From the NCBI GenBank assembly GCA_001443005.1, contig LEKQ01000001.1, positions 594,542 to 658,541 of the forward strand: DNA of 64,000 bases, read 5' to 3'. The position numbers and the translations under genes are program-made. Shown here piece after piece: positions 1 through 64,000 of the stretch. The notes below the pieces were generated by a model. It did no database searches and was not told the origin of the DNA. It worked only from the letters and a program-made list of their open reading frames with translations. This DNA comes from a bacterium GBS-1. Its GTDB lineage: Bacteria > Synergistota > GBS-1. Numbering within the stretch: position 1 is the stretch's first letter; the number at the start of each line of letters is the position of its first letter.

Positions 1-343
1 CAGCATCTGATAGCTTCTTAATCAAGCGAGTTCCGTTAGTTGTAGTTAAAACAGCGCGCTTTCCCTTTATCATATGAGCGTTCTCCATAACATCGGTAGG
101 AGAGTTATCGAAGTCGAACCCAGGTATCTTAGCCCCTCCCCTCTCCCCCATTAGAAGGATATCGGGGTTTTCCCTCTTTAAGGACTTAGCTTCCCTTATA
201 GAAGATGTGATAAAGAGCGAGTCCCCACCATAAGCGAAGAAAGTAACTATAGTGGATGTGGCTCTTATTACATCCAGAGCTATCCATAGAAAATCCTCCT
301 TAGGCAAGGGCTCTGAGAGAGAAGACAAAAGGTAAACCTTCAT
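1..343 (-). CDS. 2-phosphosulfolactate phosphatase (ComB) family protein, N-terminal part; the gene runs off the window
   Basis: My own minus-strand translation from the ATG at 343-341 reads MKVYLLSSLSEPLPKEDFLWIALDVIRATSTIVTFF...LLMGERGGAKIPGFDFDNSPTDV. The DV(I/L)RATST and GER.G..IPGFD..NSP blocks match my recollection of the ComB family. It is absent from the ORF track because the window edge truncates it. It starts 5 nt after the upstream stop, so it is probably in the same operon. Confidence 0.6.
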   Translation of the reverse strand, partial: MKVYLLSSLSEPLPKEDFLWIALDVIRATSTIVTFFAYGGDSLFITSSIREAKSLKRENPDILLMGERGGAKIPGFDFDNSPTDVMENAHMIKGKRAVLTTTNGTRLIKKLSDA

Positions 344-348
344 AAAAC

Positions 349-2013
349 TCAACCCCGCTTAAGGATGGCTCCCTGATCAGCCGAAGTGACTGCTTCAGCG
401 TACCGCGCTAAATATCCCCGGGTTACCCTCGGAGCGGGAGGCTTCCAGTTGGCTAGCCTCCTCTTTATCTCCTCTTCGCTCAGATGCAAATCAAGTTTCC
501 TCTCATCGATATTTATAGTTATGAGGTCCCCATCTTGAACGATAGCGATCGGCCCACCTGAAGCTGCCTCAGGAGAGACATGCCCCACACAGGGACCCCT
601 CGTGGATCCAGAAAACCTCCCATCGGTGACTAAAGCCGTGCTATCCCCTAAGCCCATACCGACGAGAACAGACGTAGCGGCAAGCATCTCTCGCATACCC
701 GGTCCCCCCTTAGGTCCCTCATAGCGTATAACGACTACATCTCCCCTCTGAACCTTGCCATCAAGAATGGCTTGAACTGCATTTTCACAGGACTCGAAAA
801 CCTTAGCTGGACCAGTGTGAACCCTCATGGAGGGCGAAACCGCAGTCTGCTTCACAACTGCACCATTGGGAGCCAGACTTCCCCTTAAAATTGCCAAGCT
901 ACCTTCCTCATGAACAGGGTTATCAAGAGAACGAATTACCTCTCTATTACGGTTTTTGGCTTTCTTCAATATATCCCTAAGAGTGCAAAGCATAACGCTC
1001 CTCTCATCTAAATGAAGTAGGGGAGAAAGCTCCTTCATAACAGCAGGAATCCCACCGGCATCATCCAGATCCTTAAGGGTATATGGACCAGAAGGCTTCA
1101 AATCAACCAAGTGCGGCGTAGTCCTACTTACCCTATCGAAGTCATCCAGTGTTATCCTTATGCCTATCTCATGGGCTATAGCGGGGATGTGAAGCAAAGC
1201 GTTGCTTGAACCTCCCACAGCCACAACCACTCGCATGGCATTCTCAAAGGATCTGTCTGTTATTATATCGGAAGGTTTAACACCTCTCTCTATGAGCCTC
1301 ATAACCTGAATCCCCGAAAGCTTGGCTTCCCTAAGCTTTTTAGAATATACAGCGTGAGTTGTCGCACAGCCCGGCAAAGTCAAGCCCAGGCTTTCAGCCA
1401 CACATGACATGGTGTTCGCAGTCCCCATCATGGAACATGAGCCTACAACAGGGCATATGCAATCCTCCATTTCCCTAAACTCCTCTTCTGTCAACAATCC
1501 ACGCCTATAAAGTCCCACAGCCTCCCTTATCTCATAGACAGCTAAGCTTCTACCCTTAAAAACCCCCGGGAGCATCGGTCCACCAGTAACCATGATAGAT
1601 GGAACGTTTATCCTTAACATCGCCATAAGCATACCAGGAACTATCTTATCACAGGCGGCTAAGAAGACCAAGCCATCTAACTGCTCCGCCTGAGCCACGA
1701 GCTCTATGGAATCAGCTATCACCTCTCTACTGGGTAGAACATAACACATTCCCTGATGCCCCTGGGCTATACCATCGCATATGGCGATGGTGTTAAACTC
1801 AAAGGGCACGCCCCCAGCCAACCTTATGCCCTCCTTAACCGCCTCAGCGATCTGGCGAAAATGCTTATGCCCGGGGTGCATCTCATTCCAAGAGTTCACA
1901 ACACCAACGAAAGGACGGTTGAATTCCTCATCGATCAACCCACAAGCTTTAAGAAGGGCACGCATACCAGCCCTATCTATACCCTCCACAACAACTCGAC
2001 TGCGCAATCCCAC
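349..2013 (-). CDS. IlvD/Edd-family Fe-S dehydratase no. 1 (sugar-acid or dihydroxy-acid dehydratase; substrate unknown)
   Basis: Blocks [44 protein letters not shown] and TDGRFSGST are present, and the three cluster cysteines are intact. The ORF-track ATG at 2094 overlaps the upstream gene by 49 nt and adds about 27 aa beyond where the in-window paralogue begins. An in-frame GTG at 2013 (or 2025), downstream of AGGGAGG at 2026-2032, is the more likely start. Confidence 0.88.
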
Positions 2014-2045
2014 GGCTTCATTCACCCTCCCTAAAAACAAAGGAA

Positions 2046-3329
2046 TCAGGGCTCCAAGACCGGAATGGTAATCAAGGCATTGGGTACAACCCAAACTTTA
2101 GCATCCTTGCCGAGCTCAAAGAACGCTCGCTCCAGCGCCTCTTCAACAGTAGGCTCGTACTCTAGAAATAGCTCCCTTAAGATAGGCTCTGGAACAGCTG
2201 TCCCAACCATAAAGATCTTAGCCCAGTTTAAGGCCTTAGCCAGAACGAAGGCCTTGTGCTCCCCCGGTTCAAATCCCTCGCGATAAGCCCTCTCTAAAGC
2301 TTCCACAGGTGACCTTACGCTTTTCATCCAGTTATAGTACCCCTCATGCCCTATACCATCCTCACACGCCGCAGGGATTATTATTATCCCCCCCTTTCTG
2401 ACCAAAGGACGAGGTGCAAATATCAGGTTATTAACCGCCCTGGTCGCCTGATATAGGTCCCTGTCCTTAGGATATCTGGGTATCGCTATGATAATATCCC
2501 CCTGCTGACTAGCTTTAACCTCATAAATCTCTTTCGCAAACCTCACGCCCGCATCGTGAGCTTTCACCGGATCACCAGCGAACACCCCAAGAAGGCGCTT
2601 ATCGTCATCGAGCACCACGTTAACTATGAAGTCAAGGCCAAGAAAGCCAGCCGCTTCCTCAAGAAAACGTCTAAAGAGGTTATCCTCGATCACACCCAAT
2701 CTGGTCTTAGGATGATCCAGCATGGCGATATTGTGCGTAGCAGAAATCGTGCGAACGCTTGCAACACCAACTGCAACGCTTTTAACCCCACCGCTGTACC
2801 CCGCAAAGAGGTGAGGTTCAATAACACCTGTCGCGATCCTTAAATCAGCCTCTGCTACGCTTTTATTTATCTCCACAGGTATGCCCTGAGATAGGGTGTT
2901 CCCCAAAAACTTAAGCCCCTCAGGGTTAAAGGCATTATGGTTCTCAACCTTGACTCTCCTTACCACCTCTTCACTATACATCTCCTTGAACTCCTCAATA
3001 GAATTGGGCCTGTGAGTACCAGTAGCAACAACTACACTGATATTCTCATCGGGTATCCCAGCTTCGTTAAGCTCCTTCAACAAAAGGGGAATGACTACCT
3101 CCTCACAAGCATATCTGGTTATATCGGTAGCTATGATGACCACCCTCTGCCCAGGCTTGGCTAAATCTCTTAGGGCTTTGCTCCCGATGGGATTTCTTAA
3201 GGCATCCTCAAAGGCAGAAACCACATCCTTAACCGGTGGGTACCTCTTCGGGTCAAGAACCCCCAAAAAATTCCTCTCAGGGATATTAAGCCTAAGAACA
3301 CTCCCCCTTAGGGGAATCTCGACTATCAA
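2046..3329 (-). CDS. LarA-like nickel-pincer (NPN) dependent 2-hydroxyacid racemase/epimerase homologue (DUF2088 family)
   Basis: 427 aa, the same size as lactate racemase LarA. The blocks [26 protein letters not shown] (the Lys corresponds to the NPN-tethering Lys of LarA) and SATHN are present where I remember the LarA catalytic His/Lys residues. Confidence 0.8.
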
Positions 3330-3358
3330 ATTAGATCAACCTGCCTTTCAGAGTACAA

Positions 3359-4417
3359 TCACATCCCCACAAGCTTTTTTGCCTCCTCTAAGGCCCTTAA
3401 GGCTCCTTCACCTAATGGTACGCCCTCCTTAAGCCTCTTGCACATGGTCCGATAGCTTCTCTCCCCCGGCAGAAGGATCTCATCCACGCCCTTAGCTCTC
3501 TTAGATCCCTTTATCATCTTTATGTATCCATCCACCTTTTCCTTGAACTCGTCAACCGGCATGAAGCTTTCGACTTTAATAGCCACCATAAAATTACCGA
3601 CGCCCATCGGCTTAGTAAAGTCCAAGAACATGGATTTTATATCTTTACCGTAAGAGGAACCAGTTAAGAGGCCACTTATTATGTCTATCACAATTGACAT
3701 CCCATATCCCTTGGCTCCCCCTAAGGGCAAAAGGGCTCCTTCTAGAGCCTTCTCCGGATCATCCGTGTGGTTTCCTTCATTATCCACAGCCCAACCGAAG
3801 GGGATTTTTTCACCCTTTCTTAAGCTCTCCTCTATCTTCCCTCTGGAAACAACGCTCGTTGACATATCCAAAACGATCGGTATCTCCCTACCTGCTGGTA
3901 TAGCAACTGCAAAGGGGTTCGTCCCTAGTACAGGCTCACAACCACCATGGGGAGCCATTAAAGCAGCTGTGTTAGTTAGAACGATGCCTATCATGTTTTC
4001 TCTCAGGGGCATCATCGCATAGTGACCCGCAATACCGATGTGATTCGTATTTCTAACGCCAGCGATAGCAACATCATTCTCCTTAGCCTTTTCTATACAC
4101 ATGGACATGGCCAGCTTTCCCGCAACCTGGCCAAGGCCATTATCTGCATCGATCAAGATAACGTTTCTTGATTCCCTTATAACCTTTATATTGGGTTTTG
4201 GATTTATAATCCCAAGCCTTATCCTCTTTACATAGGTGGGAAACCTAACTACACCGTGCGATTCTATTCCTCTTAAATCCGCTGCGACTATAGCCTCAGC
4301 TGTGTCAAGCGCATCCTGCTCTGGCACGCTCAAGCGCATCAGTACAGAGGAAAGGATCCCAATTAAATCCTCGTAAGGAACCAAAACCAAGGGAGCGAAA
4401 CCCTCCTTTAGGTTCAC
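3359..4417 (-). CDS. Ldh_2-family (malate/L-lactate/sulfolactate dehydrogenase type 2) oxidoreductase
   Basis: 352 aa with ADLRGIESHGVVRFPTYVKRI and NTNHIGIAGHYA blocks typical of the Ldh_2 family. That family includes ComC (R)-sulfolactate dehydrogenase, AllD and DlgD. Its start overlaps the upstream stop by 4 nt. Confidence 0.8.
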   Translation of the reverse strand: MNLKEGFAPLVLVPYEDLIGILSSVLMRLSVPEQDALDTAEAIVAADLRGIESHGVVRFPTYVKRIRLGIINPKPNIKVIRESRNVILIDADNGLGQVAGKLAMSMCIEKAKENDVAIAGVRNTNHIGIAGHYAMMPLRENMIGIVLTNTAALMAPHGGCEPVLGTNPFAVAIPAGREIPIVLDMSTSVVSRGKIEESLRKGEKIPFGWAVDNEGNHTDDPEKALEGALLPLGGAKGYGMSIVIDIISGLLTGSSYGKDIKSMFLDFTKPMGVGNFMVAIKVESFMPVDEFKEKVDGYIKMIKGSKRAKGVDEILLPGERSYRTMCKRLKEGVPLGEGALRALEEAKKLVGM

Positions 4418-5571
4418 ATCGTCGGACCTATTCTGGTTATCGCGAACTCACCATGACCAAGCTGCTCTGACTTAGTCATCTTTCCATTTATCACAGAAAG
4501 CATTTCCTTTATGATTCTGCGCCCAACCTCTTCAACCGTTTCGATCCCCAGTATTATAGTTCCTGCATTGATATCTATGTTATCGGACATCCTCTCCCAA
4601 GTCTTGGGATTACCAGTAATCTTTATAACCGGAGCAATGGGGCAACCAACGGGTGTTCCCCTTCCCGTGGAAAAGAGAACCAATTGAGCTCCACCTGCCA
4701 CCATGCCGCTCACCGACTGAACATCATGCCCTGGCGTATCCATTATCCACAGCCCTTTGCCCTTAGGCTGCTCCGCATATTCAACCACGCCTTGAATTGG
4801 AGACCTCCCAGCCTTAAGGATGCAACCAAGGGATTTTTCCTCTATCGTCGTTATACCACCTTCAATGTTGCCTCTCGTCGGCTGAGTCCCTCTTAAATCG
4901 ACGCCCATCTTCAAAGCGTCCTCTTCAGCTCTCTTTACGATCTCGTATATACGCTTAGCTACATCTTCGTTAACCGCTCGCTTGGCCAATATGTGCTCCG
5001 CCCCTATAAACTCGGGGGTCTCCGATAATATCGACGTTCCACCCGAGCTAACCACGAAGTCCGAAGCAACTCCCATGGCAGGGTTCGCCGCTATCCCAGA
5101 GGTGGCATCCGAACCACCGCACTCAAGAGCAATCACGATATGGGATAGATCTATGACCTCCCTCACCATCCCAGACAGATCCGAAAGCATGCTCTCAGCT
5201 ATGGCTATCCCCTTATCTATAGCCCTTAAGGTTCCACCTTCTTCCTGAATCACCAGGACCTCGACCTTCTTCCCCGACTCCGATATCCTCTCAGCCAACA
5301 TATAGGGATCGAGCTTCTCGCATCCGAGCCCAACCACCAGAACCGAAGCCACGTTGGGATTCTTACCAACCCCAACAAGGGTCCTCAGGGTTTGCTCATA
5401 GTCAACGCCAAGCTGTCCACATCCCTCATTATGAGTTATAGACACGCTTCCAGGAACACTCTTCGATATGGCTAAGACCACCTCATTGCTACAGACAACG
5501 CTCGAAAGTACAAGAAGGTGGTTTCTAATCCCAACTGAACCATCGGGCCTTATATAACCCCATAGTTTCAT
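4414..5571 (-). CDS. UxaA-family lyase/dehydratase, large (C-terminal-domain) subunit
   Basis: 385 aa. The THNEGCGQ block and overall layout match the C-terminal part of altronate/galactarate dehydratase. The same layout is found in SuyB of sulfolactate sulfo-lyase. It overlaps the small-subunit gene by 4 nt. Confidence 0.78.
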   Translation of the reverse strand: MKLWGYIRPDGSVGIRNHLLVLSSVVCSNEVVLAISKSVPGSVSITHNEGCGQLGVDYEQTLRTLVGVGKNPNVASVLVVGLGCEKLDPYMLAERISESGKKVEVLVIQEEGGTLRAIDKGIAIAESMLSDLSGMVREVIDLSHIVIALECGGSDATSGIAANPAMGVASDFVVSSGGTSILSETPEFIGAEHILAKRAVNEDVAKRIYEIVKRAEEDALKMGVDLRGTQPTRGNIEGGITTIEEKSLGCILKAGRSPIQGVVEYAEQPKGKGLWIMDTPGHDVQSVSGMVAGGAQLVLFSTGRGTPVGCPIAPVIKITGNPKTWERMSDNIDINAGTIILGIETVEEVGRRIIKEMLSVINGKMTKSEQLGHGEFAITRIGPTM

Positions 5572-5876
5572 CTCCCACCACCCTCTCCCTTAAGCAAGTC
5601 GCCTCTTCCCCTATTACTCACAACGTTATGAACATGCACCCAATCCCCAACCTCGATATCTCGCGTAGCCCTACCTATAACCTCACCGTACTTTATGACA
5701 TCGCCATCCTTTGGAATCCTCCTAACGGCAAACTTATGGCCAAAGGGTATGTCCGCGATCACCCTTACCTCCCTAGACTGGTTAGAGATTCTCACTAACG
5801 CTATCTCACCAGCTTGAATGTCTTCAAGAGCTGTAGCCACGTTATCTGCCCCATCAAGTAAAAGAGCCCTTTTCAT
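5568..5876 (-). CDS. UxaA-family small subunit (SAF / N-terminal domain)
   Basis: 102 aa. The DNVATALEDIQAGE...GHKFAVRRIPKGD.IKYGE pattern is typical of the SAF domain that forms the N-terminus of UxaA/GarD, or the separate SuyA subunit. Confidence 0.75.
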   Translation of the reverse strand: MKRALLLDGADNVATALEDIQAGEIALVRISNQSREVRVIADIPFGHKFAVRRIPKDGDVIKYGEVIGRATRDIEVGDWVHVHNVVSNRGRGDLLKGEGGGR

Positions 5877-5891
5877 AAATCAATCACCTTC

Positions 5892-7775
5892 CTATAAAAG
5901 CCAGTCTAACCCTAGCTCGATAAGCTTCCAAGGTTGGGGAACGCCCTCTTCATCCCAACCAGACATAAGGTAATAAATCCTCTTGGCCTCCTCGAACTCC
6001 TCCCTAGTAACGAATCTACCCTCATGGATACCCCCTCGGAGAGGCATGTACATCTTTTCTGCCAATCTATCCTCCTTCGAATCCACTCCACTTCTAACGT
6101 TAAACACCCTCATCATGTTCAGTCTTCTTTCCCCAACCTTCATGAGCTCCCATAGGCTCACTTCCCAACCGGTCACCGCGCTAACGGCTTCGACCACCTC
6201 ACTGTAGTTTAAACCCCTTGTAGGAGCCATGCAAAACATGCATATATCGAGGGAGTTCAACATGCTATAAGCTATCATAGTGTAATAGGCGAACCTAACT
6301 TTTCTACCATCAAGATCGAACCAAGGTAATCTCTCATTGATACCCAAGATAGCTATTCTTTCAAGGTTAACGTCTGGAGCGTCAGGACCTATGCTTGGAT
6401 CATGTTCACTCGCCATGTGATCCGCTCCTATAGGACAAACAGAATAGACCAAAGCAAGGGACCTTTTAACCCTCGGCTCATGAGCGGGATACTCAACCCC
6501 TTTGCATTCAACGGCATACCTCTCCGCGTTTCTCCCTATAGCTTGAGCAGCCCTCCTCGACCCTTCAGCCAGAAGTCTCCCTATACCCTCTTTCTTAACT
6601 ATCTTCTCAATAAGGGGTATTACCACATCCTTGTTACCAAACCTCAACTCAAGCCCATCGGTCTCTTCCTCAGTTAATATTCCGTTCTCATAGCAATCCA
6701 TTGCAAAAGCTATAGTTCCTCCCAGGGATATAGTGTCTATGGTGTACTTATTGCAGAGCTCTATAGCCTTAGAGACGATATAGGGGTCATCCACCCCTAT
6801 GTAGGAACCTAAAGCAGCCATAGATTCATACTCCAGGCTGGTGTACTCTTGATCTATCTCAAATGGTTCTCTCGCTCCAACCAACCTCTTACATCTTACA
6901 GGACAAGCATAACACCCGGTCTTTTTCACATCCATTATGGTCTCTATGAAGTCACCTGCAATCTTATCCACACCATCAAATACCCCGCTTCTCCAGTTAA
7001 AGGTGGGTAGCTGCCCACCTGTGCTGAAGAGCTTGGTGGTTATGGTTGTCCCCCACTGGTGCAATCTAAGCTGACCTGGGTAGCTCTTAAACCTGGAAGC
7101 AAAATCCTTGGCTATCTTTACCAACTTACCTTCATCCTTAAACTGGGGTTTTCTCGTCCCCTTAACCACAATAGCCTTCAGCTTTTTAGAACCCATAACT
7201 GCTCCAAGTCCGCATCTACCATGCATATCATGAATATCACAAGCTATGCTTGCAAACCTAACGAGGTTCTCCCCACCTGGGCCTATTCCAAGAATCCTCA
7301 AGCCCCTTTCTCCTAACTCTTTCTCAACCTCTCTAAGAACATCTGCGTTGTGCTTCCCCCAAAGATGCGAAGCATCTTTGATCTCCACATTTCCATCCTT
7401 AACCCAAAGATAAACGGGTTTTGAAGCCCTTCCTTTAACCACTATCGCGTCCAATCCCGCAGACTTTAAGGCCACACCCCAAAATCCACCGGCCTCGCTA
7501 TCAGCTATACCACCGGTCAACGGAGAGACTGAAACAGCCGAATGCCTTGCGAACCCCGGTAAGGGAGCACCCGTCACCACGCTGGGAGCGAAAACTATCA
7601 CGTTCTCAGGAGAATAGGCATCCGTTCCAGGTTTAACGTACTTCAATACATAATAACTTCCAAGACATCCCCCACCTATATATTTCCTGAAAAAGGCCTC
7701 TCCCGGACTCTCATATTCAACCGCCATATTAGAGAGATCCACATGGGCTATCCTATCCCAAAAGCCATATCCCAC
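5892..7775 (-). CDS. aor: tungsten-type aldehyde:ferredoxin oxidoreductase (AOR family)
   Basis: 627 aa. The N-terminus GYGFWDRIAHVDLS...KYIGGGCLGSYY resembles the AOR N-terminal domain, and GCYACPVRCKR is the [4Fe-4S] Cys motif. The start is a GTG 6 nt behind AAAGGGGTGA. Confidence 0.9.
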   Translation of the reverse strand: MGYGFWDRIAHVDLSNMAVEYESPGEAFFRKYIGGGCLGSYYVLKYVKPGTDAYSPENVIVFAPSVVTGAPLPGFARHSAVSVSPLTGGIADSEAGGFWGVALKSAGLDAIVVKGRASKPVYLWVKDGNVEIKDASHLWGKHNADVLREVEKELGERGLRILGIGPGGENLVRFASIACDIHDMHGRCGLGAVMGSKKLKAIVVKGTRKPQFKDEGKLVKIAKDFASRFKSYPGQLRLHQWGTTITTKLFSTGGQLPTFNWRSGVFDGVDKIAGDFIETIMDVKKTGCYACPVRCKRLVGAREPFEIDQEYTSLEYESMAALGSYIGVDDPYIVSKAIELCNKYTIDTISLGGTIAFAMDCYENGILTEEETDGLELRFGNKDVVIPLIEKIVKKEGIGRLLAEGSRRAAQAIGRNAERYAVECKGVEYPAHEPRVKRSLALVYSVCPIGADHMASEHDPSIGPDAPDVNLERIAILGINERLPWFDLDGRKVRFAYYTMIAYSMLNSLDICMFCMAPTRGLNYSEVVEAVSAVTGWEVSLWELMKVGERRLNMMRVFNVRSGVDSKEDRLAEKMYMPLRGGIHEGRFVTREEFEEAKRIYYLMSGWDEEGVPQPWKLIELGLDWLL

Positions 7776-7810
7776 AATTTATCACCCCTTTTAATGGCTT
7801 TAATATCAAA

Positions 7811-8812
7811 CTACTGAGGCAACCTTCTAATATCCCATATTTCCGGGTTAGCGATATTATCGGGCCTCTCTCCCCTTAATACAGATATGACGTTTTTACA
7901 AACCATTTTCGCCATATTAGAGAGCGTTTCTTCAGTATGGGCTGCCATATGAGGCGTAGCAACAACATTATCTAAAGTTAAAATGGGCTCATCAACGGAT
8001 GGGGGCTCTGGATCGAAAACATCCATACCAGCACCTGCTATGACCCCATCCCTAAGAGCCCTATAAAGTGCCCTTTGATCTATCACCGAACCCCTTGCAG
8101 TGTTAACAATTATAGCGTTTCTCTTCATCATGGAGAGCTCCCTTTCGCCTATGAACTTCTCGTTCTCCTTAGTAGCAGGTATGTGTATCGTTATAAAATC
8201 CGCATTTCTAAGAAGATACTCCAGATCTCCAACAAGCTCAGTATCCTCTAACCCCTCTTGCCTAAGAAGCTCTTCGTTAATATATGGATCATAGCCTATA
8301 ACTTTCATAGAAAAACCATACTTGCATATCCTGGCAACCTTTCTTCCGATGTTGCCTAAACCTATAACTCCAAGGGTCTTTCCTGAAAGCTCAAAGCTCT
8401 TAACCTGAAGCCTATAGTTGTAGTTTCCATAAACCCTAAGCTGAACACCCGCATCCCATATGTGCTTCGCAACCGCCATCATCAGACATACGGTATGCTC
8501 AGCAACCGCATTAGCATTCGAGCCCGGTGCATAAACCACTGGAATGCGGTAGGCATTGGCTGCTTCTAAATCCACGTTATCAACCAAAGCCCCATGTTTA
8601 CCTATGACAACGCATCTTTTAGCGGCTTCGATTATACTTCTACCTATGTAGGGATGAACCCTCACGATTATGCCATCATAATCCATAACCTTTTTCAAGA
8701 GATATTCCTCGTCAAGGCTTTCCGCAACATCAACCTTTATCTCCGCTTCTTCCAACATCTTAACCCCATCTGGGTGAATTTCCTGCATCAAAAGGACCCT
8801 TCTTTCAGCCAT
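7811..8812 (-). CDS. D-isomer-specific 2-hydroxyacid dehydrogenase (glycerate, hydroxypyruvate or phosphoglycerate dehydrogenase-like)
   Basis: NAD fold GVIGLGNIGRKVA, NTARGSVID, and catalytic His in TPHMAAHTEE. I place the start at the ATG at 8812 behind GAGGTGG; the ORF-track start at 8827 is a GTG inside that Shine-Dalgarno sequence. Confidence 0.85.
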   Translation of the reverse strand: MAERRVLLMQEIHPDGVKMLEEAEIKVDVAESLDEEYLLKKVMDYDGIIVRVHPYIGRSIIEAAKRCVVIGKHGALVDNVDLEAANAYRIPVVYAPGSNANAVAEHTVCLMMAVAKHIWDAGVQLRVYGNYNYRLQVKSFELSGKTLGVIGLGNIGRKVARICKYGFSMKVIGYDPYINEELLRQEGLEDTELVGDLEYLLRNADFITIHIPATKENEKFIGERELSMMKRNAIIVNTARGSVIDQRALYRALRDGVIAGAGMDVFDPEPPSVDEPILTLDNVVATPHMAAHTEETLSNMAKMVCKNVISVLRGERPDNIANPEIWDIRRLPQ

Positions 8813-8839
8813 GATACCCCACCTCACGTAAAGGCAGTC

Positions 8840-9703
8840 TTAAAGTACCTTCCTTAAGATCTTCGGAATCTCCGATAGCTTAAAGGCTATCTTAGCTCCA
8901 GCATCCTCTAAAACCCTTAGCTTGCTATCCGCACTTCCCGTTTCCCCTTGTATAATGGCCCCAGCATGCCCCATTCTCTTACCCGGCGGAGCCAGTCTAC
9001 CCGCAATGAAGGCTATGACTGGTTTCCTCATGCGCCTTATAACAGCGCTCGCATCCTCCTCACGGCTTCCTCCTATCTCTCCCACGATAACTACAGCCTC
9101 AGTATCGTTATCCCTATCAAACATTTCCAAGATATCAGCTATGTCTACCCCGGTAACTGGATCAGCTCCAATACCCACAACGCTGCTTTCACCGAAACCC
9201 TCATCGTTAAGATATCCAGAGACCTCATAAGAAAGCGTCCCGCTCCTTGAGATGACCCCTACCTTCCCCGGTTTAAACATATTGCCAGGCATTATCCCAA
9301 GCTTACCTACACCGGGAGAGATTACGCCAGGGGTTGTGGGACCAAGCATTACGACGCCCCTCTTCCTCGCAACCTCCCTCATCTCCATGGCATCAGCTAT
9401 GGGAACATGCTCGGGAATAACTACAACAAGCTTTATACCAGCATCTATAGCTTCAAACACAGCATCCTTCGCAGCAAAGGGTGGAGCAAATATAACCGTA
9501 GCATTAACGCCAAACCTCTCTACCGTCTCCTTAACATCATCAAACACTGGAACACCATATACCGTCTCTCCCTTTCTCCCAGGCGTTACTCCTGCCAAGA
9601 TCTTCGTACCATACTCCAACATCCACCTCGTCTGTATGCTTCCCACCCTACCAGTTATACCCTGGACGATAGCCCTGGTCTCATAAGTTAAAAGTATTGC
9701 CAT
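8840..9703 (-). CDS. sucD: succinate--CoA ligase (ADP-forming) alpha subunit-like
   Basis: 287 aa, collinear with SucD. Blocks QGITGRVG, VISRSGTLSYE and the phosphohistidine loop RMGHAGAII are present. Confidence 0.85.
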   Translation of the reverse strand: MAILLTYETRAIVQGITGRVGSIQTRWMLEYGTKILAGVTPGRKGETVYGVPVFDDVKETVERFGVNATVIFAPPFAAKDAVFEAIDAGIKLVVVIPEHVPIADAMEMREVARKRGVVMLGPTTPGVISPGVGKLGIMPGNMFKPGKVGVISRSGTLSYEVSGYLNDEGFGESSVVGIGADPVTGVDIADILEMFDRDNDTEAVVIVGEIGGSREEDASAVIRRMRKPVIAFIAGRLAPPGKRMGHAGAIIQGETGSADSKLRVLEDAGAKIAFKLSEIPKILRKVL

Positions 9704-9708
9704 AACCT

Positions 9709-10860
9709 TTATCCCCTCTCCTTCTGAGATAAAATCTCCTTAAGCAGATCGATCGCTTTCTCCGTATGGAAAGTTTTTATCAAGTGCACTCCAGCGCTAC
9801 TTAATATCTCCCAGGCCTCTTCCTGTTGATTCCCAACCGCCTTAACCACGATGGGGACATCTTTCGCAAAGCTCTCCCTAGCCTGTTTAACTCCATTAGC
9901 TGCTTCTATAAGGGAGTTCACCCCACCATAAAGATTAATGAGAATTGCCTTTATATTGCCTCTCCTTAAAACGAGCCTTATTGAATCGTTTATGAGCTTA
10001 GCTGTTATTCCACCGCCAGTCTCAAGAAAGTTGGCCGGCCTTAAGCCCTCATCAGCCATCAAATCTACAGTATACATACCCAAGCCCGCACCGCTCGATA
10101 TGAGCCCTATATCTCCATCAAGCACAACATAGGACACACCTATCTCTTTCGCTTCTCTTTCCATATAATCCTCCACGTCGACCTTTTCCAGCTTAGAGAA
10201 ATACTCCTGCCTAAATAAAGCATTATCATCTACTTCTACCTTAGCATCAGCCGCAACGATTCTTCCATCCTTTAAAAGGCATAAAGGATTTATTTCCAAG
10301 ATCGTTAAATCATAGCGAACGAAGGCATCGAACATAGAAGCAGCTATGTGAGAAAGCTTTACCAAAAGCTCCCTCTCAAAGCCCTTTCCCCTCAAAGCTG
10401 ACCTTATCTCATACTCCCTTAAAGCTTCGCTCGGATATTTATCTATTCTCACGAGCCTCTCGGGAAAGAGCTTAACTATCTCCTCTATATCCATGCCACC
10501 GGCATCGCAGAACATGAAGGTACGCTTACCAGATCGCGTATCTATGGTTATCCCCATATATATCTCCCTAGCTATGTCTAAAGCCTCCTCTACAAGGAGC
10601 TTCTTAACTTTAAAACCCCTTATCTCCTTACCAAAAAGCTCAGAAGCAACCTCTTGAGCGGTTTTAGGATCATCCGCAGGCTTAATACCACCCGCCTTAC
10701 CCCTACCACCTATGGGGACCTGTGCCTTAAGCACAACCTTCTTCCCTATCCTCTCGAAAGCGCCGGAAGCTTCCGACGGAGCGCTAATTACTACACCCTC
10801 GGGAACATCTATGCCGATCAGCTTTAAAAAATCCTTCCCCTGATATTCTAAAAGCCTCAT
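9709..10860 (-). CDS. sucC: succinate--CoA ligase (ADP-forming) beta subunit-like (ATP-grasp)
   Basis: Blocks MRLLEYQGKDFL, GGRGKAGGIK, EINPL and NLYGGV are collinear with SucC. I prefer the ATG at 10860 to the ORF-track start at 10893, which overlaps the upstream gene. Confidence 0.85.
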   Translation of the reverse strand: MRLLEYQGKDFLKLIGIDVPEGVVISAPSEASGAFERIGKKVVLKAQVPIGGRGKAGGIKPADDPKTAQEVASELFGKEIRGFKVKKLLVEEALDIAREIYMGITIDTRSGKRTFMFCDAGGMDIEEIVKLFPERLVRIDKYPSEALREYEIRSALRGKGFERELLVKLSHIAASMFDAFVRYDLTILEINPLCLLKDGRIVAADAKVEVDDNALFRQEYFSKLEKVDVEDYMEREAKEIGVSYVVLDGDIGLISSGAGLGMYTVDLMADEGLRPANFLETGGGITAKLINDSIRLVLRRGNIKAILINLYGGVNSLIEAANGVKQARESFAKDVPIVVKAVGNQQEEAWEILSSAGVHLIKTFHTEKAIDLLKEILSQKERG

Positions 10861-10870
10861 CTCTCTTCCC

Positions 10871-11410
10871 TCACCCTTTCTTGAATATATCAAAGGCAGC
10901 CCTTAAGGCTTTTAAGTTTAAATCCCTAGTAGCAGGAGGTACCCTATTAAGCATGGCAGCCTCGAGCGATTCCCTTTTTACTATTCCTGTTAATGAGACC
11001 AAAACCCCCAAAGCCACTATGTTCGCAGATAAAGGCTTACCTGTCTCCCTTATGGATATCTCTGTTATAGGAAGCTCGTATATCTCAACGTCAGAGCGAG
11101 GTTTGACCTCCTTGATATAAAGTGTATCAATGATGATTAATCCTCCCTCTTTGACGCTCTCACCGTATTTATCCAGCGCATCTTGAGTCATAGCAAGTAA
11201 TATATCTGGTCTTTCGATCTCTGGGTAGTTTATCTCCTCATCGCTTATGATGATCTCGGACCTACTTGCACCACCTCTTGCCTCGGGACCATAGGACTGA
11301 TTATGCGTAGCGTTCTTTCCCTCATAAATCACCGCAGCCTCCGCAAGGATAATCCCTGCGAGAACCAGACCTTGACCACCGTAACCGCTTAACACTATCT
11401 CCTTCCTCAT
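10871..11410 (-). CDS. 2-oxoacid:ferredoxin oxidoreductase gamma subunit
   Basis: 179 aa with the SGYGGQGLVLAG block typical of OFOR gamma subunits. It directly abuts the beta-subunit gene (0-nt gap). Confidence 0.88.
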   Translation of the reverse strand: MRKEIVLSGYGGQGLVLAGIILAEAAVIYEGKNATHNQSYGPEARGGASRSEIIISDEEINYPEIERPDILLAMTQDALDKYGESVKEGGLIIIDTLYIKEVKPRSDVEIYELPITEISIRETGKPLSANIVALGVLVSLTGIVKRESLEAAMLNRVPPATRDLNLKALRAAFDIFKKG

Positions 11411-12235
11411 TTAACCTTCCCCACCTTCAGCTAATTTTCGCCTTAACTCCTCATAAAGCTCCGTATACTCTCTCTTCTCCTTATTAACGAAGAGCTCGCC
11501 TATCAAAAACTTATCCTTCATCTCCTCGAGACTATACCTTTGAGCCTGTTGAACTAAAACAGCATGTTCCTTCTGCCACATCAGCATCTCATAAGGAGTT
11601 CTCATCCTATTTCTTCTCCCATAACCTACAGGACATTGAGAGACAACCTCAATGAAGCTAAAGCCCTTATGAGCGATGGCCTTAGCTATAAGATCAGCCG
11701 TTAACTGAATATGATAAACGGTGCTTCTTGCGATGAAGGTCGCTCCTGCCGCCTCAACAAGCTTGCATATGTCGAAGGATGGTTCAATGTTGCCGTAGGG
11801 AGCTGTTGTAGCATAGGTACCTTGAGGGCTTAAAGGGGAATACTGCCCACCTGTCATACCATATATACTGTTGTTTATAAGTATTGTAGTTATGTCTATG
11901 TTCCTTCTAGCAGCGTGGATCAGATGATTTCCCCCTATCGCCGCACCATCGCCGTCTCCCGTAATAACTATCACCTTCATATCGGGACGCATCAACTTAA
12001 AGCCTGTAGCGAAAGCTAAAGTCCTACCGTGAGTCGTTTGAATGGTGTTAAAGTCCACTATCACGTTGGTCCTTGCCGAACAGCCGATCCCGGTGAAAAG
12101 GACGATTTCATCCTTGCTCAACCCAAGCTTATCAACCGCCATGATCAAAGCCCTCACCACTGAACCGTTACCACAGCCCGGACACCATATATGAGGAAGC
12201 TTGCTTAACCTTAGATACTTCTTTATATCAAGCAT
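11411..12235 (-). CDS. 2-oxoacid:ferredoxin oxidoreductase beta (TPP-binding) subunit
   Basis: Blocks WCPGCGNG and ITGDGDGAAIGGNH (TPP/Mg site). The start ATG at 12235 lies within an ATGCTTGA overlap with the alpha stop, behind AAAGAGGTG. The ORF-track start at 12262 is probably too long. Confidence 0.88.
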   Translation of the reverse strand: MLDIKKYLRLSKLPHIWCPGCGNGSVVRALIMAVDKLGLSKDEIVLFTGIGCSARTNVIVDFNTIQTTHGRTLAFATGFKLMRPDMKVIVITGDGDGAAIGGNHLIHAARRNIDITTILINNSIYGMTGGQYSPLSPQGTYATTAPYGNIEPSFDICKLVEAAGATFIARSTVYHIQLTADLIAKAIAHKGFSFIEVVSQCPVGYGRRNRMRTPYEMLMWQKEHAVLVQQAQRYSLEEMKDKFLIGELFVNKEKREYTELYEELRRKLAEGGEG

Positions 12236-13373
12236 GGCTAAACACCTCTTTAATCGCATCAACTATCTCCCAAGGAGATATCATCTTGCCATCAACCCTA
12301 TTAATTCTAACAGCTTTCCTACAAATGCATCTTTCCACCTCTCCTACAAGCTGCCCCATGTTCATCTCAGGCACGACAACAACCTTAGCTCTTTTCGCAT
12401 ACCCCTCTACAACTTCGCCAGGGAAAGGCCAAAGGGTTTGTAACTGCAAAAGCCCAGCTCTTATCCCGCCCTCCCTCAGCATGTTAACTGCATCCTTGGC
12501 AGACCTCGCTGTACACCCATAGGCTACGATAAGCACGTCAGAATCCTCAACCCTATAGGTCTTATAATAAGTTATCTCCTTCCTATAAAACTCTATCTTC
12601 TTGTGAAGTCTCCTTATAAGCTCATTCGCCACCTTATGGTTATATGTTGCTGGGAAGCCCTCCTCATCATGTACATTACTAGTTACGTGATATCTGTACC
12701 CCTTACCGCGATAGGCGAAATCAGGAACACCGTCAGGCCCAGCGGCAAAAGGCTTATATTGCTCAGGCGGCAAGTTAGTAACTCTCCTATTAACTATCCT
12801 TATCCTGCTCGGATCTGGCAAAGTTACCTTCTCCCTTACGTGACCAACCACCGCATCGGAAAGAAGGATCACCGGATTTCTAATGAGCTCAGATATATTA
12901 AAGGCCTCTATAGTTAACTCAAAGGCCTCTTGAACCGTAGCAGGGCATAAGACAACTATAGGATGGTCTCCATGCGTTCCCCACCTCGCCTGCATGACAT
13001 CTCCCTGCGCAGGAAGGGTCGGTAAACCCGTGCTCGGCCCACCCCTTTGCACATCCACTATGACGCAAGGAATGTCAACTATTGTGGCATATCCCAAGTT
13101 CTCCTGCATTAAGGTAAATCCAGGACCACTCGTTGCAGTCATGGCCTTAAAACCAGCCATAGATGCTCCTATAACCGCAGCGATGCTAGCTATCTCATCC
13201 TCCATCTGAATGAATACCCCACCTACCTGAGGCATCCTAAGAGCCATCATCTCGGCTATCTCTGTAGCTGGAGTTATCGGATAACCCGCGAAGAACCTCA
13301 CTCCAGCTAAGATGGCTGCCTCAGCTATAGCCTCATTACCTTGCATGAATCGCACATCCTCCTTAAGGCTCAT
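12228..13373 (-). CDS. 2-oxoacid:ferredoxin oxidoreductase alpha subunit
   Basis: 381 aa with GNEAIAEAAILAGVRFFAGYPITPATEI and the general KorA/PorA layout. It overlaps the delta gene by 4 nt. Confidence 0.88.
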   Translation of the reverse strand: MSLKEDVRFMQGNEAIAEAAILAGVRFFAGYPITPATEIAEMMALRMPQVGGVFIQMEDEIASIAAVIGASMAGFKAMTATSGPGFTLMQENLGYATIVDIPCVIVDVQRGGPSTGLPTLPAQGDVMQARWGTHGDHPIVVLCPATVQEAFELTIEAFNISELIRNPVILLSDAVVGHVREKVTLPDPSRIRIVNRRVTNLPPEQYKPFAAGPDGVPDFAYRGKGYRYHVTSNVHDEEGFPATYNHKVANELIRRLHKKIEFYRKEITYYKTYRVEDSDVLIVAYGCTARSAKDAVNMLREGGIRAGLLQLQTLWPFPGEVVEGYAKRAKVVVVPEMNMGQLVGEVERCICRKAVRINRVDGKMISPWEIVDAIKEVFSHA

Positions 13374-13597
13374 TCCTCTTCCCCCTCCCGCACCTCAACA
13401 GCATAATCAGGACACCTGAGCTCACAGCTTCTACAACCTACACACATCTCCTCGCGCATAACCCTAACCTTACCATCGCTTGTAAACTCAAAAACCTTCT
13501 TAGGGCAAAACTCTACACATATACCACAAGACTTACACCACTTAGTATTCAGAACAACCTTAAACCTCTTAGTCAAGGCAATCACCCCTTCTTTCAA
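13370..13597 (-). CDS. 2-oxoacid:ferredoxin oxidoreductase delta subunit (2x[4Fe-4S] ferredoxin)
   Basis: 75 aa with two CxxCxxCxxxCP motifs, CKSCGICVEFCP and CVGCRSCELRCP. Confidence 0.85.
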   Translation of the reverse strand: MKEGVIALTKRFKVVLNTKWCKSCGICVEFCPKKVFEFTSDGKVRVMREEMCVGCRSCELRCPDYAVEVREGEEE

Positions 13598-13602
13598 AGC
13601 GC

Positions 13603-13803
13603 TTAGCCGCCCGACATGATATATGTAACTACTATCTCGTCACCATCCCTAACTATCCTCGAGCTATACTCCCTCCTGGGCAAGACATCCCTATTCAAGA
13701 ACACAGTCATATAAGAGATATCATAACCAAGCTTCTCTAAAAGCTCCCCCACGGTCATCTCACCTTCCAAATTAACTTCCCTATTATTCACCTTAACAAG
13801 CAT
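13603..13803 (-). CDS. ThiS/MoaD-family ubiquitin-like sulfur-carrier protein ending in Gly-Gly
   Basis: MLVKVNNREVNLEG...GDEIVVTYIMSGG* has the size, N-terminal pattern and C-terminal GG typical of ThiS/MoaD. The start is ambiguous: TTG at 13821, ATG at 13812 or ATG at 13803. I prefer 13803. It ends 5 nt upstream of the OFOR delta gene. Confidence 0.65.
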   Translation of the reverse strand: MLVKVNNREVNLEGEMTVGELLEKLGYDISYMTVFLNRDVLPRREYSSRIVRDGDEIVVTYIMSGG

Positions 13804-13825
13804 CTCCTCCATTTCCTCCAAATAA

Positions 13826-13863
13826 ATTATACTCAGTATACTGTCTACTTCCTAAATCATCAA
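13826..13863 (-). promoter_or_regulatory. candidate internal sigma-70 promoter upstream of the ThiS-like/OFOR genes
   Basis: Read on the minus strand: TTGATG (13863-13858), a 17-nt spacer, then TATACT (13840-13835), followed by a second TATAAT (13831-13826) and GGAGG. It lies in the 75-nt gap after dehydratase no. 2. Confidence 0.35.
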
Positions 13864-13896
13864 GGCCACCCTTAAAAGGTATCTTTGGGTTTTTCT

Positions 13897-15552
13897 TCAC
13901 TCCAGGGATCTTCTAACCGCTCCCTTTGACGCGCTCTCAACGAAAAGCCTATAATATCTCAGGTAGCTGTTTTCAGGTATAAAGGAGCGATTGACCTCCT
14001 GTACCTCTCCTTTTCTCCTTTTATATTCTTCCTCTGATATCAATAGGTCTACCCTCTTCCTCCCGAGGTCTATCCTTATAACATCACCATCCCTAACTAT
14101 GGAGAGCGGTCCTCCTGCCGCCGCCTCAGGGGAAACATAAGCTATAGAGATGCCGTAAGAAGCCCCGCTAAGCCTGCCATCGGTTATGAGTGCAACGTTC
14201 TTATATCTATTTATTATCTCAACACACCTATGAAGCTCCCTCATGCCCGGACCTCCACAAGGCCCCTCGTATCTTATGATGATAACCTCCCCATCCTTAA
14301 GGTCATTGCTTGATGCATACTCCATAAACTCATCCTCCGAGTTAAATACCCTAGCTACCCCTTCAAAGGGATCCTTCAAAACGTCCACCAGCGCAGACAC
14401 CTTAAGCAGGGCTCCATCAGGAGCAAGGTTTCCTCTCAAGACTTTTATAGCTCCACCCTTAGCTATGGGGTCGGAAACCGATCTTATGATTGACTTCAAA
14501 GGCCTGAATCCCTCACTCTTCCCAATGATATCCCTCCAGGTATCGTTAAGGACCGTCTTTCTATCAAGGTTAAGATAATCCTTTAGTTCTCTTATCAATG
14601 CAACCACTCCGCCAGAAAAATACAGATCTATAACGGTATTCTCGTCGCTATTGGGAGTAACTTGAGCAATCAGGGGAACACTCTCGCTTATCCTCTCAAA
14701 ATCCTCCATGCTTATCTCTATCCTTAGCTCATGAGCTATGGCAGGAATGTGAAGAACAGCGTTTAGAGAACCACCTATAGCCATAACTACAGCTATTGCA
14801 TCCTCAAAAGCTTCCCTCGTCATTATCGCCGAAGGTTTCAAGCCCATCTCTATTAAGCGAACAGCTTGCTCTCCGGTTAATCTAGCTAAGTTATATCTCT
14901 GACTTGTTCCCGCTGGAGTTAAAGCTGACCCTGGCAATCCCACACCCAAAACCTCAGCTACTATACACATGGTATTTGCCGTTCCCAAAAATGGGCAAAC
15001 ACCTGGACCAGGATAATACCTCTCCGTGATGTCAAGCAGCTCATCCTCGGAGACCTTACCCTCAAGAAAGCTCCTTCTCGCCATCTTGGACTCCTTAGGC
15101 TTGATATAGTTGCACATCGGTCCTGCTCCCAACCAAATAGAGGGAAGGTCTATCCTAGCCATAGCCATAAGCATACCAGGGACGATCTTGTCGCAGGAGG
15201 AGAGAAAAACCAAACCATCGAATATATCGTGTCCCTTCACCATAGATTCTATCGAATCAGCGATCAACTCCCTGCTTGGGAGGCTATATTTCATGCCCTT
15301 ATGCCCCTGAGCTATACCATCGCATATAGCTATCGTGTTGAACTCGATTGGAACTCCACCAGCCTTGTAAACCCCTTCTTTTACCTTCTCGGCCAGGTCT
15401 CTTAAAGGGACATGCCCAGGGACTATTTCGTTCCAAGAGTTGACTATACCTACTATGGGCTTGTTAAGATCCGCTCGGGAAAAACCACAAGAAATTAGAT
15501 GCCCCTTTATAAGCTGTCTAACGTAGTTCGGAAAAGCACTCAATCGGTTCAT
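13897..15552 (-). CDS. IlvD/Edd-family Fe-S dehydratase no. 2 (sugar-acid dehydratase candidate)
   Basis: 551 aa with [44 protein letters not shown] and TDGRLSGAS blocks. Confidence 0.88.
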   Translation of the reverse strand: MNRLSAFPNYVRQLIKGHLISCGFSRADLNKPIVGIVNSWNEIVPGHVPLRDLAEKVKEGVYKAGGVPIEFNTIAICDGIAQGHKGMKYSLPSRELIADSIESMVKGHDIFDGLVFLSSCDKIVPGMLMAMARIDLPSIWLGAGPMCNYIKPKESKMARRSFLEGKVSEDELLDITERYYPGPGVCPFLGTANTMCIVAEVLGVGLPGSALTPAGTSQRYNLARLTGEQAVRLIEMGLKPSAIMTREAFEDAIAVVMAIGGSLNAVLHIPAIAHELRIEISMEDFERISESVPLIAQVTPNSDENTVIDLYFSGGVVALIRELKDYLNLDRKTVLNDTWRDIIGKSEGFRPLKSIIRSVSDPIAKGGAIKVLRGNLAPDGALLKVSALVDVLKDPFEGVARVFNSEDEFMEYASSNDLKDGEVIIIRYEGPCGGPGMRELHRCVEIINRYKNVALITDGRLSGASYGISIAYVSPEAAAGGPLSIVRDGDVIRIDLGRKRVDLLISEEEYKRRKGEVQEVNRSFIPENSYLRYYRLFVESASKGAVRRSLE

Positions 15553-15588
15553 TCAAGATCAACTCCCTCCATGAAGCGAAAATGGCTT

Positions 15589-16479
15589 TCATAGCAAACC
15601 AAGCCTCCTTAAGCCCTCTTTTATCTTTTCCCTTACCTCTTCGCTCGCTGGTCTGAAGGGTTCTCTCGGATACATCTTTATCCCGCGTAGGTTAACCATG
15701 GTATAAGCTCCTACGGTAGTGGTATTAGCGAGCCTCATAAGGTCTCTAACGGCCATCACCCTATTGTGAACCTCTATCACCTTATCCTTAGGGGCACCGC
15801 TCATCACCACATCATAAAGCTCCTTACAAAGCTCTGGAAAAGCGTTACCCAACCCTGGAATAAAGGCTTTGATGCCCAAAGAGGACGCAGGAACAAACAG
15901 AGCCTCGGTTCCTAAAACCACATCGAAGCCTTCTTTTTCTACCTTTCTCTTGAAATCCGATAGGACCATCAAATCGAAGCTACTATCCTTAACACCATGC
16001 ACACCTATATCCGCCAACCTCTTAAGCAAGCCCACGCTAACGGCATACCCGACAGTTTTGGGATTGTTATAAACATAAACAGGCACATTAACTGCATCAA
16101 CGATTCTTTTGAAATAAAATAAGACATCCTCCTCGGCATGATGATAGTAGAAAGGAGGAACCGCTGAAACAGCATCAGCACCTATCTCCTCAGCGTGTTT
16201 AGCGAGCTCAACAGCATCCCTCGTGCTTATGCTTCCCACATGAACAATAACCGGGACCCTCCCCCCGACCTCCTTCACAATTATCTCCGCAACCCTCTTT
16301 CTCTCCTCGAGGCTAAGCAAAGGTCCGCAGCCATAGGTCCCAAGGATGAAAAGGCCATCCACCGTCCCTAAAAGGAAGCTCGTAAAATCCCTCAAAGCTC
16401 CCTCATCTATATCGCCGTTTGCATCGAAGGGAACGATCATCGGCGGAATTACCCCTCTCAACTGGGTGATACCCATCAA
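15589..16479 (-). CDS. DapA/NAL-superfamily class I aldolase or dehydratase (KD(P)G-aldolase-like)
   Basis: 296 aa. It has LGTYGCGPLLSLEERK where DapA has GTTGE; as I recall, archaeal KD(P)G aldolases read GTTGLGP.LS at this position. The Schiff-base Lys lies in HGVKDSS. Confidence 0.8.
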   Translation of the reverse strand: MMGITQLRGVIPPMIVPFDANGDIDEGALRDFTSFLLGTVDGLFILGTYGCGPLLSLEERKRVAEIIVKEVGGRVPVIVHVGSISTRDAVELAKHAEEIGADAVSAVPPFYYHHAEEDVLFYFKRIVDAVNVPVYVYNNPKTVGYAVSVGLLKRLADIGVHGVKDSSFDLMVLSDFKRKVEKEGFDVVLGTEALFVPASSLGIKAFIPGLGNAFPELCKELYDVVMSGAPKDKVIEVHNRVMAVRDLMRLANTTTVGAYTMVNLRGIKMYPREPFRPASEEVREKIKEGLRRLGLL

Positions 16480-16498
16480 AACACCCCCTTAAGGATCT

Positions 16499-18028
16499 TC
16501 ATCCCATTGTCTCTTGCAACTCGCTAATCTCCCTAAACTCATCCTGCAGCTTATGATAAATCTTCCAATATATCCTATATAACCTCTCGTATAAAACCCT
16601 TAGCCGCTCATCAGGCTCGATGCAATCGACTAACTGGACGGCCTTGGGAAGGATATCCTCATAGCTTTTTATATACCCAACGCCCCTCATGGCCATAACC
16701 GCTGCACCGAAAGAGGAAGCCTCCTCCATATTAACCCTAACTATTGATCTCCCAAGAACGCTTGATAGAACACCCGCCCAAACTTTAGACCTCATCAAAC
16801 CACCGGTTCCCCTAAGCTCTGTAGGGACGCTAACGACCTCTGAGACCGCCTCATATATACTCCTCATTCGAAAGGCTACACCCTCGATTATCGCCCTCGC
16901 TATATGTCTTCTATCATGGTGAAGCGCAAGACCGAACAAAATTCCTCTAACGTCAGCGTTCCAATAGGGGCCTCTCTCGCCGGTTAAAAAGGGCAAAAGC
17001 AAAAGCCCTCCTGCTCCTGGTTTGACCTCCTGAACCCATCTTTCGGCCTCCCTATAGAGGTCTAGGCCCATTTCTTTCAAATCCTCGTAAAAGCCATCGA
17101 TATACCAAGCCATCACAAGCCCAGCGTTGTTTATGGCGCACCCCACAAGCCAGGTATCCTCATCTAATATGTAACACCACGTTCTTCTTTTCTTATCAGT
17201 CATGGGACCCTTAACGGCCATTCTAACCGCACCGCTCGTTCCGATCATTATAGCCATCTTCCCTTCCCCGATTGAGTTGGAACCTAAAGACGATAAAGCA
17301 CCATCTCCAGCACCTATAACGATGGGAGTTCCCTCCCTTAAACTGGTTATGAGGCTAACTTCCTTAGAGACTTTTCCAACAACGGTTGAGGGGTAAACGG
17401 TCTCGCTCATTTTACCAATACTTATATCGAGGCTATCAAATATGGATTCCTCCCATTTTCTCTTATATATGTTAAGTAAACCGCTACCAGAGGCCACAGA
17501 GATATCGATGGCGAAGACCTTCGCTAAATTCCAAAGAACATACTCCTTTATGGTCATTATCCTATAAGCTTCATCAAGAGCTTGAGGGGTTTCATGCTTA
17601 AACCATATGAGCTTGGCGAGAGGATAGTTCACATGGAGGGGGCAACCTGTAATATCGTAAAGGTAATCAAACCTCTCTCGATAGCTCTTAAGCAGATCGT
17701 TAGACCTATTATCCCCCCAGATAATGAGATTGGTCTTTTTCCTCACATCAGAATCCACTAACATTATGCTGTGAAAAACGCTACTTAAACCTATGGCACC
17801 TATCTCATACTCACCGTTGGCAAGCTCCAAGGATTCCTTTATCGAGCTATATACAGCGGAGACAACCTCGTCAGGATCCTGCTCCACCCAACCAGGCTTA
17901 GGTTGAATAATCCTATAGTTTCTCTTAGCCATCGATATTAATCTTCCATCGCCATCGAAGATACAACATCTCGCCCCGGTTGTTCCTATATCAATACCTA
18001 TGAAAGCCGTCTTAGCCATCATAAACAC
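16499..18028 (-). CDS. FGGY-family carbohydrate kinase (gluconokinase/xylulokinase-like)
   Basis: 509 aa with IGIDIGTTGARC, GWVEQDP and VIGAGDGALSS blocks. The true start may be the fourth Met. Confidence 0.85.
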   Translation of the reverse strand: MFMMAKTAFIGIDIGTTGARCCIFDGDGRLISMAKRNYRIIQPKPGWVEQDPDEVVSAVYSSIKESLELANGEYEIGAIGLSSVFHSIMLVDSDVRKKTNLIIWGDNRSNDLLKSYRERFDYLYDITGCPLHVNYPLAKLIWFKHETPQALDEAYRIMTIKEYVLWNLAKVFAIDISVASGSGLLNIYKRKWEESIFDSLDISIGKMSETVYPSTVVGKVSKEVSLITSLREGTPIVIGAGDGALSSLGSNSIGEGKMAIMIGTSGAVRMAVKGPMTDKKRRTWCYILDEDTWLVGCAINNAGLVMAWYIDGFYEDLKEMGLDLYREAERWVQEVKPGAGGLLLLPFLTGERGPYWNADVRGILFGLALHHDRRHIARAIIEGVAFRMRSIYEAVSEVVSVPTELRGTGGLMRSKVWAGVLSSVLGRSIVRVNMEEASSFGAAVMAMRGVGYIKSYEDILPKAVQLVDCIEPDERLRVLYERLYRIYWKIYHKLQDEFREISELQETMG

Positions 18029-18043
18029 CTCAAGCTTTAAGAA

Positions 18044-18802
18044 TCAAACTGCCGTCCAGCCTCCGTCCACGAAGATTATCTGACCTGTGATATAAGAAGC
18101 CTCCTTAGAGGCCAAAAAAACCGCAACCCCTTTAAGGTCCTCCAAAGATCCAAACCTACCCAAGGGTATCCTTTTTATCATGCTTTCAAGCCTTTCTCTA
18201 TCGCTGAAGACCGCCTCGGTCATCCTGGTCTTGTACCATCCTGGCGCAATAGCGTTCACCCTTATGCCATACGCCCCCCACTCCTTAGCGAGCGCCTTAG
18301 TTAATGAGCCAACACCGCCCTTTGAAGCAGCATAGGCACATATGTTAGGAACGGTCACCTCAACCACGGTCAAGGAGCAAACGTTGATTATTGAGGGGGA
18401 ATCTGACCTCCTCAGTAATCTAAAAGCCTCCCTACACACGTAAAAGGTCCCAAAGAGATTAACCTCGATTATCTCCCTAAAATCATCGATTGGAAACTCC
18501 TCAGCGGGATACCTCCTATTGATGCCTGCAGCGTTCACAACGACATCAAGCCTACCATAGTTTCTCTCAATATTATCCATTATATTCTTCACTTCATCGT
18601 ATTTCGAGACATCGCATCTTAAGCCCGAAGCTTTAACACCATAGCCTTGACTTATCCTTAGGGCAGTCTCCTTTGCCTCCTCTATGGTCCTGCTAACTAT
18701 CAATACATCGCTTCCCGCCTCGGCGAGCCCCTCAGCGAGAGCCATACCTAATCCCCTTGACCCGCCAGTTACAAGAGAGAGCCTTCCTCTAAGGTTAAAC
18801 AT
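18044..18802 (-). CDS. SDR-family oxidoreductase (gluconate 5-dehydrogenase / KduD-like)
   Basis: 252 aa with TGGSRGLG and the catalytic YAASKGG motif. The N-terminus closely resembles what I recall of the Thermotoga gluconate 5-dehydrogenase. Confidence 0.82.
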   Translation of the reverse strand: MFNLRGRLSLVTGGSRGLGMALAEGLAEAGSDVLIVSRTIEEAKETALRISQGYGVKASGLRCDVSKYDEVKNIMDNIERNYGRLDVVVNAAGINRRYPAEEFPIDDFREIIEVNLFGTFYVCREAFRLLRRSDSPSIINVCSLTVVEVTVPNICAYAASKGGVGSLTKALAKEWGAYGIRVNAIAPGWYKTRMTEAVFSDRERLESMIKRIPLGRFGSLEDLKGVAVFLASKEASYITGQIIFVDGGWTAV

Positions 18803-20276
18803 TTGCCCCCGTTATCCTCCTTCTCCCAAGAATCATTAGCACTATCAATACCCAAAGAATTATACAAATAGGCCTAGTAAAGAAAGGAGTTATGCTTTCA
18901 TTTAACGTCAAAGCCCTTCTTAGGTTCTCATCAGCCATCCTACCCAAAATCAACCCCAGGGTAAATGGAGCGAGAGGATAGCCGTGATTTCTCAGTACGT
19001 AACCTACTAAACCGAAAAGCAAGGTTACGTAGACGTCAAAAATGGAGTGATTCACAGCGTAGGCACCTATAACGCAGAGAGTTATTACTATAGGCATTAA
19101 GATGTCCTTCTTCACCAGCAACACCTTTATAAGTACGTTGCTTATAAGAAGCCCAAAGATAAGAAGCATAAAGTTAGCCAAAACCTGCATAGCAACGTAA
19201 TCATAGAAAAATTGCGGGGACTCAATGAAGATAAGCGGACCTGGCCTTATCCCGTGCAACAATATGCCTCCCAATAAAACGGCAGCAGCTCCGCTACCAG
19301 GTATGCCAAGAGCTATCATCGGAATCGAAGCTCCACCTATGCATGCGTTATTCGCTACCTCACAAGCGATAACCCCTTCCTTGCTCCCCTTACCTATCAT
19401 CTCCCTTTCCACACCGAGATTTTTGACAGCACCATAGCTTACCCAAGCGGCCACATCTTCACCAACGCCAGGAATAACACCGATCAGAATACCTATTATC
19501 GCAGACCTTATGGTCGTCTTCCAGTATCTAAAAACCTCTACTAAGGGAATACTAACCCTGAGCTTCTTAGGATCAACCACTAACTCCCCCTGTTTCGGCT
19601 CCCTCATCACGCAAAAAACCTCGGTTAAACCGAAAAGGCCTATCAAGGCAGGTATCAGAGATATGCCACTCATCAAATTTAGGCTGCCGAAGGTGAACCT
19701 TGGATAGGTGGTCATGTTATCCATACCTATCATAGCGGTCATAAGACCGAGAAAGCCCGTTATCCACCCCTTTAATTGCAACTCACCCATAGACAAGCTT
19801 CCACATATCATCACTCCCATTATGGTCAAAACGAAGAACTCCCAGGAACCAAACTTCAGGGCTATCTTAGCAAGCAAAGGGGTAGAAACAGCCAAGGCTA
19901 AGACGCCTATTAAACCACCCCAGAAGGAAGCTAAACGAGCAAGCCCTAAAGCTTCCCCAGCCATCCCATTCTTAGCTAATTCGTATCCATCTATAGCGGT
20001 AGCTGCAGCTGAAGGGGTACCAGGGATGTTAAGCAAAATGGCACTATTGGATCCTCCATATATACCACCGCAATAGAGAGCTACGAGCATCGGTATGGCA
20101 TATCGAGGGTCCAGACCATAGGTTATACCACTTAAGAGGGCTATACCCATCGTAGCTGTAAGACCAGGTAAAGCCCCGATTATTACCCCAAGGACAGAAG
20201 ATAGTGACATCAAAGATAGCAGCTTTAAGTCAAGAAGACCAACGAAACCATCAAAAAGCCTTAATAAGCTTTCCAC
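18795..20276 (-). CDS. tctA: tripartite tricarboxylate transporter (TTT) large permease TctA, copy 1
   Basis: 493-aa polytopic membrane protein with GALPGLTATMGIALL and GIPGSGAAAVLLG blocks. Its 3' end overlaps the SDR start by 8 nt. Confidence 0.88.
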   Translation of the reverse strand: MESLLRLFDGFVGLLDLKLLSLMSLSSVLGVIIGALPGLTATMGIALLSGITYGLDPRYAIPMLVALYCGGIYGGSNSAILLNIPGTPSAAATAIDGYELAKNGMAGEALGLARLASFWGGLIGVLALAVSTPLLAKIALKFGSWEFFVLTIMGVMICGSLSMGELQLKGWITGFLGLMTAMIGMDNMTTYPRFTFGSLNLMSGISLIPALIGLFGLTEVFCVMREPKQGELVVDPKKLRVSIPLVEVFRYWKTTIRSAIIGILIGVIPGVGEDVAAWVSYGAVKNLGVEREMIGKGSKEGVIACEVANNACIGGASIPMIALGIPGSGAAAVLLGGILLHGIRPGPLIFIESPQFFYDYVAMQVLANFMLLIFGLLISNVLIKVLLVKKDILMPIVITLCVIGAYAVNHSIFDVYVTLLFGLVGYVLRNHGYPLAPFTLGLILGRMADENLRRALTLNESITPFFTRPICIILWVLIVLMILGRRRITGANV

Positions 20277-20300
20277 CTCGATCCCTCCTCAAAGCAGAAC

Positions 20301-20783
20301 TTAGGGCAACCTCACTCCAAGTAAATGTCCAAATGAGTACATCAAGCTCAAACTCACCAAAAGAGCGATCCCGATCGCGACGTGTAGCTTGACACTTTTA
20401 AAGTAAAGATAGGACCCAACTAGATAGAGAAAAGTCGCCAAAGTATAGGGTATCTTCCCCAAAAGAGCAACATAGGCGACCGTTAAAGCTATAAAGACGA
20501 CGAGCCTTTGTGTCTTGAGTCTCTCCTCCCTGCTTCCCTCATTTCTCCCCTTTGACTCCGAGAGGCTCCAACCTTTAAGGTTTCTTTTAAAGATAAACAA
20601 GAGGTAAAACATAAGCGCAGCTGAAAGAACCATAAGAATTGCCGATAAAACTGCGGGGGTAAGACCTGGGGAGTCATGAGGGTCTCCAGTAGGCATCTTT
20701 AGGGATTCAAACAAGCCATAAGCACCGATCAGGAAAACGAAAAGGGCAATCGCAAACTCCCACCACCATCTCTTCCTATCCAT
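20301..20783 (-). CDS. tctB: TTT small membrane subunit TctB, copy 1
   Basis: 160 aa with about 4 hydrophobic helices, positioned between tctC and tctA. Confidence 0.7.
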   Translation of the reverse strand: MDRKRWWWEFAIALFVFLIGAYGLFESLKMPTGDPHDSPGLTPAVLSAILMVLSAALMFYLLFIFKRNLKGWSLSESKGRNEGSREERLKTQRLVVFIALTVAYVALLGKIPYTLATFLYLVGSYLYFKSVKLHVAIGIALLVSLSLMYSFGHLLGVRLP

Positions 20784-20813
20784 CCTGAACTAAATCGCCT
20801 CCCCCTTAAAACA

Positions 20814-20845
20814 GTGCATGGCAGGAGGAAGAACCTGCCATGCAC
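20814..20845 (-). terminator. intercistronic GC-rich stem-loop between tctC1 and tctB1 (partial terminator or mRNA stabiliser)
   Basis: A perfect 12-bp stem, GTGCATGGCAGG / CCTGCCATGCAC, with an 8-nt loop, 24 nt after the tctC1 stop. On the minus strand it is followed by TGTTTTAAG. Confidence 0.5.
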
Positions 20846-20869
20846 CCATCTCTATCTAAGGGTCCAAAC

Positions 20870-21877
20870 TTACTCCGGCTTAGGAATCTTGAAATCCTCA
20901 GGAGATTTCTTCGCAAGCTTCAACTCATGTAAGAGCCAGCTAACCAAAGATGTCTCTCTCTTAGCGTACTCCTCAGACTTCTGCCTATCATAGCCAAGAT
21001 AAACCATGGCCTGCTTCTGTACGAACTCCTTGAACTTAGGAGACTGAACGGCCTTAGCGTATGCCTTATCTATCGCATCTACAACCTCTTGAGGAACATC
21101 CCTAGGAACTGCTATGCCCCACCAACCACCGAAAGGTAGATATTTCTTAATATCAGGAGCCCACTTCGCCACAGTGGGAACCTTACCTACGCCCTCTATC
21201 TCAATATCCTCGTCATTGAACGTCGCAAGGATCCTAAGCTGGCCACCCTTTATCAAATCTATGGCCTCCATTAAGCCTGGAATTCCCGCTTTCGTCTCCC
21301 CTGCCACAGCCGCGGCAGCAGCCGCACGACCGCTGGGATAAACCACTATCTTAAAGTCCCCTCCAACAGATTTCTTAAGCATCTCCAAAGCTATATGCCA
21401 CCCGTTGGCTATACCAGAGTTAGCAAGGGTTAAGTCCTTCCCCATCTCCTTCATAGCCTTAATGAAATCATCCATGGTCTTTATGGGAGAATCGGGCTTA
21501 ACGCATATGGTCGCTACACCAGCAGCAGCGATCCACATATGAAAGTCCTTATAAGAGAAGGGACCAAGGTCCATCACCTGATACATCCTTATGTTATCTG
21601 AGAGTCCTAACCAAATATAACCATCATGAGGCTGACCCATGACGTAAGCTGTCGCAACAGCTCCAGTGGCCCCAGGCATATTTATGACATTAATAGGAAC
21701 CCCTAGGATCTGCTGCATCTCTGCCGCCAATGCTCTATTGACCTGGTCTGTTGCTCCACCCGCACCGAACTGAACTATAACGGTTATAGGTCTCGTTGGA
21801 TAGGCAGCCCATCCCATACCTGCGAAGACACCCACGAACAAGCCCAACACCGCCAACATAACAAGAGCCTTCTTCAT
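20870..21877 (-). CDS. tctC: TTT periplasmic solute-binding protein TctC (Bug family), copy 1
   Basis: 335 aa with a signal peptide (MKKALVMLAVLGLFVGVFAGMGWA), the FGAGGATD and MPGATGAVA blocks, and the tctCBA gene order. Confidence 0.85.
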   Translation of the reverse strand: MKKALVMLAVLGLFVGVFAGMGWAAYPTRPITVIVQFGAGGATDQVNRALAAEMQQILGVPINVINMPGATGAVATAYVMGQPHDGYIWLGLSDNIRMYQVMDLGPFSYKDFHMWIAAAGVATICVKPDSPIKTMDDFIKAMKEMGKDLTLANSGIANGWHIALEMLKKSVGGDFKIVVYPSGRAAAAAAVAGETKAGIPGLMEAIDLIKGGQLRILATFNDEDIEIEGVGKVPTVAKWAPDIKKYLPFGGWWGIAVPRDVPQEVVDAIDKAYAKAVQSPKFKEFVQKQAMVYLGYDRQKSEEYAKRETSLVSWLLHELKLAKKSPEDFKIPKPE

Positions 21878-21901
21878 CTTTCTTCCCCCCTTTAGATTAA
21901 T

Positions 21902-21919
21902 TTCTTAAAGCTTTAAGAA
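21902..21919. promoter_or_regulatory. perfect 18-bp palindrome TTCTTAAAGCTTTAAGAA upstream of tctC1 (operator candidate)
   Basis: The sequence is its own reverse complement. It lies 24 nt upstream of the tctC1 ATG, just upstream of the AGGGGGGA Shine-Dalgarno sequence. It shares its half-sites with the palindrome at 26351-26366. Confidence 0.4.
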
Positions 21920-21954
21920 CCTCTTCCTTTTCACATCACCTCCCTCTACGGCTT

Positions 21955-23109
21955 TTACATGGCAGATCTGCATATCTGGATCAGATCTTCCAAGGTAGGA
22001 GTTCTCGGATTAATGGGTATCCCAACGTTACTCATCGCCTCACGACATATATCTTCAATGGCATCCTCTTTGACGCCTACCTCTCTTAGCCCTGCCGGTA
22101 TACCCACATCTCTACACAAAGCCTTTACCGCCTCAACCGCCCTACGTGCAGCCTGAAGCTCCGTAAGACCGGAAACGCTCTCTCCCAACGCTTCAGCTAT
22201 CTTAGCAAACTTAGAAAGGTTGCCAATGAGATTAAACTCCATACCATAGGGTAATAGGATAGCGTTTATCACACCATGAGGCACGTCGAAGTACCCACCC
22301 ATAACAGCTGTGATAGCGTGAATAACGCCCAAGCGCGTATTTGCGAAAGCCAAGGCTGCCATCGTGCTTCCTAAGAGCATGTTATAGCGAGCTTCAATAT
22401 TATCCCCCTTAGCATAGGCAGCCCTCAGATACTTTCCAATAAGATAGATAGCGTGATAGGCAAGCGACTCCGATATAGGCTCAGTTACAACGTTCGTGAA
22501 GGACTCTATAGCGTGAGTTAGAGCATCTAAACCAGTAGCAGCGGTCACGCTTGGCGGCATACTCAAGGTTAGAAGGGGGTCGCAAACCGCAATGTGAGGA
22601 GCGATCTTAGGATTACCTATGCCCATCTTAACTTTCTTCTTGGTATCCTTTATCACCGTCACCCAAGTTATCTCGCTACCTGTGCCAGCCGTAGTAGGAA
22701 CGGCAATGAGAGGAAGTATCCTGTTCTTCGGAGGGTTCTTCCAAAAGTAGGCTATCTCCCCCTCGTTAGTTAAAAGTAGACCGATCGCCTTAGCGGTGTC
22801 TATCGAGCTTCCTCCCCCAATCGCCAATAGGAGATCACACCCAAACTCCCGAGCAACTTTAACTCCCTCCTCGACTATCTCAACCGTCGGATTAGGCTCA
22901 ACTTTAGAGAAAACCTCAGTTCTAAAGCCAGCAATATCCAACTTGGCCTTTATGCCATTTACGATGTTCGTGCACATCAATCCCGGATCCGTAACTATTA
23001 AGACGCTCTTTCCGCCCAGTTCGTTAACCCTGTCTACTATTTTTTCGGCCTCTCCTATCCCAAAATACAACTTAGTCGGAATCTGCCAAACGAAGGGCTT
23101 AACAAACAT
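21955..23109 (-). CDS. iron-containing (group III) alcohol dehydrogenase
   Basis: 384 aa with GGGSSIDTAKAIG, the metal-binding His region LDALTHAIES and VPHGVINA. Confidence 0.88.
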   Translation of the reverse strand: MFVKPFVWQIPTKLYFGIGEAEKIVDRVNELGGKSVLIVTDPGLMCTNIVNGIKAKLDIAGFRTEVFSKVEPNPTVEIVEEGVKVAREFGCDLLLAIGGGSSIDTAKAIGLLLTNEGEIAYFWKNPPKNRILPLIAVPTTAGTGSEITWVTVIKDTKKKVKMGIGNPKIAPHIAVCDPLLTLSMPPSVTAATGLDALTHAIESFTNVVTEPISESLAYHAIYLIGKYLRAAYAKGDNIEARYNMLLGSTMAALAFANTRLGVIHAITAVMGGYFDVPHGVINAILLPYGMEFNLIGNLSKFAKIAEALGESVSGLTELQAARRAVEAVKALCRDVGIPAGLREVGVKEDAIEDICREAMSNVGIPINPRTPTLEDLIQICRSAM

Positions 23110-23209
23110 GCTATCCCCCCTCTATACTTTATTATTGTGATAATATCATCCATCCAAACAAATCTATCCTTATCCGCCAACGGAACAACATTCGCTATTT
23201 CTAAATGAT

Positions 23210-23238
23210 ATCTTAACATAAGCACCCGACAGCGTCAA
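23210..23238 (-). promoter_or_regulatory. candidate sigma-70 promoter for the Fe-ADH-led supra-operon
   Basis: Minus strand: TTGACG (23238-23233), a 17-nt spacer, then TAAGAT (23215-23210). This would give a 5' UTR of about 100 nt before the adh ATG at 23109. Confidence 0.4.
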
Positions 23239-23299
23239 GCCATGTTCGTATACCCAGTATGCTTGGATTAATGGTAATACCTCAACTATTTCGCATATA

Positions 23300-23320
23300 G
23301 GAGAATCTTTTAGATTCTCT
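23300..23320 (-). terminator. weak stem-loop after tctA2
   Basis: An 8-bp stem, GAGAATCT/AGATTCTC, with a 3-nt loop, beginning 5 nt after the tctA2 stop. No clear U-tract follows. Confidence 0.3.
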
Positions 23321-23325
23321 CTATC

Positions 23326-24795
23326 TTAGTCCTTTAATTTACGCACCACCTTCCAAATAGATGGTCCTAAAAGGGTTAAAACTATAAGAGAAAACAAGAT
23401 TAAAGATATGGGACGGGTTAGGAAAGGGATAATGCTACCACCTGACTTTATAAGCCCTATACGGAGATTGTCCTCGATCATCCTACCAAGGATTAGAGCT
23501 AAAACCATTGGAGCAAGAGGCATGTTTATTTTCTCCATAACGTAGCCGAGTAAGCCAAACAGCGCCATTAGCCATATATCGAAGACGCTGTTTCTTATGG
23601 CGTAGGAGCCTACCATGGAAAACAGAACCACAGCACTCATAACTACACCTGCTCTAAGGCTAACCAAGCGAGAAAAGGCCTTTATCCCCAGCCACCCAAC
23701 CGGTAAAAGCATTATCTGCACCAGCAGGGCTACAGCGAAAATCTGATATACCAAATCCTTAGATTGAGCGAAGATGAGCGGTCCAGGCTTCAAGCCATAC
23801 ATCAGCATAGCGCCTAGGACTATCGCAGTTATAGAATCGCCAGGTATCCCCAGTGCCAGTGCAGGGATCCAAGTTCCACCTATAGCAGCATTATTCGCAC
23901 TGGTTGGAGCTATAACGCCACGGGGGCTACCGGAACCTATCTCATTACCACTAAGGCTTTTTTCCGCTCCATAGGCAACCCATGCAGCGATGTCCGCCCC
24001 CGCTCCAGGAAGAGCACCTATGAAAGTCCCTATCAAAGAGCTCCTTATTATAATGAACTTATTGCGATACATAAGCTTTAAAGCCTCAAGCACATCCAAC
24101 TTCCCATTGATTTTAACGCTTGGTAAGTCCAAGCTCTCCCTAAAGGACAATCTCTTCAATACCTCGGAAATTCCAAAAAGTCCTATCATAGCTGGGATAA
24201 AGCTAACACCATCCATCAGCTCCGTGATCCCAAAGGTAAACCTGGGATATCCCGTGGTGACATCTATACCTATGGTAGATATGAGAAGCCCAAACAAGGC
24301 TGAAAGAAGCCCCTTGATGGTATTACCTCTACTTAAAACGGCAGCCATGCTTAAACCAAAGACCCCCAACCAGAAATACTCGAAGTGCGTGAACTTCAAG
24401 GCTACCTCAGCTAACGGGGGAGCAGTGAAGATCAATATCAAAACCCCTATCAATCCTCCAAGAGCAGAACAGAAGAGATCCAAAGTTAAGGCTAAAGCTC
24501 CTTTACCCTTCTTATTCATCTCAAAGCCATCTAAAACCGCTGCCCCAGAGGCTGGCGTACCCGGAATCCTTAAGAAGGTCGCGGGAATATCGCCTGCAAA
24601 TATGGCGGTGAAGGAAACACCTATAACCATAGCCAAACCCGTTAGGGGCTCCATGTAATAGGTCAATGGTATTATGAGAGCTACGGCCATCGTAGCCGTA
24701 AGGCCAGGCATAGCGCCCACGAAAACGCCAAAGGCCATTGAAAGCAAAAGCGGAAAAAGAACCTTTAAGGAAAGGATGGATAAAAGATAAGACAT
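23326..24795 (-). CDS. tctA: TTT large permease TctA, copy 2
   Basis: 489 aa, a paralogue of 18795-20276, with GAMPGLTATMAVALI and GIPGDSITAIVLG blocks. Confidence 0.88.
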   Translation of the reverse strand: MSYLLSILSLKVLFPLLLSMAFGVFVGAMPGLTATMAVALIIPLTYYMEPLTGLAMVIGVSFTAIFAGDIPATFLRIPGTPASGAAVLDGFEMNKKGKGALALTLDLFCSALGGLIGVLILIFTAPPLAEVALKFTHFEYFWLGVFGLSMAAVLSRGNTIKGLLSALFGLLISTIGIDVTTGYPRFTFGITELMDGVSFIPAMIGLFGISEVLKRLSFRESLDLPSVKINGKLDVLEALKLMYRNKFIIIRSSLIGTFIGALPGAGADIAAWVAYGAEKSLSGNEIGSGSPRGVIAPTSANNAAIGGTWIPALALGIPGDSITAIVLGAMLMYGLKPGPLIFAQSKDLVYQIFAVALLVQIMLLPVGWLGIKAFSRLVSLRAGVVMSAVVLFSMVGSYAIRNSVFDIWLMALFGLLGYVMEKINMPLAPMVLALILGRMIEDNLRIGLIKSGGSIIPFLTRPISLILFSLIVLTLLGPSIWKVVRKLKD

Positions 24796-24802
24796 CTACA
24801 CT

Positions 24803-25294
24803 CTACCCCCTTAAGAGTGAAAATATAACTCCCTCAGGTAAGGGTAGCTTAAATATAACCTTGAAAATCCAATGGATTAACAAAGCCAAGACTACAGAAT
24901 AAACTAGAGATGAAAACCACCTAACTCTCATAAATCGCATTAGGAAAACTCCCAAGAGCGTTATACCAATCACGCTTCCGAAAATCTTCAGAACCGGGTA
25001 AAAGAGAAACCCCACACCTATGATAATTACGAAGCTCAAGCTTTTATATAAGCTGACGCCTTTAAATAGCGATGATCTCAATTCCTCCCTCGCTTTAAAT
25101 AGAGAGGTCAAACCAGATACAAAAAAGTAAAAACCAAAGATCAAGATCAAAAAAGCTAAGAGATCCGGGAAAAAGCTCGGTCCAGGCAACTTTTCCCCTC
25201 TTACCGTAAACTTCGGGAAAAACCTGGAATGGTAAAAAACGAAGCCTGATAAAGCGAAACAGCTCAAACTCAATATAAGGTCACTCCACCCCAT
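24803..25294 (-). CDS. tctB: TTT small membrane subunit TctB, copy 2
   Basis: 163 aa with 4 hydrophobic helices, positioned between tctC2 and tctA2. Confidence 0.7.
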   Translation of the reverse strand: MGWSDLILSLSCFALSGFVFYHSRFFPKFTVRGEKLPGPSFFPDLLAFLILIFGFYFFVSGLTSLFKAREELRSSLFKGVSLYKSLSFVIIIGVGFLFYPVLKIFGSVIGITLLGVFLMRFMRVRWFSSLVYSVVLALLIHWIFKVIFKLPLPEGVIFSLLRG

Positions 25295-25319
25295 TTAGCC
25301 ACAATCCCCCTTTAAAGGC

Positions 25320-25349
25320 GGGGCAAGCTCGTGGGAACGAGCTTGCCCC
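25320..25349 (-). terminator. intercistronic GC-rich stem-loop between tctC2 and tctB2
   Basis: A perfect 12-bp stem, GGGGCAAGCTCG / CGAGCTTGCCCC, with a 6-nt loop, 13 nt after the tctC2 stop and 25 nt before the tctB2 ATG. Confidence 0.5.
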
Positions 25350-25362
25350 AAAGAGAATACCT

Positions 25363-26337
25363 TTACTTCTTAAGATATCCGCCTAGCTCGAGAACCGTCT
25401 TCCAAGCTTTATCCTGCTCCTCAACGAATTTCCTGAACTCCTCTCCCCTTCTTACCTTTATACCAAAGCCATTGGTTTCCATGAACTTCTTGAAAGCTTC
25501 AGAGTTAGCTATCTCAATAATGGCATCCTCGAGCTTCTTCTTTATCTCAGCAGGGGTTCCTTTAGGAACACCCACACCCCTCCACGTACCAGCGCTCCAG
25601 TTAATACCGAGCTCCTTTAAGGTCGGTACATCTGGGAATGCAGGAAGCCTCTCATCGGCCATAACAGCGAGAGCTCGAGCCTGACCGCTCTTTATATAAG
25701 GAGCGGCTTCCGCCAACGAACAGGTAACCACGTGGACATGCCCACCTAAAAGCTCGGTCAAAGCTTGAGCAGCGCCCGTGGTAGACGGAATCCACTTAAC
25801 GGAATCCACAGGCAAACCAGCAGCGTGAAGCATACCTATCCTAGCTAAATCCCATATCCCACCCGCTGCGACGCCGGAGAAAAGAAGCTTACCTGGATTA
25901 GCCTTTATATCGTCCAGTAGCTCCTTGAGATTCTTCCATGGGGCATCGGCCTTGACCGTTACTCCTGCAGCATCCTCGTTAACCTGAGCTATATAGTCGA
26001 AAGCCTCATAGGTTAGGTCCGTGAGGCCCATCCAGTGCATTGTGGCTAACTCCAATGTCACGATGGTTATGGTGTATCCGTCTGGGGGTGCATAAGCACC
26101 AGCGGCGTGCCCCACCGCTCCACCGCCACCCGTTTTGTTAACCACAGTGAAGGGCTGACCAAACTTCTTAGAAAGCTCATCTGCCAAAAATCGAGCAAGC
26201 CTGTCGGTGCCCCCACCAGCACCCCAAGGACAGATAACCGTAACCGCCTTCTCTGGATAGGCCGCCCACGCGCTTAAGGTAAAGACCCACGTAAACCCCA
26301 TAACCGCCAAAACTACCACCCATAAAAGCTTCTTCAT
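25363..26337 (-). CDS. tctC: TTT periplasmic solute-binding protein TctC, copy 2
   Basis: 324 aa with a signal peptide ending SAWA and the WGAGGGTD and KTGGGGAVG blocks. Confidence 0.85.
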   Translation of the reverse strand: MKKLLWVVVLAVMGFTWVFTLSAWAAYPEKAVTVICPWGAGGGTDRLARFLADELSKKFGQPFTVVNKTGGGGAVGHAAGAYAPPDGYTITIVTLELATMHWMGLTDLTYEAFDYIAQVNEDAAGVTVKADAPWKNLKELLDDIKANPGKLLFSGVAAGGIWDLARIGMLHAAGLPVDSVKWIPSTTGAAQALTELLGGHVHVVTCSLAEAAPYIKSGQARALAVMADERLPAFPDVPTLKELGINWSAGTWRGVGVPKGTPAEIKKKLEDAIIEIANSEAFKKFMETNGFGIKVRRGEEFRKFVEEQDKAWKTVLELGGYLKK

Positions 26338-26350
26338 TTTGAAACCCCCT

Positions 26351-26385
26351 TTCTTAAATTTAAGAAGCTTTGCTTAAAAAGCAAA
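26351..26385. promoter_or_regulatory. two adjacent palindromes upstream of tctC2: TTCTTAAATTTAAGAA (perfect, 16 bp) and TTTGCTT-AAA-AAGCAAA
   Basis: 26351-26366 is its own reverse complement and abuts the AGGGGG Shine-Dalgarno sequence of tctC2. 26369-26385 has 7-bp inverted arms around a 3-nt centre. Confidence 0.4.
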
Positions 26386-26430
26386 TATTACCAGTTTCAC
26401 CTCCTTCCTTATGTTAAACTCTCTGTTTAA

Positions 26431-26459
26431 AGTATAGCAAAAGAAGAACCATCTTTCGA
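26431..26459 (-). promoter_or_regulatory. candidate promoter for the tctC2B2A2 unit
   Basis: Minus strand: TCGAAA (26459-26454), a 17-nt spacer, then TATACT (26436-26431). The -35 element is weak. Confidence 0.3.
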
Positions 26460-26523
26460 GATCTCCAAAACCTTTTCGGGAAAAGATGTGCTGAAAAAAT
26501 CTCTTAAATTTTTTAGTCTATTC

Positions 26524-26997
26524 TTAAAAGCACCTTTTTCTGAGATTAAACCTTCTTAAAATGGGCAGAAACATGCCTCCAACGAGAGCTAACGCCCCAA
26601 GAGCGCCGGGCCTGGAGGAGATTTCACAACCGCCGCACCACCAGTCAAAGTCAACCCTTATGCTACGAGGCCCCCACCATGTAGAATGACCGTATTCATC
26701 CTCAACCTTAACGCATACATCGTACCACCCCTCGTACCACACCCTATACCATAGAGTGTCGCTCCACTCCACCTCAACGCCATTCACATACCATGTATAG
26801 TAAATGTAATCACCATCAGGATCATAGGCTTCAACGCGCCCCTTTATGATCGCATATTCATCACACCAATCGTATTCGTAATAATCCACATCCAACCAAA
26901 CGTTCGTTATTATAGGAGGCGAGTTCTGCCCCAAAGCATATCCAGATATACATAAGAGCAAGACAAGGGAAACAAGCGATATCTTAAGCCCCTTCAA
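26524..26997 (-). CDS. small secreted Trp/Tyr-rich PKD/Ig-like-domain protein with a C-terminal hydrophobic anchor or sorting-signal-like tail
   Basis: 157 aa. It has a signal peptide (MKGLKISLVSLVLLLCISGYALG/Q) and an NSPPIITNV...AYDPDGDYIYYTWYVNG pattern like PKD/cadherin-like Ig domains. It contains 11 Trp and 14 Tyr. The tail is CGGCEISSRPGALGALALVGGMFLPILRRFNLRKRCF. The TTG start lies in a TTGA overlap with the upstream stop, 9 nt behind GGGAGG. Confidence 0.6.
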   Translation of the reverse strand: MKGLKISLVSLVLLLCISGYALGQNSPPIITNVWLDVDYYEYDWCDEYAIIKGRVEAYDPDGDYIYYTWYVNGVEVEWSDTLWYRVWYEGWYDVCVKVEDEYGHSTWWGPRSIRVDFDWWCGGCEISSRPGALGALALVGGMFLPILRRFNLRKRCF

Positions 26998-28232
26998 ATG
27001 AAACTTCCTCCCTTAGCGCGTTCCATCAAATCAAGGAGAACTTCAACCACCTTTTGAGCAAACTCAGGATCATTTATGTTGTTATCGAGCTCGTAAACTG
27101 GTATCCCAGGTCTAAGATTAGCCTTTATCGAATCGAAGCAAGCCCTATCAGCCTCAGGATCCCAGAAGGCTTGACCAGGACTGTCAAGCATGGAAACACC
27201 CTTTAGCGGTATAAGCACGGCCACCGGCCCCTTGCTTTCGTTCGCCGCCCTAGCTATCCACTCCCCTATGGCTTTGTTTTCTTCAACGTTCGTCCTAACC
27301 AAGGTGACATTAGGATTCCACTCGTATATCTTTCTGCCCCTATACTTCTCCGGAACCGTATCTTTCGCCCAGAAATTGATCATATCGACACAACCCGGAA
27401 CTAAAACGGCAGGGATACCTCTTCTTGCAGCAGCAAAGAGCCTATCCTTCCCCGCCGATAGAACCCCTCCACCTATCTCATCAGCTAACTCCGTAGTCGT
27501 TATATCAGCCACAGCTGAAACCAAGCCCTGATCAATGAGCATCTCCATGGTTCTCCCACCGGTCCCAGTAGCGTGAAACACCAGTATCTCAAAGCGATCG
27601 CCCAAAAGCTCTTTAACCTTCTCGACGCACGGTGTCGTGTTCCCAAACATGCTTATAACTATAACTGGCTTCTCAGGCTCCTTAAGCATCTCCTCATAGG
27701 CACCATGCTCAAGCATCCCCGCGAGCGCCCCCACGGCGTTCTTATAAATCGCCCTGCTAATCCTATTTAAGCCAGCCACATCAACTATTGAGGGAAACAT
27801 CACTATATCCTTAATCCCAACATATCGAGATACATCTCCACCAGCAACCGTAGACACCATCACCTTAGGAATACCTATGGGCAAAGCTTGCATGGCCGTT
27901 GTGGCTATTATGGTCCCAGCGCTTCCTCCCATACCAAGTATGCCATGAAGATTCCCTTCATCATATAACCTCCTAACTACCTCCTTAAGCCCCTTGGTCA
28001 TCGTATCCATCGCTAAGCTCTTATCCTTTTTCGCCTGGAGCTCCTCTATGCTCACTCCCCCCGCCTTTGCCACCTCTGCCCTCGTTATATCTGGTTCGAA
28101 GAAGGGCTTCCCCATCACACCAAAATCAACCACAATAACCTCAAAACCAGAGCTCTTGAGCAGATCCCTAACGTAGGCAAAATCCTGCCCTTTGGTATCT
28201 AAGGCACCGACTAAAACAACCTTCTTAGTCAT
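26994..28232 (-). CDS. UPF0261 / Tm-1-like ATP-binding-domain protein
   Basis: 412 aa. The N-terminus KKVVLVGALDTKGQDFAYVRD and general layout match my recollection of the UPF0261 family, which is homologous to the N-terminal half of tomato Tm-1. Confidence 0.7.
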   Translation of the reverse strand: MTKKVVLVGALDTKGQDFAYVRDLLKSSGFEVIVVDFGVMGKPFFEPDITRAEVAKAGGVSIEELQAKKDKSLAMDTMTKGLKEVVRRLYDEGNLHGILGMGGSAGTIIATTAMQALPIGIPKVMVSTVAGGDVSRYVGIKDIVMFPSIVDVAGLNRISRAIYKNAVGALAGMLEHGAYEEMLKEPEKPVIVISMFGNTTPCVEKVKELLGDRFEILVFHATGTGGRTMEMLIDQGLVSAVADITTTELADEIGGGVLSAGKDRLFAAARRGIPAVLVPGCVDMINFWAKDTVPEKYRGRKIYEWNPNVTLVRTNVEENKAIGEWIARAANESKGPVAVLIPLKGVSMLDSPGQAFWDPEADRACFDSIKANLRPGIPVYELDNNINDPEFAQKVVEVLLDLMERAKGGSFI

Positions 28233-28247
28233 ACTATCCTCCCTCCC

Positions 28248-29087
28248 CTAACGAGCAAGCCTCAGCGACTTAAAGGCCTCAACCTGCGCTTTTATCGCCC
28301 TCTCTGTAGGCAGGCGCTCGATGCTTGAAGCGCCAAAGAACCCCACGACACCAGGCATCATCGCAAGAGCCTTACCCACATTCTCAGGCTCATCGAAAGG
28401 CCCTCCATGGCATATCACCAGTATATCCTTTCTAACTCTCTTAGCAGCTTCAGCGATAGACATCACCTTCTCAACGGCTTGCTCCAAGGTCATGGCCACA
28501 CCAGCTCCTATCGTACCACCGGTAGTTAAACCAACATGAGCAACGATAACATCAGCACCAGCCTTAACCATCTCAACGGCCTGGTCCTCATCAAACACAT
28601 AGGGTGTGGTAAACATATCAAGCTCATGAGCTATCCTTATCATCTCGATCTCCTTATCATACCCCATACCTGTGGCCTCAAGGTTAGCCCTGAAGTTACC
28701 GTCAATTAGACCAACAGTTGGGAAGTTCTGAACGCCGGAGAAACCCATTTCCTTAAGCTCCCTTAAGAAAACGGGCATAAGCCTAAAGGGATCTGTGCCG
28801 CAAACGCCAGCCAAAACAGGGGTGTTTTTCACAACCGGCAAGACCTCCCTCGCCATCTCAACAACTATAGCGTTAGCATCACCATAGGGCATAAGACCCG
28901 CTAGGGAACCTCTCCCACCCATCCTGAATCGACCAGAATTATAGATAACTATCAGATCTATTCCACCAGCCTCAGCCATCTTCGCGGATATCCCTGTTCC
29001 AGCTCCACCACCCACTATGGGCCTTCCAGCCTCGATCTGAGCGTGAAGGCGAGCTAATATTTCTTCCCTCGTAAAACCGATCTTCAT
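28248..29087 (-). CDS. phosphoenolpyruvate-hydrolase-like TIM-barrel protein (Tm-1 C-terminal-half homologue)
   Basis: Blocks [36 protein letters not shown] and [12 protein letters not shown]. The start ATG at 29087 is 6 nt behind GGGAGGTG; the ORF-track GTG at 29096 lies inside that Shine-Dalgarno sequence. Confidence 0.7.
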
Positions 29088-29162
29088 TAGCAACACCTCC
29101 CTTAAAAAAATCTTTTCTGACTATATTATAAAGCTTAGACAATCTTTATATCAACTTAAAAG

Positions 29163-30035
29163 ATGACAGGATCAAGGAAAGCTGATAAAATATTTAAAGG
29201 AATGAAAAGGCTATTACTCTTCCTAGGGGTCTTTATAGTTTCCTTCTCTGGAATAATGATAAGATTAAGTTCCGCTAACCCCTCTTCTATCGCCTTTTAC
29301 AGATGTCTAATAGCTTCCCTATGCTATGCATTAGCTTTGAGAGGAAGCTTTAAAAGGTTCGACCTTAAGAAGGAATTGCTCCTTTTGGTCGCCGGAGCCT
29401 TCCTTTCCATGCACTTTTTCTTCTGGATAAGCTCCTTCGAACATACTACGGTGGCAGGTGCTGTCATTCCCTTGATGCTTCAGCCCTTCCTAACATCGAT
29501 AATTTCCTTCCTACTTTACAGGGAAAGGGTATCCCCCACTCAAATCCTAGCGACCTTAATAGTCCTTTCAGGAATAACGCTGATGATGTTCTGGGATGCA
29601 AAGGCTTCCATTAGGCTATCCTTTGGAGACTTACTCTCCCTTATAGGAACCGTTTTTTTATGCGGGTTCATCCTAACCGGGAAATACCTAATCCCTAAGA
29701 TTGGAACCCTTAACTTTAACCTGAGAAGCTATGTAATTGCAAGTTTAATTCTCTTTCTAGCAAGTTATGAGAGATCCATGCAGGTCTTTCCGCTAAGAGA
29801 GTGGCTTATATTCTCAGGCCTTGGGGTAGGGTGTTCCTTCTTAGGCTACACGCTAATTAATAATTCCTTAAAGTTCTTCGGCGCAGGCACGATAGCGATG
29901 GCCTTGGTTGGCGAACCCGTGCTTAGCATATTATGGTCCTGGGTCCTTTTGGGCGAGAAAGCAACCTTTCCTCAGTTTTTCGGCCTTCTAACATCTATCG
30001 TCGGAATGATCATCTTCTTTAGAGCGAAGCTTTAA
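29163..30035 (+). CDS. EamA/DMT-family transporter
   Basis: 290 aa with about 10 hydrophobic helices in two similar halves. The start could instead be the Met at 29202. Confidence 0.7.
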   Translation: MTGSRKADKIFKGMKRLLLFLGVFIVSFSGIMIRLSSANPSSIAFYRCLIASLCYALALRGSFKRFDLKKELLLLVAGAFLSMHFFFWISSFEHTTVAGAVIPLMLQPFLTSIISFLLYRERVSPTQILATLIVLSGITLMMFWDAKASIRLSFGDLLSLIGTVFLCGFILTGKYLIPKIGTLNFNLRSYVIASLILFLASYERSMQVFPLREWLIFSGLGVGCSFLGYTLINNSLKFFGAGTIAMALVGEPVLSILWSWVLLGEKATFPQFFGLLTSIVGMIIFFRAKL

Positions 30036-30608
30036 CTTGCTTAATAGAAGGTCAACCTTTCTCTCTAACTCCTTAAGATCACCATCGTTATAGATAACGT
30101 AGTCTGCCAAGCGTTCTTTCTCCTCCAAAGGAAGCTGCTTAGACATCCTATCCCTTATCTCCTCTTCACTCCAACCACGAGATTTCCTTAATCTCTCTAC
30201 AACCACATCGAGGGAAGCAGTAACAACGACTACGAGGTCAACATCATAGGCTCCACCAGCTTCGAAGAGAAGGGGAATTTCAACAACAAGGTCATCGTTC
30301 GCTTTGCGAGCTCTCTCTATCTCTACCTTAATCCTCTCCCTAACTAGGGGGTGAAGCAGGGAGTTCAAAGATGATAGTTTAGAATCATCCTTAAAAACTA
30401 TACCTGCAAGGCTCTTTCTATTCACCTCCCCTCTATCGTCAAATATACAATCGCCGAAAAGCTCCCTAAGCTTGGCTTTAACCCAAGCTTCCCTTAAAAG
30501 CTCATGAACGATATCATCAGCGCTTATGACCTTCAAACCCCTTTCTCTTAATATTCTCGCGACCTCGCTCTTCCCGCAACCTATGCCCCCGGTTAAGCCT
30601 ATTATCAT
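29988..30608 (-). CDS. coaE: dephospho-CoA kinase
   Basis: 206 aa with the P-loop IIGLTGGIGCGKS and the typical CoaE length. Its 3' end overlaps the convergent EamA gene by 48 nt. Confidence 0.88.
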   Translation of the reverse strand: MIIGLTGGIGCGKSEVARILRERGLKVISADDIVHELLREAWVKAKLRELFGDCIFDDRGEVNRKSLAGIVFKDDSKLSSLNSLLHPLVRERIKVEIERARKANDDLVVEIPLLFEAGGAYDVDLVVVVTASLDVVVERLRKSRGWSEEEIRDRMSKQLPLEEKERLADYVIYNDGDLKELERKVDLLLSKLKLRSKEDDHSDDRC

Positions 30609-30609
30609 A

Positions 30610-32493
30610 TTAATCCTCTATAACCATCTTGTGTATAGACCTTATCTCATCGATGAACATAGAAAGAGAGTAAGACATGGTCCTTCCATAGATCCTGCGC
30701 ATCCTACAAGCGGTCATGTATAGTCTATCCATGGCCCTCGTCATTCCAACGTAGCAGAGACGCCTCTCCTCCTCAAGCTCATCACGATTATTGAAGCTCC
30801 TATAAAGCGGGAAAAGCCCCTGCTCCATGCCAACCATAAATACCACTGGGAACTCAAGCCCCTTAGAGGCATGCAACGTCATCATGTTTATCGCATCCTC
30901 AGTGCCCCTCTTAAGGTCCTGATCTGTATATAGAGAGATCTTGTCTAAGAAGGCGGTGAGGGTTAGATGAGGTTCTTCCTCCTCCATACGACTTATAACC
31001 GTTAAAAGCTCCTCAAGGTTCCTTATCCTATCCTCACCCTCATCACCAAGAGAGCGAAGCATATCTATGTAGCCACTTTTTTCAAGAAGCTCTATGAAAA
31101 GCTCCCTCAAGGGAACCTTATCCACCTTCTCCCTGAAACTATCTATCAAGTCAGAGAAAGAGAGCAAGGACTTCTTCACCTTAGACGGTGCTGGAAAGCT
31201 CCTTATACCCTCCCATATGGTTAAATTATTCTCTAACAGATACTCCCTCAGGGAAAGCAACGTTTTCTTCCCTACACCTCTCGAGGGAGTAGAGATGGCT
31301 CTTTCAAGACCTAGAATATCATAGGGCATAACGAGTATTCTCAGATAAGCTAAGGCATCCTTAATCTCCTTCCTCTCATAGAAGCGAACGCCACGGACTA
31401 TCCTATAGGGAAAGCCACTCCTTAAAAAGAGCTCTTCATAAAACCGAGATTGGGCATTGGTTCTATAAAAAAGAGCTATATCCTTGAAGGAATACCCCTC
31501 TTTAGTTAGGGATGATATCTCATCCACGATGAACCTTCCCTCTTCTATATCGCTATCCCCCACGTAGACTACAACCGGTCTACCTCTACCCCTTTCGGTC
31601 CACAGCTTCTTAGGAAATCTACTTTCATTGTTAGCTATAACGCTATTTGCCGCTTCAAGAATCGACTGGGTTGACCGATAGTTTCTTTCAAGGTAAATTA
31701 TCTTAGCATCTGGGAAATCTTCCCTAAAATTAAGTATTATCTTTGGGTCTGCTCCTCTCCAACTATATATAGATTGATCCGGATCACCTACCGCAGTTAG
31801 GTTTCTGCTCCCTGACGATATTATCTTGGTCAAAAGAAACTGAGGCCTATTTATATCCTGATACTCATCGACAAGCACATATTTAAACCTTTTTGTATAC
31901 TTCTCTCTTACGCTGTCCACCCTAAGGAGTTTAAGTGGTTCAAGGAGAAGGTCATCAAAATCAACGAGATAAAGATCTTTTTTCCTTTTCTCATACTCAA
32001 AATATATATCTCCCAAAACCTTATCCTTAGCGGTGTAGGCGATAAACTCCTCTGGAGAAACCATAGAGTTCTTAAGTAAGCTTATTCTGGAAGCACAAAA
32101 CTGAGGAGTTATACCATCCAGCTTGGGGGAAATCTCCCCTATTATCTCCTTTAAAAGCTCCTCTCTGTCATCCTCGTCCAACACTGACACCTTGTGCCCT
32201 TCTGATCTAAGAACCCTAAGCCCGAAGGAGTGAAATGTAGATATAATCATATCCTTTGCCCTTTCACCGACGAGCCTAATGACCCTATCCCTCATCTCAT
32301 CGGCCGCCTTATTAGTGAAGGTAACCGCTAATATCTCCTCTGGAAAGGCAAGCCCCTCAGCCAAGATATAGGCTATCTTATATGTTACTACCCTGGTCTT
32401 ACCGCTACCCGCACCCGCAAGGACTAAAAGGGGCCCCTTCGTATAAGTGACGGCTTCCCTTTGCTCCTCGTTCAACTCCTTAAGAAAGTCCAT
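30610..32493 (-). CDS. UvrD/PcrA-type superfamily 1 DNA helicase
   Basis: 627 aa with LNEEQREAV, motif I VLAGAGSGKT, motif II VDEYQD, and the SWRGA, YRS and LHASKGLEF blocks. Confidence 0.9.
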   Translation of the reverse strand: MDFLKELNEEQREAVTYTKGPLLVLAGAGSGKTRVVTYKIAYILAEGLAFPEEILAVTFTNKAADEMRDRVIRLVGERAKDMIISTFHSFGLRVLRSEGHKVSVLDEDDREELLKEIIGEISPKLDGITPQFCASRISLLKNSMVSPEEFIAYTAKDKVLGDIYFEYEKRKKDLYLVDFDDLLLEPLKLLRVDSVREKYTKRFKYVLVDEYQDINRPQFLLTKIISSGSRNLTAVGDPDQSIYSWRGADPKIILNFREDFPDAKIIYLERNYRSTQSILEAANSVIANNESRFPKKLWTERGRGRPVVVYVGDSDIEEGRFIVDEISSLTKEGYSFKDIALFYRTNAQSRFYEELFLRSGFPYRIVRGVRFYERKEIKDALAYLRILVMPYDILGLERAISTPSRGVGKKTLLSLREYLLENNLTIWEGIRSFPAPSKVKKSLLSFSDLIDSFREKVDKVPLRELFIELLEKSGYIDMLRSLGDEGEDRIRNLEELLTVISRMEEEEPHLTLTAFLDKISLYTDQDLKRGTEDAINMMTLHASKGLEFPVVFMVGMEQGLFPLYRSFNNRDELEEERRLCYVGMTRAMDRLYMTACRMRRIYGRTMSYSLSMFIDEIRSIHKMVIED

Positions 32494-33268
32494 AAACCTC
32501 TGGTGCCCTGTCCTTAAAGACAGGGATCATCTCCCTGACCTCCTTAACCTTATCTACATTTATCTCTGCAAATATGACCGTTTCAATATCGCTCCCACCT
32601 GCTATAATATCGCCCCATGGGTCGATCACCAGAGAGCTTCCACCAAACACCAGGTCACCCTCCTGACCGCACCTATTAACCCCTATAACATAGCATTGAT
32701 TCTCTATAGCTCTTGCCTGAAGCAGTATCTTCCAGTGGTTTATGCGCGCTAACGGCCACTGGGCGGGAACGAAGATAACCTCCGCTCCCTTCAAGGCGAG
32801 CGATCGAAAAAGCTCGGGAAAACGAAGATCATAGCAAATAGTTAAACCGCATTTCACCCCTTCTAGCTCAAAGAGACAAAGATCACTTCCTCGCTCAAAG
32901 ACTCGATCCTCACCCATAAGCCCAAAGAGGTGTATCTTCCTATAAACCCCAAGGAGCTTCCCCATCCTATTAAATACAAAGGAAGTATTATATATTTTAC
33001 CCTTATCAATAAAGGGGATACTGCCTCCAACTACGTTAACGTTATAGTGGCTAGCAATATCCATTAAAAACTTTAAGGTTTTAGGGTTTTCATTTGACGC
33101 AATTTCTCTTAAGTTCTTAATATCGTAGCTCGTGTCCCACATCTCCGGAAGAATCACGATATCGGGGTTCTTCCCTTTCGTCCTCTCAAGTAAAGCTTTT
33201 ACCCTCTGCCTATTGGCCTCTGGATCACCGAGCTTTACATCAAACTGAAACAAAGCCACTTTAAGCAA
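32480..33268 (-). CDS. carbon-nitrogen hydrolase (nitrilase superfamily, omega-amidase-like)
   Basis: 262 aa with catalytic Glu in LPEMWDT, Lys in YRKIHLF and Cys in ICYDLRFPE. Confidence 0.85.
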   Translation of the reverse strand: MLKVALFQFDVKLGDPEANRQRVKALLERTKGKNPDIVILPEMWDTSYDIKNLREIASNENPKTLKFLMDIASHYNVNVVGGSIPFIDKGKIYNTSFVFNRMGKLLGVYRKIHLFGLMGEDRVFERGSDLCLFELEGVKCGLTICYDLRFPELFRSLALKGAEVIFVPAQWPLARINHWKILLQARAIENQCYVIGVNRCGQEGDLVFGGSSLVIDPWGDIIAGGSDIETVIFAEINVDKVKEVREMIPVFKDRAPEVYGLS

Positions 33269-33332
33269 TTTAATTCCCCCCTCTTAGTATTCGAACTCAT
33301 GAAATATTATATCACCTTTTCGCAAGCCCCCG

Positions 33333-33361
33333 TTGACTTTTAGAGCGCTTTAGATTATATT
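33333..33361 (+). promoter_or_regulatory. sigma-70 promoter of the TAXI-TRAP operon
   Basis: TTGACT (33333-33338), a 17-nt spacer, then TATATT (33356-33361). The GGGGGGA Shine-Dalgarno sequence and the ATG at 33393 follow. Confidence 0.5.
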
Positions 33362-33379
33362 GATTTTAAAAGCGCTTTA
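33344..33379. promoter_or_regulatory. two copies of AGCGCTTTA bracketing the -10 box of the TAXI promoter (operator candidates)
   Basis: Copy 1 (33344-33352) lies inside the promoter spacer. Copy 2 (33371-33379) is part of the perfect palindrome AAAGCGCTTT (33369-33378), around the expected transcription start. Confidence 0.4.
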
Positions 33380-33392
33380 AGGGGGGATAAGC

Positions 33393-34394
33393 ATGAAAAG
33401 GTTAGCCTTAGCAATTTTGATCGTTGCTTTAGGGTTCTCGCTGTTTGCAGGTACAAGTTTAGCCCAACTTAAGTTTATAGTCATAGGAACAGGTTCAACA
33501 GGAGGAACCTTCTATCCAGCTGGAACCGTCTTAGCGAACACTTTCAACACTTATCTCAAGGATCTGGGAATCAAGTGGTCAGCGCAGGCATCTGGTGGAA
33601 GCATAGAGAACCTATCGATGCTTTCAAGGAAAGAGATACAAATGGGGATAGCAGGAAGCGCACCAGCCTCTTGGGCATACGAAGGCAAGGAAATGTTCGA
33701 GGGAAAGCCAATTAAAAACATCAGAGCTATAACGACCTTGTGGCCGGAGATGACTCAAGTGATATACAGAAAGGACTCTGGGATAAAGCACTGGAAGGAC
33801 CTCAAAGGAAGAAAAGTAGCTGTTGGTCCTGCGGGAAATCCACACTTCTACATGGCATCGCTCCTTAAGGCAACCGCTGATTTGACCTTTAACGACATAA
33901 TTCCAGAATATATGGGATACGGCGATTCGGTAGAAGCCCTCCAAAGCAGACTTATAGATGCAGCTTACCTTTCCGCTGGAATCCCAACACCTGCCGTAGC
34001 CCAAGCCTACGCAGGTAGAGTTCCAGTAGATATGCTTGAGATATCCGATGAAGAGCTCGATAGACTCCAGAAGATAGCGCCTTTCTATGTTAGAGGCATT
34101 ATACCCAAGGGAACTTATCCAGGACAAGACAGAGACCTTAAGGTGGCCGCTAACCCCACGGTCTTGCTTGTGGAAAAGGACCTACCAGAAGATATAGTCT
34201 ACAAGATGGTCGAGGTTATCTACGCAAAGGCACTAGATGAGATAAGAAAACAGCATAAGGCCTTATCTTACCTGAGCTTAGAAAGCGCAACACAGGTGGG
34301 AGGAATTCCTTTCCATCCTGGCGCCATAAAATTCTACAAGGAAAAGGGAATAAAGGTAAGCGAGGATATAATACCTCCAGAGATGAAGAAGTAA
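33393..34394 (+). CDS. TAXI-family TRAP transporter solute-binding protein
   Basis: 333 aa with a signal peptide and the IGTGSTGGTFYPAG block typical of TAXI/Imp receptors. It is followed by a fused TRAP permease gene. Confidence 0.82.
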   Translation: MKRLALAILIVALGFSLFAGTSLAQLKFIVIGTGSTGGTFYPAGTVLANTFNTYLKDLGIKWSAQASGGSIENLSMLSRKEIQMGIAGSAPASWAYEGKEMFEGKPIKNIRAITTLWPEMTQVIYRKDSGIKHWKDLKGRKVAVGPAGNPHFYMASLLKATADLTFNDIIPEYMGYGDSVEALQSRLIDAAYLSAGIPTPAVAQAYAGRVPVDMLEISDEELDRLQKIAPFYVRGIIPKGTYPGQDRDLKVAANPTVLLVEKDLPEDIVYKMVEVIYAKALDEIRKQHKALSYLSLESATQVGGIPFHPGAIKFYKEKGIKVSEDIIPPEMKK

Positions 34395-34406
34395 ATTAAG
34401 GTAAGT

Positions 34407-34416
34407 AAAGCGCTTT
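34407..34416. promoter_or_regulatory. third copy of the AAAGCGCTTT palindrome, just after the TAXI receptor stop codon
   Basis: An exact 10-bp palindrome 13 nt downstream of the stop at 34394 and 10 nt upstream of the terminator stem. Confidence 0.3.
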
Positions 34417-34422
34417 CTCTCC

Positions 34423-34461
34423 AAAAGGTGGTGTCGCTAGCTTGAACGACACCACCTTTTT
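34423..34461 (+). terminator. canonical intrinsic terminator/attenuator between the TAXI receptor and permease genes
   Basis: AAAAGGTGGTGTCG-ctagcttgaa-CGACACCACCTTTTT: a perfect 10-bp GC-rich stem flanked by an A-tract and a T-tract. TATAAT (34461-34466) follows directly. Confidence 0.65.
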
Positions 34462-34492
34462 ATAATTTTACAGATGAGGGGGAATTAAGGGT

Positions 34493-36370
34493 ATGCGCAA
34501 GCTTAGTGGAAAGACAGCAACGTGGGCTTTAATATTTGCCGTTTTCGTTTCCCTATTTCACGTATGGATGAATAGCATAGGCCTAACGGAGATAATAAAG
34601 AAAAACATAGCACATGTATGCTTACTTATGTCTCTTGCATTCCTATACTATCCTGCAACATCTAAATCTCCAAAGGATAGACCCTCCTTATTAGACTGGG
34701 TTTTTTCCTTTATATCTATAGCCATTACTATTTACTTCTTCCTAAGCTATGAGAAGATCATAAAGAGCGTGTTTAACCCAACGACGCTAGACTTCGTCTA
34801 TGGAATAAGTCTTATGATACTGCTTACCGAAGCCTCAAGGAGAGTGGTAGGGGTTCCCCTAACTCTTCTATCTGTTATGTTTCTAGTTTACGCTTACTTC
34901 GGTCCCTACTTTCCCGAGCCCTTCACTCATCAAGGCTATAACTTAAGAAGGATAATCATAAGGATGACCATGACTGACGAAGGTATACCTGGAATAGCGT
35001 TAATGGTATCATCCTCCTACGTGTTCATGTTCGTGCTCTTCTCAAGCTTCCTAAGGGCCAGTGGAACATCGAAGTTCTTCAATGACTTCGCCTCAGCATT
35101 AGCTGGGAAGAGAAGAGGAGGGCCAGCTAAGATAGCTATAGTGGCAAGCGCTTTAACGGGAACCATAAGCGGCAGCGCTCAAGCAAATGTGGTTACGACA
35201 GGCAGCTTCACCATCCCTCTAATGATTCAAATAGGATATAAGCCTTACTTCGCAGCAGCGGTAGAAGCTATAGCCTCCACGGGAGGCATCATCATGCCCC
35301 CCATAATGGGAGCAGCTGCCTTCATAATGAGCTCCTTCTTAGGCGTTCCCTATCTTAAAATAATGTACGCGGGTTTTATCCCTGCCTTACTCTATTACTT
35401 CAGCTTATATCACATGGTTGACTTGGGCGCTGTAAAGTGGGGGCTTGAAGGACTACCACCGGAAAAGCTCCCCAATGTCAAGGATGTGTTCAAGGAAAGA
35501 GGACATATGGTTGTTCCTCTAGTAGCTCTAATAGTCGCACTTATAATGGGCTTCAGCCCTATCATAAGCGCGCTCTTCGGGCTCGCTCTTATACTGATAT
35601 TGGGAAACTTGAGAAAATCAACCAGGATGTCATTAAAAGACATAATAAAGGCGCTTTATGAGAGCGCAATAGATTCTATATCAATCGCGGTAGTATGCGG
35701 TATAGTAGGGTATATCATAGGTGTGGTAGGGATGACCGGCTTGGGTCAGGAAATAGGATACACGATACTCCGTTTTTCTCAGGGAAACTTAACGTTAACC
35801 TTAATCACCTGCATGATAACAGCCATAATCCTCGGTATGGCACTACCTGCAGCTGCCTGTTACATAATAACAGTCACCGTAGCCGCCCCAGCGCTCATGA
35901 TGATAGGGGTTGAGCCATTAGTCGCCCACTTTTTCGCTTTCTACTTCGGAACCATGTCCGCCGTCATCCCACCCGTAGCGCTCACATCCTATACAGCAGC
36001 TGCTATAGCTAAGGCTCCACCAACCAAAGTAGCAATAACGGGACTTGGCTTAGGGATAGCTGGATTAATAATACCTTATCTATATGCTTATAATCCTGTC
36101 TTGCTATTGATAGACTTCTCTTGGGGGAAATTTATTTGGGCTATAGCCTTTAGCTTCGTAGCGCTATACTCTATGGCCATAACTGTGATAGGCGTTATCC
36201 CTTCATCGAAGGAGCTCTCGATCTACGAAAGGGGGATTTTTGGGCTCTCTTCAATATTGATGATGCCTAATTCAAACAACCTTAAGATCCTTGGTCTTCT
36301 CCTTTTCCTAGCAGCCTACATTACTCACAAAAGGCTAAAAAAAACTGATCCTCGAAAACAATTAATGTAA
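34493..36370 (+). CDS. TRAP transporter fused permease (TAXI-type 4TM/12TM)
   Basis: 625-aa polytopic membrane protein located downstream of the TAXI receptor gene. Confidence 0.82.
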   Translation: MRKLSGKTATWALIFAVFVSLFHVWMNSIGLTEIIKKNIAHVCLLMSLAFLYYPATSKSPKDRPSLLDWVFSFISIAITIYFFLSYEKIIKSVFNPTTLDFVYGISLMILLTEASRRVVGVPLTLLSVMFLVYAYFGPYFPEPFTHQGYNLRRIIIRMTMTDEGIPGIALMVSSSYVFMFVLFSSFLRASGTSKFFNDFASALAGKRRGGPAKIAIVASALTGTISGSAQANVVTTGSFTIPLMIQIGYKPYFAAAVEAIASTGGIIMPPIMGAAAFIMSSFLGVPYLKIMYAGFIPALLYYFSLYHMVDLGAVKWGLEGLPPEKLPNVKDVFKERGHMVVPLVALIVALIMGFSPIISALFGLALILILGNLRKSTRMSLKDIIKALYESAIDSISIAVVCGIVGYIIGVVGMTGLGQEIGYTILRFSQGNLTLTLITCMITAIILGMALPAAACYIITVTVAAPALMMIGVEPLVAHFFAFYFGTMSAVIPPVALTSYTAAAIAKAPPTKVAITGLGLGIAGLIIPYLYAYNPVLLLIDFSWGKFIWAIAFSFVALYSMAITVIGVIPSSKELSIYERGIFGLSSILMMPNSNNLKILGLLLFLAAYITHKRLKKTDPRKQLM

Positions 36371-36399
36371 CGGGAGGATGGGGATACGCTCCTCCCGTT
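36369..36399. terminator. shared stem-loop between the convergent TRAP permease and glnA genes
   Basis: A 10-bp stem, AACGGGAGGA / TCCTCCCGTT, with an 11-nt loop fills the 32-nt convergent gap. There is no strong U-tract on either side. Confidence 0.45.
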
Positions 36400-36402
36400 A
36401 AT

Positions 36403-37743
36403 TTATAAGATGGGAAGATATCTCTTTACCTCAAACTCGGTCACCTGAGCACGATATATATCCCACTCCTTCTTCTTATTACGGATAAAGCTCTCGAACA
36501 CATGGTCTCCCAAACACTCCCTCACGAGCTCGCTTTTCTCCATCACAGATATGGCTTCCCCTAAGCTTCCAGGGAGTGTCTCTATTCCAAGTCTTCTTCT
36601 CTCCTCATCGGTAAGCTCGTAAACGTCCACCTCCACAGGTGGTGGAGGCTCAAGCCCCTCTTCAACCCCCTTAAGTCCTGCAGCCAACATAACGGAAAAA
36701 GCAAGATAAGGATTACACGCTGGGTCAGGAGCGCGATACTCCACTCGCGCTGCCCTTTCCGTGCCTATTCCAAAGGCGGGAACCCTAACTAAAGCTGAGC
36801 GATTCTTTCTCCCCCAGCATATGTAAGCAGGAGCCTCATAACCGGGTATCAGGCGCTTATAAGAGTTAACCCACTGGCAAGTGATCGCCGTGATCTCACG
36901 AGAGTACTTCAAGAGACCGGCTACAAAGCTAAGCCCTATTCCAGAAAGTCCATAATATCCATTAGGATCATAAAAGGCGTTCCTATCACCCTTAAACAGC
37001 GACTGGTGAACATGCATACCACTACCATTAATTCCATAAACAGGCTTAGGCATAAAGGTCGCATAGACGTTATTCTCTAAAGCCACCTGCTTAACTACCA
37101 CCTTATACGTCATAACGTTATCAGCCATCGTTAGAGCATCTGTATACTTTATATCAACTTCATGCTGGCTATAGGCTACCTCGTGATGACTAAACTCCAC
37201 GCTTATACCCATCTCATTCAACATGAGGACAGTCTGACGTCTGAGATCTATCGCCATATCGAGAGGCGTCGCATCGAAATACCCACCGTAGTCAAGAAAA
37301 TCAGTTCCATCCGAAGATTTAAAGTAAAAATACTCGAGTTCAGGCCCTACATAGTAGGTAAACCCCTTCTCTGCCGCTTTCTTCAGGTTACGCTTAAGAA
37401 CATAGCGTGGGTCTCCCTCAAAGGCTTTACCATCAGATGTTAAGATATCACAAAACATCCTTGCTACCCCGTACTCTTTAGGACGCCACGGAAGGATGCA
37501 AAATGTGGTAGGATCAGGCATAGCGATCATATCGCTCTCCTCAATGCGAACAAAACCCTCAATAGACGATCCATCGAAGCCCACACCCTGTTCTAAGGCT
37601 CCCGGGAGCTCATCCGCCGTTATCGTGAAGCTCTTAAGGAATCCCAAAATATCGGTAAACCAAAGTTTGATGAACTTAATGTTTCGCTCCTTAACAAGTC
37701 TCATCACATACTCCTTAGGATCACCAACCATTTTCATCTTCAT
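36403..37743 (-). CDS. glnA: glutamine synthetase, type I
   Basis: 446 aa with FDGSSIEGF, GSGMHVHQSLF, NSYKRLIPGYEAP and ALVRVP blocks. Confidence 0.92.
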   Translation of the reverse strand: MKMKMVGDPKEYVMRLVKERNIKFIKLWFTDILGFLKSFTITADELPGALEQGVGFDGSSIEGFVRIEESDMIAMPDPTTFCILPWRPKEYGVARMFCDILTSDGKAFEGDPRYVLKRNLKKAAEKGFTYYVGPELEYFYFKSSDGTDFLDYGGYFDATPLDMAIDLRRQTVLMLNEMGISVEFSHHEVAYSQHEVDIKYTDALTMADNVMTYKVVVKQVALENNVYATFMPKPVYGINGSGMHVHQSLFKGDRNAFYDPNGYYGLSGIGLSFVAGLLKYSREITAITCQWVNSYKRLIPGYEAPAYICWGRKNRSALVRVPAFGIGTERAARVEYRAPDPACNPYLAFSVMLAAGLKGVEEGLEPPPPVEVDVYELTDEERRRLGIETLPGSLGEAISVMEKSELVRECLGDHVFESFIRNKKKEWDIYRAQVTEFEVKRYLPIL

Positions 37744-37775
37744 GACCTCCTTAGCCTAAAGCTGCATTTTGTCAA

Positions 37776-37781
37776 ATTATA
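37776..37781 (-). promoter_or_regulatory. -10 box (TATAAT) upstream of glnA
   Basis: A minus-strand TATAAT lies 32 nt upstream of the glnA ATG and is followed by AAGGAGG. I found no convincing -35 element. Confidence 0.3.
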
Positions 37782-37858
37782 CCCAGCCAAGTTCACAGAA
37801 GTTTTTCAGGATTGTTACAAATTTGTTTCCTAATAGCGATCAGCAATTAAACTTAAAA

Positions 37859-38566
37859 TCATTCTTCCTCATCACTGAACTTATATCCTATGTTCCTTAC
37901 CGTCTGAATATATTTATGATCATAATCCCCAAGTTTATTTCTAAGCCTACTTATATGAGTATCAACCGTTCTACTACCACCATAATAGTCATAGCCCCAA
38001 ACTTTGTTAAGAAGCTCTTCTCTCGTGAAAACTCTACCCCTATTGGTGATAAGGAGCTTCAAAAGCTCGTACTCCTTAAAGGTTAAGGGGATAAACCTAC
38101 CCCTTAAAATCACCTTATACCTTTCCATGTCTATCATAAGGTCACCGCATCTTATCACCCTTTCATCCTTAAAAGATGAGGATCCCTTCCTCAACAACCT
38201 TCTCACCCTAAGAAATAACTCCTCAGACGATATCGGCTTAACAAGGAAATCCTTAAAAAGATTATCCTCCGCAAGAAAGGCAAAACTCCATTCCTTCTCA
38301 GAAACAAGGGCAACTATAGGAATATCTTTTGATGAAAGAAAGTTTAAGACATCACTCAAAGTGTACTCCATATCGGACAGGGATTCAAAGAGGTCTAAAT
38401 CAACGAGGAATAGGTCAAAAAAGTGTCCTTCCCTCTCAAGCTCATCAAGAAACTCGTCCGGATCCTCAAAAATCATGAGGGCAATACCCTTCCTTGAAAA
38501 CTCCTTTAAAGCATTCCTAAGATCCTCCTTCTTCGCTAAAAGAGCCAGTCTCACAAAAACTACCAC
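37859..38566 (-). CDS. OmpR/PhoB-type winged-helix response regulator with a degenerate receiver domain
   Basis: The C-terminal wHTH is LTFKEYELLKLLITNRGRVFTREELLNKVWG...RTVDTHISRLRNKL...IQTVRNIGYKF. The receiver retains the Asp region (FLVDLDL) and the Lys (FLVKP). Where the acidic DD pair normally follows beta-1, it reads LALLAKKED. Confidence 0.8.
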   Translation of the reverse strand: MVVFVRLALLAKKEDLRNALKEFSRKGIALMIFEDPDEFLDELEREGHFFDLFLVDLDLFESLSDMEYTLSDVLNFLSSKDIPIVALVSEKEWSFAFLAEDNLFKDFLVKPISSEELFLRVRRLLRKGSSSFKDERVIRCGDLMIDMERYKVILRGRFIPLTFKEYELLKLLITNRGRVFTREELLNKVWGYDYYGGSRTVDTHISRLRNKLGDYDHKYIQTVRNIGYKFSDEEE

Positions 38567-38596
38567 CTTCCAGGAAAGAAAGCGATATTTTTAAAA

Positions 38597-39913
38597 TCAC
38601 GCCTCCAAACTCTCTTCCGCAATACCCAAGAGCTTGGCCACATCCTCATAGTTAGGACCGTAAATGCCTTCAAGTATATTCATAGAAGAGGCCATATAAT
38701 CTAATAGGTCCCTATCGCAGAGCTCCTTTAGCTTTAAATAAACTCTACCATCTAACTTCCCACCTTTTACATCCCTCTCTATTACGCTTAAAGCCTCTAG
38801 GGGGCTCATCTTCGGTCTATAGGGCCTTTCCTCAACTAAGGCGGAAAAAACATCACAAACCTGAAGGATTCTCTGCGATAAACTCAACCTATCACCGGTT
38901 AAGCCCAAGGGATAACCCGTTCCATCGAGCCTCTCGTGGTGAGCAGCGGAGATAATCCCTAGATGCTCTAGACCCGCCCTCTTAAGCATCTCATAGGTAT
39001 CCACCACATGCATACGCATTATTAGAGCTTCAGTATCATCAAGTGGACCCTTCTTATGCAACACCTCAAGAGGTGTTTTGATCTTCCCAACATCATGAAA
39101 CAAAGCAGATATATTTATAAGTTTAGCATCTTCCTCACTTAGTAGCTCCTGAGCTATAATCTCGGAAAACTTGAAAGTTAAAAAGGTATGATTCCTCGTA
39201 TAGGGGCTACGCAAATCGATAAGCGCTGCTATAACCTCAGCGAATCCCTCTATCTCATCCAGTGAAAGCGTTTTAGAGGAGGTAAAGCCCTCGTCATCAT
39301 CAAGAAGAGCATTTAAAACCCTGTAGTCCTTTAAGATATCCATGGTAACTCCATTAACTTCCTCCAATGTTCCGGCCTCATTATCCACAAAATGAAAAAT
39401 AGATTTAAACAAATCCGGCTTAAGCTCAGCGTCTTCAGACTTAATATGAGCTATAGAGATCATGTCGGCGATTCTAATGGAGTTTGCAAGTATCCTTATA
39501 AGATCGTCACTCTCATCTATCATCTGATAGGGTGTATGGTGATAGAGGATCGCCTTAGCACACCTCGGACAGAGAGGTTTGACGCGCATAGCGATTAGAT
39601 AGGACAGCATAGGATGGTCGTTAGATTTATCAAAAGTTAAAACTAACTTTTCCAGATCTGAAAAGTTTCTAAACATATCCTTAAAGAGTTCGTAATTCAT
39701 CAGCGAAGCTTTAACAGCAAGGCCGATATCGTGAAACAACCCCGCAAGATACGCGCAATCAAGATCAACGGATAAAGCTAACCTTTTTAAGATCTCTCTC
39801 GTTATCTTAGCCACCTGAAAGCCATGCCTGATGAAGTTCTTATACTCCAATACACCAAACTCGCGAAAGAGCCTCACCATGGACGCCAAAGGAAACTTAA
39901 GGACGAGCTCCAA
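38597..39913 (-). CDS. tandem HD-domain protein with a C-terminal HD-GYP domain (putative c-di-GMP phosphodiesterase)
   Basis: 438 aa. The N-terminal HD/HDOD-like domain contains LAGLFHDIGL. The C-terminal domain has ALFHDVGKIKTP plus HHERLDGTGYPLG, the HD-GYP signature. The start is a TTG 6 nt behind GAGGAGGTGA. Confidence 0.85.
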   Translation of the reverse strand: MELVLKFPLASMVRLFREFGVLEYKNFIRHGFQVAKITREILKRLALSVDLDCAYLAGLFHDIGLAVKASLMNYELFKDMFRNFSDLEKLVLTFDKSNDHPMLSYLIAMRVKPLCPRCAKAILYHHTPYQMIDESDDLIRILANSIRIADMISIAHIKSEDAELKPDLFKSIFHFVDNEAGTLEEVNGVTMDILKDYRVLNALLDDDEGFTSSKTLSLDEIEGFAEVIAALIDLRSPYTRNHTFLTFKFSEIIAQELLSEEDAKLINISALFHDVGKIKTPLEVLHKKGPLDDTEALIMRMHVVDTYEMLKRAGLEHLGIISAAHHERLDGTGYPLGLTGDRLSLSQRILQVCDVFSALVEERPYRPKMSPLEALSVIERDVKGGKLDGRVYLKLKELCDRDLLDYMASSMNILEGIYGPNYEDVAKLLGIAEESLEA

Positions 39914-39943
39914 ACAAAATCACCTCCTCAACATCGTGATTAT

Positions 39944-39971
39944 AGTATAACATAAGAGAAAGCCGTTTCAA
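39944..39971 (-). promoter_or_regulatory. candidate promoter of the HD-GYP / response-regulator unit
   Basis: Minus strand: TTGAAA (39971-39966), a 16-nt spacer, then TATACT (39949-39944). Confidence 0.4.
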
Positions 39972-40000
39972 ATACGTTTAAAGATGTTAAGCATAAAGCT

Positions 40001-40026
40001 ATTAATACATTAAATAAATTAATACA
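40001..40026. repeat. direct repeat ATTAATACA-N8-ATTAATACA in the divergent promoter region
   Basis: Exact 9-mers at 40001-40009 and 40018-40026 (17-bp period), lying between the two divergent -35 boxes. Confidence 0.5.
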
Positions 40027-40060
40027 AAATGCCACTTTTTATGTGTTTAATGACATAGTA

Positions 40061-40089
40061 TAGACACATCTTTAGGTCTATGATATAAT
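40061..40089 (+). promoter_or_regulatory. near-consensus extended -10 promoter of the histidine kinase gene
   Basis: TAGACA (40061-40066), a 17-nt spacer, then TGATATAAT (TG at 40081-40082, TATAAT at 40084-40089). The GTG start codon is only 8 nt downstream of the -10 box. Confidence 0.5.
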
Positions 40090-40097
40090 TTAAAACC

Positions 40098-41570
40098 GTG
40101 TGGATTAGGCTTAGAACTGGAATCAGAACAAGGATCATTCTCTTAACCCTCTTTATGGTTTGCGTTCTCCTTGTTTCGGGGTGGCTAAATGTGAAGCTAT
40201 TTAGCAGGGCAACGGAGACGATGATGTCCCTTTCCGAAGAGAGGAGTACACTAGACTACATTAGAACTCTAGAGGAAATTTTAGAAAGACTAAGGGTAGA
40301 TTTCGAGATATTAGCTTTAATTAGGGATGGTTGGCTACCCCCCACACTTAAAACGCTCCAGGAAGTCGAAGCTTATGTAAGAATTATCGAAGAGAAGGAA
40401 GCCATTGAAGAAAGCTTAAGGGAGGCTTTCCATGAGCTTAAAGGCCACATAACGGGTTTAACCCCTCCCTTTGATGATAAAAAGTTCAGGGAAGCTAACA
40501 AGCTACTAAAACAATTAAGAGAATCCGTAGAGGAATTATCACACAAAGTAGAAGCCAAGATTATAAAGATAGAAGCGAACTTTAGAACATTCCTTGAGAG
40601 CTCAAGAAGACTATCTTGGAACATTCTAATAGTAGCTATGATATTTACTACCATTTTAGCTTACCTTATAGTAAGGGAACATATGAAAACTAGCCTCGCT
40701 ATAGTTAACCATCTTAAGAACATAACCAGTCAGATAAAGAGTAACTCCTTCCCTGTGATTCCCCCTCCGTTGAAGGCAATGCTACCCGAAGGGGAAAAGA
40801 TAGCCGAATACATAAATGAGCTTGTTAACCAACACAATATAAGCCTTAAAAGGATTAGGGAACTAAGCGAAGCCAAAACCGCCTTCCTGGCGATAGCGTC
40901 TCACGAAACTAAAACACCCTTAACCTCGATAATCGGCTACTCGGAGATACTCCTAGAGGAAGATATCCCTCCTAAGCTTAAGGAGAAACTCACCATCATA
41001 AGATCTCAAGCTCAGACTCTACTTAAAACGATGGAAAGGATGCTATCCTATTCAAGGCTCGGCTCCGACATCAACCTATCTAAAGTAAATTTAAGGGAAC
41101 TCCTAGAAAAGGTTGGAATGGAATTTGTGGAAAAAGCGAGAGAAAAAGGAATAGATTTCAAGATTAATATACTAAGTAATAATACGACCATAGAAACTGA
41201 CCCCTATAGGCTCGAGATAGCCTTAAGGGAGATCTTAGATAATGCCTTTAAGTTTGCCCAAAATGGTTACATAGAATTAACGTTGAAAATTATCAAAGAT
41301 CGTGCTATCATAGCTGTAAAAGATAGCGGTCCCGGAATAGAAGAAGACAAAAAAGATATGATATTTGAACTCTTCTACCAAGGAGAGGGCTTCTTAACTA
41401 GAAAGCACAGCGGCTTAGGTTTGGGTTTACCCTTAGCTTTAAGAGCTATTAACGGTATAGGAAAGATCACCTTTAAAAGCCAAAAAGGGAAGGGTAATAC
41501 CTTCTATATAATCCTCTACGGAGGGGGGATCTTAAGTTGGTCAAGCTCACGAGAAAACTCGAAACCATAG
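40098..41570 (+). CDS. sensor histidine kinase
   Basis: 490 aa with two TM segments flanking a coiled-coil-rich loop. The HisKA H-box is LAIASHETKTPLTSIIGYSE, and the HATPase blocks are DNAFKF, VKDSGPGI and GLGLGLPLA. The GTG start has no Shine-Dalgarno sequence. Confidence 0.85.
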   Translation: MWIRLRTGIRTRIILLTLFMVCVLLVSGWLNVKLFSRATETMMSLSEERSTLDYIRTLEEILERLRVDFEILALIRDGWLPPTLKTLQEVEAYVRIIEEKEAIEESLREAFHELKGHITGLTPPFDDKKFREANKLLKQLRESVEELSHKVEAKIIKIEANFRTFLESSRRLSWNILIVAMIFTTILAYLIVREHMKTSLAIVNHLKNITSQIKSNSFPVIPPPLKAMLPEGEKIAEYINELVNQHNISLKRIRELSEAKTAFLAIASHETKTPLTSIIGYSEILLEEDIPPKLKEKLTIIRSQAQTLLKTMERMLSYSRLGSDINLSKVNLRELLEKVGMEFVEKAREKGIDFKINILSNNTTIETDPYRLEIALREILDNAFKFAQNGYIELTLKIIKDRAIIAVKDSGPGIEEDKKDMIFELFYQGEGFLTRKHSGLGLGLPLALRAINGIGKITFKSQKGKGNTFYIILYGGGILSWSSSRENSKP

Positions 41571-42730
41571 AGCCTTCAGCAACCTTGGCAATCACAGCTT
41601 TAGCTATCAAGATGAAGAGGGAAGGAAAGGATGTTATAAGCTTGTCAGCAGGAGAGCCCGACTTTCCAACCCCAAGAAACATCAAGGATGAAGCAATTAA
41701 GGCTATAGAAAACGATTTCACTCACTATACCCCAGAATCTGGGATAACCGAACTAAAGGAAGCGATCGCGGAGAAGTTTGAAAAAGAGTGGGGAATAAAG
41801 TACAACGTTAATGAAGTGATCATCTCCAATGGAGCAAAGCATGTTATATTCAATGCCCTGTTTGCCCTATGCGATGAGGGAGACGAAGTTTTGGTTATAA
41901 CGCCGGCCTGGGTGAGCTACATAGAGCAGATAAAGCTCGCTGGAGGTAAACCGGTAATAGTCGAGACCAAGGAGGATAACGATTTTATCCCAGACCCAAA
42001 GGAAGTAGAGAGAAAAATATCGCCTAAAACGAAAGCCATAATTTTAAACAGCCCTCATAACCCAACAGGTGCAGTATACCCAAAGGATGTTCTTATAAAG
42101 ATAGCTGAAACAGCGACATCAAAGGGCGTCTTCATAATTAGCGATGAGATCTACGACAAGTTATCCTATGATGAGGAATGCGTTCCACTGGTCCATCTTA
42201 TCCCTGAGGCGAAAGAAAATATATTAATAGTGAACGGAGCCTCCAAAGCCTACGCTATGACTGGCTGGAGAATGGGATGGGGCTTAGGTCCAGCTAACCT
42301 AATCAAGGCCATGGGTATAATACAGGGGCATATGACATCGAACCCCTGCTCCATATCCCAGAAAGCAGCATTAGAGGCAGTGAGGGGTCCTCAAGACGAG
42401 GTAACGGAGATGGCAAGGGAGTTCAAAGAAAGAAGAGAGCTCATATGCTCGCTACTTGAGAAAGCCCCATATATGACCTTTAGGAAGCCGAAGGGAGCCT
42501 TTTATCTCTTTCCAAACATTACTAAAGCCTTGGGAAAGAGCTTTAAAGGAGAGGTAATAGAAGACGATATAACCTTAGCAAGAAAGTTACTCGAAGAAAA
42601 GCTCGTCGCTATAGTCCCAGGAAAGGCGTTCCTTGCTCCAGGATATATAAGGATATCTTATGCTGCTTCCAGAAAAGATATAGAGGAGGCTTCAAAAAGA
42701 ATAATAGAATTTTTAGAGGAATTAGTCTAA
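41537..42730 (+). CDS. class I pyridoxal-phosphate aminotransferase (aspartate aminotransferase-like)
   Basis: 397 aa with [19 protein letters not shown] and the PLP Lys in [12 protein letters not shown]. The TTG start is 7 nt behind GGAGGGGGGA and lies inside the 3' end of the kinase gene (34-nt overlap). Confidence 0.88.
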
Positions 42731-43822
42731 GAAATCTTTAAGCTTTTTACTTCTTGTAGGATGTCTCAACTTACGCAGGGCTTTACTTTCAATCTGCCTT
42801 ATTCTTTCCCTTGTAACGCCGAAGCGCTTACCAACCTCCTCAAGGGTAGAAGGTCTTCCATCCTCAAGTCCAAAGCGAAGCTTTAATACCTCTCTCTCTC
42901 TCTTTGAAAGGGTGTTTAAGACCGCCTCAAGTTGCTCCTTAAGAAGCTGCTTTGCCGCAGCTTCAGAGGGAGAAGGGATAATTTTATCCTCGATGAAATC
43001 TCCAAGATGACTATCCTCCTCTTCCCCTATTGGCGTCTCGAGGGAAACCGGATCCTGAGCCACTTTCATTATCTCCTCAACCTTCTCAGGAGGCATCTCC
43101 ATAGCTTCGGCTATCTCCTCTATGGTTGGTTCCCTTCCAAGCTCCTGAACGAGCTGCCTTGAAACCCTCTGAAGCTTATTTATGGTCTCTACCATATGAA
43201 CTGGTATCCTTATGGTTCTCGCTTGATCGGCGATAGCTCTTGTTATGGCTTGCCTTATCCACCAAGTTGCATAGGTGCTGAACTTATAACCCTTCCTGTA
43301 GTCAAACTTCTCAACGGCTCTTATAAGCCCAAGATTACCTTCCTGAATAAGATCCAGGAAAAGCATCCCTCTACCTATATACTTCTTAGCTATACTGACA
43401 ACGAGCCTGAGGTTAGACTCTATGAGCTTCCTCTTCGCCTCCATATCGCCTTGTTCCATCCTCTTAGCAAGCTCTACCTCTTCCTCCGCGCTTAAAAGAG
43501 GGATCTTACCTATCTCCTTAAGATACATCCTAACAGGATCATCAATCGCTATCTCATCCCCCAGCTCCAAATCCAGATCCTCAAGCTCTAACTCTTCCTC
43601 CTTCTCCCTACTAACGACCCTATCATAAGTCTCTGGAGAGTCTACCACATCTACGCCCATTTCCATAAGGTTAATATAAAGCTCGTCCAATTCATTAGGA
43701 GATATGACATCCTTCCCCAAAACCTCCTCTATCTCATCATAGGTTACATAACCTTTGCCCTTCCCCTCCTCTAAAAGGGTTTTAATCATCTCAACCTTCT
43801 TATTTGTTGCCTCCGTCATCAA
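42722..43822 (-). CDS. rpoD: primary RNA polymerase sigma factor (sigma-70 / SigA)
   Basis: 366 aa with [53 protein letters not shown] (regions 2.x) and the region 4 sequence [20 protein letters not shown]. Confidence 0.95.
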
Positions 43823-45560
43823 TCAAACACCCCCTCTTGTGAAACTTCTTCAAAAGCTCCAAATATTCCCGATATTGAGATGGGGAAAGCGACCCCTCTC
43901 TCCTTAAAGTCCCTTCAAGCTCGTCGAGCCTTTTCTTAAGCTTCCTTAAAAGCAAAGATTCCAACAAACCATCGAAATAAACCTCTATTCTCTCCTCCTC
44001 ACAGGGAAGTTCTCTTAAGAGAAGAGAGGAAAGCAAACCAACAATCTTCTCCTCTCCTTGAGCTTCCTCCATTATTTTATATTCGCTAAAACCCCTTAAA
44101 ATCCTCTCTAAAATCCACCTTAATTTTTCATCCTCAAAGAGATCCAAACCACCAAACTTAATTAGCTTCTCCAGAAAAGCGGGTCTTTTAAGAACAAGCA
44201 AAAGGACCTCCTCCTCAGCCCTTTGAAAACCGTTCTTCTTAGATATAGGTGGAAGCGAAACCCTTACCTTTTCGCCCCTCCCTCGAGAGCTAAGAACCCT
44301 CCGAAGCGTCCTCTCTGAGAGTCCTAACCTTTCAGAAAGCTTCTGGAGAATGATATCCCTATCAACTTCAGAAAGCTCCAACAGGAAGTCTATCCCTTTC
44401 TTTAACGCTTCCCTCTTGCTCTCGATGCTCGCAGGATTGAAATCTTTAAATATCAGATCAAGCCTAAAGTCCCAAAAGCTGCGAGAACTCCTAAGAAGGA
44501 GCTTGAAAGCTTCACCACCATTCTCCGAAACGAAGTCGTCGGGATCCATCCCCACAGGCAGATCAACGACACTAACCTTTAACCCCCTGTTGACGAGAAT
44601 TGATATCCCCCTTAATGTAGCAGACTCCCCCGCAGCATCAGCATCGTAGGCTATGAAAACCTTGGATGCATAACGCGCTATCAAGTTCGCTTGCGCCTCG
44701 GTTAAAGAGGTCCCTAAGGAAGCAACGACAAATCGCACCCCCGCCTGGAATAGCTTTATCATATCCATATACCCTTCGACTAGAACGATACTATCCTCGG
44801 CCTTTATATAGTTTAATGACTTATCTATCCCAAATAGGACCTTTCTTTTGCTGAAAACGGCTGTCTCTGGAGAGTTTAGATACTTGGGCTCTTCTCCTTC
44901 AAGGCTTCTCCCACCAAAGCCAAGGATTCTTCCCCTCTCATCAGCTATGGGGAAGATAATTCTACCCCTGAACTTATCATAATAGCGGCCATCTAAGGAA
45001 AGGGAAGCAAGCCCAGCCCTTAAGAGGTCCTCAGGGTAGAAACCTTTATTAAACATAAAGTTCATCAACGCATCCTTAGAGGATGGAGCATATCCTATCC
45101 TGAAGAGCCTTACTGTAGAAAGATCCAAACCCCTCCTCTTCAAGTAGGATAGCGCTTCACTCCCTTCCTCATCCCAAAGCTTCGTCTCAAAGAAAGCCAA
45201 AGCGAGTTCATTAAGCTTATAAATTTTCTCCCTCTCACGAGCCTCCCTCGTTAAGCTCGTGGGGTCAAGCTCACTTAAGGATATACCAGCCCTTTCAGCG
45301 AGCTTCAAAACCGCATCATGAAAAGAGATCTTCTCCATCCTCATCACAAAACCGACGACATCCCCTCCTGCACCGCAGCCGAAGCAGTGGAATATCTGCT
45401 TCTCCGGACTAACGATGAAAGATGGTGTCTTCTCGCTATGGAAGGGGCAGAGGGCCTTATAGTTCTTACCAGCTCGCTTAAGGGTCACATACTCCGAGAT
45501 GACATCCACTATATCGTTTCTCCTTCTAACTTCCTCAATGAAATCAGGCGTAAGTCGCAA
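43800..45560 (-). CDS. dnaG: DNA primase
   Basis: Zinc-ribbon [11 protein letters not shown]...CFGCGAGGD and TOPRIM block VLVEGYMDM...AYDADAAG. The ORF-track TTG start at 45599 lies inside a strong hairpin. An in-frame TTG at 45560 ([11 protein letters not shown]...) matches usual DnaG N-termini better. Confidence 0.92.
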
Positions 45561-45585
45561 GCTCCTTAAACCTCCCAAGACAATT

Positions 45586-45620
45586 ATAGGGGACTTCAAC
45601 CCGGGGTTGAAGTCCCCTAT
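45586..45620 (-). promoter_or_regulatory. strong stem-loop between hppA and dnaG
   Basis: A perfect 15-bp stem, ATAGGGGACTTCAAC / GTTGAAGTCCCCTAT, with a 5-nt loop (CCGGG), 32 nt after the hppA stop. No U-tract follows. It overlaps the ORF-track start of dnaG. Confidence 0.55.
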
Positions 45621-45652
45621 GGGTTTAAGCTAAAGTTAGATGATCTTCAAAA

Positions 45653-47605
45653 TTAAAAGAGAGAAGCGAAAACCAAAGCTATTATAGACATAAGCTTGAT
45701 TAGAATGTTAAGGGAAGGTCCAGCCGTATCCTTAAAAGGATCACCCACGGTATCTCCAACAACTGCAGCAGCATGGGTAGGAGTCCCCTTGCCACCAAAG
45801 TGTCCCTCTTCTATGTATTTCTTAGCGTTATCCCAAGCGCCACCAGCGTTGGCCATGAAAACGGCAAGAAGAACTCCCGTTATTATGGAACCAGCCAAAA
45901 GCCCTCCTAACGCTTCCTTGCCCAGAATGAAACCAACGAGGAGCGGAGAGACTATAGCCAACATTCCAGGAAGCACCATCTGCTTTAAAGCTCCAGCCGT
46001 GCTTATATCTATACATCTATTATAGTCAGGTTTTGCCTTACCCTCAAGTAAACCTGGTATCTCCCTAAACTGACGACGAACCTCCTCAACCATAAAGTAA
46101 GCAGCTCTACCAACAGCCTCTAAAGCGAAGGAGCAAAAGAGGAATGGAAGCATACCACCTATGAAAGCACCTGCTATAACCTTAGGAGATATCAAGGATA
46201 TGACCTTAAGGTCAACGGCAGTACTATAAGCTGAGAACAGAGCTAGAGCTGTAAGGGCAGCAGAACCTATCGCAAGCCCCTTACCTATAGCAGCTGTCGT
46301 ATTTCCAACAGCATCTAACCTATCGGTTATCTTCCTAACCTCCGGTGGAAGCCCAGCCATCTCAGCTATACCCCCAGCGTTATCAGCTATAGGCCCATAG
46401 GCATCGATGGAAAGATTCATACCCGTTAAAGCGAGCATCCCAACCGCTGCCACGGCTATCCCATAAAGACCACCAAAGTGATAAGAAACGAGTACGGAAC
46501 CTACGAGAACCAAAACGGGTAAGGCGGTACTTTTCATACCTACGGCTATGCCCATAAGTATATCGGTAGCCGCTCCCGTCTGAGCGGACTCAGCTATTCT
46601 CTTAACCGGGTTATACAGAGAAGAGGTATAATATTCCGTTAAAAGCCCTATGGCGATTCCAGCGATATCTCCTGCAACCACAGCCCAGAATAGATTCAAA
46701 CTATCAAATAGAAATCTCGTTATAAAGAAGCTAGAAACTATTATGAGGATCCCTGTTATATAAGTTCCCCTTCTTAAGGCAAGCTGAGGATCTTCATCCT
46801 TTCTGATACGTACGAAATAGGTCCCTACTATGGCAGAAAGGATACCCATGCTTGAGAGGATAAGGGGATAAGCCACACCCTTAACCCCGTAAACGACAGC
46901 CCCGATGATCATAGCAGCTATTATAGAGTTCACGTAGGACTCGAAGAGATCAGCGCCCATACCGGCTATATCCCCAACGTTATCTCCCACGTTATCGGCT
47001 ATAACTGCAGGGTTCCTTGGGTCATCCTCAGGAATACCAGCTTCTACCTTTCCTACAAGATCCGCTCCAACGTCAGCAGCTTTAGTGTAAATTCCACCAC
47101 CAACACGAGCAAACAAAGCTATAGAGCTTGCCCCAAAACCAAAACCATTTATTATATTGGGATCACCAAAAATAGAGTAAAGAACCGCAACCCCCAATAT
47201 CCCGAGACCCACAACCGACATACCCATAACCGTCCCGCCCATGAAAGCGATTCTCAGAGCAGGAGCAACGCCTTGCGTAGCCGCATAAGCAGTTTTACCG
47301 TTGGTCTTCGTAGCTATGTTCATGCCCACATATCCCGCAAGAGCTGAGCAGAAAGCCCCTGACACGAAAGCGATAGCCGTGGAGAGGCTCACCTTCCAGA
47401 CCAATACCAGAGCAACTATTATTACAAAGGGAACAAGAACCTTGTACTCCCTGAAGAGGAAGGTCATAGCGCCACCGTGAATTATGTTCGATAGCTCCCT
47501 AATCCTCTCGGGACCAGGATCAGCCTTCCCCACCCTATTAGCGGCGTAAGCCGCAAAAATAAGCGCCAGTATCCCAACCATAATTGAGAACATTATAACA
47601 CCCAT
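45653..47605 (-). CDS. hppA: membrane-bound ion-translocating pyrophosphatase (K+-dependent type)
   Basis: 650 aa with [19 protein letters not shown] (Ala rather than Lys at the K+-dependence position) and [10 protein letters not shown] blocks. Confidence 0.92.
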
Positions 47606-47621
47606 TTAAAGCACCTCCCCT

Positions 47622-48683
47622 TTAGATGTTATACCAGGCTTCGCTCCTCCAAGGATGGGGGAGAAGAAGCTCATCGAATACCTGTAAAGCATATCTATCG
47701 GTCATACCAGCTATGTAATCGATTATCACCCTCTCACGCCCGTCAGAGAGGCTCCTCTCCCTAAAGCCATAAGGCAAGTGCTCCGGATGCTCCATAAAGA
47801 ACTCGAAGAGCTTCTTAAGCATGAAACGAACGCGCGGTTTCTCCCGCTGAGCGATATCACCCATATAAACTCTATCGTAAAGAAACTTCCTGAGTTCTTC
47901 CATCGCATCAAGAAGCTCTTGGCTCAAAACTATCTCACCTTTATTCATACTCATCCTAACGCAGTCCTTAACCATCTTGTCTATTCTCTCACCATGAGTC
48001 TTACCCAGGAAAGCTACAGCCTCCCTTGGAAGATCCTCGACGGAAACAAGATTGGCCCTTAAAGCATCATCCAAATCATGATTCAAATAAGCTATACAGT
48101 CTGAAATTCTAACTACCATTCCCTCAAGAGTCAAGGGGGGATCCGATGAAAACCCAAGGCTAAAATCCACTTGCCCCTTGGAGTGCTTCAATATACCATC
48201 TCTAACCTCCAAAGTAAGATTGAGCCCCTTTCCGTCTCGTTCAAGCCTATCCACGATCCTCAGGCTCTGCTCAGCGTGCTTGAAGCCACCCAAGCCTATC
48301 TCCCTCGATATCTCATCCAGAACCTCCTCCCCCATATGCCCAAACGGAGTGTGTCCAAGATCATGGCCTAAAGCTATGGCTTCAGTTAGATCCTCATTAA
48401 GACGCAAGGCCCTCGCTATCGTCCTCGCTATCTGAGCGACCTCAAGAGTATGAGTCAACCTCGTCCTATAGTGGTCTCCCTGAGGAGATAGAAGGACCTG
48501 CGTCTTATATTTCAGACGCCTAAAGGACTTAGAATGAATTATTCTATCCCTATCCCTCTGATAGCAGGTCCTTAAATCGCACTCCTTCTCAGGCTTTAAT
48601 CTTCCTCTGCTACGCTTCGCCAAAGATGCGTAGGGGGATAGAGTACTCTCCTCTATGCTTTCAGTTATTTCTCTGATGACCAT
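47622..48683 (-). CDS. dGTPase-like HD-domain triphosphohydrolase (Dgt family, short form)
   Basis: 353 aa with [15 protein letters not shown] and [13 protein letters not shown] blocks. Confidence 0.85.
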
Positions 48684-51334
48684 CCCTTCCCATCTTCGCT
48701 CAGCTTAGCGTGAGCAGCAGCAAGGCGTGCAACAGGAACTCTAAAGGGAGAACAGCTCACGTAGTTTAAGCCTATCTGATGGCAGAACTCTATAGAAGAT
48801 GGCTCTCCACCATGCTCTCCACATATTCCTATCTTAAGGTTAGGTCTGGTCTTCCTACCCTTTTCAACAGCTATTTTCATCAAAGCGCCAACACCATCTC
48901 TATCAAGCACCTCAAATGGGTTATGCTTAAGGATACCCTTCTCTATATACTGTGGCAAGAACTTACCCTCTACATCATCTCTCGAGAAACCAAAAACAGT
49001 CTGAGTCAGGTCGTTCGTACCAAAGGAGAAGAACTCAGCATACTTAGCTATCTCATCGGCGGTTAGAGCTGCTCTGGGTAACTCAATCATAGTTCCGACA
49101 TGGTACTCAACCCTGACGCCCGCTTTGCTCATCTCCTCTTCAGCAACCCTAACCACCATCTCCCTTAAAATCTCCATCTCCTTCCAATGCCCAACTATAG
49201 GAAGCATCACATCTGGAAGCGCCTTACAACCCTCCTTAACAAGCCTAGTAGCCGCCCTAAATATCGCCCTAACCTGCATCTCGTATATCTCCGGGTAGAC
49301 TATACCAAGGCGACAACCTCTAAAGCCAAGCATGGGGTTAGCCTCCTGAAGAGCCCTAACCTTCTTTAAAAGTTCCCTCTTTTCCTCAATAAGCAAAGCG
49401 TTCTTCTCAGGCTCCTTCTCGAGCTCCATGAGCTCCTCAAGTATCTCCCTCTCCTTGGGCAGGAATTCATGAAGAGGCGGATCAAGAAGCCTTATGGTCA
49501 CAGGATAACCTTCCATAGCCTTGAGTATCTCGTAGAAATCTCCTTCTTGCATAGGCAAAATCTCATCCAAAGCGCTTTCCCTTTCCTCCCTCGTCATAGC
49601 CATTATCATTCTCTTAACTGCGGGAAGCCTATCCTCAGCCATAAACATATGCTCAGTACGACAGAGACCTATACCCTTAGCTCCAAACTCCCTTGCCCTC
49701 CTCGCATCTTCAGGCGTATCAGCGTTAGCCCAAACCTGAAGGCGCGCGATCTCGTCAGCCCAAGAAAGAAGCTCCCTAAACTCGGGGCTCATCGATGGCT
49801 CAACCATTGGGACCTCTCCAAGTATAACTATCCCCCTGCTCCCATCTATGGTTATTACGTCCCCCTTCTTAACCACTACATTCCCTACAGTGAAAACCTC
49901 CTTCTCAAGGTCTATGCTTATAGCCTCACATCCAACAACACAAGGCTTACCCATACCTCTTGCCACAACCGCAGCGTGACTCGTCATGCCACCCCTACTA
50001 GTCAATATCCCTTGTGCCGCATAAAGACCATGAATATCATCGGGAGTCGTCTCAGGTCTGACCAAGATCACCTTCTCACCCCTGCTTCCTAACTCGCTAG
50101 CCTCATCGGCAGTGAAAACCACCTTACCACAGGCAGCACCAGGTGAAGCCGGAAGCCCCTTGGCCAAAACATCATATTTGGCGCTCGGGTCTACCTGCCT
50201 ATGAAGGAGGGTCTCAACCTGCTTCGGCGAAACCATCCTTACAGCCGTAGCCTTATCTATTATCCCCTCTTTAACCATATCCACAGCGATCTTCACCGCT
50301 GCCTGAGCGGTTCTCTTTCCAGACCTCGTCTGAAGAAGATAAAGCTTCCCCTTTTCAACGGTGAACTCTATATCCTGAACGTCCTTGTAATACCTCTCAA
50401 GCTGATCGCAAACCCTCTTTAACTCCTCATAAATCTCAGGCAAAGCCTCGGCCATCTTCTCTATAGGAAGGGGCGTCCTTATACCTGCAACCACATCTTC
50501 ACCTTGGGCATTAAGCAAAAACTCACCATATATCTTCTTCTCGCCGGTCGATGGATTTCTAGTAAATGCCACACCTGTTCCAGAGTCATTGCCCCTGTTA
50601 CCGAAAACCATGGTCTGTACGTTAACCGCGGTTCCCATCTCTTCCGATATACCATGTATCTTTCTATAAACCTTAGCTCTCTCGTTGTTCCACGATTCAA
50701 AAACGGCAGCTATAGCCATAAAAAGCTGCTCCCAGACATCCTGTGGAAACTCTTTGCCGGTCTTCTTCTTGACCAACTCCTTATAATCCTCGATGACCTT
50801 CTTCCAAGTTACAGCATCTACCTCAGTATCATACTTAACACCCTTCTCCCTCTTCCATTTCTCTATAATATGCTCGAACTCCTCGTGAGGAATTCCCATA
50901 ACGACGTTCCCAAACATCTGTATGAACCTACGGTAGCTATCATAAGCGAACCTTTCATCACCCGTTTGAGCTATAAGCCCCTTAACCGTCTCATCGTTGA
51001 GACCAAGGTTAAGAATGGTATCCATCATCCCAGGCATCGATACAGGAGCACCAGACCTAACGGAAACCAAAAGAGGATTATTCACATCACCAAACCTTTT
51101 ACCAGTCTTCTCCTCAAGGATCTCCATTTTCTTCCTGACCTCAGGTTCTATCTCTTTTAGAACCTCTTTGCCAAGCTTCAAGTACTTTCTACAAACCTCG
51201 GTTGTAATGGTAAAACCGGGAGGAACAGGTAAGCCAGCTTTTGTCATCTCCGCAAGCCCAGCACCCTTTCCACCAAGCAGAGCCCTTAAACTCTCACTCC
51301 CCTCCTCAAACAGATATATCAGCTTTTCTGCCAT
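48665..51334 (-). CDS. ppdK: pyruvate, phosphate dikinase
   Basis: Blocks [12 protein letters not shown], the phosphohistidine loop [22 protein letters not shown] and GLCRTEHMF. The start ATG at 51334 ([12 protein letters not shown]) is 7 nt behind GGAGGGGG. The ORF-track start at 51373 adds 13 aa. Confidence 0.93.
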
Positions 51335-52154
51335 CGAGGAGCCCCCTCCTCTCCAAGTGATATATAATCTCATGAGCGGTTTCCTCTATCGCCTTATTTG
51401 TAACATCTATCACAGGCACACCAAGCCTCCTCATCACCCCCTCCGCATACTCAAGCTCCTGAAGAACCCTCTCCAGCTTAACGTAATTGACCTCTGGTCC
51501 AAGGCCCATCAGCTTCAACCTCTCCTGTCTTATTTGAACAAGCTTCTCAGGGTGAATCGTTAGGCCGAAGATTCTCCTCCTGTCTATCTCCAACAACTCC
51601 TTAGGAACCTCCACCTCCGGGATAAGAGGAACGTTAGCAGCGAAAATGCCCCTATAAGCGAGATACATGGACACGGGCGTCTTTGAAGATCTGGAAACCC
51701 CTATTAAAACCACATCCGCGCCCTTAATTCCAGGAAGATATCTACCGTCATCACACTTTACTGCAAATTCTATAGCCCTTATCCTTCTAAAGTAGGCCTC
51801 ATCCATCCTCCTTAAAAGACCAGGACGCTCCTTAGCCCTCATCCCAGAGACTCTCTCAATCGAGGATATAACAGGGCCTAAAACGTCAACGCTAAATATC
51901 TCTGCCTCTTTGGCCTTCCTCATCATGTATTCTCTTAGGGCTGAAGAGGCTAGGGTATAAATTACCAAGGATGCACCTTCTTTCAAGGCCAGATTCATAA
52001 TCTCATCTATATTGGCCTTACTCGTAATAGAGGGGAATTTATCCAAAGTATAATTAAGGCCCTCAAATTGAGACAACGCAGCTTTACAAACCAACTCAGC
52101 TGTCTCACCTGTAGAATCGGAAACCACGAAAATTCGAAAGATCCCCCCAGGCAT
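51306..52154 (-). CDS. PPDK regulatory protein (bifunctional kinase/pyrophosphorylase, DUF299)
   Basis: 282 aa with VVSDSTGETAE and the P-loop-like block LIGVSRSSKTPVSMYLA. It lies directly upstream of ppdK. Confidence 0.85.
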   Translation of the reverse strand: MPGGIFRIFVVSDSTGETAELVCKAALSQFEGLNYTLDKFPSITSKANIDEIMNLALKEGASLVIYTLASSALREYMMRKAKEAEIFSVDVLGPVISSIERVSGMRAKERPGLLRRMDEAYFRRIRAIEFAVKCDDGRYLPGIKGADVVLIGVSRSSKTPVSMYLAYRGIFAANVPLIPEVEVPKELLEIDRRRIFGLTIHPEKLVQIRQERLKLMGLGPEVNYVKLERVLQELEYAEGVMRRLGVPVIDVTNKAIEETAHEIIYHLERRGLLDGRKADISV

Positions 52155-52156
52155 TA

Positions 52157-54232
52157 CTAAACCCCCAGCATCCAGATAGCACCTATCCTTTCAACACATT
52201 CCTTTATGGACTTAAGGAGCCTTAGCCTGTTTAATTTAAGCTCCTCCTGAGGAGCCATGACTAAAACCTTGTCGAAAAAGCGATTTATAAGATCAGTAAG
52301 AGAGAAAAGCTCCAGCAAAAACTCAGGGTAATCTCCACTAAGGAAGCTCTTTTCCGCCCTAGGTTTGACTTGAGAAAAGGCCTCGTAAAGCTCTCTCTCT
52401 GCCTCCTCGACTAAAAGCTCCTCCTTAACCTCTCCATCCACGCTTAACCCCTTCAATATGTTAACCACCCTTACGAAGGCTGAAACGAACCTCCTGAAAT
52501 CCTCCCTGTTAATGAACTCACTTAATACGGAAGCCCTCCTTAAAAGCTCATATGGCTTAAACCAATCTGAAGCTATAACGCATTCAGAAAGCGCGTGCTC
52601 AAAACCCTTCTCCTTCAGCTGGTTAAATATTCTATTTTTAAGAAATTCAAATACCTCCTCCTTCACACCATTGGGAGCCTTAAGAAGCTCAACACTCCTT
52701 AAAACCAAGTAATCCAAGGACAGGGTTAATCCCCTCTGCCATATTATCTCATTTATGGCACGAGCCTGCCTTCTTAAAGCGTACGGATCCTGAGAACCGG
52801 TTGGTGCCAAACCAGCCATGAAACAAGCTACTATCGTATCCATCTTATCAGCCAAGCTCACAATTGTGCCCGTCCACGTCTTGGGCAGTTCATCTCCAGC
52901 AAAGCGCGGAAGATAATGCTCATATATACCCCAAGCTACTTCCTCACTCTCACCGAACTTTAAAGCATATTCTCTTCCCATTATCCCTTGAAGCTCTGGA
53001 AACTCGCTAACCATATCTGTAACGAGGTCAGCTTTGGCGAGATAAGCGGTTCTAGAAACCACTTCTGAAGAGACAGGAAAACCAAGAATGGCATTAATAT
53101 CAAGCGATAAGGCCCTTATCCTTTCCATCTTATCATACATCGTCCCCACTTTCTCAAGAAATACAACGCCCTTAAGAAGGGGAACTCTATCCTCAAGGGG
53201 AACCTCAAGATCCTTTTTATAATAAAAGTCTGCGTCCTCAAAGCGAGCCTCTAAAACTCTTTCATACCCCTCGATTATGGGATCCATAACTGATGCCCTA
53301 TTATTGCTGACAGCTATAAAATGGGGCAAAAGTTTACCATCCCCAGAGTAAACCGGGAAGTACCTCTGATTAACCTTCATAACCATAACGAGAACTTCGC
53401 TCGGAAGCTTGAGAAATTCCTCCCTAAAATCCCCCTTAACTACAACTGGGTATTCCGTTAAAAAGACGTTTTCCTCAAGCAGATCCTCATCTACCAACTC
53501 CTTTCCCCCGACGCTTCTCTGAAGCTTCTTAACCCCCTCTTCTATTATGGTCCTCCTCTTCGCTGGGTCAAATATGACAAACTCCCTCTCTAAACTAAAG
53601 AAGAAGTCCTTCACATCTTTCACCTCAAACTCAGCCCGTCCCATAAACCTATGCCCCCGCGTCCTTCTACCGCTTTTAATTCCGTCAAGCTCAAACTCTA
53701 TTACCTCATCTCCATAGAGAGCCAAAAACCAGCGTATGGGTCTTAGAAACTTCAGGCTCCCCTTCCATCTCATAGACTTAGGAAGGGGTAAAGATGTAAC
53801 AAGTCGAGGCAAAAGATAAGCCAAAACTTCCGCTGTCTTCCTTCCTTTATGCCTTTTGATGGCGAAAACATACTCCCCCTGATCCGTATCCTTCACAACA
53901 AGATCCTCTACCCTAACCCCTCTTGATCTGGCAAAGCCAATTGCGGCTTGTGTAGGCAAGCCATTAGCATCGAAAGCAACTCTTCTTGCAGGTCCCTTAA
54001 TCTCTTCGATCAGATCCTCTTGATCCTCGGAAAGCCCCTTTACGAACAGAATGAGCCTCCTTGGCGTACCAAAGGTCTCCACCTCATCAAACTTCAAGCG
54101 CTCACTGTTAAATATTGAAAGGGATAACTCCTTAAGTAAATGAAGGAGCTCAGGGATGCTTCTTGCTGGTAGTTCTTCAGTCCCTATCTCAAAAACTAAG
54201 TCCCTCACCATTTTCAAAACAACCCCCTTCAA
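52157..54232 (-). CDS. glyS: glycine--tRNA ligase beta subunit
   Basis: 691 aa with [12 protein letters not shown] and GTPRRL blocks, coupled to glyQ by a 4-nt overlap. Confidence 0.92.
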
Positions 54233-55110
54233 AACTTGTTAAGCAATGGAAAGCCCATCTCTTCCCTTTGCTTTATATAAGCTAAGGCGCACTTCCTAGC
54301 AAGATTTCTAACCCTTGAGATATAGTGAGTCCTTTCGGCAACGCTTATAGCCCCTCTCGCATCAAGGAGATTAAAGGTATGAGAGCATTTAAGAACGTAA
54401 TCATAAGAAGGAAGAACCAGCCCTTTCTCAACAAGTCTTGCAGCCTCCCTTTCATACATCTCAAAGAGCTTTTGAAGCATATCCACATCAGCCTCATCAA
54501 AGTTATATATTGAGTACTCAACCTCTCCCTTGTGATGTATGTCTCCATAGGTAACCGACCCAACCCACTTAAGCTCGAAGACGGATTTAACCTTCTGAAT
54601 GAACATGGCTATCCTCTCAATCCCATAGGTCAGCTCAACGGGTATGGGATCAAGGTCAACTCCCCCAACCTGCTGAAAGTAGGTGAATTGGGTTATCTCC
54701 ATACCATCGAGCCATACCTCCCATCCCATACCCCATGCGCCCAAAGTAGGGGCCTCCCAATCATCCTCCACAAACCTAATATCATGCTCTTTTGGATCTA
54801 TACCAAGGGCTTCCAAGCTCTTGAGATAAAGTTCCTGAACGTCATCAGGAGCTGGCTTCAATATCACCTGATATTGGTAGTAATGCTGAAGCCTATTGGG
54901 ATTCTCGCCATATCTCCCATCGGTAGGACGACGAGAGGGCTCCACATAGGCCACACGCCAGGGTTCCGGTCCTAAAGACCTCAAAGTGGTGGCAGGATTC
55001 ATGGTCCCCGCCCCAACCTCGATATCATATGGCTGTTGGATAACACATCCCTGTTCAGCCCAAAACCTTTCAAGCCTAAATATCACTTCCTGAAAGTTCA
55101 AACTTAACAC
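54229..55110 (-). CDS. glyQ: glycine--tRNA ligase alpha subunit
   Basis: 293 aa with [50 protein letters not shown] and [19 protein letters not shown] blocks. Confidence 0.95.
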
Positions 55111-55813
55111 CCCCCAATATCTTATCAGATACCAATTTCAAATATAAAGAAATTTCTTTCAAATATTTTAAATCAAAAGCTCTACTTTTAAAAGTGGCAA
55201 AGGAACCTTTTTGAGCATCTCGCATTATAGTTATAGCCTCGTCATCAAGCTTGATAACCTCTCCTGAAGAGCAATCCTCACAAAGAGGAAAAAGCGAATC
55301 CCCACTTACATAGGCCACTCCCCTAAGATCTTGACCGCAGGAATAGCAGACATCAAATCTAGGAAGATAGCCAAGGATGTTAAGAACCTTAACGGAAGCA
55401 ACAAGCTCACCAAGGGTAGGGTCGCCATCCTCCTCAAGAAATTTCAAAAAGGCAAGGGAAGAATCAAACAGCTTCGGCTCAGGAAGCTCATAGGGAAGAA
55501 GTTCCTCAATAAGACGAAGATAAGATAGGCTCGCCCTCAACCTATCTAAAGAGGACCTTACCTTCCAGAAACTCCTTCCCAAATCAAACTCTTTAAGATA
55601 AAGGTTCCCACGCGTAGAGCGATAAACGCTCATCACCCCATAATTCAATGGCTCTAGGAGACCCCCAAACCTATTTGGAATCTTAGCGGCACCAGGTGCG
55701 ATAACCAAAAGCTTCCCCTTCTCTCTCGTAAAGATGGAGAGAAGCTTATCTGATCTCACAACTTTCCTGCCAAGGATTAAAGCATGAAGGTGGATAAACC
55801 TATCGAAAACCAT
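55076..55813 (-). CDS. recO: DNA repair protein RecO
   Basis: 245 aa with an N-terminal OB-fold-like region and a Cys4 zinc motif (CYSCG...CEDC). It sits between era and glyQ, as in Firmicutes. Confidence 0.8.
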
Positions 55814-55819
55814 TTCCCC

Positions 55820-56743
55820 TCAATACTCCGAAAAACCTAACCTCCTAACATCGCTCTCCGACATTCTCCAGTCCTCTCTAACCTTAACCCAAAGCTCAAG
55901 GAAAACCTTCGACCCTAAGATATGTTCTATCTCTTCCCGAGCCATCCTCCCTATCTTCTTGAGCATGCTTCCCCCTTTACCTATGACTATCTTCCTATGA
56001 GAATCTCTCTCCACATATATAGTAGCCCTTATGTAAACCAGATTCTTGTTCTCTCTCCTTTCCATCTCTTCCAGAACAACCGCAACCGAGTAAGGTATCT
56101 CCTGATGAAGCTCATTAAACAGCTTCTCCCTTATTATCTCCGATATCAAAAACTTAAGCGACTGATCAGTAACCATGTTATCTGGGTAAAGGGGTTCACC
56201 ATAAGGTAAGTGCTCAAATATCTTCTCGATAAGTACATCCAAGTTGGTTCCCTTAAAGGCAGAGATGGGTATAACCTCCCTGAAGTAAAGCTTATCCTGA
56301 TAAAGCTCAATAGCTCTCCAAAAGGCCTCCTTATATTCAAGCAGATCTATCTTATTAACCAAGAGAAACTTGGGAGTATCTACCTTACTCAAAAGGGATA
56401 TTATGATCTCATCCTCGGGTGATATCTCCTGATCGCTTGCCTCAACCAAGTAAAGTATAAGGTCAACCCCTTCAAGCGACTCCATGGCTATCTTAACCAT
56501 CTCTTCCCCCAAAAGATGCCTTGGCTTATGAATTCCAGGCGTATCAATGAAAACTATCTGTCCCTCCGGCCGAGTGAGAATCCCTCTAACTTGGGTCCTC
56601 GTGGTCTGAGGCTTGGGAGAAACTATAGCGACCTTCCTCCCCAAAAGAGCATTCATTAGGGTTGACTTTCCCACATTTGGTCTTCCGACCAAAGCAACGA
56701 AGCCCATCTTTTTCTTGCTCACCTTATCAGTTTGAACCCCCAT
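55820..56743 (-). CDS. era: GTPase Era
   Basis: G1 GRPNVGKST, G3 DTPG and G4 NKID, plus a C-terminal KH domain (VIGKGGSMLKKIG). The start could instead be the Met at 56707. Confidence 0.93.
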   Translation of the reverse strand: MGVQTDKVSKKKMGFVALVGRPNVGKSTLMNALLGRKVAIVSPKPQTTRTQVRGILTRPEGQIVFIDTPGIHKPRHLLGEEMVKIAMESLEGVDLILYLVEASDQEISPEDEIIISLLSKVDTPKFLLVNKIDLLEYKEAFWRAIELYQDKLYFREVIPISAFKGTNLDVLIEKIFEHLPYGEPLYPDNMVTDQSLKFLISEIIREKLFNELHQEIPYSVAVVLEEMERRENKNLVYIRATIYVERDSHRKIVIGKGGSMLKKIGRMAREEIEHILGSKVFLELWVKVREDWRMSESDVRRLGFSEY

Positions 56744-57117
56744 GGAAGTAAATCCTTTAGCCTCCTCTCAATGAAACTTCCATCTGGCTTCGCCATAATA
56801 ACTAAGAGATCTTCAGAAAACTCATAAAGCGTCTGCCTACAGGCACCGCAAGGGTAAATGAAATCTGAAGAATCACCAACTACAGCTATGACTTCAAACT
56901 CCCTACACCCATTCGCAACGGCACTAAAGAGAGCGACACGCTCAGCGCAGATAGTCAAACCATAGGAAGAGTTTTCAACATTGCATCCCCAAAATATCTT
57001 ACCATCCTTAGATAGTATAGCCGAACCGACCCTAAAGCCAGAATAAGGAGCGTAAGCCCGCTCCATCGCTTTAAGCGCCGCTTTAATCAGTTTGACTTTC
57101 TCAATCTCTGTAACCAA
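56719..57117 (-). CDS. cdd: cytidine deaminase
   Basis: 132 aa with the zinc ligands CAERVA and PCGACRQ. Confidence 0.9.
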   Translation of the reverse strand: MVTEIEKVKLIKAALKAMERAYAPYSGFRVGSAILSKDGKIFWGCNVENSSYGLTICAERVALFSAVANGCREFEVIAVVGDSSDFIYPCGACRQTLYEFSEDLLVIMAKPDGSFIERRLKDLLPWGFKLIR

Positions 57118-58135
57118 CGAGACTCACCTTCTCACTCTTTTCCACCTCTATCCTTATTCCAAAGAACTCTAGGCTCTTCTCTATGAGCCTTAAGGCAGAG
57201 CTCAAAACCTCAGGATTTCCAACAGCCTTTATGATAACCGGATCAACCGGAATCGGTCTATGATTAACCAAGATCACGGGACCAACGCACCTTATGGATG
57301 ACTGAACCACTAACCTTTCCCCTCCTACCTGAATGCCAAGAGCTCCAGCGGCGAAGAGCTCATTAACTATATCCCTGAGGTCGCTATCGTGTATTATATG
57401 GGCTTCGCCCTCTTTTTTCTTAGCATCATAAACCTTAAGGATAATTCCCTCCCCCTCTAGGGGAGCAAAGCCTGCCAAGCTGGCTAAAGTGTCAAGACGG
57501 CTTTTCAAGCTCATGATCTCCCCCTTAAGGCTATCCAATCTGCTTTTAAGCATGTCCTCAGTTAAAACTACCACCTTTCCCTGTGATACCTCAAACCTAA
57601 AGGTAGAGGAAATTTGACGGAATAGAGGAATCTCCTCTATCTTGGAGATGGTTTCACCAGAAAGCAACCCCCGAGGAGCCTCCACTTCAACCCTACTCCC
57701 ATCTTCAGCCCTTCTTATGACTATCTCAGCAACTCCATCGAACACTCTAACCTTGCTATCGGAAGCGATAAGATTAACAACCTCCCTTAAGTGATGATTC
57801 TTAGCCTCATTTAAGATAGCATCATAAACGAGACTACCATGATGAAGCAAAGCGCCTATAGTCTCCTCCGCGGTTGAAGAAGATTCGGTCTCAAACCGAA
57901 GTCTGGCAAGAGCGCTCCTAACGGAAGGGTAGTTTGAAACTCCAAGCTGATTCGCTAAAAGCTGATAGTATTGAAGAAGGATAACAGCCATACCTTTAGC
58001 CTTTTTGAGCTCTGCAGCTCTACCACCTAAACCACCAATATCTATTAATTTAACTAGGAAAACGGTGTTAACGGCCAAAAGTATTAGAAGTATCCACAGA
58101 ATCCAATTTTCTCTTTTCTTCGTATTCCAAAGCAT
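57101..58135 (-). CDS. DUF881-domain membrane-anchored protein
   Basis: 344 aa with an N-terminal TM helix. The C-terminal region GEGIILKVYD...DLRDIVNELFAAGALGIQVGGERLV...RCVG resembles DUF881. Confidence 0.6.
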   Translation of the reverse strand: MLWNTKKRENWILWILLILLAVNTVFLVKLIDIGGLGGRAAELKKAKGMAVILLQYYQLLANQLGVSNYPSVRSALARLRFETESSSTAEETIGALLHHGSLVYDAILNEAKNHHLREVVNLIASDSKVRVFDGVAEIVIRRAEDGSRVEVEAPRGLLSGETISKIEEIPLFRQISSTFRFEVSQGKVVVLTEDMLKSRLDSLKGEIMSLKSRLDTLASLAGFAPLEGEGIILKVYDAKKKEGEAHIIHDSDLRDIVNELFAAGALGIQVGGERLVVQSSIRCVGPVILVNHRPIPVDPVIIKAVGNPEVLSSALRLIEKSLEFFGIRIEVEKSEKVSLVGYRD

Positions 58136-58751
58136 TTTTCTTCTCCTCCAATAATTCGCTCGCTAAAACTCCTGCTGAAACCACAAACTTTAATGCCTGA
58201 TCCACCGTGATGGGAATGCGAATGACCTCACTTGCTGGGACGAGAAGCACGAAACCCGATGTAGGATTAGGAGCTGTGGGCACAAAAATCGTAAGGAACT
58301 CATCCTTATCGACACAAGAAACAAATTTTCCTCCTTTACTCGTAACGAGCCCCATCGAATAAATTCCCTTACGCGGGAACTCCACCAAAACGACCTCCCT
58401 AAAGGAGCTTTTCTCTTTAACCAGAAAAACTTCAAGTACCTGCTTTATGGTCATGTAAACCCCCCTGACGAAGGGGATCATCGAGACCAATCCCTCTAAT
58501 AGCGAAACCAATCTTCTCCCTATATAGTGGGCTGTCAACATACCTATCAGAATTGTCAGTAAAACGAAGACTCCAAGGAACAAAAAGCTTATACCAGGGA
58601 TCTTATAACTCGTGAGCTTGAAAACTATCCTTCCAAGATTAGCATCGACCCAAAGGAAGATCTGATAGAAAACGTATAAAGTTATCGTTAAGGGAATGAC
58701 AACTATAAGCCCAGCAAAGAAGTAATGTCTAATCCTCCTCAGCCCTTCCAC
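58068..58751 (-). CDS. DUF502-domain membrane protein
   Basis: 227 aa. The N-terminus FFAGLIVVIPLTITLYVF, two TM helices and the FVPTAPNPTSGF block are typical of DUF502. Confidence 0.65.
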   Translation of the reverse strand: MEGLRRIRHYFFAGLIVVIPLTITLYVFYQIFLWVDANLGRIVFKLTSYKIPGISFLFLGVFVLLTILIGMLTAHYIGRRLVSLLEGLVSMIPFVRGVYMTIKQVLEVFLVKEKSSFREVVLVEFPRKGIYSMGLVTSKGGKFVSCVDKDEFLTIFVPTAPNPTSGFVLLVPASEVIRIPITVDQALKFVVSAGVLASELLEEKKNALEYEEKRKLDSVDTSNTFGR

Positions 58752-60003
58752 CCTCTTCCTTCAAAACCATAACCCTCTTGATTCTATTCCTTTTGACCTC
58801 AAGGACCTTTAGCTTAAGATTTTTGAAGTTAACCTCTTCTCCTGTCCGAGGGATCCTCCCAAGCAATGAGAAGAGTAGACCTGCTACCGTATCATAGTCC
58901 CTTTCCTCAAGATCACTATCGCCCTCGATACCGAACAGCTCAAGAAGCTCGTCGAGGTTCATCTTTCCATCGACTACATAGACCTCCTCTCCAACCTTTT
59001 CCACAGGTGGGAGCTCCTTATCGTATTCATCCTCTATCTCCCCCACTATCTCCTCAAGAATATCCTCCATTGTAACCAAACCTGCGGTTCCACCATATTC
59101 ATCTATCACTATCGCTATATGAATCTTTCTCTGCCTTAACTCCTCGAAGAGCTCCTTAACAGGTTTGGTCTCGGGAACGAAGTAGGGAGAGCGAGCTAAT
59201 CTCCCAACCTTCTCATCCCACTTACCAGCGGCTATCACGGGAAGTAGATCCTTAGCGTAGAGTATGCCTATGATATTATCTATATCATTCTCAAAAATGG
59301 GTATTCGAGAATGACCATAATCCTCCACCACCCTTACTGCATCCCTAACATCGGAGGTAGATTCCAAGCAAACCATATCAGGTCTTGGAACCATGATCTC
59401 TCTGACTACCTTATCTCCAAGATCTATAACGCTCCTTATCATCTTCCTTTCCTCTTCCTCGAGATCCACCTCTTCACCTCTAGATAAGAGAATCTCAAGC
59501 TCCTCTCTCGTAATAAGAGGGTAAAGGAATTTTTTGCTTTCCCCTCCCAAGAGCTCAACGATCTTAGAAAATACGATCGCAACAGGGTAAAAGACCAGCG
59601 ATAACAAATACATAGTGTATATAACTCTTTTGGCTATATCCTCAGAATATCTTAGCGCCAACCCCTTTGGCGTTATCTCACCGAAAAAGAGTATCACTAA
59701 GGTCATTATACCTATGGCAAAACCAACACCAAGGTTAGGGAAGATCTTCAGGGATAAGGATGTAGCTAACGCAGATGCGGTTATATTAACTAAGTTGTTG
59801 CCTATGAGTATAGCCACAAGCACCCTCTGAGGATCATCTAAGAAAAACTCCCAAGCCTTTGCTTTAGATGGGGTAGTTTTCATCAAGCTAAGTATCTTAG
59901 TCTTGCTTAAAGATACAAGCGCAGTTTCCGAAGCCGAGAAAAGAGCTGATAGAGAAACGAACAAAGCTAAAAGAAACAAATCCGCTTTAGGAACTTCCAT
60001 CAC
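58729..60003 (-). CDS. hemolysin-family / CNNM-type protein (DUF21 + CBS pair + CorC_HlyC)
   Basis: 424 aa with a 4-TM DUF21 N-terminus, the REIMVPR block followed by the CBS pair, and a C-terminal CorC/HlyC transporter-associated domain. Confidence 0.82.
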   Translation of the reverse strand: MMEVPKADLFLLALFVSLSALFSASETALVSLSKTKILSLMKTTPSKAKAWEFFLDDPQRVLVAILIGNNLVNITASALATSLSLKIFPNLGVGFAIGIMTLVILFFGEITPKGLALRYSEDIAKRVIYTMYLLSLVFYPVAIVFSKIVELLGGESKKFLYPLITREELEILLSRGEEVDLEEEERKMIRSVIDLGDKVVREIMVPRPDMVCLESTSDVRDAVRVVEDYGHSRIPIFENDIDNIIGILYAKDLLPVIAAGKWDEKVGRLARSPYFVPETKPVKELFEELRQRKIHIAIVIDEYGGTAGLVTMEDILEEIVGEIEDEYDKELPPVEKVGEEVYVVDGKMNLDELLELFGIEGDSDLEERDYDTVAGLLFSLLGRIPRTGEEVNFKNLKLKVLEVKRNRIKRVMVLKEEGGRAEED

Positions 60004-60469
60004 CTGACTCTTCCTTCTTAAAGCCTTCCAAATACTCCCTTTCCTTTAAACGCATCTTTGCAGCTTCCTCTTCAGAAGCATGATCATAACCAAGAAGATG
60101 AAGCAATCCGTGAATGACAAGAAGCTTCACCTCAGATGCAGGGTCCCAACCAGCTTCCTGAGCCTGAGAAATAGCCCTATCTATCGAGACCATCACCTCT
60201 CCTAAAAGGAAGAAGGGCGCACGCTCATCAATATCGTCATGCATTGGGAAAGATAAAACATCAGTTGAGCCCTTCCTCCCAGTGAAAGCCTCATTTACAG
60301 GTATCATCTCTCTATCGGTCACGAAGGTAAGGCTCACCTTCATTTTCGAAAGCTTAATCGAATCCCTATACTCCCTCCCTACCACCATGCGCGTTATCTC
60401 TCTTATCTCCTTCTGGGTTAATCCCACCCTCCTTAGAAGCTTCCCTTGATCGTTTATTAGAACTCTCAC
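59987..60469 (-). CDS. ybeY: rRNA maturation endoribonuclease YbeY
   Basis: 160 aa with the zinc motif HGLLHLLGYDH. Confidence 0.9.
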   Translation of the reverse strand: MRVLINDQGKLLRRVGLTQKEIREITRMVVGREYRDSIKLSKMKVSLTFVTDREMIPVNEAFTGRKGSTDVLSFPMHDDIDERAPFFLLGEVMVSIDRAISQAQEAGWDPASEVKLLVIHGLLHLLGYDHASEEEAAKMRLKEREYLEGFKKEESGDGSS

Positions 60470-62426
60470 CGTTCTTTCCCCCCTCTGGATACTCTATCCT
60501 CGAATGATACATCCCCCTAAGAACTTTAACGAAAGTATATACTATCCTCTCCAGATCCCTAAAGGATAACGGAGATTCGTTCAATTGCCCATCTTCTACT
60601 TTCATCTTTATCGCCTCTCTCACCAACCCCTCAAGCTTAGACGGCGTAAGTTCTGTTAACAATCTAGCTGAAGCTTCAACGCAATCCGCAAGCATAACTA
60701 TAGCGGCCTCCTTAGTCTGAGGCTTTGGACCAGGATACCTAAAATCGTCTGGGTTCACTGCATCGCCCATTTCCTCCTTAGCCTTATGATAGAAGTAGGA
60801 AACAACACTTGTTCCATGATGCTGAAGAATTATATCGACAACCGGTTGAGGAAGTTTATACTCCCTAGCCAACTCTAAGCCATCCTTAACGTGGGAGGTC
60901 ACAACAAGCAAACTAAGATGAGGCGTTATTTTCTCATGGTAGTTTTTCTCGTCAACCTGATTCTCTATGAAAAGGTGTGGTCTTTTAAGCTTGCCTATGT
61001 CATGGTAGTAGGAGCCAACCCTGGCAAGCAGAGCGTCAGCCCCTATCTCATCCGCTGCTGCCTCGGCCAGATTAGCTACCAAAAGGCTATGATGATAGGT
61101 TCCCGGAGCCTCAACCTGAAGCCTTCTTAATAGGGGATGAGATGGGTCAGCAAGCTCAAGGAGCCTAAGGGGAGAAAAGAGCCCGAAAAGGCTTTCCACA
61201 TAGGGAAGTCCACCTGCAACGACTATGCTTGAACCAACACCGTTAAGAAAGCCCAAGAAACCGTTTAAAAGCATCACCCTTGTGGGAATATTCAGGAACA
61301 GACCGATGGCAGTTAAAGCGATCCCGTTAACCACTCCCATTATTACTCCCGCTCTTATGAAGGAGCCCCTATGCCTTATCCCTCTCAGCTCCTTTATACC
61401 AGCAATACCACCGAATATGCCCAATACGAGGGGAGCAAAACCAGCGCCCTTAAAGAAGCTCAAGGCAAATGCCAGAATCCAAGTCATGAAAATAGCAAAC
61501 CTAGGACATATCAATACAGCGTAAGACAAAGGAACTATGCCTATGGGAACCAAGGTAGGAAAGACAGGGGTCAGGATCCTCCCCAAGAAGAAAAGTAGGG
61601 AAACGGAAAAGAATATAAAGAGAAGCAGACCTATATCCTCAAAGCCCTTACTATACCAGATGGCTAAGTAGATATAGATAATCCAAATCAAAAGAAGCGA
61701 AACGATAAGTATCCCGATCAACTTTAGGGTTATCTTGGATTTAGAGAAGCCCAAAGCCTCAAGGATTAAGATATGCTCCCTTTTAAGCGGCTCACCCTTA
61801 CGAACGACGGTCTCCCCTCTATGAACCCTCAGGGTAACGGGTCTTACCTCTCTTACAGCAAGGAGCCTCTGTTTTTCCGTTTCAGTCTCATCAAGCCTAA
61901 CGTTAGGCTTAAGCTCGGCCTCAAGAATATCCTTAAGCTTGGTTATAACATCCTCATGTAGGGTTATCTCTGAAGCACGTTTCAAAATTCCCTCCAGCAA
62001 AGCGGGCAAGGACTCCTGAGAGATGCCCTTAGAATACCCCTCTTCAAGCACCTTAAGGATATGATCTCTCTGCTCAGGAAGAAGCTCCTCCAAGCCTGAA
62101 AGCCTCTCTTTAACCTTCGCTAAGACCTCCTCAACAACCCTCTCATCGGCGATGAACACACCCCTTATTCTCGAAGCAACCCTCTCTTTAAGCTTTTGTG
62201 TCTCTTCTTCATCTATAATCTCCACATCCTTATGAGCCACTATATCGTAAGGAGCCTTCTCCCCAACCCCAACCGAAAAAGCTAAGATGGACAGCCAATC
62301 CCACGAAAGCATAAAGAAAGCACTTAACCCTATACCCATTAAGACCAGTATTAAACTAAGCTTAACCTTAATGCGCCTTAAAGTGTCTTTTAAACCACTA
62401 CTGCCGTTGCTTTTCCCGCGACTCAT
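60366..62426 (-). CDS. pgpH: 7TM-HD membrane phosphohydrolase (PgpH-like, putative cyclic-di-AMP phosphodiesterase)
   Basis: 686 aa with an extracellular N-domain, a 7-TM block, and an HD domain (HSLLVANLAE, YHDIGKLKRP, LQHHG). Its low-complexity C-terminal tail overlaps ybeY by 104 nt. Confidence 0.85.
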   Translation of the reverse strand: MSRGKSNGSSGLKDTLRRIKVKLSLILVLMGIGLSAFFMLSWDWLSILAFSVGVGEKAPYDIVAHKDVEIIDEEETQKLKERVASRIRGVFIADERVVEEVLAKVKERLSGLEELLPEQRDHILKVLEEGYSKGISQESLPALLEGILKRASEITLHEDVITKLKDILEAELKPNVRLDETETEKQRLLAVREVRPVTLRVHRGETVVRKGEPLKREHILILEALGFSKSKITLKLIGILIVSLLLIWIIYIYLAIWYSKGFEDIGLLLFIFFSVSLLFFLGRILTPVFPTLVPIGIVPLSYAVLICPRFAIFMTWILAFALSFFKGAGFAPLVLGIFGGIAGIKELRGIRHRGSFIRAGVIMGVVNGIALTAIGLFLNIPTRVMLLNGFLGFLNGVGSSIVVAGGLPYVESLFGLFSPLRLLELADPSHPLLRRLQVEAPGTYHHSLLVANLAEAAADEIGADALLARVGSYYHDIGKLKRPHLFIENQVDEKNYHEKITPHLSLLVVTSHVKDGLELAREYKLPQPVVDIILQHHGTSVVSYFYHKAKEEMGDAVNPDDFRYPGPKPQTKEAAIVMLADCVEASARLLTELTPSKLEGLVREAIKMKVEDGQLNESPLSFRDLERIVYTFVKVLRGMYHSRIEYPEGGKNGESSNKRSREASKEGGINPEGDKRDNAHGGREGV

Positions 62427-63396
62427 TCTCCCTCCTCATCTCATATTCCTCATAGGCTTTAACTATCCTCTGAACTAGCTCATGCCTCACAACATCCTGC
62501 TCCGTTAGGTAAACAAAGGCTATGCCTCCTATGCCAATTAATATATCTCTAACTTCAACAAGACCAGATCTCTTGCCCGGCAGATCTATCTGAGTTATAT
62601 CACCGGTTATAACCATTTTGGAACCAAACCCCAACCTTGTCAAGAACATCTTCATCTGCTCCGGGGTAGCGTTCTGAGCCTCATCAAGTATAACGAAGGC
62701 ATCGTTAAGCGTCCTTCCTCGCATATAGGCTAAGGGGGCTATCTCTATGGTTCCGCTCTCCAAAAGCTTATGGAACCTTTCAGCCTCAAGCATCTCATAA
62801 AGAGCGTCATAGAGGGGTCTGAGATAGGGCTCTATTTTCTCTCTTAAATCCCCAGGAAGAAAACCGAGCTTCTCCCCCGCTTCAACGGCTGGCCTGACAA
62901 GTATAATTCTTCCAACCTTCCTACTCTGAAGGTAAGAAACGGCTAAGGCAACAGCAAGGTAGGTTTTACCAGTACCAGCAGGCCCTATAGCAAAAGTTAT
63001 ATCGTTTTCCCTCACCGCCTCCACATACTTCTTCTGTCCTAAAGTCTTCGGTCTTATTATCTTACCCCTGACAGTAACGTGAATTACATCATCGTAAAGC
63101 TCACCTAGCTTTAAATCCCTACCCTGCTTTAACATCTTAACGCTATATTTAAGTTCCTTAAGACTTATTGGATGCCCTTTTCTAGCTATTTCCATCATCT
63201 CTTGAAACAGGATGCCTGCCTTTTTCAGAGACTCCTCATCATTACCTACCATAACAAGCTCATTTCCTCTAGGGAATATCCTAACGTTGAAGCTCTTTTC
63301 AACAAACCGTAGGTTCTCATCCTCTTTACCTGCAACGTTTATCATCACGAGGTGGTCATCTGCCAAAAACCTCAGTTCGGTCTTGACTTCACCCAC
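62398..63396 (-). CDS. phoH: PhoH-family ATPase
   Basis: 332 aa with Walker A GPAGTGKT, Walker B FVILDEAQN and ITGDITQIDLP. Confidence 0.9.
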   Translation of the reverse strand: MGEVKTELRFLADDHLVMINVAGKEDENLRFVEKSFNVRIFPRGNELVMVGNDEESLKKAGILFQEMMEIARKGHPISLKELKYSVKMLKQGRDLKLGELYDDVIHVTVRGKIIRPKTLGQKKYVEAVRENDITFAIGPAGTGKTYLAVALAVSYLQSRKVGRIILVRPAVEAGEKLGFLPGDLREKIEPYLRPLYDALYEMLEAERFHKLLESGTIEIAPLAYMRGRTLNDAFVILDEAQNATPEQMKMFLTRLGFGSKMVITGDITQIDLPGKRSGLVEVRDILIGIGGIAFVYLTEQDVVRHELVQRIVKAYEEYEMRRENESREKQRQ

Positions 63397-63416
63397 GATT
63401 TAAGCTTTCACCCCCT

Positions 63417-63647
63417 TCAAACGGACTCAACACTTTTTACCTCTGGCACATGCTTCTTTATCGTAGACTCCACCATAGCCTTCAAGGTGAACTGGGCGAA
63501 GGGGCACCCTCCACACTGTCCCGTAAGTCTAATCTTGACCTTCCCATCTTCATCCACGCTAACCAGCTCCGCCTTACCCCCCTCGATTGCCAAATAGGGG
63601 TTGACGAAATTATCTAAAACCTCTTTTACCTTCCCCTCAAGCTCCAT
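63417..63647 (-). CDS. NifU-like (Nfu C-terminal domain) Fe-S cluster protein
   Basis: 76 aa with INPYLAIEGG...L.GQCGGCP, the CxxC motif of Nfu-type domains. Confidence 0.8.
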   Translation of the reverse strand: MELEGKVKEVLDNFVNPYLAIEGGKAELVSVDEDGKVKIRLTGQCGGCPFAQFTLKAMVESTIKKHVPEVKSVESV

Positions 63648-63663
63648 AACTTATTCCCCCTTT

Positions 63664-64000
63664 CTAAACCGGATAGGCATACTCATCCCACGGCTTCTCA
63701 AACCCCATATCCAACTTGAACTTCCTTGCATACTTTCTCCTCAAGAAGTCGATAGCAACTTGAGGAAACAAAGCATAGGTCAAAACGTCCTCTGGCTCAA
63801 CCGCTAAAACTCCTAACTCTTTTCTACACTTTTCCAACATGGGTTCAAGAAGATCCGCAGGCCTACAGGTTATAGGCTCTTCATCCCCTATGGCCTTTCT
63901 CTTTACCTCCGGGTCTATAGGAGCGGGAGGCCTACCATAAAACCCCTTAATATAGTCCCTAACCTCCTTAGGAACTATCTTATACCTCTCACCTACAAGG
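63664..64000 (-). CDS. oxaloacetate decarboxylase alpha / pyruvate carboxylase subunit B / transcarboxylase 5S-type carboxyltransferase, C-terminal fragment; the gene enters from beyond the window
   Basis: My own minus-strand translation reads ...LVGERYKIVPKEVRDYIKGFYGRPPAPIDPEVKRKAIGDEEPITCRPADLLEPMLEKCRKELGVLAVEPEDVLTYALFPQVAIDFLRRKYARKFKLDMGFEKPWDEYAYPV*. The GRPPAP...ITCRPADLL...EDVLTYALFPQVA region is the conserved carboxylase (PYC_OADA) region. It is not in the ORF track because it has no start in the window. Confidence 0.75.
   Translation of the reverse strand, partial: LVGERYKIVPKEVRDYIKGFYGRPPAPIDPEVKRKAIGDEEPITCRPADLLEPMLEKCRKELGVLAVEPEDVLTYALFPQVAIDFLRRKYARKFKLDMGFEKPWDEYAYPV

Follow-up and report, generated by a model that had tools for sequence, protein, structure and literature searches.

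Does a run of 23 co-directional genes at one end of a 64,000-nucleotide stretch (the window) from an uncultured anaerobe, probably of the Synergistota, encode one self-contained route from an imported carboxylate to ATP, as the initial annotation proposed, or several routes joined end to end? The block is real and conserved, and is built of three joined modules, M1, M2 and M3. The reading favoured here, with a probability of roughly 0.55, takes it as a fusion, conserved within its lineage, of three catabolic modules with which a fermenter based on ferredoxin would handle imported acid sugars or hydroxy-(di)carboxylates. Each of the 23 ORFs was confirmed on the minus strand at its stated coordinates (Table 1), and each earlier family call was borne out by Pfam and NCBIfam.

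Table 1. Genes of the block in transcription order, with the hairpin between tctC and tctB (window positions).
Feature	Position	Strand	Basis or remark
Fe-dependent alcohol dehydrogenase (Fe-ADH), first gene of conserved block	21955-23109	-	Pfam Fe-ADH, ADH_Fe_C
TctC	21877-20870	-	Pfam TctC
Terminator-like hairpin, 86-nt tctC-tctB gap	20869-20784	-	Conserved in L025 and L026
TctB	20783-20301	-	Pfam TctB
TctA	20276-18795	-	Pfam TctA
SDR oxidoreductase	18044-18802	-	Pfam adh_short_C2; 8-nt overlap with tctA
FGGY-family sugar or sugar-acid kinase	16499-18028	-	Pfam FGGY_N, FGGY_C
DHDPS/NAL-family Schiff-base enzyme	15589-16479	-	Pfam DHDPS
IlvD/Edd-family dehydratase 1 (IlvD1)	13897-15552	-	Pfam; 581 bits, below ilvD cutoff of 618
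ThiS/MoaD-type small sulfur-carrier protein, C-terminal Gly-Gly, first gene of M2	13603-13821	-	TIGR01683
OFOR delta	13597-13370	-	Pfam
OFOR alpha	13373-12228	-	Pfam; passes NF006412 (563 vs 411)
OFOR beta	12262-11411	-	Pfam
OFOR gamma	11410-10871	-	Pfam
SucC-like subunit	10893-9709	-	Beta 357.7, just short of 370
SucD-like subunit	9703-8840	-	Alpha passes TIGR01019 and NF004230 (SCS-alpha cutoffs)
D-isomer-specific 2-hydroxyacid dehydrogenase (2HADH), phosphoglycerate dehydrogenase/glyoxylate reductase-like	7811-8827	-	Pfam, NCBIfam, PDB
Aldehyde:ferredoxin oxidoreductase (AOR) family	5892-7775	-	AFOR_N, AFOR_C
SAF small subunit, heteromeric UxaA/GarD-type acid-sugar dehydratase	5876-5568	-	Pfam
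GD_AH large subunit, same dehydratase	5571-4414	-	Pfam; GarD 6U7L, 222 bits
Ldh_2-family (malate/L-lactate/sulfolactate-type) 2-hydroxyacid dehydrogenase	3359-4417	-	Pfam Ldh_2
LarA homologue (LarAH), NPN-dependent 2-hydroxyacid racemase/epimerase	2046-3329	-	Lar_N, LarA_C
IlvD/Edd-family dehydratase 2 (IlvD2), DHAD-type	349-2094	-	Passes TIGR00110 (775 vs 618)
ComB-like (2-phosphosulfolactate-phosphatase) gene, 5' part	1-346	-	Pfam 2-ph_phosp

Strand and spacing are not above background, since the minus strand carries 52 of the window's 57 ORFs (p ~0.12 for 23 consecutive ones) and housekeeping genes further along, unrelated to the block, are packed at least as tightly. Upstream of adh the same-strand run goes on as far as 29096, taking in a second TctCBA set, UPF0261 and a PEP-hydrolase-like gene, and downstream it leaves the window. 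The described junction pattern holds, including six overlaps and one abutment as counted from the starts picked by the gene caller on the parent contig, although the original counts sum to 23 where 22 junctions are possible; the three large gaps measure exactly 77, 86 and 75 nt. As had been noted, no regulator lies inside the block, none of its proteins having a DNA-binding domain.

Unlike strand and spacing, gene-order conservation does exceed background, and it is this that supports the block. Comparison of gene neighbourhoods, proposed as a check, found the order conserved in other genomes. Two Synergistota-like contigs retain it at 53-90% amino-acid identity, L025 completely from Fe-ADH to Ldh_2 and L026 from TctB to Ldh_2; the block start assigned to Fe-ADH is conserved in L025, where the orthologue (88% identity) holds the same position. 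A Synergistetes MAG carries SucCD-2HADH-AOR-SAF-GD_AH-Ldh_2-[TRAP]-LarAH-IlvD2. Outside Synergistota, in other phyla, the block falls apart into M1, M2 and M3, as in a Clostridia MAG (AOR-OFOR-SucCD-2HADH) and in Bacillota (TAXI-TRAP-LarAH-SAF-GD_AH-2HADH-IlvD2-OFOR); in L074, AOR again lies beside SucCD-OFOR. Whole-block synteny is confined to one lineage, and common descent therefore accounts for part of it. The earlier failure to recognise the combination as a described pathway is borne out for the whole, for which a literature search found no published description, but not for two of its parts, namely the association of a LarA homologue with COG2721 and TctC/A (Desguin 2020, Table S1, group 5) and the heteromeric UxaA/GarD dehydratases (Watanabe 2019).

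By its protein families, M1 (23109-13897; TTT transporter, SDR, FGGY kinase, aldolase and IlvD/Edd) appears to be an Entner-Doudoroff-like set. The tripartite tricarboxylate-type transporter TctCBA (18795-21877) has orthologues 60-90% identical. The enzymes best match gluconate 5-dehydrogenase (SDR, 250 bits vs cutoff 279), GntK (gntK_FGGY, 389 bits vs 649), IlvD/Edd and the NanA/DapA/KD(P)G-aldolase group, while the Fe-ADH is closest in NCBIfam to choline and lactaldehyde reductase types, every one below cutoff. The DHDPS-family protein scores 156 bits with NanA, 151 with DapA, 150 with KD(P)G aldolase and 78 with KdgD, and its top PDB matches are DapA, NanA, YagE and KDG aldolase; an aldolase is thus more likely than a KdgD-type dehydratase.

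M2 (13821-5892) comprises ThiS, a KGOR-type OFOR, SucCD, a 2-hydroxyacid dehydrogenase and AOR. The ThiS-like protein exceeds the TIGR01683 cutoff (53.7 vs 37.45 bits) and is conserved in L025 and L026. The four-subunit 2-oxoacid:ferredoxin oxidoreductase (10871-13597) places with the KGOR/OGOR clade, far from PFOR, judging by its PDB scores (P. furiosus 2-ketoacid OFOR 449 bits, 2-oxoglutarate synthase 295, OGOR 244, PFOR 68, oxalate OR 56). Its beta, gamma and delta subunits match Kor/Oor models best, below cutoff, and with SucC also under its equivalog cutoff, 2-oxoglutarate and succinyl-CoA specificity is only a best guess. Genes for the SucC/SucD-like ADP-forming acyl-CoA ligase lie next to those of the OFOR both here and in L025, L026, L033 and L074. 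The 2HADH is accompanied by SucCD and AOR in L033 (61%) and by SAF-GD_AH in L007 and L012 (50-51%). Aligned from residue 3, the AOR scores 368 bits against P. furiosus AOR (1AOR); its FeS ligands Cys288, Cys291, Cys295 and Cys512 are invariant across orthologues, which at 65-81% identity share its gene context. The enzyme is assumed to be tungsten-type by family membership.

M3 (5876-349) consists of the LarA homologue, the split UxaA/GarD dehydratase, Ldh_2 and DHAD. The SAF/GD_AH dehydratase clusters with homologues from Priestia, E. albertii and Chloroflexota loci. LarAH keeps all catalytic and NPN residues (equivalents of Arg75, His108, His174, Lys184 and His200) and falls under both the LarAH5 and LarAH6 family cutoffs; its specificity positions are L, F, H and K, with the H/K 'MAR' signature, which suggests a malate-racemase-type pocket and, as its ligand, a malate- or tartrate-like C4 dicarboxylate in preference to a C5/C6 acid sugar. 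Ldh_2, with L-sulfolactate dehydrogenase as top NCBIfam match (329 bits vs 500), is conserved in L006, L025 and L026 (66-67%). Inclusion of the ComB-like gene, 245 aa when complete on the parent contig, is doubtful; none was found after IlvD2 in L006.

Among the alternatives, M1 may be functionally independent of M2 and M3. The proposed carboxylate-to-ATP logic fits as a general scheme (imported carboxylate to dehydratases, racemase and dehydrogenases, then 2-oxoacid, OFOR, acyl-CoA and ADP-forming ligase), and AOR as a second ferredoxin-linked oxidation beside OFOR is consistent with the data; a single self-contained route is unlikely, however, because the modules also occur apart with their own transporters (TRAP in L006, TAXI-TRAP in L007 and L008). 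The L118 cluster argues likewise: IlvD1 has its nearest homologue outside Synergistota there (56%), in a complete RpiR-FGGY-Eda-IlvD/Edd-6PGDH set of Entner-Doudoroff type, which also holds a homologue of the FGGY kinase (35%).

Also against one route are two conserved intergenic features. The hairpin reported between tctC and tctB was confirmed, with a stem of 13 bp and an energy of -36.8 kcal/mol (z = -3.7), and recurs in L025 and L026 with different stem sequences (z = -5.2 and -5.8), a U-run following each copy. The gap preceding ThiS (62-75 nt) is conserved with a promoter-like site, here TTGATG-17-TATACT at 13863-13835; no stable structure was seen in the 75-nt gap. The adh-tctC gap does contain a perfect 18-nt palindrome, TTCTTAAAGCTTTAAGAA, which is not kept in L025. 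TTGACG-17-TAAGAT upstream of adh sits at 23238-23210, and promoter-like sites in the region show no excess over shuffles (22 vs 27.6).

IlvD2 could in principle be a biosynthetic enzyme, as it clears the housekeeping ilvD threshold; it adjoins LarAH in L006 (85%) and lies within a LarAH-SAF-GD_AH-2HADH-IlvD2-OFOR cluster in L007 (64%). Translation of IlvD2 probably begins some 20-25 codons inside the longest ORF. Sulfolactate, earlier listed as a candidate substrate, is disfavoured, and a SuyAB/SlcC/ComC interpretation, though tempting, does not hold: the GD_AH subunit has all four Fe-ligand cysteines (C27, C51, C84 and C151) that SuyB-type proteins lack.

For the three-module fusion, we infer the substrates, step directions and any link of M1 to M2/M3 as follows. 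In M1, the TTT transporter would import a hexonate or keto-hexonate, whose keto group would be adjusted by the SDR before phosphorylation by the FGGY kinase; dehydration by IlvD1 would give a 2-keto-3-deoxy acid, cleaved by the DHDPS-family enzyme into pyruvate and a triose or aldehyde. M3 would open up a second 2,3-dihydroxy acid in every stereoisomeric form, through stereo-convergent dehydration: the nickel-pincer LarA homologue, with its malate-racemase-type pocket, would invert C2, the split UxaA/GarD-type and DHAD-type dehydratases, both iron-dependent and mutually unrelated, would convert the diol acid to a 2-oxo acid or 2-keto-3-deoxy acid, and 2HADH (D-specific) and Ldh_2 (L-specific) would trim the 2-hydroxy and 2-oxo forms. 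M2 would harvest energy. AOR with ferredoxin would oxidise an upstream aldehyde to the acid, 2-oxoglutarate semialdehyde being the simplest candidate; the KGOR-type OFOR, again with ferredoxin, would convert 2-oxoglutarate to succinyl-CoA, and the SucCD-type ligase would yield succinate and ATP. The ThiS/MoaD-like protein would probably act in pterin-cofactor maturation for AOR, a role suggested by AOR operons and offered as a lead only.

The semialdehyde route is weakened by the aldolase-like character of the DHDPS-family protein: the product of aldol cleavage would be pyruvate, an unlikely preferred substrate for a KGOR-type OFOR. The C4-type LarAH pocket counts against a C5/C6 acid-sugar substrate. 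Also counting against the favoured explanation, the Bacillota M3 clusters contain no DHDPS gene within the neighbouring DNA covered.

The unusual feature of the block is an AOR, tungsten-type by family, in the position that an NAD(P) aldehyde dehydrogenase fills in aerobes. On the favoured reading, AOR would stand in for the semialdehyde dehydrogenase, NAD(P)-dependent, by which aerobes break down aldarates and pentonates. A Pseudosulfitobacter plasmid combines 2HADH, ALDH(NADP), IlvD-family AraD, DHDPS, an altronate-dehydratase family gene, LarA-like and LarC, with ALDH(NADP) where the block has AOR. On a Paracoccus plasmid, DHDPS and ALDH adjoin an altronate-dehydratase family gene, ALDH again standing in place of AOR. 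The Priestia plasmid, FAH-GucD(KGSADH)-FAH-DHDPS-UxaA small-UxaA large, likewise has an NAD(P) aldehyde dehydrogenase instead of AOR, and its UxaA large subunit, 55% identical to that of the block, is the top plasmid match.

The block is read here as a composite of acid-sugar and hydroxy-acid catabolism, at a probability of about 0.55. All of its 23 open reading frames (ORFs) lie on the minus strand, and each family name proposed in the initial annotation was borne out by Pfam and NCBIfam searches. The absence of a transcription-factor gene, claimed from the sequence alone, also held, with a DNA-binding domain in none of the block proteins. The longest ORF of the second IlvD/Edd gene (IlvD2) overlaps the gene of the LarA homologue (LarAH) by 49 nt; a start about 20-25 codons further in, suggested by the 558-aa orthologue in L006 (a Synergistetes MAG) and by the IlvD consensus, would leave a short gap and no overlap. 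For the aldehyde:ferredoxin oxidoreductase (AOR), the start chosen by a gene caller on the parent contig (611 aa) probably truncates the protein, since 1AOR already aligns from residue 3 of the 627-aa ORF.

Features of the window and of compared loci (block genes numbered in transcription order; L, loci from other genomes or metagenome contigs)
Feature	Coordinates	Strand	Remark
Block, 23 ORFs	1-23109	minus
Gene 1, Fe-ADH		minus
Genes 2-4, TctC, TctB, TctA		minus
Gene 5, SDR		minus	top match gluconate 5-dehydrogenase, under cutoff
Gene 6, FGGY kinase		minus	top match GntK, under cutoff
Gene 7, DHDPS/NAL-family enzyme		minus
Gene 8, IlvD/Edd-1 (IlvD1)		minus	581 bits against an ilvD cutoff of 618
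Gene 9, ThiS-type protein		minus	C-terminal GG
Genes 10-13, OFOR delta, alpha, beta, gamma		minus
Genes 14-15, SucC-like, SucD-like		minus
Gene 16, D-2-hydroxyacid dehydrogenase (2HADH)		minus
Gene 17, AOR		minus
Genes 18-19, SAF protein and GD_AH protein		minus	split UxaA/GarD
Gene 20, Ldh_2 dehydrogenase		minus
Gene 21, LarA homologue		minus
Gene 22, IlvD/Edd-2 (IlvD2)	349-2094	minus	longest ORF; 775 bits, over ilvD cutoff
Gene 23, ComB-like gene		minus	start only
tctC-tctB gap hairpin	20784-20869
Same hairpin in L025	L025:4748-4840
Same hairpin in L026	L026:130-214
Second TctC/B/A set	26337-23326	minus	complete; upstream of block
157-aa protein	26524-26997	minus
UPF0261 gene	28232-26994	minus	precedes second TctCBA
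PEP-hydrolase-like gene	29096-28248	minus	precedes second TctCBA
TAXI-TRAP transporter	33393-36370	plus
Altered M3 copy	L008:10001-12781
IlvD-type gene and neighbours	L118:2632-7545
AOR and SuyAB-type pair	L040:3177-7099		AOR 53% to window AOR
AOR and SuyAB-type pair	L042:2157-5757		AOR 49% to window AOR

The window belongs to an uncultured organism, and metagenome contigs of up to 687 kb carry proteins identical to its own. The nearest named relatives of the window proteins come from NCBI 'Synergistetes bacterium' MAGs, and it is on the names of these nearest MAG proteins that the label Synergistota rests. A 131-kb contig (L025) shows an unchanged gene order from Fe-ADH to Ldh_2 (56-89% identity), L026 does so from TctB to Ldh_2 (53-90%), and L037 and further contigs agree. 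L006 (58-85% identity), which is without ComB, has SucCD-2HADH-AOR-SAF-GD_AH-Ldh_2, a DctPQM TRAP insertion and then LarAH-IlvD2. Beyond this lineage the block breaks up into modules, and it was therefore treated as M1 (Fe-ADH to IlvD1), M2 (ThiS to AOR) and M3 (SAF to IlvD2). For instance, a Clostridia MAG (L033) has SSF-DUF3830-AOR-OFORdabg-SucCD-2HADH, with an AOR 65% identical to that of the window, and three Bacillota contigs (L007, L012 and L008) have TAXI-TRAP-LarAH-SAF-GD_AH-2HADH-IlvD2-OFOR at 50-65% identity. More distant AORs stand beside SAF-GD_AH in L040 and L042, and beside SucCD and a 2-oxoacid:ferredoxin oxidoreductase (OFOR) in the succinate-semialdehyde/GABA-type context of L074. 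The nearest IlvD1 homologue outside the Synergistota (56%) lies within RpiR-FGGY-Eda-IlvD/Edd-6PGDH (L118). Linkage of M2 with M3 spans phyla, and M1 is joined to them only within the Synergistota-like lineage. The general inference of the initial annotation, of a route from an imported carboxylated sugar or hydroxy acid through a 2-oxoacid and an acyl-CoA to ATP, can be retained in part; its description as a single self-contained route cannot.

The contig search with a single GD_AH protein returned 13 loci, among which those from Chloroflexota were orphan genes in uninformative contexts. The metagenome search with an AOR alignment returned mostly AOR paralogues of 43-49% in unrelated contexts, and only L036-L038, L040, L042 and L074 were informative. 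In L008 the LarA homologue and SAF are fused in one 542-aa ORF and GD_AH is broken in two; probably this copy of M3 is decaying or was mis-assembled.

It is conceivable, although rather unlikely, that no pathway-level unit exists and that the block is a series of independent head-to-tail operons in a compact, strand-biased genome, one for a hexonate Entner-Doudoroff route, one for an amino-acid/2-oxoacid fermentation triad (AOR, OFOR and ligase, as in Thermococcales) and one for hydroxy acids, the order common to relatives being due to common descent only. The occurrence of the whole block in one lineage only, the separate occurrence of the modules elsewhere and the TRAP transporter that L006 has of its own inside M3 all agree with this. 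So does the setting of the block: 52 of the 57 window ORFs (91%) lie on the minus strand, GC skew is -0.15 to -0.33 across the window save two 2-kb windows, and housekeeping genes unrelated to the block (rpoD-dnaG, H+-PPase, PPDK, glyQS and others) are equally tightly packed. Upstream, the same-strand run goes on with a second TctCBA, the gene of a 157-aa protein, UPF0261 and a PEP-hydrolase-like gene, and downstream it passes the window end. The strand and spacing of the block are not above this background, and the weight formerly placed on co-directionality is lost. Nevertheless, the genes have stayed in the same order at amino-acid identities of 53-90%, whereas upstream of Fe-ADH the window and L025 differ, L025 having an aminotransferase and an SDF symporter there. 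Moreover, M2 and M3 genes are linked in differing orders in three phyla (AOR-OFOR-SucCD-2HADH in L033, GD_AH-2HADH-IlvD2-OFOR in L007, SAF-GD_AH-AOR in L040 and L042).

Signs of a single transcription unit are mixed. The three large gaps reported earlier (77, 86 and 75 nt) were exact, and promoter-like and terminator-like matches occurred at shuffle level. The hairpin in the tctC-tctB gap (z = -3.7) recurs in L025 and L026 (z = -5.2 and -5.8), with the structure kept, a different stem sequence in each genome and a U-run after every copy. It probably acts as a partial terminator or as a stabiliser raising binding-protein expression, a pattern typical for excess expression of the binding-protein gene. 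The gap before ThiS contains a promoter-like site and measures 62-75 nt in the window, L025 and L026. These two conserved features would suit separate operons, whereas the conserved order, the absence of a terminator-like structure at the M1/M2 boundary and the 8-nt overlap of tctA with the SDR gene speak for continuity. An Rfam search of 1-30000 gave no riboswitch, leader or other family match, and neither the palindrome between adh and tctC nor the promoter region of adh is conserved in L025.

The preferred reading, composite acid-sugar and hydroxy-acid catabolism, draws on the enzymes of M2. The AOR matches AFOR_N and AFOR_C over its full length (241 and 375 bits in Pfam) and P. furiosus AOR 1AOR over residues 3-623 (368 bits), and its [4Fe-4S] cysteines (CxxCxxxC ... 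C; C288, C291, C295 and C512) are invariant in 10 orthologues. Tungsten is an assumption carried over from the family, as sequence cannot tell the metal. The AOR gene is directly upstream of the dehydratase genes, and an NAD(P) aldehyde dehydrogenase was found neither in the window nor in its relatives. The OFOR genes are ordered delta-alpha-beta-gamma. The alpha subunit passes its NCBIfam cutoff (563 against 411) and ranks 2-oxoglutarate-type (KGOR/OGOR) enzymes first in the PDB (449, 295 and 244 bits, against 68 for PFOR); by PDB and NCBIfam ranking the enzyme is closer to KGOR/OGOR than to POR, VOR, IOR or OOR, with beta (324.8 against 364), gamma (221.4 against 235) and delta (56.9 against 93) under their equivalog cutoffs. 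As for the ligase, the SucD-like alpha subunit passes both cutoffs for succinyl-CoA synthetase (SCS; 377.8 against 353.2 and 370.2 against 336), and the SucC-like beta subunit is under them (357.7 against 370 and 341.8 against 375.6).

Known oxidative aldarate and non-phosphorylative pentonate pathways proceed from a GarD/GudD or IlvD-type dehydratase through DHDPS-family KdgD or L-KDP dehydratase and 2-oxoglutarate semialdehyde dehydrogenase to 2-oxoglutarate. The block shares with them a UxaA/GarD-type dehydratase, an IlvD/Edd-type dehydratase and a DHDPS-family enzyme. It differs in lacking an NAD(P) aldehyde dehydrogenase, an AOR adjoining the dehydratase instead; in its DHDPS member, which is not a KdgD orthologue; and in the addition of a KGOR-type OFOR, a SucCD-type ligase and a LarA-type epimerase. 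Since the OFOR and ligase extend the pathway, the product would be fermented to succinate and ATP. The large dehydratase subunit has its best plasmid homologue (55%) in a Priestia cluster, IclR-FAH-GucD (2-oxoglutarate semialdehyde dehydrogenase)-FAH-DHDPS-UxaA small-UxaA large-MFS. On a Pseudosulfitobacter plasmid, genes for 2HADH, ALDH(NADP), IlvD-family AraD and DHDPS occur together with LarC, a LarA-like gene and a member of the altronate-dehydratase family, and a Paracoccus plasmid cluster is similar. These aerobic clusters have much the same family set as the window, plus an NAD(P) aldehyde dehydrogenase.

In the simplest chain, an acid sugar would be converted via a 2-keto-3-deoxy acid to 2-oxoglutarate semialdehyde, which the AOR would oxidise to 2-oxoglutarate; KGOR would then form succinyl-CoA, and SCS succinate and ATP. 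This specific route is proposed tentatively, somewhat short of an even chance. Weak points of the functional reading are the aldolase-like DHDPS-family enzyme, the LarAH pocket, which suggests a C4 diacid, and the several subunits below equivalog cutoffs. A bolder proposal, which we regard as doubtful, is that M2 and M3 encode a hitherto undescribed way of fermenting a hydroxy-polycarboxylate, linked to ferredoxin throughout and yielding ATP. In it, a nickel-pincer epimerase would channel every stereoisomer to two iron-dependent dehydratases, the AOR would replace 2-oxoglutarate-semialdehyde dehydrogenase or oxidise a uronate or acidic aldehyde, and KGOR and SCS would take 2-oxoglutarate to succinate and ATP. 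Aldarates or uronates, via 2-oxoglutarate semialdehyde, are candidate substrates; more speculatively, hydroxycitrate isomers could be dehydrated to oxalosuccinate and so yield 2-oxoglutarate directly. Literature searches found nothing on hydroxycitrate catabolism or on AOR with 2-oxoglutarate semialdehyde, and no description of AOR, acid-sugar dehydratases, an NPN epimerase, a KGOR-type OFOR and an SCS-type ligase together. Each family and each sub-pathway type is already known; it is the combination for which no description was found.

Most bacterial AORs are without a known physiological substrate. The present clade repeatedly adjoins genes for acid-sugar dehydratases, KGOR and SCS, and these contexts give concrete, testable substrates, namely 2-oxoglutarate semialdehyde and other acidic aldehydes. 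If hydroxy-polycarboxylate fermentation were true, it would provide the first physiological substrates for this bacterial AOR clade and for COG2721-linked LarA homologues. Should the acid-sugar reading be right, strict anaerobes would run a Weimberg- or aldarate-type pathway with oxidative steps free of NAD(P) and a gain of ATP, which bears on the syntrophic breakdown of plant-derived acid sugars in digesters. Peptide-fermenting Thermococcales possess a triad of AOR, 2-ketoacid:ferredoxin oxidoreductase and ADP-forming acyl-CoA synthetase. The predicted activities of M2 would match it in kind, with ferredoxin as sole acceptor and ATP formed by substrate-level phosphorylation, and both AOR (368 bits) and OFOR alpha (449 bits) align with their P. 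furiosus counterparts. In contrast to the archaeal triad, the genes here are contiguous and fused to those of a hydroxy-acid dehydratase, epimerase, dehydrogenase and carboxylate transporter, and the ligase is of SucCD type rather than ACS I/II type.

M1 is best read, from its families, as a putative Entner-Doudoroff-type hexonate branch. Like the IlvD-type gluconate cluster L118, it has an FGGY kinase, an IlvD/Edd protein (56%) and an aldolase consecutively; unlike it, the aldolase is DHDPS-family and not Eda, uptake is by a TTT system, SDR and Fe-ADH are added and a local regulator is lacking. The DHDPS-family protein scores 78 bits against a KdgD cutoff of 374 and is not a KdgD orthologue; it looks more like an aldolase than KdgD, in a PDB and NCBIfam ranking that is not decisive. 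There is a small but real chance that M1 is merely adjacent to M2 and M3. In L118 itself, the IlvD-type protein lies between Eda and a short 6-phosphogluconate dehydrogenase, after the FGGY kinase, and apparently fills the Edd role.

The LarA homologue has Lar_N and LarA_C domains, and the equivalents of Arg75, His108, His174, Lys184 and His200 are invariant in 120 homologues. Its specificity positions (L, F, H, K) are the malate-racemase signature; H/Q-K residues identify malate racemases, enzymes that act as epimerases on tartrate as well. In catalytic and NPN residues and in this signature it resembles LarAH groups 5 and 6 (Mar1 and Mar2; Desguin et al., 2020; Urdiain-Arraiza et al., 2024), unlike which it falls below the NCBIfam cutoffs of both malate-racemase families (400.8 against 500 for LarAH6 and 360.1 against 462 for LarAH5). 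No larB, larC or larE was found among the annotated window ORFs (all but seven, these at 55-63 kb). Presumably the homologue supplies the C2 epimer accepted by each dehydratase, and its predicted pocket suggests a C4 diacid. The largest LarA-homologue group (malate-racemase-like), particularly its COG2721-paired members, has no known native substrate, and the block offers a full pathway context for it. LarA-like genes beside UxaA-type genes on Sporomusa termitida and Pseudosulfitobacter plasmids are related to the window LarAH at family level only, and the characterised LarAH62 is therefore not tied to such a locus.

The pocket also invites an unlikely reading of M3 as a stereo-convergent C4-dicarboxylate pathway. 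LarAH would interconvert D-, meso- and L-tartrate (or D- and L-malate), the UxaA/GarD-type and DHAD-type dehydratases would convert tartrate isomers to oxaloacetate, Ldh_2 and 2HADH would interconvert oxaloacetate and malate, and M2 would merely be a neighbouring general 2-oxoacid module. Besides the H/K residues, it is favoured by the behaviour of LarAH group 5, which is always (100%) next to a COG2721 gene and in 26% of cases with TctC/TctA, and whose Mar1 has a poor malate KM; malate was doubted as the native substrate and tartrate suggested (Desguin et al., 2020). TTT and TRAP systems typically transport di- and tricarboxylates, and malate dehydrogenases belong to the Ldh_2 family. However, the score of LarAH is under the cutoffs of both racemase families, oxaloacetate is not among the known OFOR substrates, and genes for oxaloacetate decarboxylase and fumarate reductase are absent from the block. 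A C4 pathway also leaves unexplained the KGOR-type OFOR directly after M3 in Bacillota and the fusion of AOR, OFOR and SucCD to M3 in four Synergistota-like lineages.

The SAF and GD_AH genes of M3 overlap by 4 nt and encode proteins of 102 and 385 aa. The latter comprises GD_AH_second and GD_AH_C, and SAF (beta-clip) forms a polypeptide of its own, an arrangement also predicted for a heteromeric L-fuconate dehydratase. Earlier work thus already predicted UxaA/GarD dehydratases of two subunits, and reported four iron-site cysteines in all UxaA/GarD enzymes except sulfolactate sulfo-lyase (Watanabe et al., 2019). The window large subunit and all its orthologues keep the four Fe-ligand cysteines (C27, C51, C84 and C151), as do homologues from Priestia, E. 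albertii, Chloroflexota and Sporomusa loci. Three of the four are missing in L117 (Variovorax), L040 and L042 and in L021, L022 and L024, which neighbour them in the tree, the residues at the four positions in L117, L040 and L042 being N/Y, R, gap/R/K and C. In a neighbour-joining tree the large subunit groups with the Priestia, E. albertii and Chloroflexota homologues and not with L117/L040, and it is 54-55% identical to the cysteine-keeping group and 43-45% to the cysteine-lacking one. Because of this cysteine test, the tree and identities, the lack of an exporter or reductase and the non-PFOR OFOR, the pair is a putative heteromeric acid-sugar dehydratase. Annotators can also use the cysteine test as a simple means of telling SuyB-type lyases from these easily confused enzymes.

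A sulfolactate reading was examined in depth because the Pfam architecture of the block (2-Hacid_dh, Ldh_2, small and large UxaA-type) is identical to that of the SlcC/ComC/SuyAB module. A sulfo-ED branch (SDR, IlvD/Edd and aldolase) would yield sulfolactaldehyde, AOR would oxidise it to sulfolactate, the LarA homologue, or SlcC-like 2HADH with ComC-like Ldh_2, would racemise it, and a SuyAB-type lyase (SAF and GD_AH) would cleave it to pyruvate and sulfite. The families correspond closely (SlcC PF00389/PF02826, ComC PF02615, SuyB PF04295/PF20629, small SuyA; SDR and PF00920 for sulfo-ED), Ldh_2 matches L-sulfolactate dehydrogenase best in NCBIfam, the last gene of the block is ComB-like, and sulfolactate is malate-like in shape and would fit a malate-racemase-type pocket. 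Like the sulfolactate module, the block has an associated TTT transporter, which in Chromohalobacter salexigens is SlcHFG. Its layout resembles that of a Variovorax plasmid carrying hydroxyacid DH-SuyA-SuyB-TctC-Ldh family genes. Furthermore, L040 and L042 have AOR paralogues (49-53%) adjoining pairs of the SuyAB type, together with exporters and an ABC transporter of sulfonate type, and a DHPS-induced AOR exists in Desulfovibrio sp. DF1. Nevertheless, all four cysteines are kept where sulfonate-context sequences lack three, the large subunit shares 43% identity with the Variovorax SlcC/ComC-linked protein and no more than 45% with any homologue on a proteobacterial plasmid (bona fide SuyB reportedly being >70% identical across phyla), no sulfite/sulfate exporter or sulfite reductase was found in 30 genes (1-30035) and 20 further ORFs scanned, the OFOR is not PFOR-type, the FGGY kinase and IlvD2 are left without a role, and L006 does without ComB, so that sulfolactate was rejected as the main reading and an organosulfonate pathway is very unlikely. 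Literature searches found nothing on a 'sulfolactate racemase' or on sulfolactate with nickel-pincer.

In L040 and L042 themselves, the AOR lies beside a SuyAB-type pair without three of the cysteines, and L040 also has a PLP enzyme, a cupin, an NMT1-type ABC transporter, an Fe-ADH, a Cons_hypoth698 exporter, a Na_sulph_symp transporter and a partial LarA homologue. Both are candidates for an anaerobic C3-sulfonate locus with ferredoxin-linked sulfolactaldehyde oxidation, and the pairing echoes the unexplained AOR of strain DF1.

The 3' two-thirds of the window are housekeeping in content (coaE, a UvrD-type helicase, glnA, rpoD-dnaG, H+-PPase, PPDK and its regulator, glyQS), with a plus-strand TAXI-TRAP transporter among these genes. 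The UPF0261/PEP-hydrolase pair upstream of the block (57% and 72% identity) recurs in L061 and L062 close to paralogues of AOR, and L060 has just the PEP-hydrolase-like gene. The 157-aa protein, for which Pfam gave no match, begins with a segment resembling a signal peptide, is very rich in Trp, Tyr and Asp in its body and has near its C-terminus a hydrophobic stretch and then RRFNLRKR, and it looks like a surface protein bearing a sorting signal.

Follow-up and report, generated by a model that had tools for sequence, protein, structure and literature searches.

A predicted nickel-pincer racemase/epimerase from an uncharacterized LarA subfamily and its linkage to a split UxaA/GarD-family dehydratase

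What would a LarA-type gene do at a locus that has no larB, larC, or larE beside it, and which 2-hydroxy acid might its product act on? LarA homologues form one of the few families of nickel-pincer enzymes, and about half of them have no assigned substrate. The gene considered here is a minus-strand open reading frame (ORF) at 2046..3329 of the window, by which we mean the whole 64-kb stretch of DNA that was analyzed (source habitat, Great Boiling Spring, 77°C). Its 427-aa product is a predicted NPN-dependent 2-hydroxyacid racemase/epimerase of the LarA superfamily (DUF2088), and its start codon is TTG, with an AGG-rich stretch ~11 nt 5′ of the start. The preliminary description had called this protein LarA-like, which Pfam searches (Lar_N, 2.2e-67; LarA_C, 3.2e-19), PDB sequence matches (LarA of T. 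thermosaccharolyticum, 8.6e-73; Mar2, 3.3e-71; L. plantarum LarA, 3.8e-69), and structural modeling confirm. The Pfam and PDB sequence matches to the LarA family are far above chance, and the AF2 model (pLDDT 88.4) superposes in Foldseek on 5huq, 2yjg, and 9eia with TM scores of 0.91 to 0.92 and rmsd values of 2.2 to 2.5 Å. Both the Lar_N plus LarA_C architecture and the fold by which superfamily membership is judged are present.

In LarA-type inversion at C2, a hydride passes transiently to the cofactor, and two His residues alternate as acid and base. We mapped residues by alignment to L. plantarum LarA (5huq/6c1w) and assessed conservation in a 15-member clade and in 120 homologues. The catalytic acid/base His108 of LarA corresponds to His106 (GTHRP; codon at 3012..3014, this and all following codons on the minus strand), which does not vary in either the 15-member clade or the full set of 120 homologues; the second catalytic His, LarA His174, corresponds to His173 (EPH; 2811..2813), which is followed by the specificity-loop pair L174-F175; and Lys184, the covalent NPN tether, corresponds to Lys183 (GGVKS; 2781..2783). 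These are the residues of THRP, EPH, and GGVKS that had been read as retained from the unaligned sequence, and the alignment shows none of them lost. Equivalents of the nickel ligand His200 (His199 in ATHN; 2733..2735), of Arg75 (R72), and of Asp72 (D69) complete the set of NPN-binding residues. D69, R72, H106, H173, K183, and H199 are invariant among the 120 homologues, down to 47% identity, which argues for selection on NPN chemistry, and His106 and His173 would be the alternating acid/base pair.

One position departs from this picture. Where LarA has Val297-Lys298, the protein has Thr296-Arg297 (2439..2444); the Arg is invariant in the 15-member clade, and nearly all of the 120 homologues have T/S-R, compared with Q/V/T-K in LarAH groups 1, 4, 5, and 6. 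Lys298 of LarA is listed as a catalytic residue (PMC7583248). Judged from the sequence, its replacement by Arg297 is conservative, and the subfamily bears on whether Arg can stand in for this "catalytic" Lys.

The substitution might also be taken to mean that the organism has no active NPN enzyme, the protein being a relic or a noncatalytic DUF2088 member or the genome lacking larBCE. Published LarAH groups 12, 13, and 16 are indeed DUF2088 proteins without the catalytic residues (PMC7583248), and the absence of nearby larB, larC, and larE, already noted in the preliminary description, was borne out over ~74 kb, comprising the 64-kb window and 10 kb of the source contig to its left. None of the 50 window ORFs scanned against Pfam matched AIRC, DUF111, or the PP-loop type of LarE, and tblastn of L. 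plantarum LarB, LarC1, LarC2, and LarE on the window gave only noise (E ≥ 0.3). The lar probes used alongside the Pfam scans were authentic L. plantarum and Sulfitobacter sequences, and as a control for sensitivity, the same LarC probe found a distant Sulfitobacter LarC at 2e-20. However, unlinked larBCE genes are the rule in this group: none of ~100 related loci had them within 10 kb of the LarA homologue, so their local absence does not argue against NPN use. Given that neither the NPN-binding residues nor the two catalytic His residues vary among the homologues, that the ORF is uninterrupted, and that the AF2 model is confident, we consider an inactive protein very improbable. NPN would then be supplied by larB, larC, and larE encoded elsewhere in the genome. 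On the sequence evidence, 2046..3329 is a genuine LarA-superfamily gene with its catalytic and cofactor residues intact and with predicted activity.

Within the superfamily, the protein scored under the cutoff of every LarAH model in NCBIfam. The top model was the LarAH6-family malate racemase, NF052593 (400.8 bits against a cutoff of 500), and the LarAH5-family model, NF052595, gave 360.1 bits against 462; identity to each LarAH group compared was at most 37%. The clade motifs were looked for in the 2020 LarAH dataset, and none was found among the entries listed. The protein and its subfamily have the signature D-R-H-H-L-F-K-H ... Y-Q-x-T-R ... G-E-H-K, and at least 120 cluster representatives carry the Thr-Arg pair in place of Gln/Val-Lys298. 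From these comparisons, we assign the gene to an uncharacterized subfamily of the known LarA superfamily. Two other sequences were set aside along the way. The "lactate racemase domain" gene of pSPTER is of a very distant DUF2088 type, and a LarA-SAF "fusion" protein (P0010) was dropped as Rosetta-stone evidence, since the fragmentation of neighboring genes on the same long-read contig marks it as a probable frameshift artifact.

Specificity in LarA homologues has been ascribed to positions F175, F176, W358, and T359 of LarA1 (PMC11770544), which read L-F-H-K in the window protein. The last two belong to G356-E357-H358-K359 (2253..2264), a G-x-H-K motif common to this protein and LarAH groups 4, 5, and 6, in which H and K occupy the "second acid group" pocket at W358/T359. 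His or Gln followed by Lys at these positions, as found here, characterizes malate racemases, and the Lys has been assigned to the second carboxylate (PMC7583248, PMC11770544). We infer on this basis that the substrate, a 2-hydroxy acid, carries another anionic group besides its carboxylate and is probably a hydroxy-dicarboxylate (malate, tartrate, or aldarate-like). A diacid rather than an aldonate is further suggested by the NCBIfam results, in which the top model is a malate racemase and gluconate-epimerase-type models are very weak. The Gln that precedes Lys298 in groups 4 to 6 (Q-K) is replaced by Thr in the T296-R297 pair. Moreover, the H/Q-K specificity rule is an empirical one: Mar1 shares the motif, yet its activity on malate is poor (K_M, 55 mM), and its authors doubt that malate is the native substrate (PMC7583248).

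The preliminary description had also entertained a C2 epimer of an aldonate as the substrate, in which case the enzyme would be a gluconate- or mannonate-type C2-epimerase serving an IlvD-family sugar-acid dehydratase. Such a gene does adjoin: an IlvD/Edd-family dehydratase gene, identified by Pfam, lies immediately downstream at 349..2013 (minus), its probable start being the GTG at 2013 with a Shine-Dalgarno sequence (GGGAGGG) 5′ of it, so that it would not overlap the LarA gene. A sugar-acid module 10 kb upstream of the LarA gene comprises, besides another IlvD and a DHDPS-family aldolase, an FGGY kinase most similar to gluconokinase and an SDR most similar to gluconate 5-dehydrogenase, and the weak gluconate epimerization shown by LarAH10 provides an example of a non-GntE LarAH with this activity. 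However, the adjoining IlvD passes the equivalog cutoff for dihydroxy-acid dehydratase (TIGR00110 ilvD, 775 bits against 618), and roughly half of the clade loci lack it. The GntE signature (E, V, A, and H at F175/F176/W358/T359) is replaced by L, F, H, and K, with Lys359 indicating a second anionic group; hexonate-epimerase-type NCBIfam models match weakly (NF052594, 51 bits; the LarAH14/15/16 model, 91 bits); and the match to GntE2 (4nar; 9.7e-16) covers only the N-terminal domain. Given these differences, we regard aldonate epimerization as a very doubtful reading.

The genes on the other side of the LarA gene are, with it, all on the minus strand. The other flanking gene, at 3359..4417, lies upstream and encodes an Ldh_2-family L-2-hydroxyacid dehydrogenase (Pfam Ldh_2, 1.8e-124). 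The nearest matches of its product are archaeal malate and sulfolactate dehydrogenases: L-sulfolactate dehydrogenase is the top NCBIfam model (329 bits against a cutoff of 500), and the PDB matches include the P. horikoshii "malate dehydrogenase" (1v9n, 3.8e-87) and ComC (2x06, 8.2e-85). Both flanking genes are thus where they had been placed, as the ORF list and Pfam agree, although the label "two sugar-acid enzymes" fits them loosely given these affinities and the dihydroxy-acid dehydratase score of the IlvD product. Two genes upstream of the LarA gene is a split UxaA/GarD-family dehydratase, consisting of a GD_AH large catalytic subunit of 385 aa (4414..5571; GD_AH_C, 1.3e-100; GD_AH_second, 2e-41) and a SAF-domain small subunit of 102 aa (5568..5876; Pfam SAF, 2.6e-11), whose ORFs overlap by 4 nt. 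These are followed by genes for a tungsten-type aldehyde:ferredoxin oxidoreductase (AOR; 5892..7775; Pfam AFOR_N/AFOR_C; P. furiosus 1aor, 6.9e-109) and a D-isomer-specific 2-hydroxyacid dehydrogenase identified by Pfam (2-Hacid_dh; 7811..8827), which resembles phosphoglycerate dehydrogenase (PGDH), glyoxylate reductase, and McyI. All NCBIfam matches of the latter are under cutoff, and in the PDB it comes closest to 1wwk and McyI; the substrates of McyI are malate and 3-methylmalate. Farther upstream are the SucD-like (8840..9703; TIGR01019, 377.8 bits against 353.2, passed) and SucC-like (9709..10893; NF001913, 357.7 against 370, just under) subunits of an ADP-forming acyl-CoA ligase. The last of these genes encode a four-subunit 2-oxoacid:ferredoxin oxidoreductase (OFOR; gamma, beta, alpha, and delta-ferredoxin; 10871..13597, with the delta-subunit ORF at 13370..13597), which was identified by Pfam and NCBIfam and is closest to 2-oxoglutarate-type enzymes. 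Genes for TRAP, TAXI-TRAP, or TTT transporters adjoin the cluster in the window and in related loci. On the source contig, the gene next after IlvD encodes a ComB-family 2-phosphosulfolactate phosphatase. A scan for promoters and terminators that might set the operon limits gave signal no better than that from shuffled sequence. Gene linkage in tightly packed operons of thermophiles can take in unrelated genes, such as photolyase; a photolyase gene follows in the same gene string here.

We therefore looked at which of these neighbors recur beside related LarA genes. The split dehydratase (SAF plus GD_AH) adjoins the LarA gene in every lineage whose LarA is at least 58% identical (L006, L008 to L012, L014, and L040), although gene orders differ among them, and is absent from all loci whose LarA homologue is below 50% identity. 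Between these, L013 (LarA, 55%) counts against coupling to the dehydratase, as SAF and GD_AH are missing within its 11-kb contig, which carries LarA together with OFOR, the SucCD-type ligase, 2-Hacid_dh, and AOR. A 2-Hacid_dh homologue is found in most loci with a LarA homologue at least 40% identical. By comparison, Ldh_2 is a variable member of the cluster, found in only two lineages (the window's organism and L006), and IlvD occurs in about half of the lineages, being syntenic in L006 and L009 to L011. AOR recurs in L006 and L013, the SucCD-type ligase in L006, L012, and L013, and the KOR-type four-subunit OFOR in L009 to L011 and L013. In a sister group at ~50% identity, the partners of LarA are 2-Hacid_dh, TctABC, a DHDPS-family protein, and an HpcH/HpaI aldolase, which belong to families used with keto-deoxy diacids. 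The conserved partners of this LarA type are the split SAF plus GD_AH dehydratase and the D-2-hydroxyacid dehydrogenase, not the flanking Ldh_2. The proposal in the preliminary description that a stereoisomer is converted for use by neighboring enzymes fits this conserved linkage, but the partners it named, Ldh_2 and IlvD, do not hold up across lineages.

A malate racemase, which would make D- and L-malate both usable via the D-specific 2-Hacid_dh or the L-specific Ldh_2, would fit the H358-K359 pair, the top NCBIfam model, the nearness of Ldh_2 to the P. horikoshii "malate dehydrogenase" and of 2-Hacid_dh to McyI, the adjoining dicarboxylate-type transporters, and a malic enzyme gene 6 kb upstream in L008. 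Indeed, by the published residue rule the subfamily would count as "malate racemase," but the conserved partners point elsewhere. With D- and L-specific dehydrogenases both in the cluster, a racemase for malate would be redundant; the NF052593 score falls short by nearly 100 bits, and identity to Mar2 is just 36%; and T-R and L-F in the family stand in place of the Q-K of malate racemases and the Y-K of Mar2, respectively. The poor malate activity of Mar1 shows how an enzyme with G-x-H-K may be no malate specialist. Furthermore, the gene is tightly linked to a UxaA-type dehydratase, and by the established chemistry of that family, malate offers it no leaving group at the beta position. Altogether, we consider malate unlikely as the substrate.

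Our preferred reading, for which we see slightly better than an even chance, is that the protein would use NPN to racemize or epimerize a dianionic hydroxy acid at C2 and would thereby supply a stereospecific dehydratase or dehydrogenase. The substrate might be taken up by a TRAP- or TTT-type transporter, and the LarA enzyme would convert the imported stereoisomer into the isomer that its partner enzymes take. One such partner would be the split UxaA/GarD-type dehydratase, yielding a 2-oxo-3-deoxy acid by alpha,beta-elimination, and another, in addition or instead, the adjacent D-specific 2-hydroxyacid dehydrogenase. The 2-oxo acid could then be oxidized by the four-subunit ferredoxin oxidoreductase, and the resulting acyl-CoA would yield ATP via the SucCD-type ligase. 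There is published precedent for the coupling: the association of LarAH group 5 with COG2721 dehydratases is 100%.

A different dianionic substrate, 3-sulfolactate, would make the protein a racemase feeding a SuyAB-like (R)-sulfolactate sulfo-lyase, replacing or supplementing the two-dehydrogenase SlcC/ComC relay, with AOR oxidizing sulfolactaldehyde. The cluster contains every family of the validated set (small and large UxaA-type subunits, PF00389/PF02826 and PF02615 dehydrogenases, and a PF00920 dehydratase), the ComB-family gene follows IlvD, the top NCBIfam match of Ldh_2 is L-sulfolactate dehydrogenase, a ferredoxin-coupled aldehyde oxidoreductase has been implicated in the Desulfovibrio DF1 pathway, and LarAH group 5 genes occur inside suyAB/sulfonate clusters. 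However, the large subunit is only 38% identical to SuyB proxies, which were taken from the group 5 loci L101 and L102 and inferred from context and PMC6278857 rather than being the validated sequence itself, and it is no nearer to them than to single-chain altronate-dehydratase-family proteins. The SAF subunit likewise gives a local match of 35 to 45% to SuyA proxies, compared with 55 to 62% identity to its counterparts at loci with LarA at or above 58%. The GD_AH subunit is 62 to 80% identical to its counterparts in LarA-clade loci and 55 to 64% identical to a different, widespread group of split UxaA proteins that IMG names "altronate dehydratase large subunit"; for the C. hydrogenoformans and E. 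albertii members and the "UxaA family hydrolase" of a Desulfitobacterium sp. MAG, the figure is 55 to 59%. Desulfitobacterium has both this type and a SuyB (PMC6278857), which suggests distinct functions for the two. The LarA protein itself is just 28 to 35% identical to group 5, neither ComB nor Ldh_2 is conserved throughout the clade, and a search of the window and of its relatives' flanks (L001 and L006 to L014) found no TauE, sulfite reductase, or sulfonate-type transporter; in addition, LarA is inhibited by sulfite (PMC12611868). Because of the low identity to the SuyB proxies and the failure to find sulfite-handling genes, we downgraded a sulfolactate racemase with SuyAB to a quite improbable reading for the window. 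Matches on Paracoccus and Sulfitobacter plasmids/chromids were likewise rejected as true suyAB, being single-chain altronate-dehydratase-family genes.

The preferred reading, a racemase/epimerase for a dianionic hydroxy acid, could be extended further. We tentatively suggest, at somewhat less than even odds, that the T-R/G-E-H-K subfamily may catalyze a C2 inversion outside the NPN reactions described so far (epimerization of an aldarate or polyhydroxy-dicarboxylate, or of another dianionic beta-substituted hydroxy acid) as the obligatory first step of an undescribed ferredoxin-linked fermentative route in thermophilic anaerobes. If so, the route would run from the epimerase through the split UxaA-type dehydratase and the 2-oxoacid:ferredoxin oxidoreductase to the SucCD-type ligase, and a substrate would be assigned to the widespread orphan split-UxaA dehydratases of C. 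hydrogenoformans and, apparently, Salmonella (STM0649-51, an apparently equivalent module matched by description only). The substrate of the subfamily would thereby give a function to this dehydratase from Salmonella to Carboxydothermus, define the ATP gain from an acidic hydroxy acid in hot-spring fermenters, and test the reach of the published specificity rule.

Comparison with known systems places the locus near several of them. The mechanistic archetype, L. plantarum LarA (5huq), is 36% identical and superposes with a TM score of 0.92 and an rmsd of 2.3 Å; its NPN-binding and catalytic His residues align with those of the window protein, but its pocket reads F-F/W-T rather than L-F/H-K, it has K298 where the window protein has Arg, and its locus (L103) has an adjoining larBCE operon, which the gene at 2046..3329 lacks. 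The malate racemase Mar2/LarAH6 of T. thermosaccharolyticum (6d6z, 7s91) has the same fold and domain order and has in common the catalytic His pair, the tether Lys, the Ni-ligand His, Arg75, and G-x-H-K on helix 14. Beyond its 36% identity, Mar2 differs in its post-His loop (Y-K instead of L-F), in Q-K298 instead of T-R, and in its typical neighbor, malic enzyme in place of the UxaA-type dehydratase. For that dehydratase, GarD (6u7l, 1e-64) is the sole PDB relative and the sole NCBIfam match, and the SAF and GD_AH domains are those of the GarD/UxaA family; nevertheless, the window enzyme consists of two polypeptides, is ~37 to 42% identical, and scores 253 against a GarD cutoff of 731.

Mar1/LarAH5 of Desulfitobacterium hafniense, a type found in many sulfate and sulfite reducers, shares with the window both G-x-H-K and linkage to a COG2721 (UxaA/SuyB-family) gene, often with TctABC; in the window, SAF plus GD_AH takes the place of that gene and is conserved in the clade. 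Membership in group 5 was nevertheless ruled out by 28 to 35% identity to nine group 5 sequences, no nearer than to groups 1 and 6. Where the window protein has L-F and T-R, group 5 has Q/H-F and Q-K, and at the two group 5 loci compared, the partner enzyme belongs to the SuyB type and shares 38% identity with the window dehydratase. TauE and an ABC transporter of the sulfonate type are present at one of these loci (L102) but not in the window. Published group 5 LarAHs (Mar1) sit within SuyAB sulfonate clusters, and Mar1 and the other group 5 enzymes are probably sulfolactate racemases that act ahead of SuyAB. The SuyAB plus SlcC/ComC system, finally, resembles the window in having small and large UxaA-type subunits, a D-2-hydroxyacid dehydrogenase, and Ldh_2 side by side, with the split subunits of validated SuyAB laid out alike, and in its logic, stereo-inversion ahead of stereospecific elimination. 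It differs in that the window dehydratase, at 38% identity, is no SuyB orthologue and in that inversion would be carried out by an NPN racemase instead of a redox relay.

The DUF2088/LarA-like open reading frame of the preliminary description is genuine. Located on the minus strand at 2046..3329, it starts with TTG after an AGG-rich stretch and encodes a 427-aa protein with Pfam matches to Lar_N (2.2e-67) and LarA_C (3.2e-19). The solved proteins closest to it by sequence were the T. thermosaccharolyticum lactate racemase (8.6e-73), the malate racemase Mar2 (3.3e-71), and L. plantarum LarA (3.8e-69). An AlphaFold2 model built from a 15-sequence clade alignment was confident (pLDDT 88.4, pTM 0.87) and superposed on LarA structures with a TM score of 0.91 and an rmsd of 2.2 to 2.5 Å. 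The THRP, EPH, and GGVKS motifs noticed earlier do hold LarA functional residues, with H106, H173, and K183 corresponding to LarA H108, H174, and K184 (the NPN tether); further equivalents are H199 (H200, a nickel ligand), R72 (R75), and D69 (D72). None of these residues varied in alignments of the clade or of 120 homologs. LarA K298, counted among the catalytic residues (PMC7583248), is represented by an invariant Arg, R297, which the first reading overlooked. Judged from sequence and model, the protein is a LarA-superfamily member by fold and residues, K298R excepted.

As had been claimed, larB, larC, and larE are not nearby: Pfam and tblastn found none within the 64-kb window, nor were any present in the 10 kb beyond its left edge on the source contig. 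LarB-, LarC-, or LarE-type proteins were absent by Pfam among the 50 window ORFs scanned, the other ORFs of the window being large housekeeping genes, and tblastn with authentic LarB, LarC1, LarC2, and LarE from the L. plantarum lar locus (L103) returned only noise in the window; the LarC probe recognized a distant Sulfitobacter LarC at 2e-20. Since none of ~100 loci bearing relatives of the window LarA had lar biosynthesis genes within 10 kb, separation of larBCE from the LarA gene is normal for this family and is no evidence against cofactor use.

The protein falls outside all defined LarA homolog (LarAH) equivalog families (MAR LarAH6, MAR LarAH5, LarA, LarAH10, and GntE-type). Its top NCBIfam model, LarAH6-family malate racemase, scored 400.8 bits (cut-off 500), while the lactate racemase and LarAH5-family malate racemase models each scored 360 bits (cut-offs 460 and 462). 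Identity to LarAH groups 1, 4, 5, and 6, represented by sequences from Dataset S2 of PMC7583248, was 28 to 37%, at roughly equal distance from each, and the motifs of the clade were not found among the Dataset S2 sequences searched. In nearly all of the 120 best homologs, Thr/Ser-Arg takes the place of the Gln/Val-Lys298 seen in the compared groups. At the specificity positions (LarA1 F175, F176, W358, and T359) the window protein has L, F, H, and K; homologs at least 54% identical to it have G-E-H-K, and a large group at ~50% mostly has G-E-Q-K. The Thr/Ser-Arg pair, the rough equidistance, and the G-x-H-K pattern therefore mark out a distinct, uncharacterized subfamily among the "G-x-H-K" members of the superfamily. 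Given its invariant NPN-binding and catalytic His residues, we consider an inactive or non-NPN protein highly improbable. H/Q plus K is typical of malate racemases, where the Lys has been assigned to binding of a second carboxylate (PMC11770544, PMC7583248), whereas gluconate epimerases have E, V, A, and H (PMC11770544). The earlier proposal of aldonate C2 epimerization fares poorly, since the latter pattern is absent and hexonate-epimerase-type models reached only 51 to 91 bits; such an activity is scarcely credible here.

The source organism is a thermophilic bacterium from 77°C communities of Great Boiling Spring, and the nearest relatives of the window are Synergistetes and Bacillota/Peptococcaceae MAGs. 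The LarA cluster is closely packed in one direction and runs from a four-subunit 2-oxoacid:ferredoxin oxidoreductase (OFOR; delta, alpha, beta, gamma) through SucC-like and SucD-like genes, a D-2-hydroxyacid dehydrogenase (2-Hacid_dh), an aldehyde:ferredoxin oxidoreductase (AOR), SAF (5568..5876), GD_AH (4414..5571), Ldh_2, LarA, and IlvD to a ComB-family phosphatase outside the window. The OFOR most resembles 2-oxoglutarate-type enzymes, and the SucD-like subunit exceeds NCBIfam thresholds for succinate-CoA ligase. In comparisons annotated by homology to window proteins and precomputed Pfam calls, SAF and GD_AH, the subunits of a split UxaA-type dehydratase, adjoined the LarA gene in all lineages whose LarA was at least 58% identical (L006, L008-L012, L014, and L040), in several gene orders, and in no locus where the LarA homolog was below 50% identity; at 55%, L013 had no dehydratase within its short contig. 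A 2-Hacid_dh homolog was present in most loci down to ~40% LarA identity, and OFOR, SucCD-like ligase, AOR, and TRAP/TAXI/TTT transporters recurred. LarA does sit between Ldh_2 and IlvD/Edd genes as first described, but these are not conserved partners: Ldh_2 was found only in the window organism and L006, and IlvD in about half of the lineages. In the sister group at ~50% identity, LarA occurs with 2-Hacid_dh, a DHDPS-family protein, an HpcH/HpaI aldolase, and TctABC, plus a GarR-like dehydrogenase in Moorella. These families are used for keto-deoxy dicarboxylates.

Several features surround the cluster. The ComB-family 2-phosphosulfolactate phosphatase gene (PF04029, under NCBIfam cut-offs; source contig L001, 12987..13724) lies directly left of window position 349, 5 nt after IlvD; it is not conserved in relatives, and the gene string continues with a DUF1722/2-thiouracil-desulfurase-like gene and a photolyase. 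Upstream, a second acid-sugar module (13897..23109, all minus strand) contains TctABC, an Fe-ADH closest to lactaldehyde reductase, a second IlvD-family dehydratase (under the ilvD cut-off), a DHDPS-family aldolase, an FGGY kinase closest to gluconokinase, and an SDR closest to gluconate 5-dehydrogenase/KduD. A 72-aa ThiS/MoaD-like ORF ending in GG (13603..13821, minus strand; PF02597, JGI calls) separates this second IlvD gene from the gene for the OFOR delta-ferredoxin, and 23326..29096, further upstream, holds a second TctABC set and a UPF0261/PEP-hydrolase-like pair. The minus strand carries nearly all window genes, and plus-strand GC skew across 1..64000 is strongly and uniformly negative (cumulative -7.2), so the window is inside one replichore with extreme gene-strand bias.

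Could the substrate be sulfolactate? The cluster holds all protein families of the validated sulfolactate set (SuyA, SuyB, SlcC, ComC, and the IlvD/Edd family of the sulfo-ED dehydratase), ComB lies beside it, and the top match of Ldh_2, under cut-off, is L-sulfolactate dehydrogenase. Against this, the window GD_AH is only 38% identical to proxies of SuyB, the (R)-sulfolactate sulfo-lyase subunit (38 to 42% to single-chain altronate-dehydratase-family proteins), versus 55 to 64% to a separate, widespread, uncharacterized split-UxaA group with the IMG name "altronate dehydratase large subunit," and the neighborhoods of window-clade members showed no sulfite exporter, sulfite reductase, or sulfonate transporter. 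The window thus failed as a SuyAB-type system; it is parallel to LarAH5-SuyAB, not its ortholog, and a sulfolactate racemase is improbable here.

The split-UxaA group is accompanied by a sigma-54 regulator and KdgT permease in C. hydrogenoformans (L098, 7652..14873) and on an E. albertii plasmid (L090, 6657..11324), where the dehydratase is 55 to 59% identical and the activator PrpR-like; the Carboxydothermus module adjoins a DUF1537 acid-sugar kinase and PdxA2. A Desulfitobacterium sp. MAG has a member in a different context, and Salmonella STM0649-51/STM0652, matched by published description only and listed as uncharacterized, is apparently the equivalent operon. An apparent 542-aa LarA-SAF fusion, P0010, on a long-read contig (L008, 10001..11629) is most likely a frameshift artifact, since the adjacent GD_AH, DctM, and NMT1_3 are fragmented. 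Another DUF2088 type, related only remotely ("lactate racemase domain-containing," ~420 to 437 aa; 31% identity to the window LarA over 59 aa only) adjoins UxaA-family dehydratases in Sporomusa termitida pSPTER (L091, 6335..7618), a Sulfitobacter plasmid (L094, 8224..9537), where LarC comes next, and two Bacillota MAGs (L012, 7071..8330; L040, 2177..3427), alongside window-type LarA. It may be the "second LarAH" of 79% of group-5 neighborhoods.

UxaA/GarD/SuyB-type enzymes act on a single stereoisomer, removing its C2 proton and eliminating the leaving group at C3, so a racemase or epimerase would widen the range of usable isomers. Malate offers such a dehydratase no leaving group, which makes a plain malate racemase unlikely despite its residue pattern. 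We lean slightly toward an NPN-type C2 racemase/epimerase for a dianionic 2-hydroxy acid, coupled to the dehydratase/dehydrogenase, given the LarA fold, the full NPN-binding and double-His set, and constant linkage to UxaA-type dehydratase and 2-Hacid_dh. Established LarA chemistry, taken with the residue rule, predicts inversion of C2 in a 2-hydroxy acid with a second anionic group; OFOR would oxidize the 2-oxo product, the SucCD-type ligase would make ATP from the acyl-CoA, and AOR, IlvD, and Ldh_2 would be accessory or lineage specific. Candidate substrates are tartrate isomers, pentarates, hexarates, and related hydroxy-dicarboxylates. Mar1, which is not an ortholog of the window LarA, is apparently poor on tartrate, according to the LarAH27 column of a 2024 table (with the same malate kcat/K_M as Mar1).

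Group 5 (Mar1) is 100% associated with COG2721, and the K_M of Mar1 for malate is 55 mM; its authors doubt that malate is native (PMC7583248). Many group-5 hosts are sulfate/sulfite reducers, which are reported to carry a SuyB sharing >70% identity with the validated enzyme of Desulfovibrio DF1 (PMC6278857). Both group-5 loci compared are sulfonate clusters: L101 (8332..12738) reads GntR, SuyA-like, SuyB-like, LarAH, aldehyde dehydrogenase, next to sulfo-sugar genes (transaldolase family, isomerase, DUF4867) and a sugar ABC transporter, and L102 (4983..11269 and 20127..21269) reads TauE, Ldh_2, DhpA-like, Aldedh, LarAH, with a sulfonate-type ABC transporter and then SuyA/B-like genes nearby. 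Because of these clusters, the K_M, and SuyB in the same hosts, group-5 LarAHs are likely NPN-dependent sulfolactate racemases, with the caveat that sulfite inhibits LarA (PMC12611868); the literature searched did not link sulfolactate with lactate racemase or NPN.

These comparisons caution against labeling every H/Q-K LarAH a malate racemase and make the window LarA a good enzymology target. LarA homologs in sugar-acid/diacid pathways, one group of them tied to COG2721 dehydratases, are already published, and the window protein is predicted to work like other LarA-superfamily racemases; what is new is an uncharacterized subfamily, probably with a new substrate, rather than a new type of system.

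Follow-up and report, generated by a model that had tools for sequence, protein, structure and literature searches.

The minus strand of the window (the whole 64,000-nucleotide stretch that was analysed) carries a tight gene cluster at ~349-23109, and we give about even chances that it is an operon in two parts: sugar-acid cleavage, and then a conserved ferredoxin-linked module yielding ATP. The host is a hot-spring, thermophilic, Synergistota-like anaerobe. The gene content, family assignments, motif signatures and cross-phylum gene association are established. Because none of the enzymes in the cluster reached the equivalog cutoff of any model for a defined reaction on sugar acids or hydroxy-dicarboxylates, we infer all substrates named below; the same holds for the flux direction and for the reading of the cluster as a single catabolic minus-strand operon of ~23 kb. 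The intergenic gaps are 0-75 nt or the genes overlap, and terminator-like sites in the cluster were not above chance in number. All features described below lie on the minus strand. A sequence-only reading had covered the middle of the cluster (4414-16479) and proposed a ferredoxin-linked Weimberg pathway. The outer limits of this segment match gene ends, and all the gene families named were found in place, but the delta subunit of the 2-oxoacid:ferredoxin oxidoreductase (OFOR), the ThiS-like ORF and the D-2-hydroxyacid dehydrogenase had been omitted. The 3' flank (349-4417) holds Ldh_2, LarA and a second IlvD, and the 5' flank (16499-23109) holds an FGGY kinase, an SDR, TctABC and an Fe-ADH. 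The proposed pathway is partly supported: the data agree in outline with an aldehyde:ferredoxin oxidoreductase (AOR) in place of an ALDH, a Kor-type OFOR and a phosphohistidine ligase, but do not support KdgD, GarD or a canonical SucC. It also gives no role to LarA, Ldh_2, the 2-hydroxyacid dehydrogenase, the FGGY kinase or the SDR.

The OFOR (10871..13597; Pfam POR_N, PFOR_II, TPP_enzyme_C and POR) is a four-subunit Kor/Oor-type enzyme with delta at 13370-13597, alpha at 12228-13373, beta at 11411-12262 and gamma at 10871-11410. Delta is a ferredoxin subunit with two Cys motifs. Alpha passes NF006412 (563 bits, cutoff 411); beta stays short of the cutoff of the KGOR-beta model PRK09628 (325 bits against 364). 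Among known structures, P. furiosus 1YD7, H. pylori OorDABC (8YS5) and M. marinus OGOR (6N2N) come closest, and the motifs YPITP and GIGCSAR are present. The scores were 295/275 bits against H. pylori OorA/B and just 68 bits against POR. The reference position for distal-carboxylate recognition is Lys49b of StOFOR1 (PMC5020499). The beta subunit has Arg at this position, as do OorB and M. marinus OGOR, whereas the pyruvate-specific D. africanus PFOR has Ile. The clade and this comparison with characterised active sites both support, in outline, the earlier assignment as a KGOR-type enzyme. Candidate substrates are 2-oxoglutarate and a hydroxylated analogue of it. Upstream lies a small ThiS/MoaD-like protein (13603..13821; Pfam ThiS on source contigs), whose translation ends in YIMSGG with the terminal Gly-Gly; ThiS-like ORFs also occur in five other AOR-OFOR-SucCD loci.

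A phosphohistidine-type CoA ligase lies directly downstream of the OFOR, next to it as had been claimed, but only one of its subunits is canonical. The SucD-type alpha subunit (8840..9703) scores 378 bits on TIGR01019 (cutoff 353) and contains GKRMGHAGAIIQG, with the phosphohistidine loop MGHAGAII. Its partner-specific changes are GPTTPG for GPNCPG and GRVG for GREG. The SucC-like ATP-grasp beta subunit (9709..10893), whose true start is likely Met12 (coordinate 10860), falls just under both NCBIfam SucC cutoffs (358 vs 370 and 342 vs 376 bits) and scores 291 bits against Thermus SCS beta (3UFX). Three active-site glycine loops differ from those of E. coli: SSGAGLGM for VNGAGLAM (263-270), FLETGGGIT for FLDVGGGAT (286-294) and NLYGGVNSL for NIFGGIVRC (317-325). 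The Ser form of the loop was found in 120 of the 120 best database homologues. These features mark the protein as a member of a large, uncharacterised variant subfamily and not as an ordinary succinyl-CoA synthetase. The surroundings of the two types also differ. A Kor-type OFOR, AOR, 2-hydroxyacid dehydrogenase, LarA or Ldh_2 was a neighbour in 17/18 variant SucC loci and in 2/33 canonical loci (Fisher p = 2e-10, on metagenome loci that are phylogenetically non-independent). Of the variant loci, 9 of 16 had a Kor-type OFOR upstream; of the canonical loci, 1 of 32 did.

The AOR (5892..7775; Pfam AFOR_N and AFOR_C, full length) is a tungstopterin enzyme of the AOR sensu stricto type, scoring best on P. 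furiosus AOR 1AOR (368 bits; FOR 277, WOR5 221). No PF00171 (ALDH) protein was found in 349-33268. This agrees with the claim that an AOR is present instead of an ALDH, and in outline the data support a ferredoxin-dependent aldehyde oxidoreductase in place of the ALDH of aerobic relatives of the gene set. For comparison, a Sulfitobacter plasmid carries UxaA, an IlvD-family AraD, a KdgD-like DHDPS and an ALDH, and a Priestia plasmid carries a split UxaA with gucD, a DHDPS-family gene and FAH genes. The AOR had been placed next to the OFOR and SucCD; all are present, but the 2-hydroxyacid dehydrogenase and SucCD genes intervene between AOR and OFOR. Among variant SucCD loci, 11/18 have an adjoining AOR and 11/18 an adjoining D-2-hydroxyacid dehydrogenase. 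The block order is preserved at 72-80% identity in two relatives, L013 and the Synergistetes MAG L106. AOR, OFOR and SucCD also occur together in Anaerolineae (two loci), Desulfobulbaceae (one locus) and two further metagenome loci. A Bacillota MAG and the cultured Gelria sp. Kuro-4 both have the core OFOR-SucCD-transporter-LarA-SAF/UxaA-LarA2-2HADH. LarA and the 2-hydroxyacid dehydrogenase accompany the OFOR-SucCD core in Gelria and in further lineages whose clusters lack AOR and DHDPS.

The first part would consist of TctCBA, the SDR, the FGGY kinase, a DapA-family enzyme and an IlvD/Edd paralogue. The probable first gene of the cluster encodes an Fe-ADH resembling FucO/lactaldehyde reductase (21955..23109; Pfam Fe-ADH and ADH_Fe_C; 353 bits on the NCBIfam lactaldehyde reductase model, below the cutoff of 523), and Fe-ADH genes recur in three related AOR-OFOR-SucCD loci. 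Carboxylates would be imported by the tripartite tricarboxylate-type (TTT) system (18795..21877), with TctC at 20870-21877 (PF03401), TctB at 20301-20783 (PF07331) and TctA at 18795-20276 (PF01970); TctABC is kept in L106. The SDR (18044..18802; Pfam adh_short_C2) resembles gluconate-5-dehydrogenase/KduD (PRK08213, 250 bits, cutoff 279). The FGGY-family sugar/sugar-acid kinase (16499..18028; Pfam FGGY_N and FGGY_C) is gluconokinase-like but not a gluconokinase equivalog (TIGR01314, 389 bits, cutoff 649), and FGGY genes are also found in six variant-SucCD loci. There is no DgoK in the window, and the FGGY kinase occupies its place; FGGY kinases are not known to act on 2-keto-3-deoxy acids.

The DapA/NAL-family class I enzyme (15589..16479; Pfam DHDPS; motifs GTYGCGPLLS and GVKDSS) had been taken for a semialdehyde-forming dehydratase of the KdgD or KdaD type. 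This does not agree with its NCBIfam scores (NanA 156, DapA 151, archaeal KD(P)G aldolase 150 and KdgD 78 bits, with a KdgD cutoff of 374), and no KdgD or KdaD structure was among its best 60 PDB matches. Homologues with 51-53% identity adjoin a KDGal kinase (DGOK/DgoK) in 3/3 loci. Such a DgoK-adjacent homologue shows the identical score ranking, in contrast to a genuine AraD-linked DHDPS, which puts KdgD top. The likeliest function is therefore that of a 2-keto-3-deoxy-(phospho)aldonate aldolase, an assignment based on homologues of just ~52% identity. A sugar acid would be converted to a 2-keto-3-deoxy acid, and aldol cleavage would then give pyruvate and an aldehyde. This logic would be that of the Entner-Doudoroff or Dahms-type pathways, unlike the second dehydration of the Weimberg type. 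On the aldolase route, the AOR product (glycerate or glycolate) would be a monocarboxylate and does not obviously fit an OFOR expecting a distal anionic group, so the two parts may serve separate substrates and be merely co-regulated. The IlvD/Edd paralogue (13897..15552; Pfam ILVD_EDD_N/C) is a probable sugar-acid dehydratase. It scores 584 bits on the DHAD model, below the cutoff of 644, and its closest structures are those of DHADs, with L-arabinonate dehydratase next. The second IlvD (349..2094), 44% identical to it, passes the dihydroxy-acid dehydratase equivalog NF002068 (789 bits, cutoff 644) and could be a housekeeping enzyme of branched-chain amino-acid synthesis. Gelria has a copy of 67% identity, with a GntR regulator and an SSF transporter as neighbours, ~5 kb away from the core cluster; in L013 the second IlvD is also terminal.

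Under the two-part reading, the second part would be a cross-phylum module of the ThiS-like protein, the Kor/Oor-type OFOR, the variant SucCD, the D-2-hydroxyacid dehydrogenase and the tungsten AOR. In the lineage of the cluster and in Gelria it is joined by a split UxaA-type dehydratase and a malate-racemase-type LarA, and the GBS-1 cluster adds a malate-dehydrogenase-type Ldh_2. The UxaA/GarD-family dehydratase (4414..5876) has its SAF small subunit on an ORF of its own (5568-5876; Pfam SAF) and is thus split in two, with the catalytic large subunit at 4414-5571 (GD_AH_second and GD_AH_C; PF04295 and PF20629). It had been proposed as GarD; the two-subunit form, a TIGR03248 score of 253 bits (cutoff 731) and ~35% identity to annotated GarD argue against this, and it scores 222 bits against the GarD structure 6U7L. 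Split homologues with 50-62% identity occur in Firmicutes, haloarchaea and Enterobacteria. The D-isomer-specific 2-hydroxyacid dehydrogenase (7811..8827; Pfam 2-Hacid_dh and 2-Hacid_dh_C) is PGDH/glyoxylate-reductase-like and reaches no NCBIfam equivalog cutoff. The Ldh_2 protein (3359..4417; Pfam Ldh_2) is of the malate/L-sulfolactate dehydrogenase type, with P. horikoshii MDH 1V9N at 296 bits and M. jannaschii L-sulfolactate DH 2X06 at 288 bits as its nearest structures. The LarA-family nickel-pincer racemase/epimerase (2046..3329; Pfam Lar_N and LarA_C) scores 401 bits on NCBIfam malate racemase LarAH6 (cutoff 500). In an alignment to LarA 5HUQ, its residues opposite F175, F176, W358 and T359 are L, F, H and K. 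The MAR rule is H/Q and then K (PMC11770544, section 6), and this LarA carries the H-K dicarboxylate signature of malate racemase, while the variant-SucCD-adjacent LarAs of two other loci carry H-R. In the module, the AOR would oxidise an aldehyde to the acid and reduce ferredoxin. The 2-hydroxy or 2,3-dihydroxy dicarboxylic acids would be converted to a dicarboxylic 2-oxoacid, either by LarA inversion and then dehydrogenation or by UxaA-type dehydration. The OFOR would oxidatively decarboxylate this acid, 2-oxoglutarate or a close analogue with a distal anionic group, to an acyl-CoA, and the variant SucCD would use the thioester to form ATP through phosphohistidine.

The gene run of about 23 kb on the minus strand (window 349-23109) is best supported as a composite operon, in which an upstream part for sugar acids is joined to a cross-phylum module of ferredoxin-dependent enzymes and substrate-level phosphorylation. 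Its genes were identified with Pfam and NCBIfam profiles, and neighbouring ORFs overlap or stand no more than about 75 nt apart. In the order of transcription, the run starts with an Fe-ADH gene (21955-23109), the transporter genes TctC, TctB and TctA (18795-21877), an SDR gene (18044-18802) and an FGGY kinase gene (16499-18028). These are followed by the gene of a DapA/NAL-family protein (15589-16479), to which the PF00701 profile aligned over its full length, and by an IlvD/Edd paralogue (13897-15552). A ThiS/MoaD-like ORF of 72 aa that ends in Gly-Gly (13603-13821) lies between this paralogue and the delta gene of a 2-oxoacid:ferredoxin oxidoreductase (OFOR; delta, alpha, beta and gamma, 10871-13597). 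Then come a SucC-like gene (9709-10893), SucD (8840-9703), a D-2-hydroxyacid dehydrogenase gene (2-HADH, 7811-8827), an aldehyde:ferredoxin oxidoreductase gene (AOR, 5892-7775; AFOR_N and AFOR_C matched at full length with 241 and 375 bits), the small SAF subunit (5568-5876) and the catalytic part (4414-5571) of a UxaA/GarD-type dehydratase, an Ldh_2 gene (3359-4417), a LarA homologue (2046-3329) and a second IlvD (349-2094), which passes the DHAD equivalog. The profile search found no ALDH-family protein in window 349-33268. A scan of the cluster for promoter and terminator consensus sequences gave nothing above the level of shuffled sequence, so the operon is neither split nor confirmed by it. 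The sequence-only reading had recognized the gene families correctly, with coordinates that fall on gene ends, but it had missed the split of UxaA, the OFOR delta subunit, the ThiS-like ORF and the 2-HADH gene between SucD and the AOR, and the gene run continues past both ends of the range that it gave.

The longest ORF of the second IlvD has a TTG start and encodes 581 aa, overlapping the end of LarA by 49 nt (2046-2094); in metagenome gene calls the protein has a 554-aa form, and translation probably starts within this ORF. On the source contig (L005, 19361-20864), a ComB-like 2-phosphosulfolactate phosphatase (PF04029) follows the second IlvD just outside window position 1, and next to it comes a 2-thiouracil desulfurase/DUF1722 protein. 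The 78%-identity relative L013 has neither of them at that place. ThiS-like ORFs also stand 3' of SucD in five unrelated AOR-OFOR-SucCD loci (L001, L045, L047, L050 and L061), and the ThiS/MoaD-like protein might serve as a MoaD-type carrier of the tungsten cofactor or do something else. A second complete TctABC set lies at window 23326-29096 on the minus strand, followed by a 157-aa ORF without a Pfam match (26524-26997) and, in the same region and on the same strand, by a UPF0261 and PEP-hydrolase-like gene pair. A TAXI-type TRAP transporter with an NMT1_3 binding protein and a fused DctQM (33393-36370, plus strand) is 33% and 46% identical to the one between SucD and LarA in the core cluster of Gelria sp. 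Kuro-4. All genes in window 1-33300 are on the minus strand and the GC skew is -0.17 to -0.32, which fits the lagging-strand side as presented, that is, a strong co-orientation of genes and replication. Housekeeping genes (RpoD, DnaG, GlyQS, PPDK, H+-PPase and GlnA) occur in the rest of the window. Metagenome contigs from cellulolytic enrichments and from 77 °C sediment of Great Boiling Spring encode identical proteins.

Among named relatives, the Synergistetes MAG GCA_025060595.1 has the cluster that is most similar to this one as a whole. The proteins are 54-90% identical (most 65-82%) and are encoded in the same order, apart from an additional DctPQM between Ldh_2 and LarA. The relative L013 keeps the order from DHDPS, the DapA-family gene, to the second IlvD. 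The window SucC belongs to what is here called the variant type, and a metagenome scan with an alignment of variant SucC proteins gave 80 loci, some of this type and some canonical. A Kor-type OFOR, AOR, D-2-HADH, LarA or Ldh_2 gene was nearby in 17 of the 18 variant loci that had at least 6 kb of flank and in 2 of 33 canonical loci (Fisher p = 2e-10, the loci not being phylogenetically independent). An OFOR stood upstream in 9/16 variant and 1/32 canonical loci, which again are not phylogenetically independent. The arrangement AOR-OFOR-SucCD was found in Anaerolineae and Desulfobulbaceae (L001-L003), often with Fe-ADH, 2-HADH and a ThiS-like ORF. A Bacillota MAG (L018) and the cultured Gelria sp. 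Kuro-4 carry the order OFORdabg-SucCD-TAXI/TRAP-LarA-SAF-UxaA-LarA2-2HADH, and no AOR or DHDPS gene was found in the cluster of either. In two further loci (L030 and L034), LarA is directly upstream of the variant SucCD and no OFOR is there. This conservation of neighbourhoods suggests that the OFOR and the ligase are functionally tied to LarA, 2-HADH and the split UxaA, and that the link to the AOR is looser. No description of the cluster or of the variant SucCD subfamily was found in the searchable literature, and the paper on Gelria sp. Kuro-4 is a genome announcement only. What is new is the recurrent gene combination and the ligase subfamily; all parts come from known families. The functions discussed here are inferred from sequence and gene context.

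The ligase had been described from the sequence as a canonical SucC/SucD pair, and this description holds for one subunit. SucD passes the SCS-alpha models (TIGR01019, 378 bits against a cutoff of 353; NF004230, 370 bits against 336) and has the phosphohistidine loop MGHAGAII. SucC is not canonical: it lies below both SCS-beta cutoffs (NF001913, 358 bits against 370; TIGR01016, 342 bits against 376) and is altered in three loops. The SucC sequence was aligned to the SCS beta subunits of E. coli, Thermus and Francisella, and the glycine loops of the C-terminal domain were compared. The E. coli loops VNGAGLAM (263-270), FLDVGGGAT (286-294) and NIFGGIVRC (317-325) correspond to SSGAGLGM, FLETGGGIT and NLYGGVNSL in the window. 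The key changes in E. coli numbering are Asn264 to Ser, VGGGA to TGGGI and FGGIVR to YGGVNS, and the canonical loops at the succinate/CoA site (NGAGLAM, VGGGA and FGGI[VT]R) are absent from the window SucC. Its true start is likely Met12, and counted from there the loops contain Ser255, Thr281, Ile285 and Asn315. In the pig SCS-succinate structure that Huang and Fraser described in 2016, beta Asn271 and Gly327/328 are said to contact succinate; we take these residues to be E. coli Asn264 and Gly320/321. In ATP-citrate lyase, the homologous loops bind citrate.

The Ser form was found in 120/120 of the best database homologues of SucC (44-100% identity; the best 120 of 7,891 scored), which indicates a large subfamily and not a quirk of one lineage. 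The variant loop form did not occur in the SCS of E. coli, Thermus or Francisella, nor in 41 metagenome loci of the canonical type. Names of the subfamily in the sources are inconsistent, including succinate--CoA ligase (beta), acetate--CoA ligase family protein and ATP-grasp (domain) protein. The partner SucD also differs systematically, for example with G(K/R)(V/I)G for GREG and changed residues after GHAGAII. In a scan of representative genome contigs, SucC had relatives at 34-41% identity only. The ligase shares its two-subunit ATP-grasp and CoA-binding architecture with MtkAB, CcsAB and ATP-citrate lyase, its substrate-loop changes are of the kind that distinguishes these paralogues, and its gene context points to a hydroxy-dicarboxylate. 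However, it is orthologous to none of them, as the malate--CoA ligase beta model of NCBIfam gave 282 bits against a cutoff of 604, compared with 358 bits for the SCS model, and citryl-CoA synthetase 6HXQ gave 117 bits.

Genes for all four OFOR subunits (delta, alpha, beta and gamma) are present, and the enzyme has both the YPITP and the ThDP motif. With 563 bits, alpha exceeds the cutoff of NF006412 (411 bits). The closest model for beta is KGOR-beta, below its cutoff (325 bits against 364), and gamma gave 221 bits against 235. Among solved structures, alpha best matches P. furiosus 1YD7 (449 bits), followed by H. pylori OorDABC (alpha 295 and beta 275 bits), whose structure is 8YS5 (PMC12307629), and by M. 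marinus OGOR (244 and 167 bits). POR (68 bits) and oxalate oxidoreductase (OOR, 56 bits) are remote, and the NCBIfam models of VorB, PorA and IOR score far lower. In the Sulfolobus OFOR (StOFOR1), Lys49b is needed for 2-oxoglutarate and not for pyruvate, the K49bI exchange kills the activity with 2-oxoglutarate, and the pyruvate-specific PFOR of D. africanus has Ile at the equivalent position (PMC5020499). The corresponding stretch is GIGCSAR in the window beta subunit, GIGCSGR in OorB and GIGCSSR in OGOR, with Arg in all three. We expect the substrate to be a 2-oxoacid with a distal anionic group, and this Arg does not distinguish 2-oxoglutarate from its close analogues. Given the Kor/Oor-type scores and the Arg, the enzyme is nearer to the characterised 2-oxoglutarate enzymes and does not group with those for pyruvate or ketoisovalerate, in agreement with the assignment made from the sequence alone.

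The order delta-alpha-beta-gamma, the YPITP motif, the Arg and a phosphohistidine CoA ligase immediately downstream are shared with H. pylori OorDABC and the Thermococcales KGOR. Unlike these systems with their SCS, the window has a beta subunit that stays below the KGOR-beta equivalog and altered loops in the ligase beta subunit, and modules of its type are accompanied by LarA, 2-HADH and AOR, not by TCA-cycle genes. In the beta subunits of two OFORs linked to variant SucCD (L003, 8537-9367, and L031), Trp replaces the Arg (GIGCS[SA]W), which suggests that the module uses a non-dicarboxylic 2-oxoacid in some lineages. Gelria sp. Kuro-4 was isolated from a polylactate digester, and on this basis a route from lactate through pyruvate and acetyl-CoA to acetate was considered; it was rejected because LarA is without the F-F-W signature and the OFOR beta subunit has the distal-carboxylate Arg.

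In an alignment with L. plantarum LarA (5HUQ), residues F175, F176, W358 and T359 correspond to L, F, H and K of the window LarA. The two catalytic residues His108 and His174 are present, as are Lys184, which binds NPN, and the H/Q-K pair at W358/T359, and a stretch of 20 residues and the stretch GEHKA align to 5HUQ and Mar2. Malate racemases (MARs) have H/Q and then K at the last two of these positions, and this Lys binds the second carboxylate. The signature is F-F-W-(E/Q) in lactate racemases and Y-F-(H/Q)-T in 2-hydroxyglutarate racemases (PMC11770544). MARs also epimerise tartrate, and the 2-hydroxyglutarate racemase LarAH32 epimerises pentarates (PMC11770544). The window LarA shares the catalytic His and Lys and the H-K pair with Mar1/Mar2 and LarAH62 (Mar2, 6D6Z, 244 bits; PMC11770544), but it is below the cutoff of the MAR equivalog (NF052593, 401 bits against 500), and in the cell it may act on malate, on tartrate or on a longer aldarate. 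At the W358/T359 positions, H-R is found in the LarAs that adjoin variant SucCD in L030 and L034. The closest structures of Ldh_2 are the P. horikoshii malate dehydrogenase and the M. jannaschii L-sulfolactate dehydrogenase (2X06, 288 bits), and its best NCBIfam match is L-sulfolactate dehydrogenase (329 bits against a cutoff of 500). The LarA signature and the relatives of Ldh_2 suggest that one intermediate is a C4 or C5 2-hydroxy-dicarboxylate or a sulfonate isosteric with it. Such an intermediate is not predicted by the pathway of the sequence-only reading.

Highly divergent 'lactate racemase domain' proteins stand directly beside UxaA-family genes on the Sporomusa termitida plasmid pSPTER (L019, 8335-9618) and on a Sulfitobacter plasmid (L020, 7225-8538); the Sporomusa protein is accompanied by TctCBA and an enolase-superfamily gene. 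Neither protein has BLAST similarity to the window LarA, which led to the rejection of the idea that the plasmid LarA-like gene beside the split UxaA encodes LarAH62, the malate racemase of S. termitida. On these plasmids, an epimerase-like protein and a UxaA dehydratase seem to have been paired independently for a second time.

The pathway proposed from the sequence alone was of the Weimberg type. Dehydration of hexarates or pentonates by the UxaA-type or IlvD-type enzyme and the action of the DapA-family enzyme on the 2-keto-3-deoxy product would give 2-oxoglutarate semialdehyde, which the AOR would oxidise; the OFOR would then form succinyl-CoA, and SucCD would yield succinate and ATP. We consider this route unlikely as a whole: the gene set fits its tail (AOR, Kor-type OFOR and phosphohistidine ligase) and does not fit its key branching enzyme. 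Members of the three dehydratase families occur together without an ALDH, and UxaA, IlvD/Edd and DapA genes are clustered with an aldehyde oxidiser both here and in the Weimberg/hexarate pathways (A. brasilense AraC/AraD/AraE; B. subtilis ycbCDFH; KdgD with 2-oxoglutarate-semialdehyde dehydrogenase). Where the AOR stands, aerobic analogues have 2-oxoglutarate-semialdehyde dehydrogenase or another ALDH. On a Priestia plasmid, the split UxaA occurs with this dehydrogenase (gucD), two FAH genes, DHDPS and an MFS transporter. In Sulfitobacter, a more distant fused UxaA homologue occurs with an IlvD-type AraD, DHDPS, ALDH, an HpcH aldolase and RraA, and the window likewise has DHDPS directly upstream of IlvD/Edd, as in this AraD-DHDPS pair. 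Since the aerobic clusters with the closest split-UxaA homologues carry gucD or ALDH, it is reasonable to suppose that the AOR may stand in for ALDH. Its nearest structure is the broad-range P. furiosus AOR (1AOR, 368 bits), and it belongs to the AOR sensu stricto family, a predicted tungsten enzyme whose metal would be W or Mo. The Arg at the distal-carboxylate position of the OFOR and the SCS score of the SucD alpha subunit also agree with this route.

The DapA-family protein does not agree with it. On the NCBIfam models it scored 156 bits for NanA (cutoff 281), 151 for DapA and 150 for the archaeal KD(P)G aldolase (cutoff 390). The KdgD models came last, below the aldolase/synthase models, at 78 bits (cutoff 374) and 74 bits (cutoff 278), whereas the Sulfitobacter AraD-linked DHDPS, which is 27% identical to it in a partial alignment, ranks the KdgD models first (138 and 116 bits). 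The 60 best PDB matches of the window protein included neither KdgD nor KdaD structures. Its closer homologues (51-53% identity) have the 2-keto-3-deoxygalactonate kinase DGOK adjoining in all three inspected loci and IlvD/Edd in two of the three, with 2-HADH, SDR, Fe-ADH and in one case AOR nearby, and one of these homologues has the same profile ranking as the window protein. Because the KdgD models rank last, KdgD/KdaD structures are missing from the best 60 and the homologues pair with DGOK, we read the protein as a probable aldolase, with the caveat that the adjacent kinase in the window is of the FGGY type and not DGOK. A KdgD/KdaD giving 2-oxoglutarate semialdehyde, as first proposed, is not supported. 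The protein passes no equivalog of a characterised aldolase (archaeal KD(P)G aldolase and NanA models), and its Schiff-base Lys and catalytic Tyr motifs (GVKDSS and VYNNP) are necessary and not sufficient, as dehydratase members have them too. The IlvD/Edd paralogue is nearest to DHADs and below all specific sugar-acid dehydratase cutoffs.

These two proteins recall the archaeal non-phosphorylative or branched Entner-Doudoroff and the bacterial Dahms/DeLey-Doudoroff routes, which also combine a dehydratase and a DapA aldolase-like protein with a ferredoxin-dependent AOR. The pairing of the homologues with KDGal kinase, IlvD/Edd, SDR and AOR is a further likeness, and GTYGCGPLLS of the window protein resembles the archaeal KDG aldolase motif, which we take to be GTTGLGPSLS. 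The window differs from these routes in its score below the KD(P)G aldolase cutoff (150 against 390), its FGGY kinase in place of DgoK/KdgK, the lack of a glycerate kinase, the bacterial host and the uptake by a TTT (tripartite tricarboxylate-type) system.

For the UxaA member, an assignment as GarD, the galactarate/glucarate dehydratase that would open the Weimberg-type route, is not supported. The large subunit scored 253 bits on the GarD equivalog TIGR03248 (cutoff 731), and its SAF and catalytic parts are separate ORFs. It is about 35% identical to annotated GarD and is no nearer to it than to E. coli UxaA (43%); it is 50-62% identical to a wide clade of split proteins. Members of this clade in C. 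hydrogenoformans and on an E. albertii plasmid occur with a KdgT permease and a sigma-54 regulator, and another is in a haloarchaeal sugar-acid island (Haloferax enolase/Gfo clusters). The C. hydrogenoformans (L011, 9702-14873) and E. albertii (L016, 8657-13324) loci hold the closest homologues from cultured organisms in a minimal module, to which Carboxydothermus adds a DUF1537 kinase and a PdxA-like dehydrogenase. The literature on the split clade gave nothing useful. Further points against the Weimberg-type route are the variant SucC (Asn264 to Ser, with altered GGGA and GGIVR loops) and the Gelria OFOR-SucCD-LarA-UxaA-2HADH core, whose cluster lacks AOR and DHDPS. The window cluster adds an OFOR, a CoA ligase, LarA, Ldh_2, 2-HADH and an FGGY kinase to the Weimberg set and has AOR in place of ALDH, a DapA member not of the KdgD/KdaD type and a split UxaA that is no GarD equivalog. 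LarA, Ldh_2, 2-HADH, the FGGY kinase and SDR would have no role in the route, and it ignores a third of the conserved genes.

A route through hydroxylated dicarboxylates would give several of these genes a function, and we regard it as doubtful, with rather little chance of being correct as it stands. In this route, the OFOR would convert 4-hydroxy-2-oxoglutarate to malyl-CoA, and the variant SucCD would act as an ATP-forming malate thiokinase. After epimerisation by LarA, the split UxaA would form 4-hydroxy-2-oxoglutarate from pentarate or oxaloacetate from tartrate; another source of 4-hydroxy-2-oxoglutarate would be an aldolase that joins glyoxylate and pyruvate. LarA with Ldh_2 or 2-HADH would process D- and L-malate. 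A MAR-type LarA (H-K) and a malate-dehydrogenase-type Ldh_2 adjoin the module, LarA homologues epimerise tartrate and pentarates (PMC11770544), and GlcD/GlcF-like, RraA-like and FAH genes recur in variant loci. The H-R LarAs directly upstream of variant SucCD in L030 and L034, in the absence of an OFOR, tie the ligase to a 2-hydroxy-dicarboxylate. The variant substrate loops gain an Asn and lose the canonical one, and the OFOR keeps the distal-carboxylate Arg. With transporters of di-/tricarboxylate types, the route would explain the Kor-like OFOR, the ligase loops, the MAR-type LarA, the malate-type Ldh_2 and the aldarate-type dehydratase together. However, no enzyme of such chemistry is characterised, the malate--CoA ligase beta model scores below the SCS models (282 against 358 bits), and the cluster is without a malyl-CoA lyase or a dedicated malate-consuming enzyme. 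The argument is also one from motifs, and the roles of the SCS loop residues are those reportedly given by Huang and Fraser in 2016. If the route were real, the OFOR and the variant SucCD would be an enzyme pair for substrate-level phosphorylation from hydroxylated dicarboxylates that had so far gone unrecognised, and anaerobes of the Synergistota, Bacillota, Chloroflexota and Desulfobacterota would have a widespread way of using aldarates, tartrate and glyoxylate.

It is improbable that the OFOR and SucCD are only juxtaposed with the rest, as a central 2-oxoglutarate/succinate branch (for glutamate fermentation or reductive 2-oxoglutarate synthesis, for example) that lies uncoupled inside a sugar-acid island. 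It is common for SucCD to follow a Kor-type OFOR, and Synergistota and Gelria ferment amino acids and glutamate. An aminotransferase gene precedes the OFOR in L018, and many variant SucC proteins are named succinate--CoA ligase in the sources. But the association with AOR, 2-HADH, LarA or Ldh_2 is specific to the variant SucC and not to the canonical type, Gelria and L018 have a carboxylate transporter and LarA-UxaA-2HADH directly after SucD in the same orientation, and relatives conserve the gene order.

Organosulfonate catabolism is highly improbable. The split UxaA would be a SuyAB-type sulfolactate sulfo-lyase, Ldh_2 would be ComC-type and LarA would racemise sulfolactate; the AOR would oxidise sulfolactaldehyde from a dehydratase and aldolase of the sulfo-ED type, and the OFOR and ligase would handle sulfopyruvate and sulfoacetyl-CoA. 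SuyAB consists of two subunits, SAF and catalytic, and TTT systems include the sulfolactate importer SlcHFG; the best NCBIfam match and the 2X06 similarity of Ldh_2, the ComB-like phosphatase just beyond the window start and a ThDP enzyme between AOR and OFOR in L001 also agree with this reading. The likeness to SuyAB lies in the two-subunit architecture of small SAF and large catalytic subunit, which the KdgT, split UxaA and sigma-54 modules of Enterobacteria and Carboxydothermus share as well (the copies of E. albertii and C. hydrogenoformans are 55-59% identical to the window one), but the window cluster has no sulfur-handling genes. Against the reading, no sulfite-handling gene, either a sulfite exporter (TauE/SafE) or a sulfite reductase, was found in the 64-kb window, ComB is missing at that place in the 78%-identity relative, the closest split-UxaA homologues are in sugar-acid contexts (Priestia gucD/FAH; Haloferax enolase/Gfo) or with KdgT permeases, and sulfo-ED needs no FGGY kinase.

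In the composite operon that we favour, uptake, SDR, kinase, IlvD-type dehydratase and DapA-type aldolase would turn a sugar acid into pyruvate and an aldehyde. The AOR of the module would convert the aldehyde to an acid, and LarA, Ldh_2, 2-HADH and the split UxaA would lead to a dicarboxylic 2-oxoacid. From this, the Kor-like OFOR would form an acyl-CoA, which the variant SucCD would use to make ATP. Since a cultured organism, Gelria sp. Kuro-4, has the core cluster (AP024619.1, about 1.295-1.309 Mb), the substrate can be sought by direct experiment. Once the acid substrate of the variant SucC subfamily is assigned, many annotations would be corrected and a new reaction of substrate-level phosphorylation would perhaps be revealed. 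If the composite reading is true, strict anaerobes would degrade sugar acids or hydroxy-dicarboxylates through a ferredoxin-reducing AOR and OFOR and recover the thioester as ATP, which would clearly benefit fermenters and syntrophs of hot habitats rich in organic acids.
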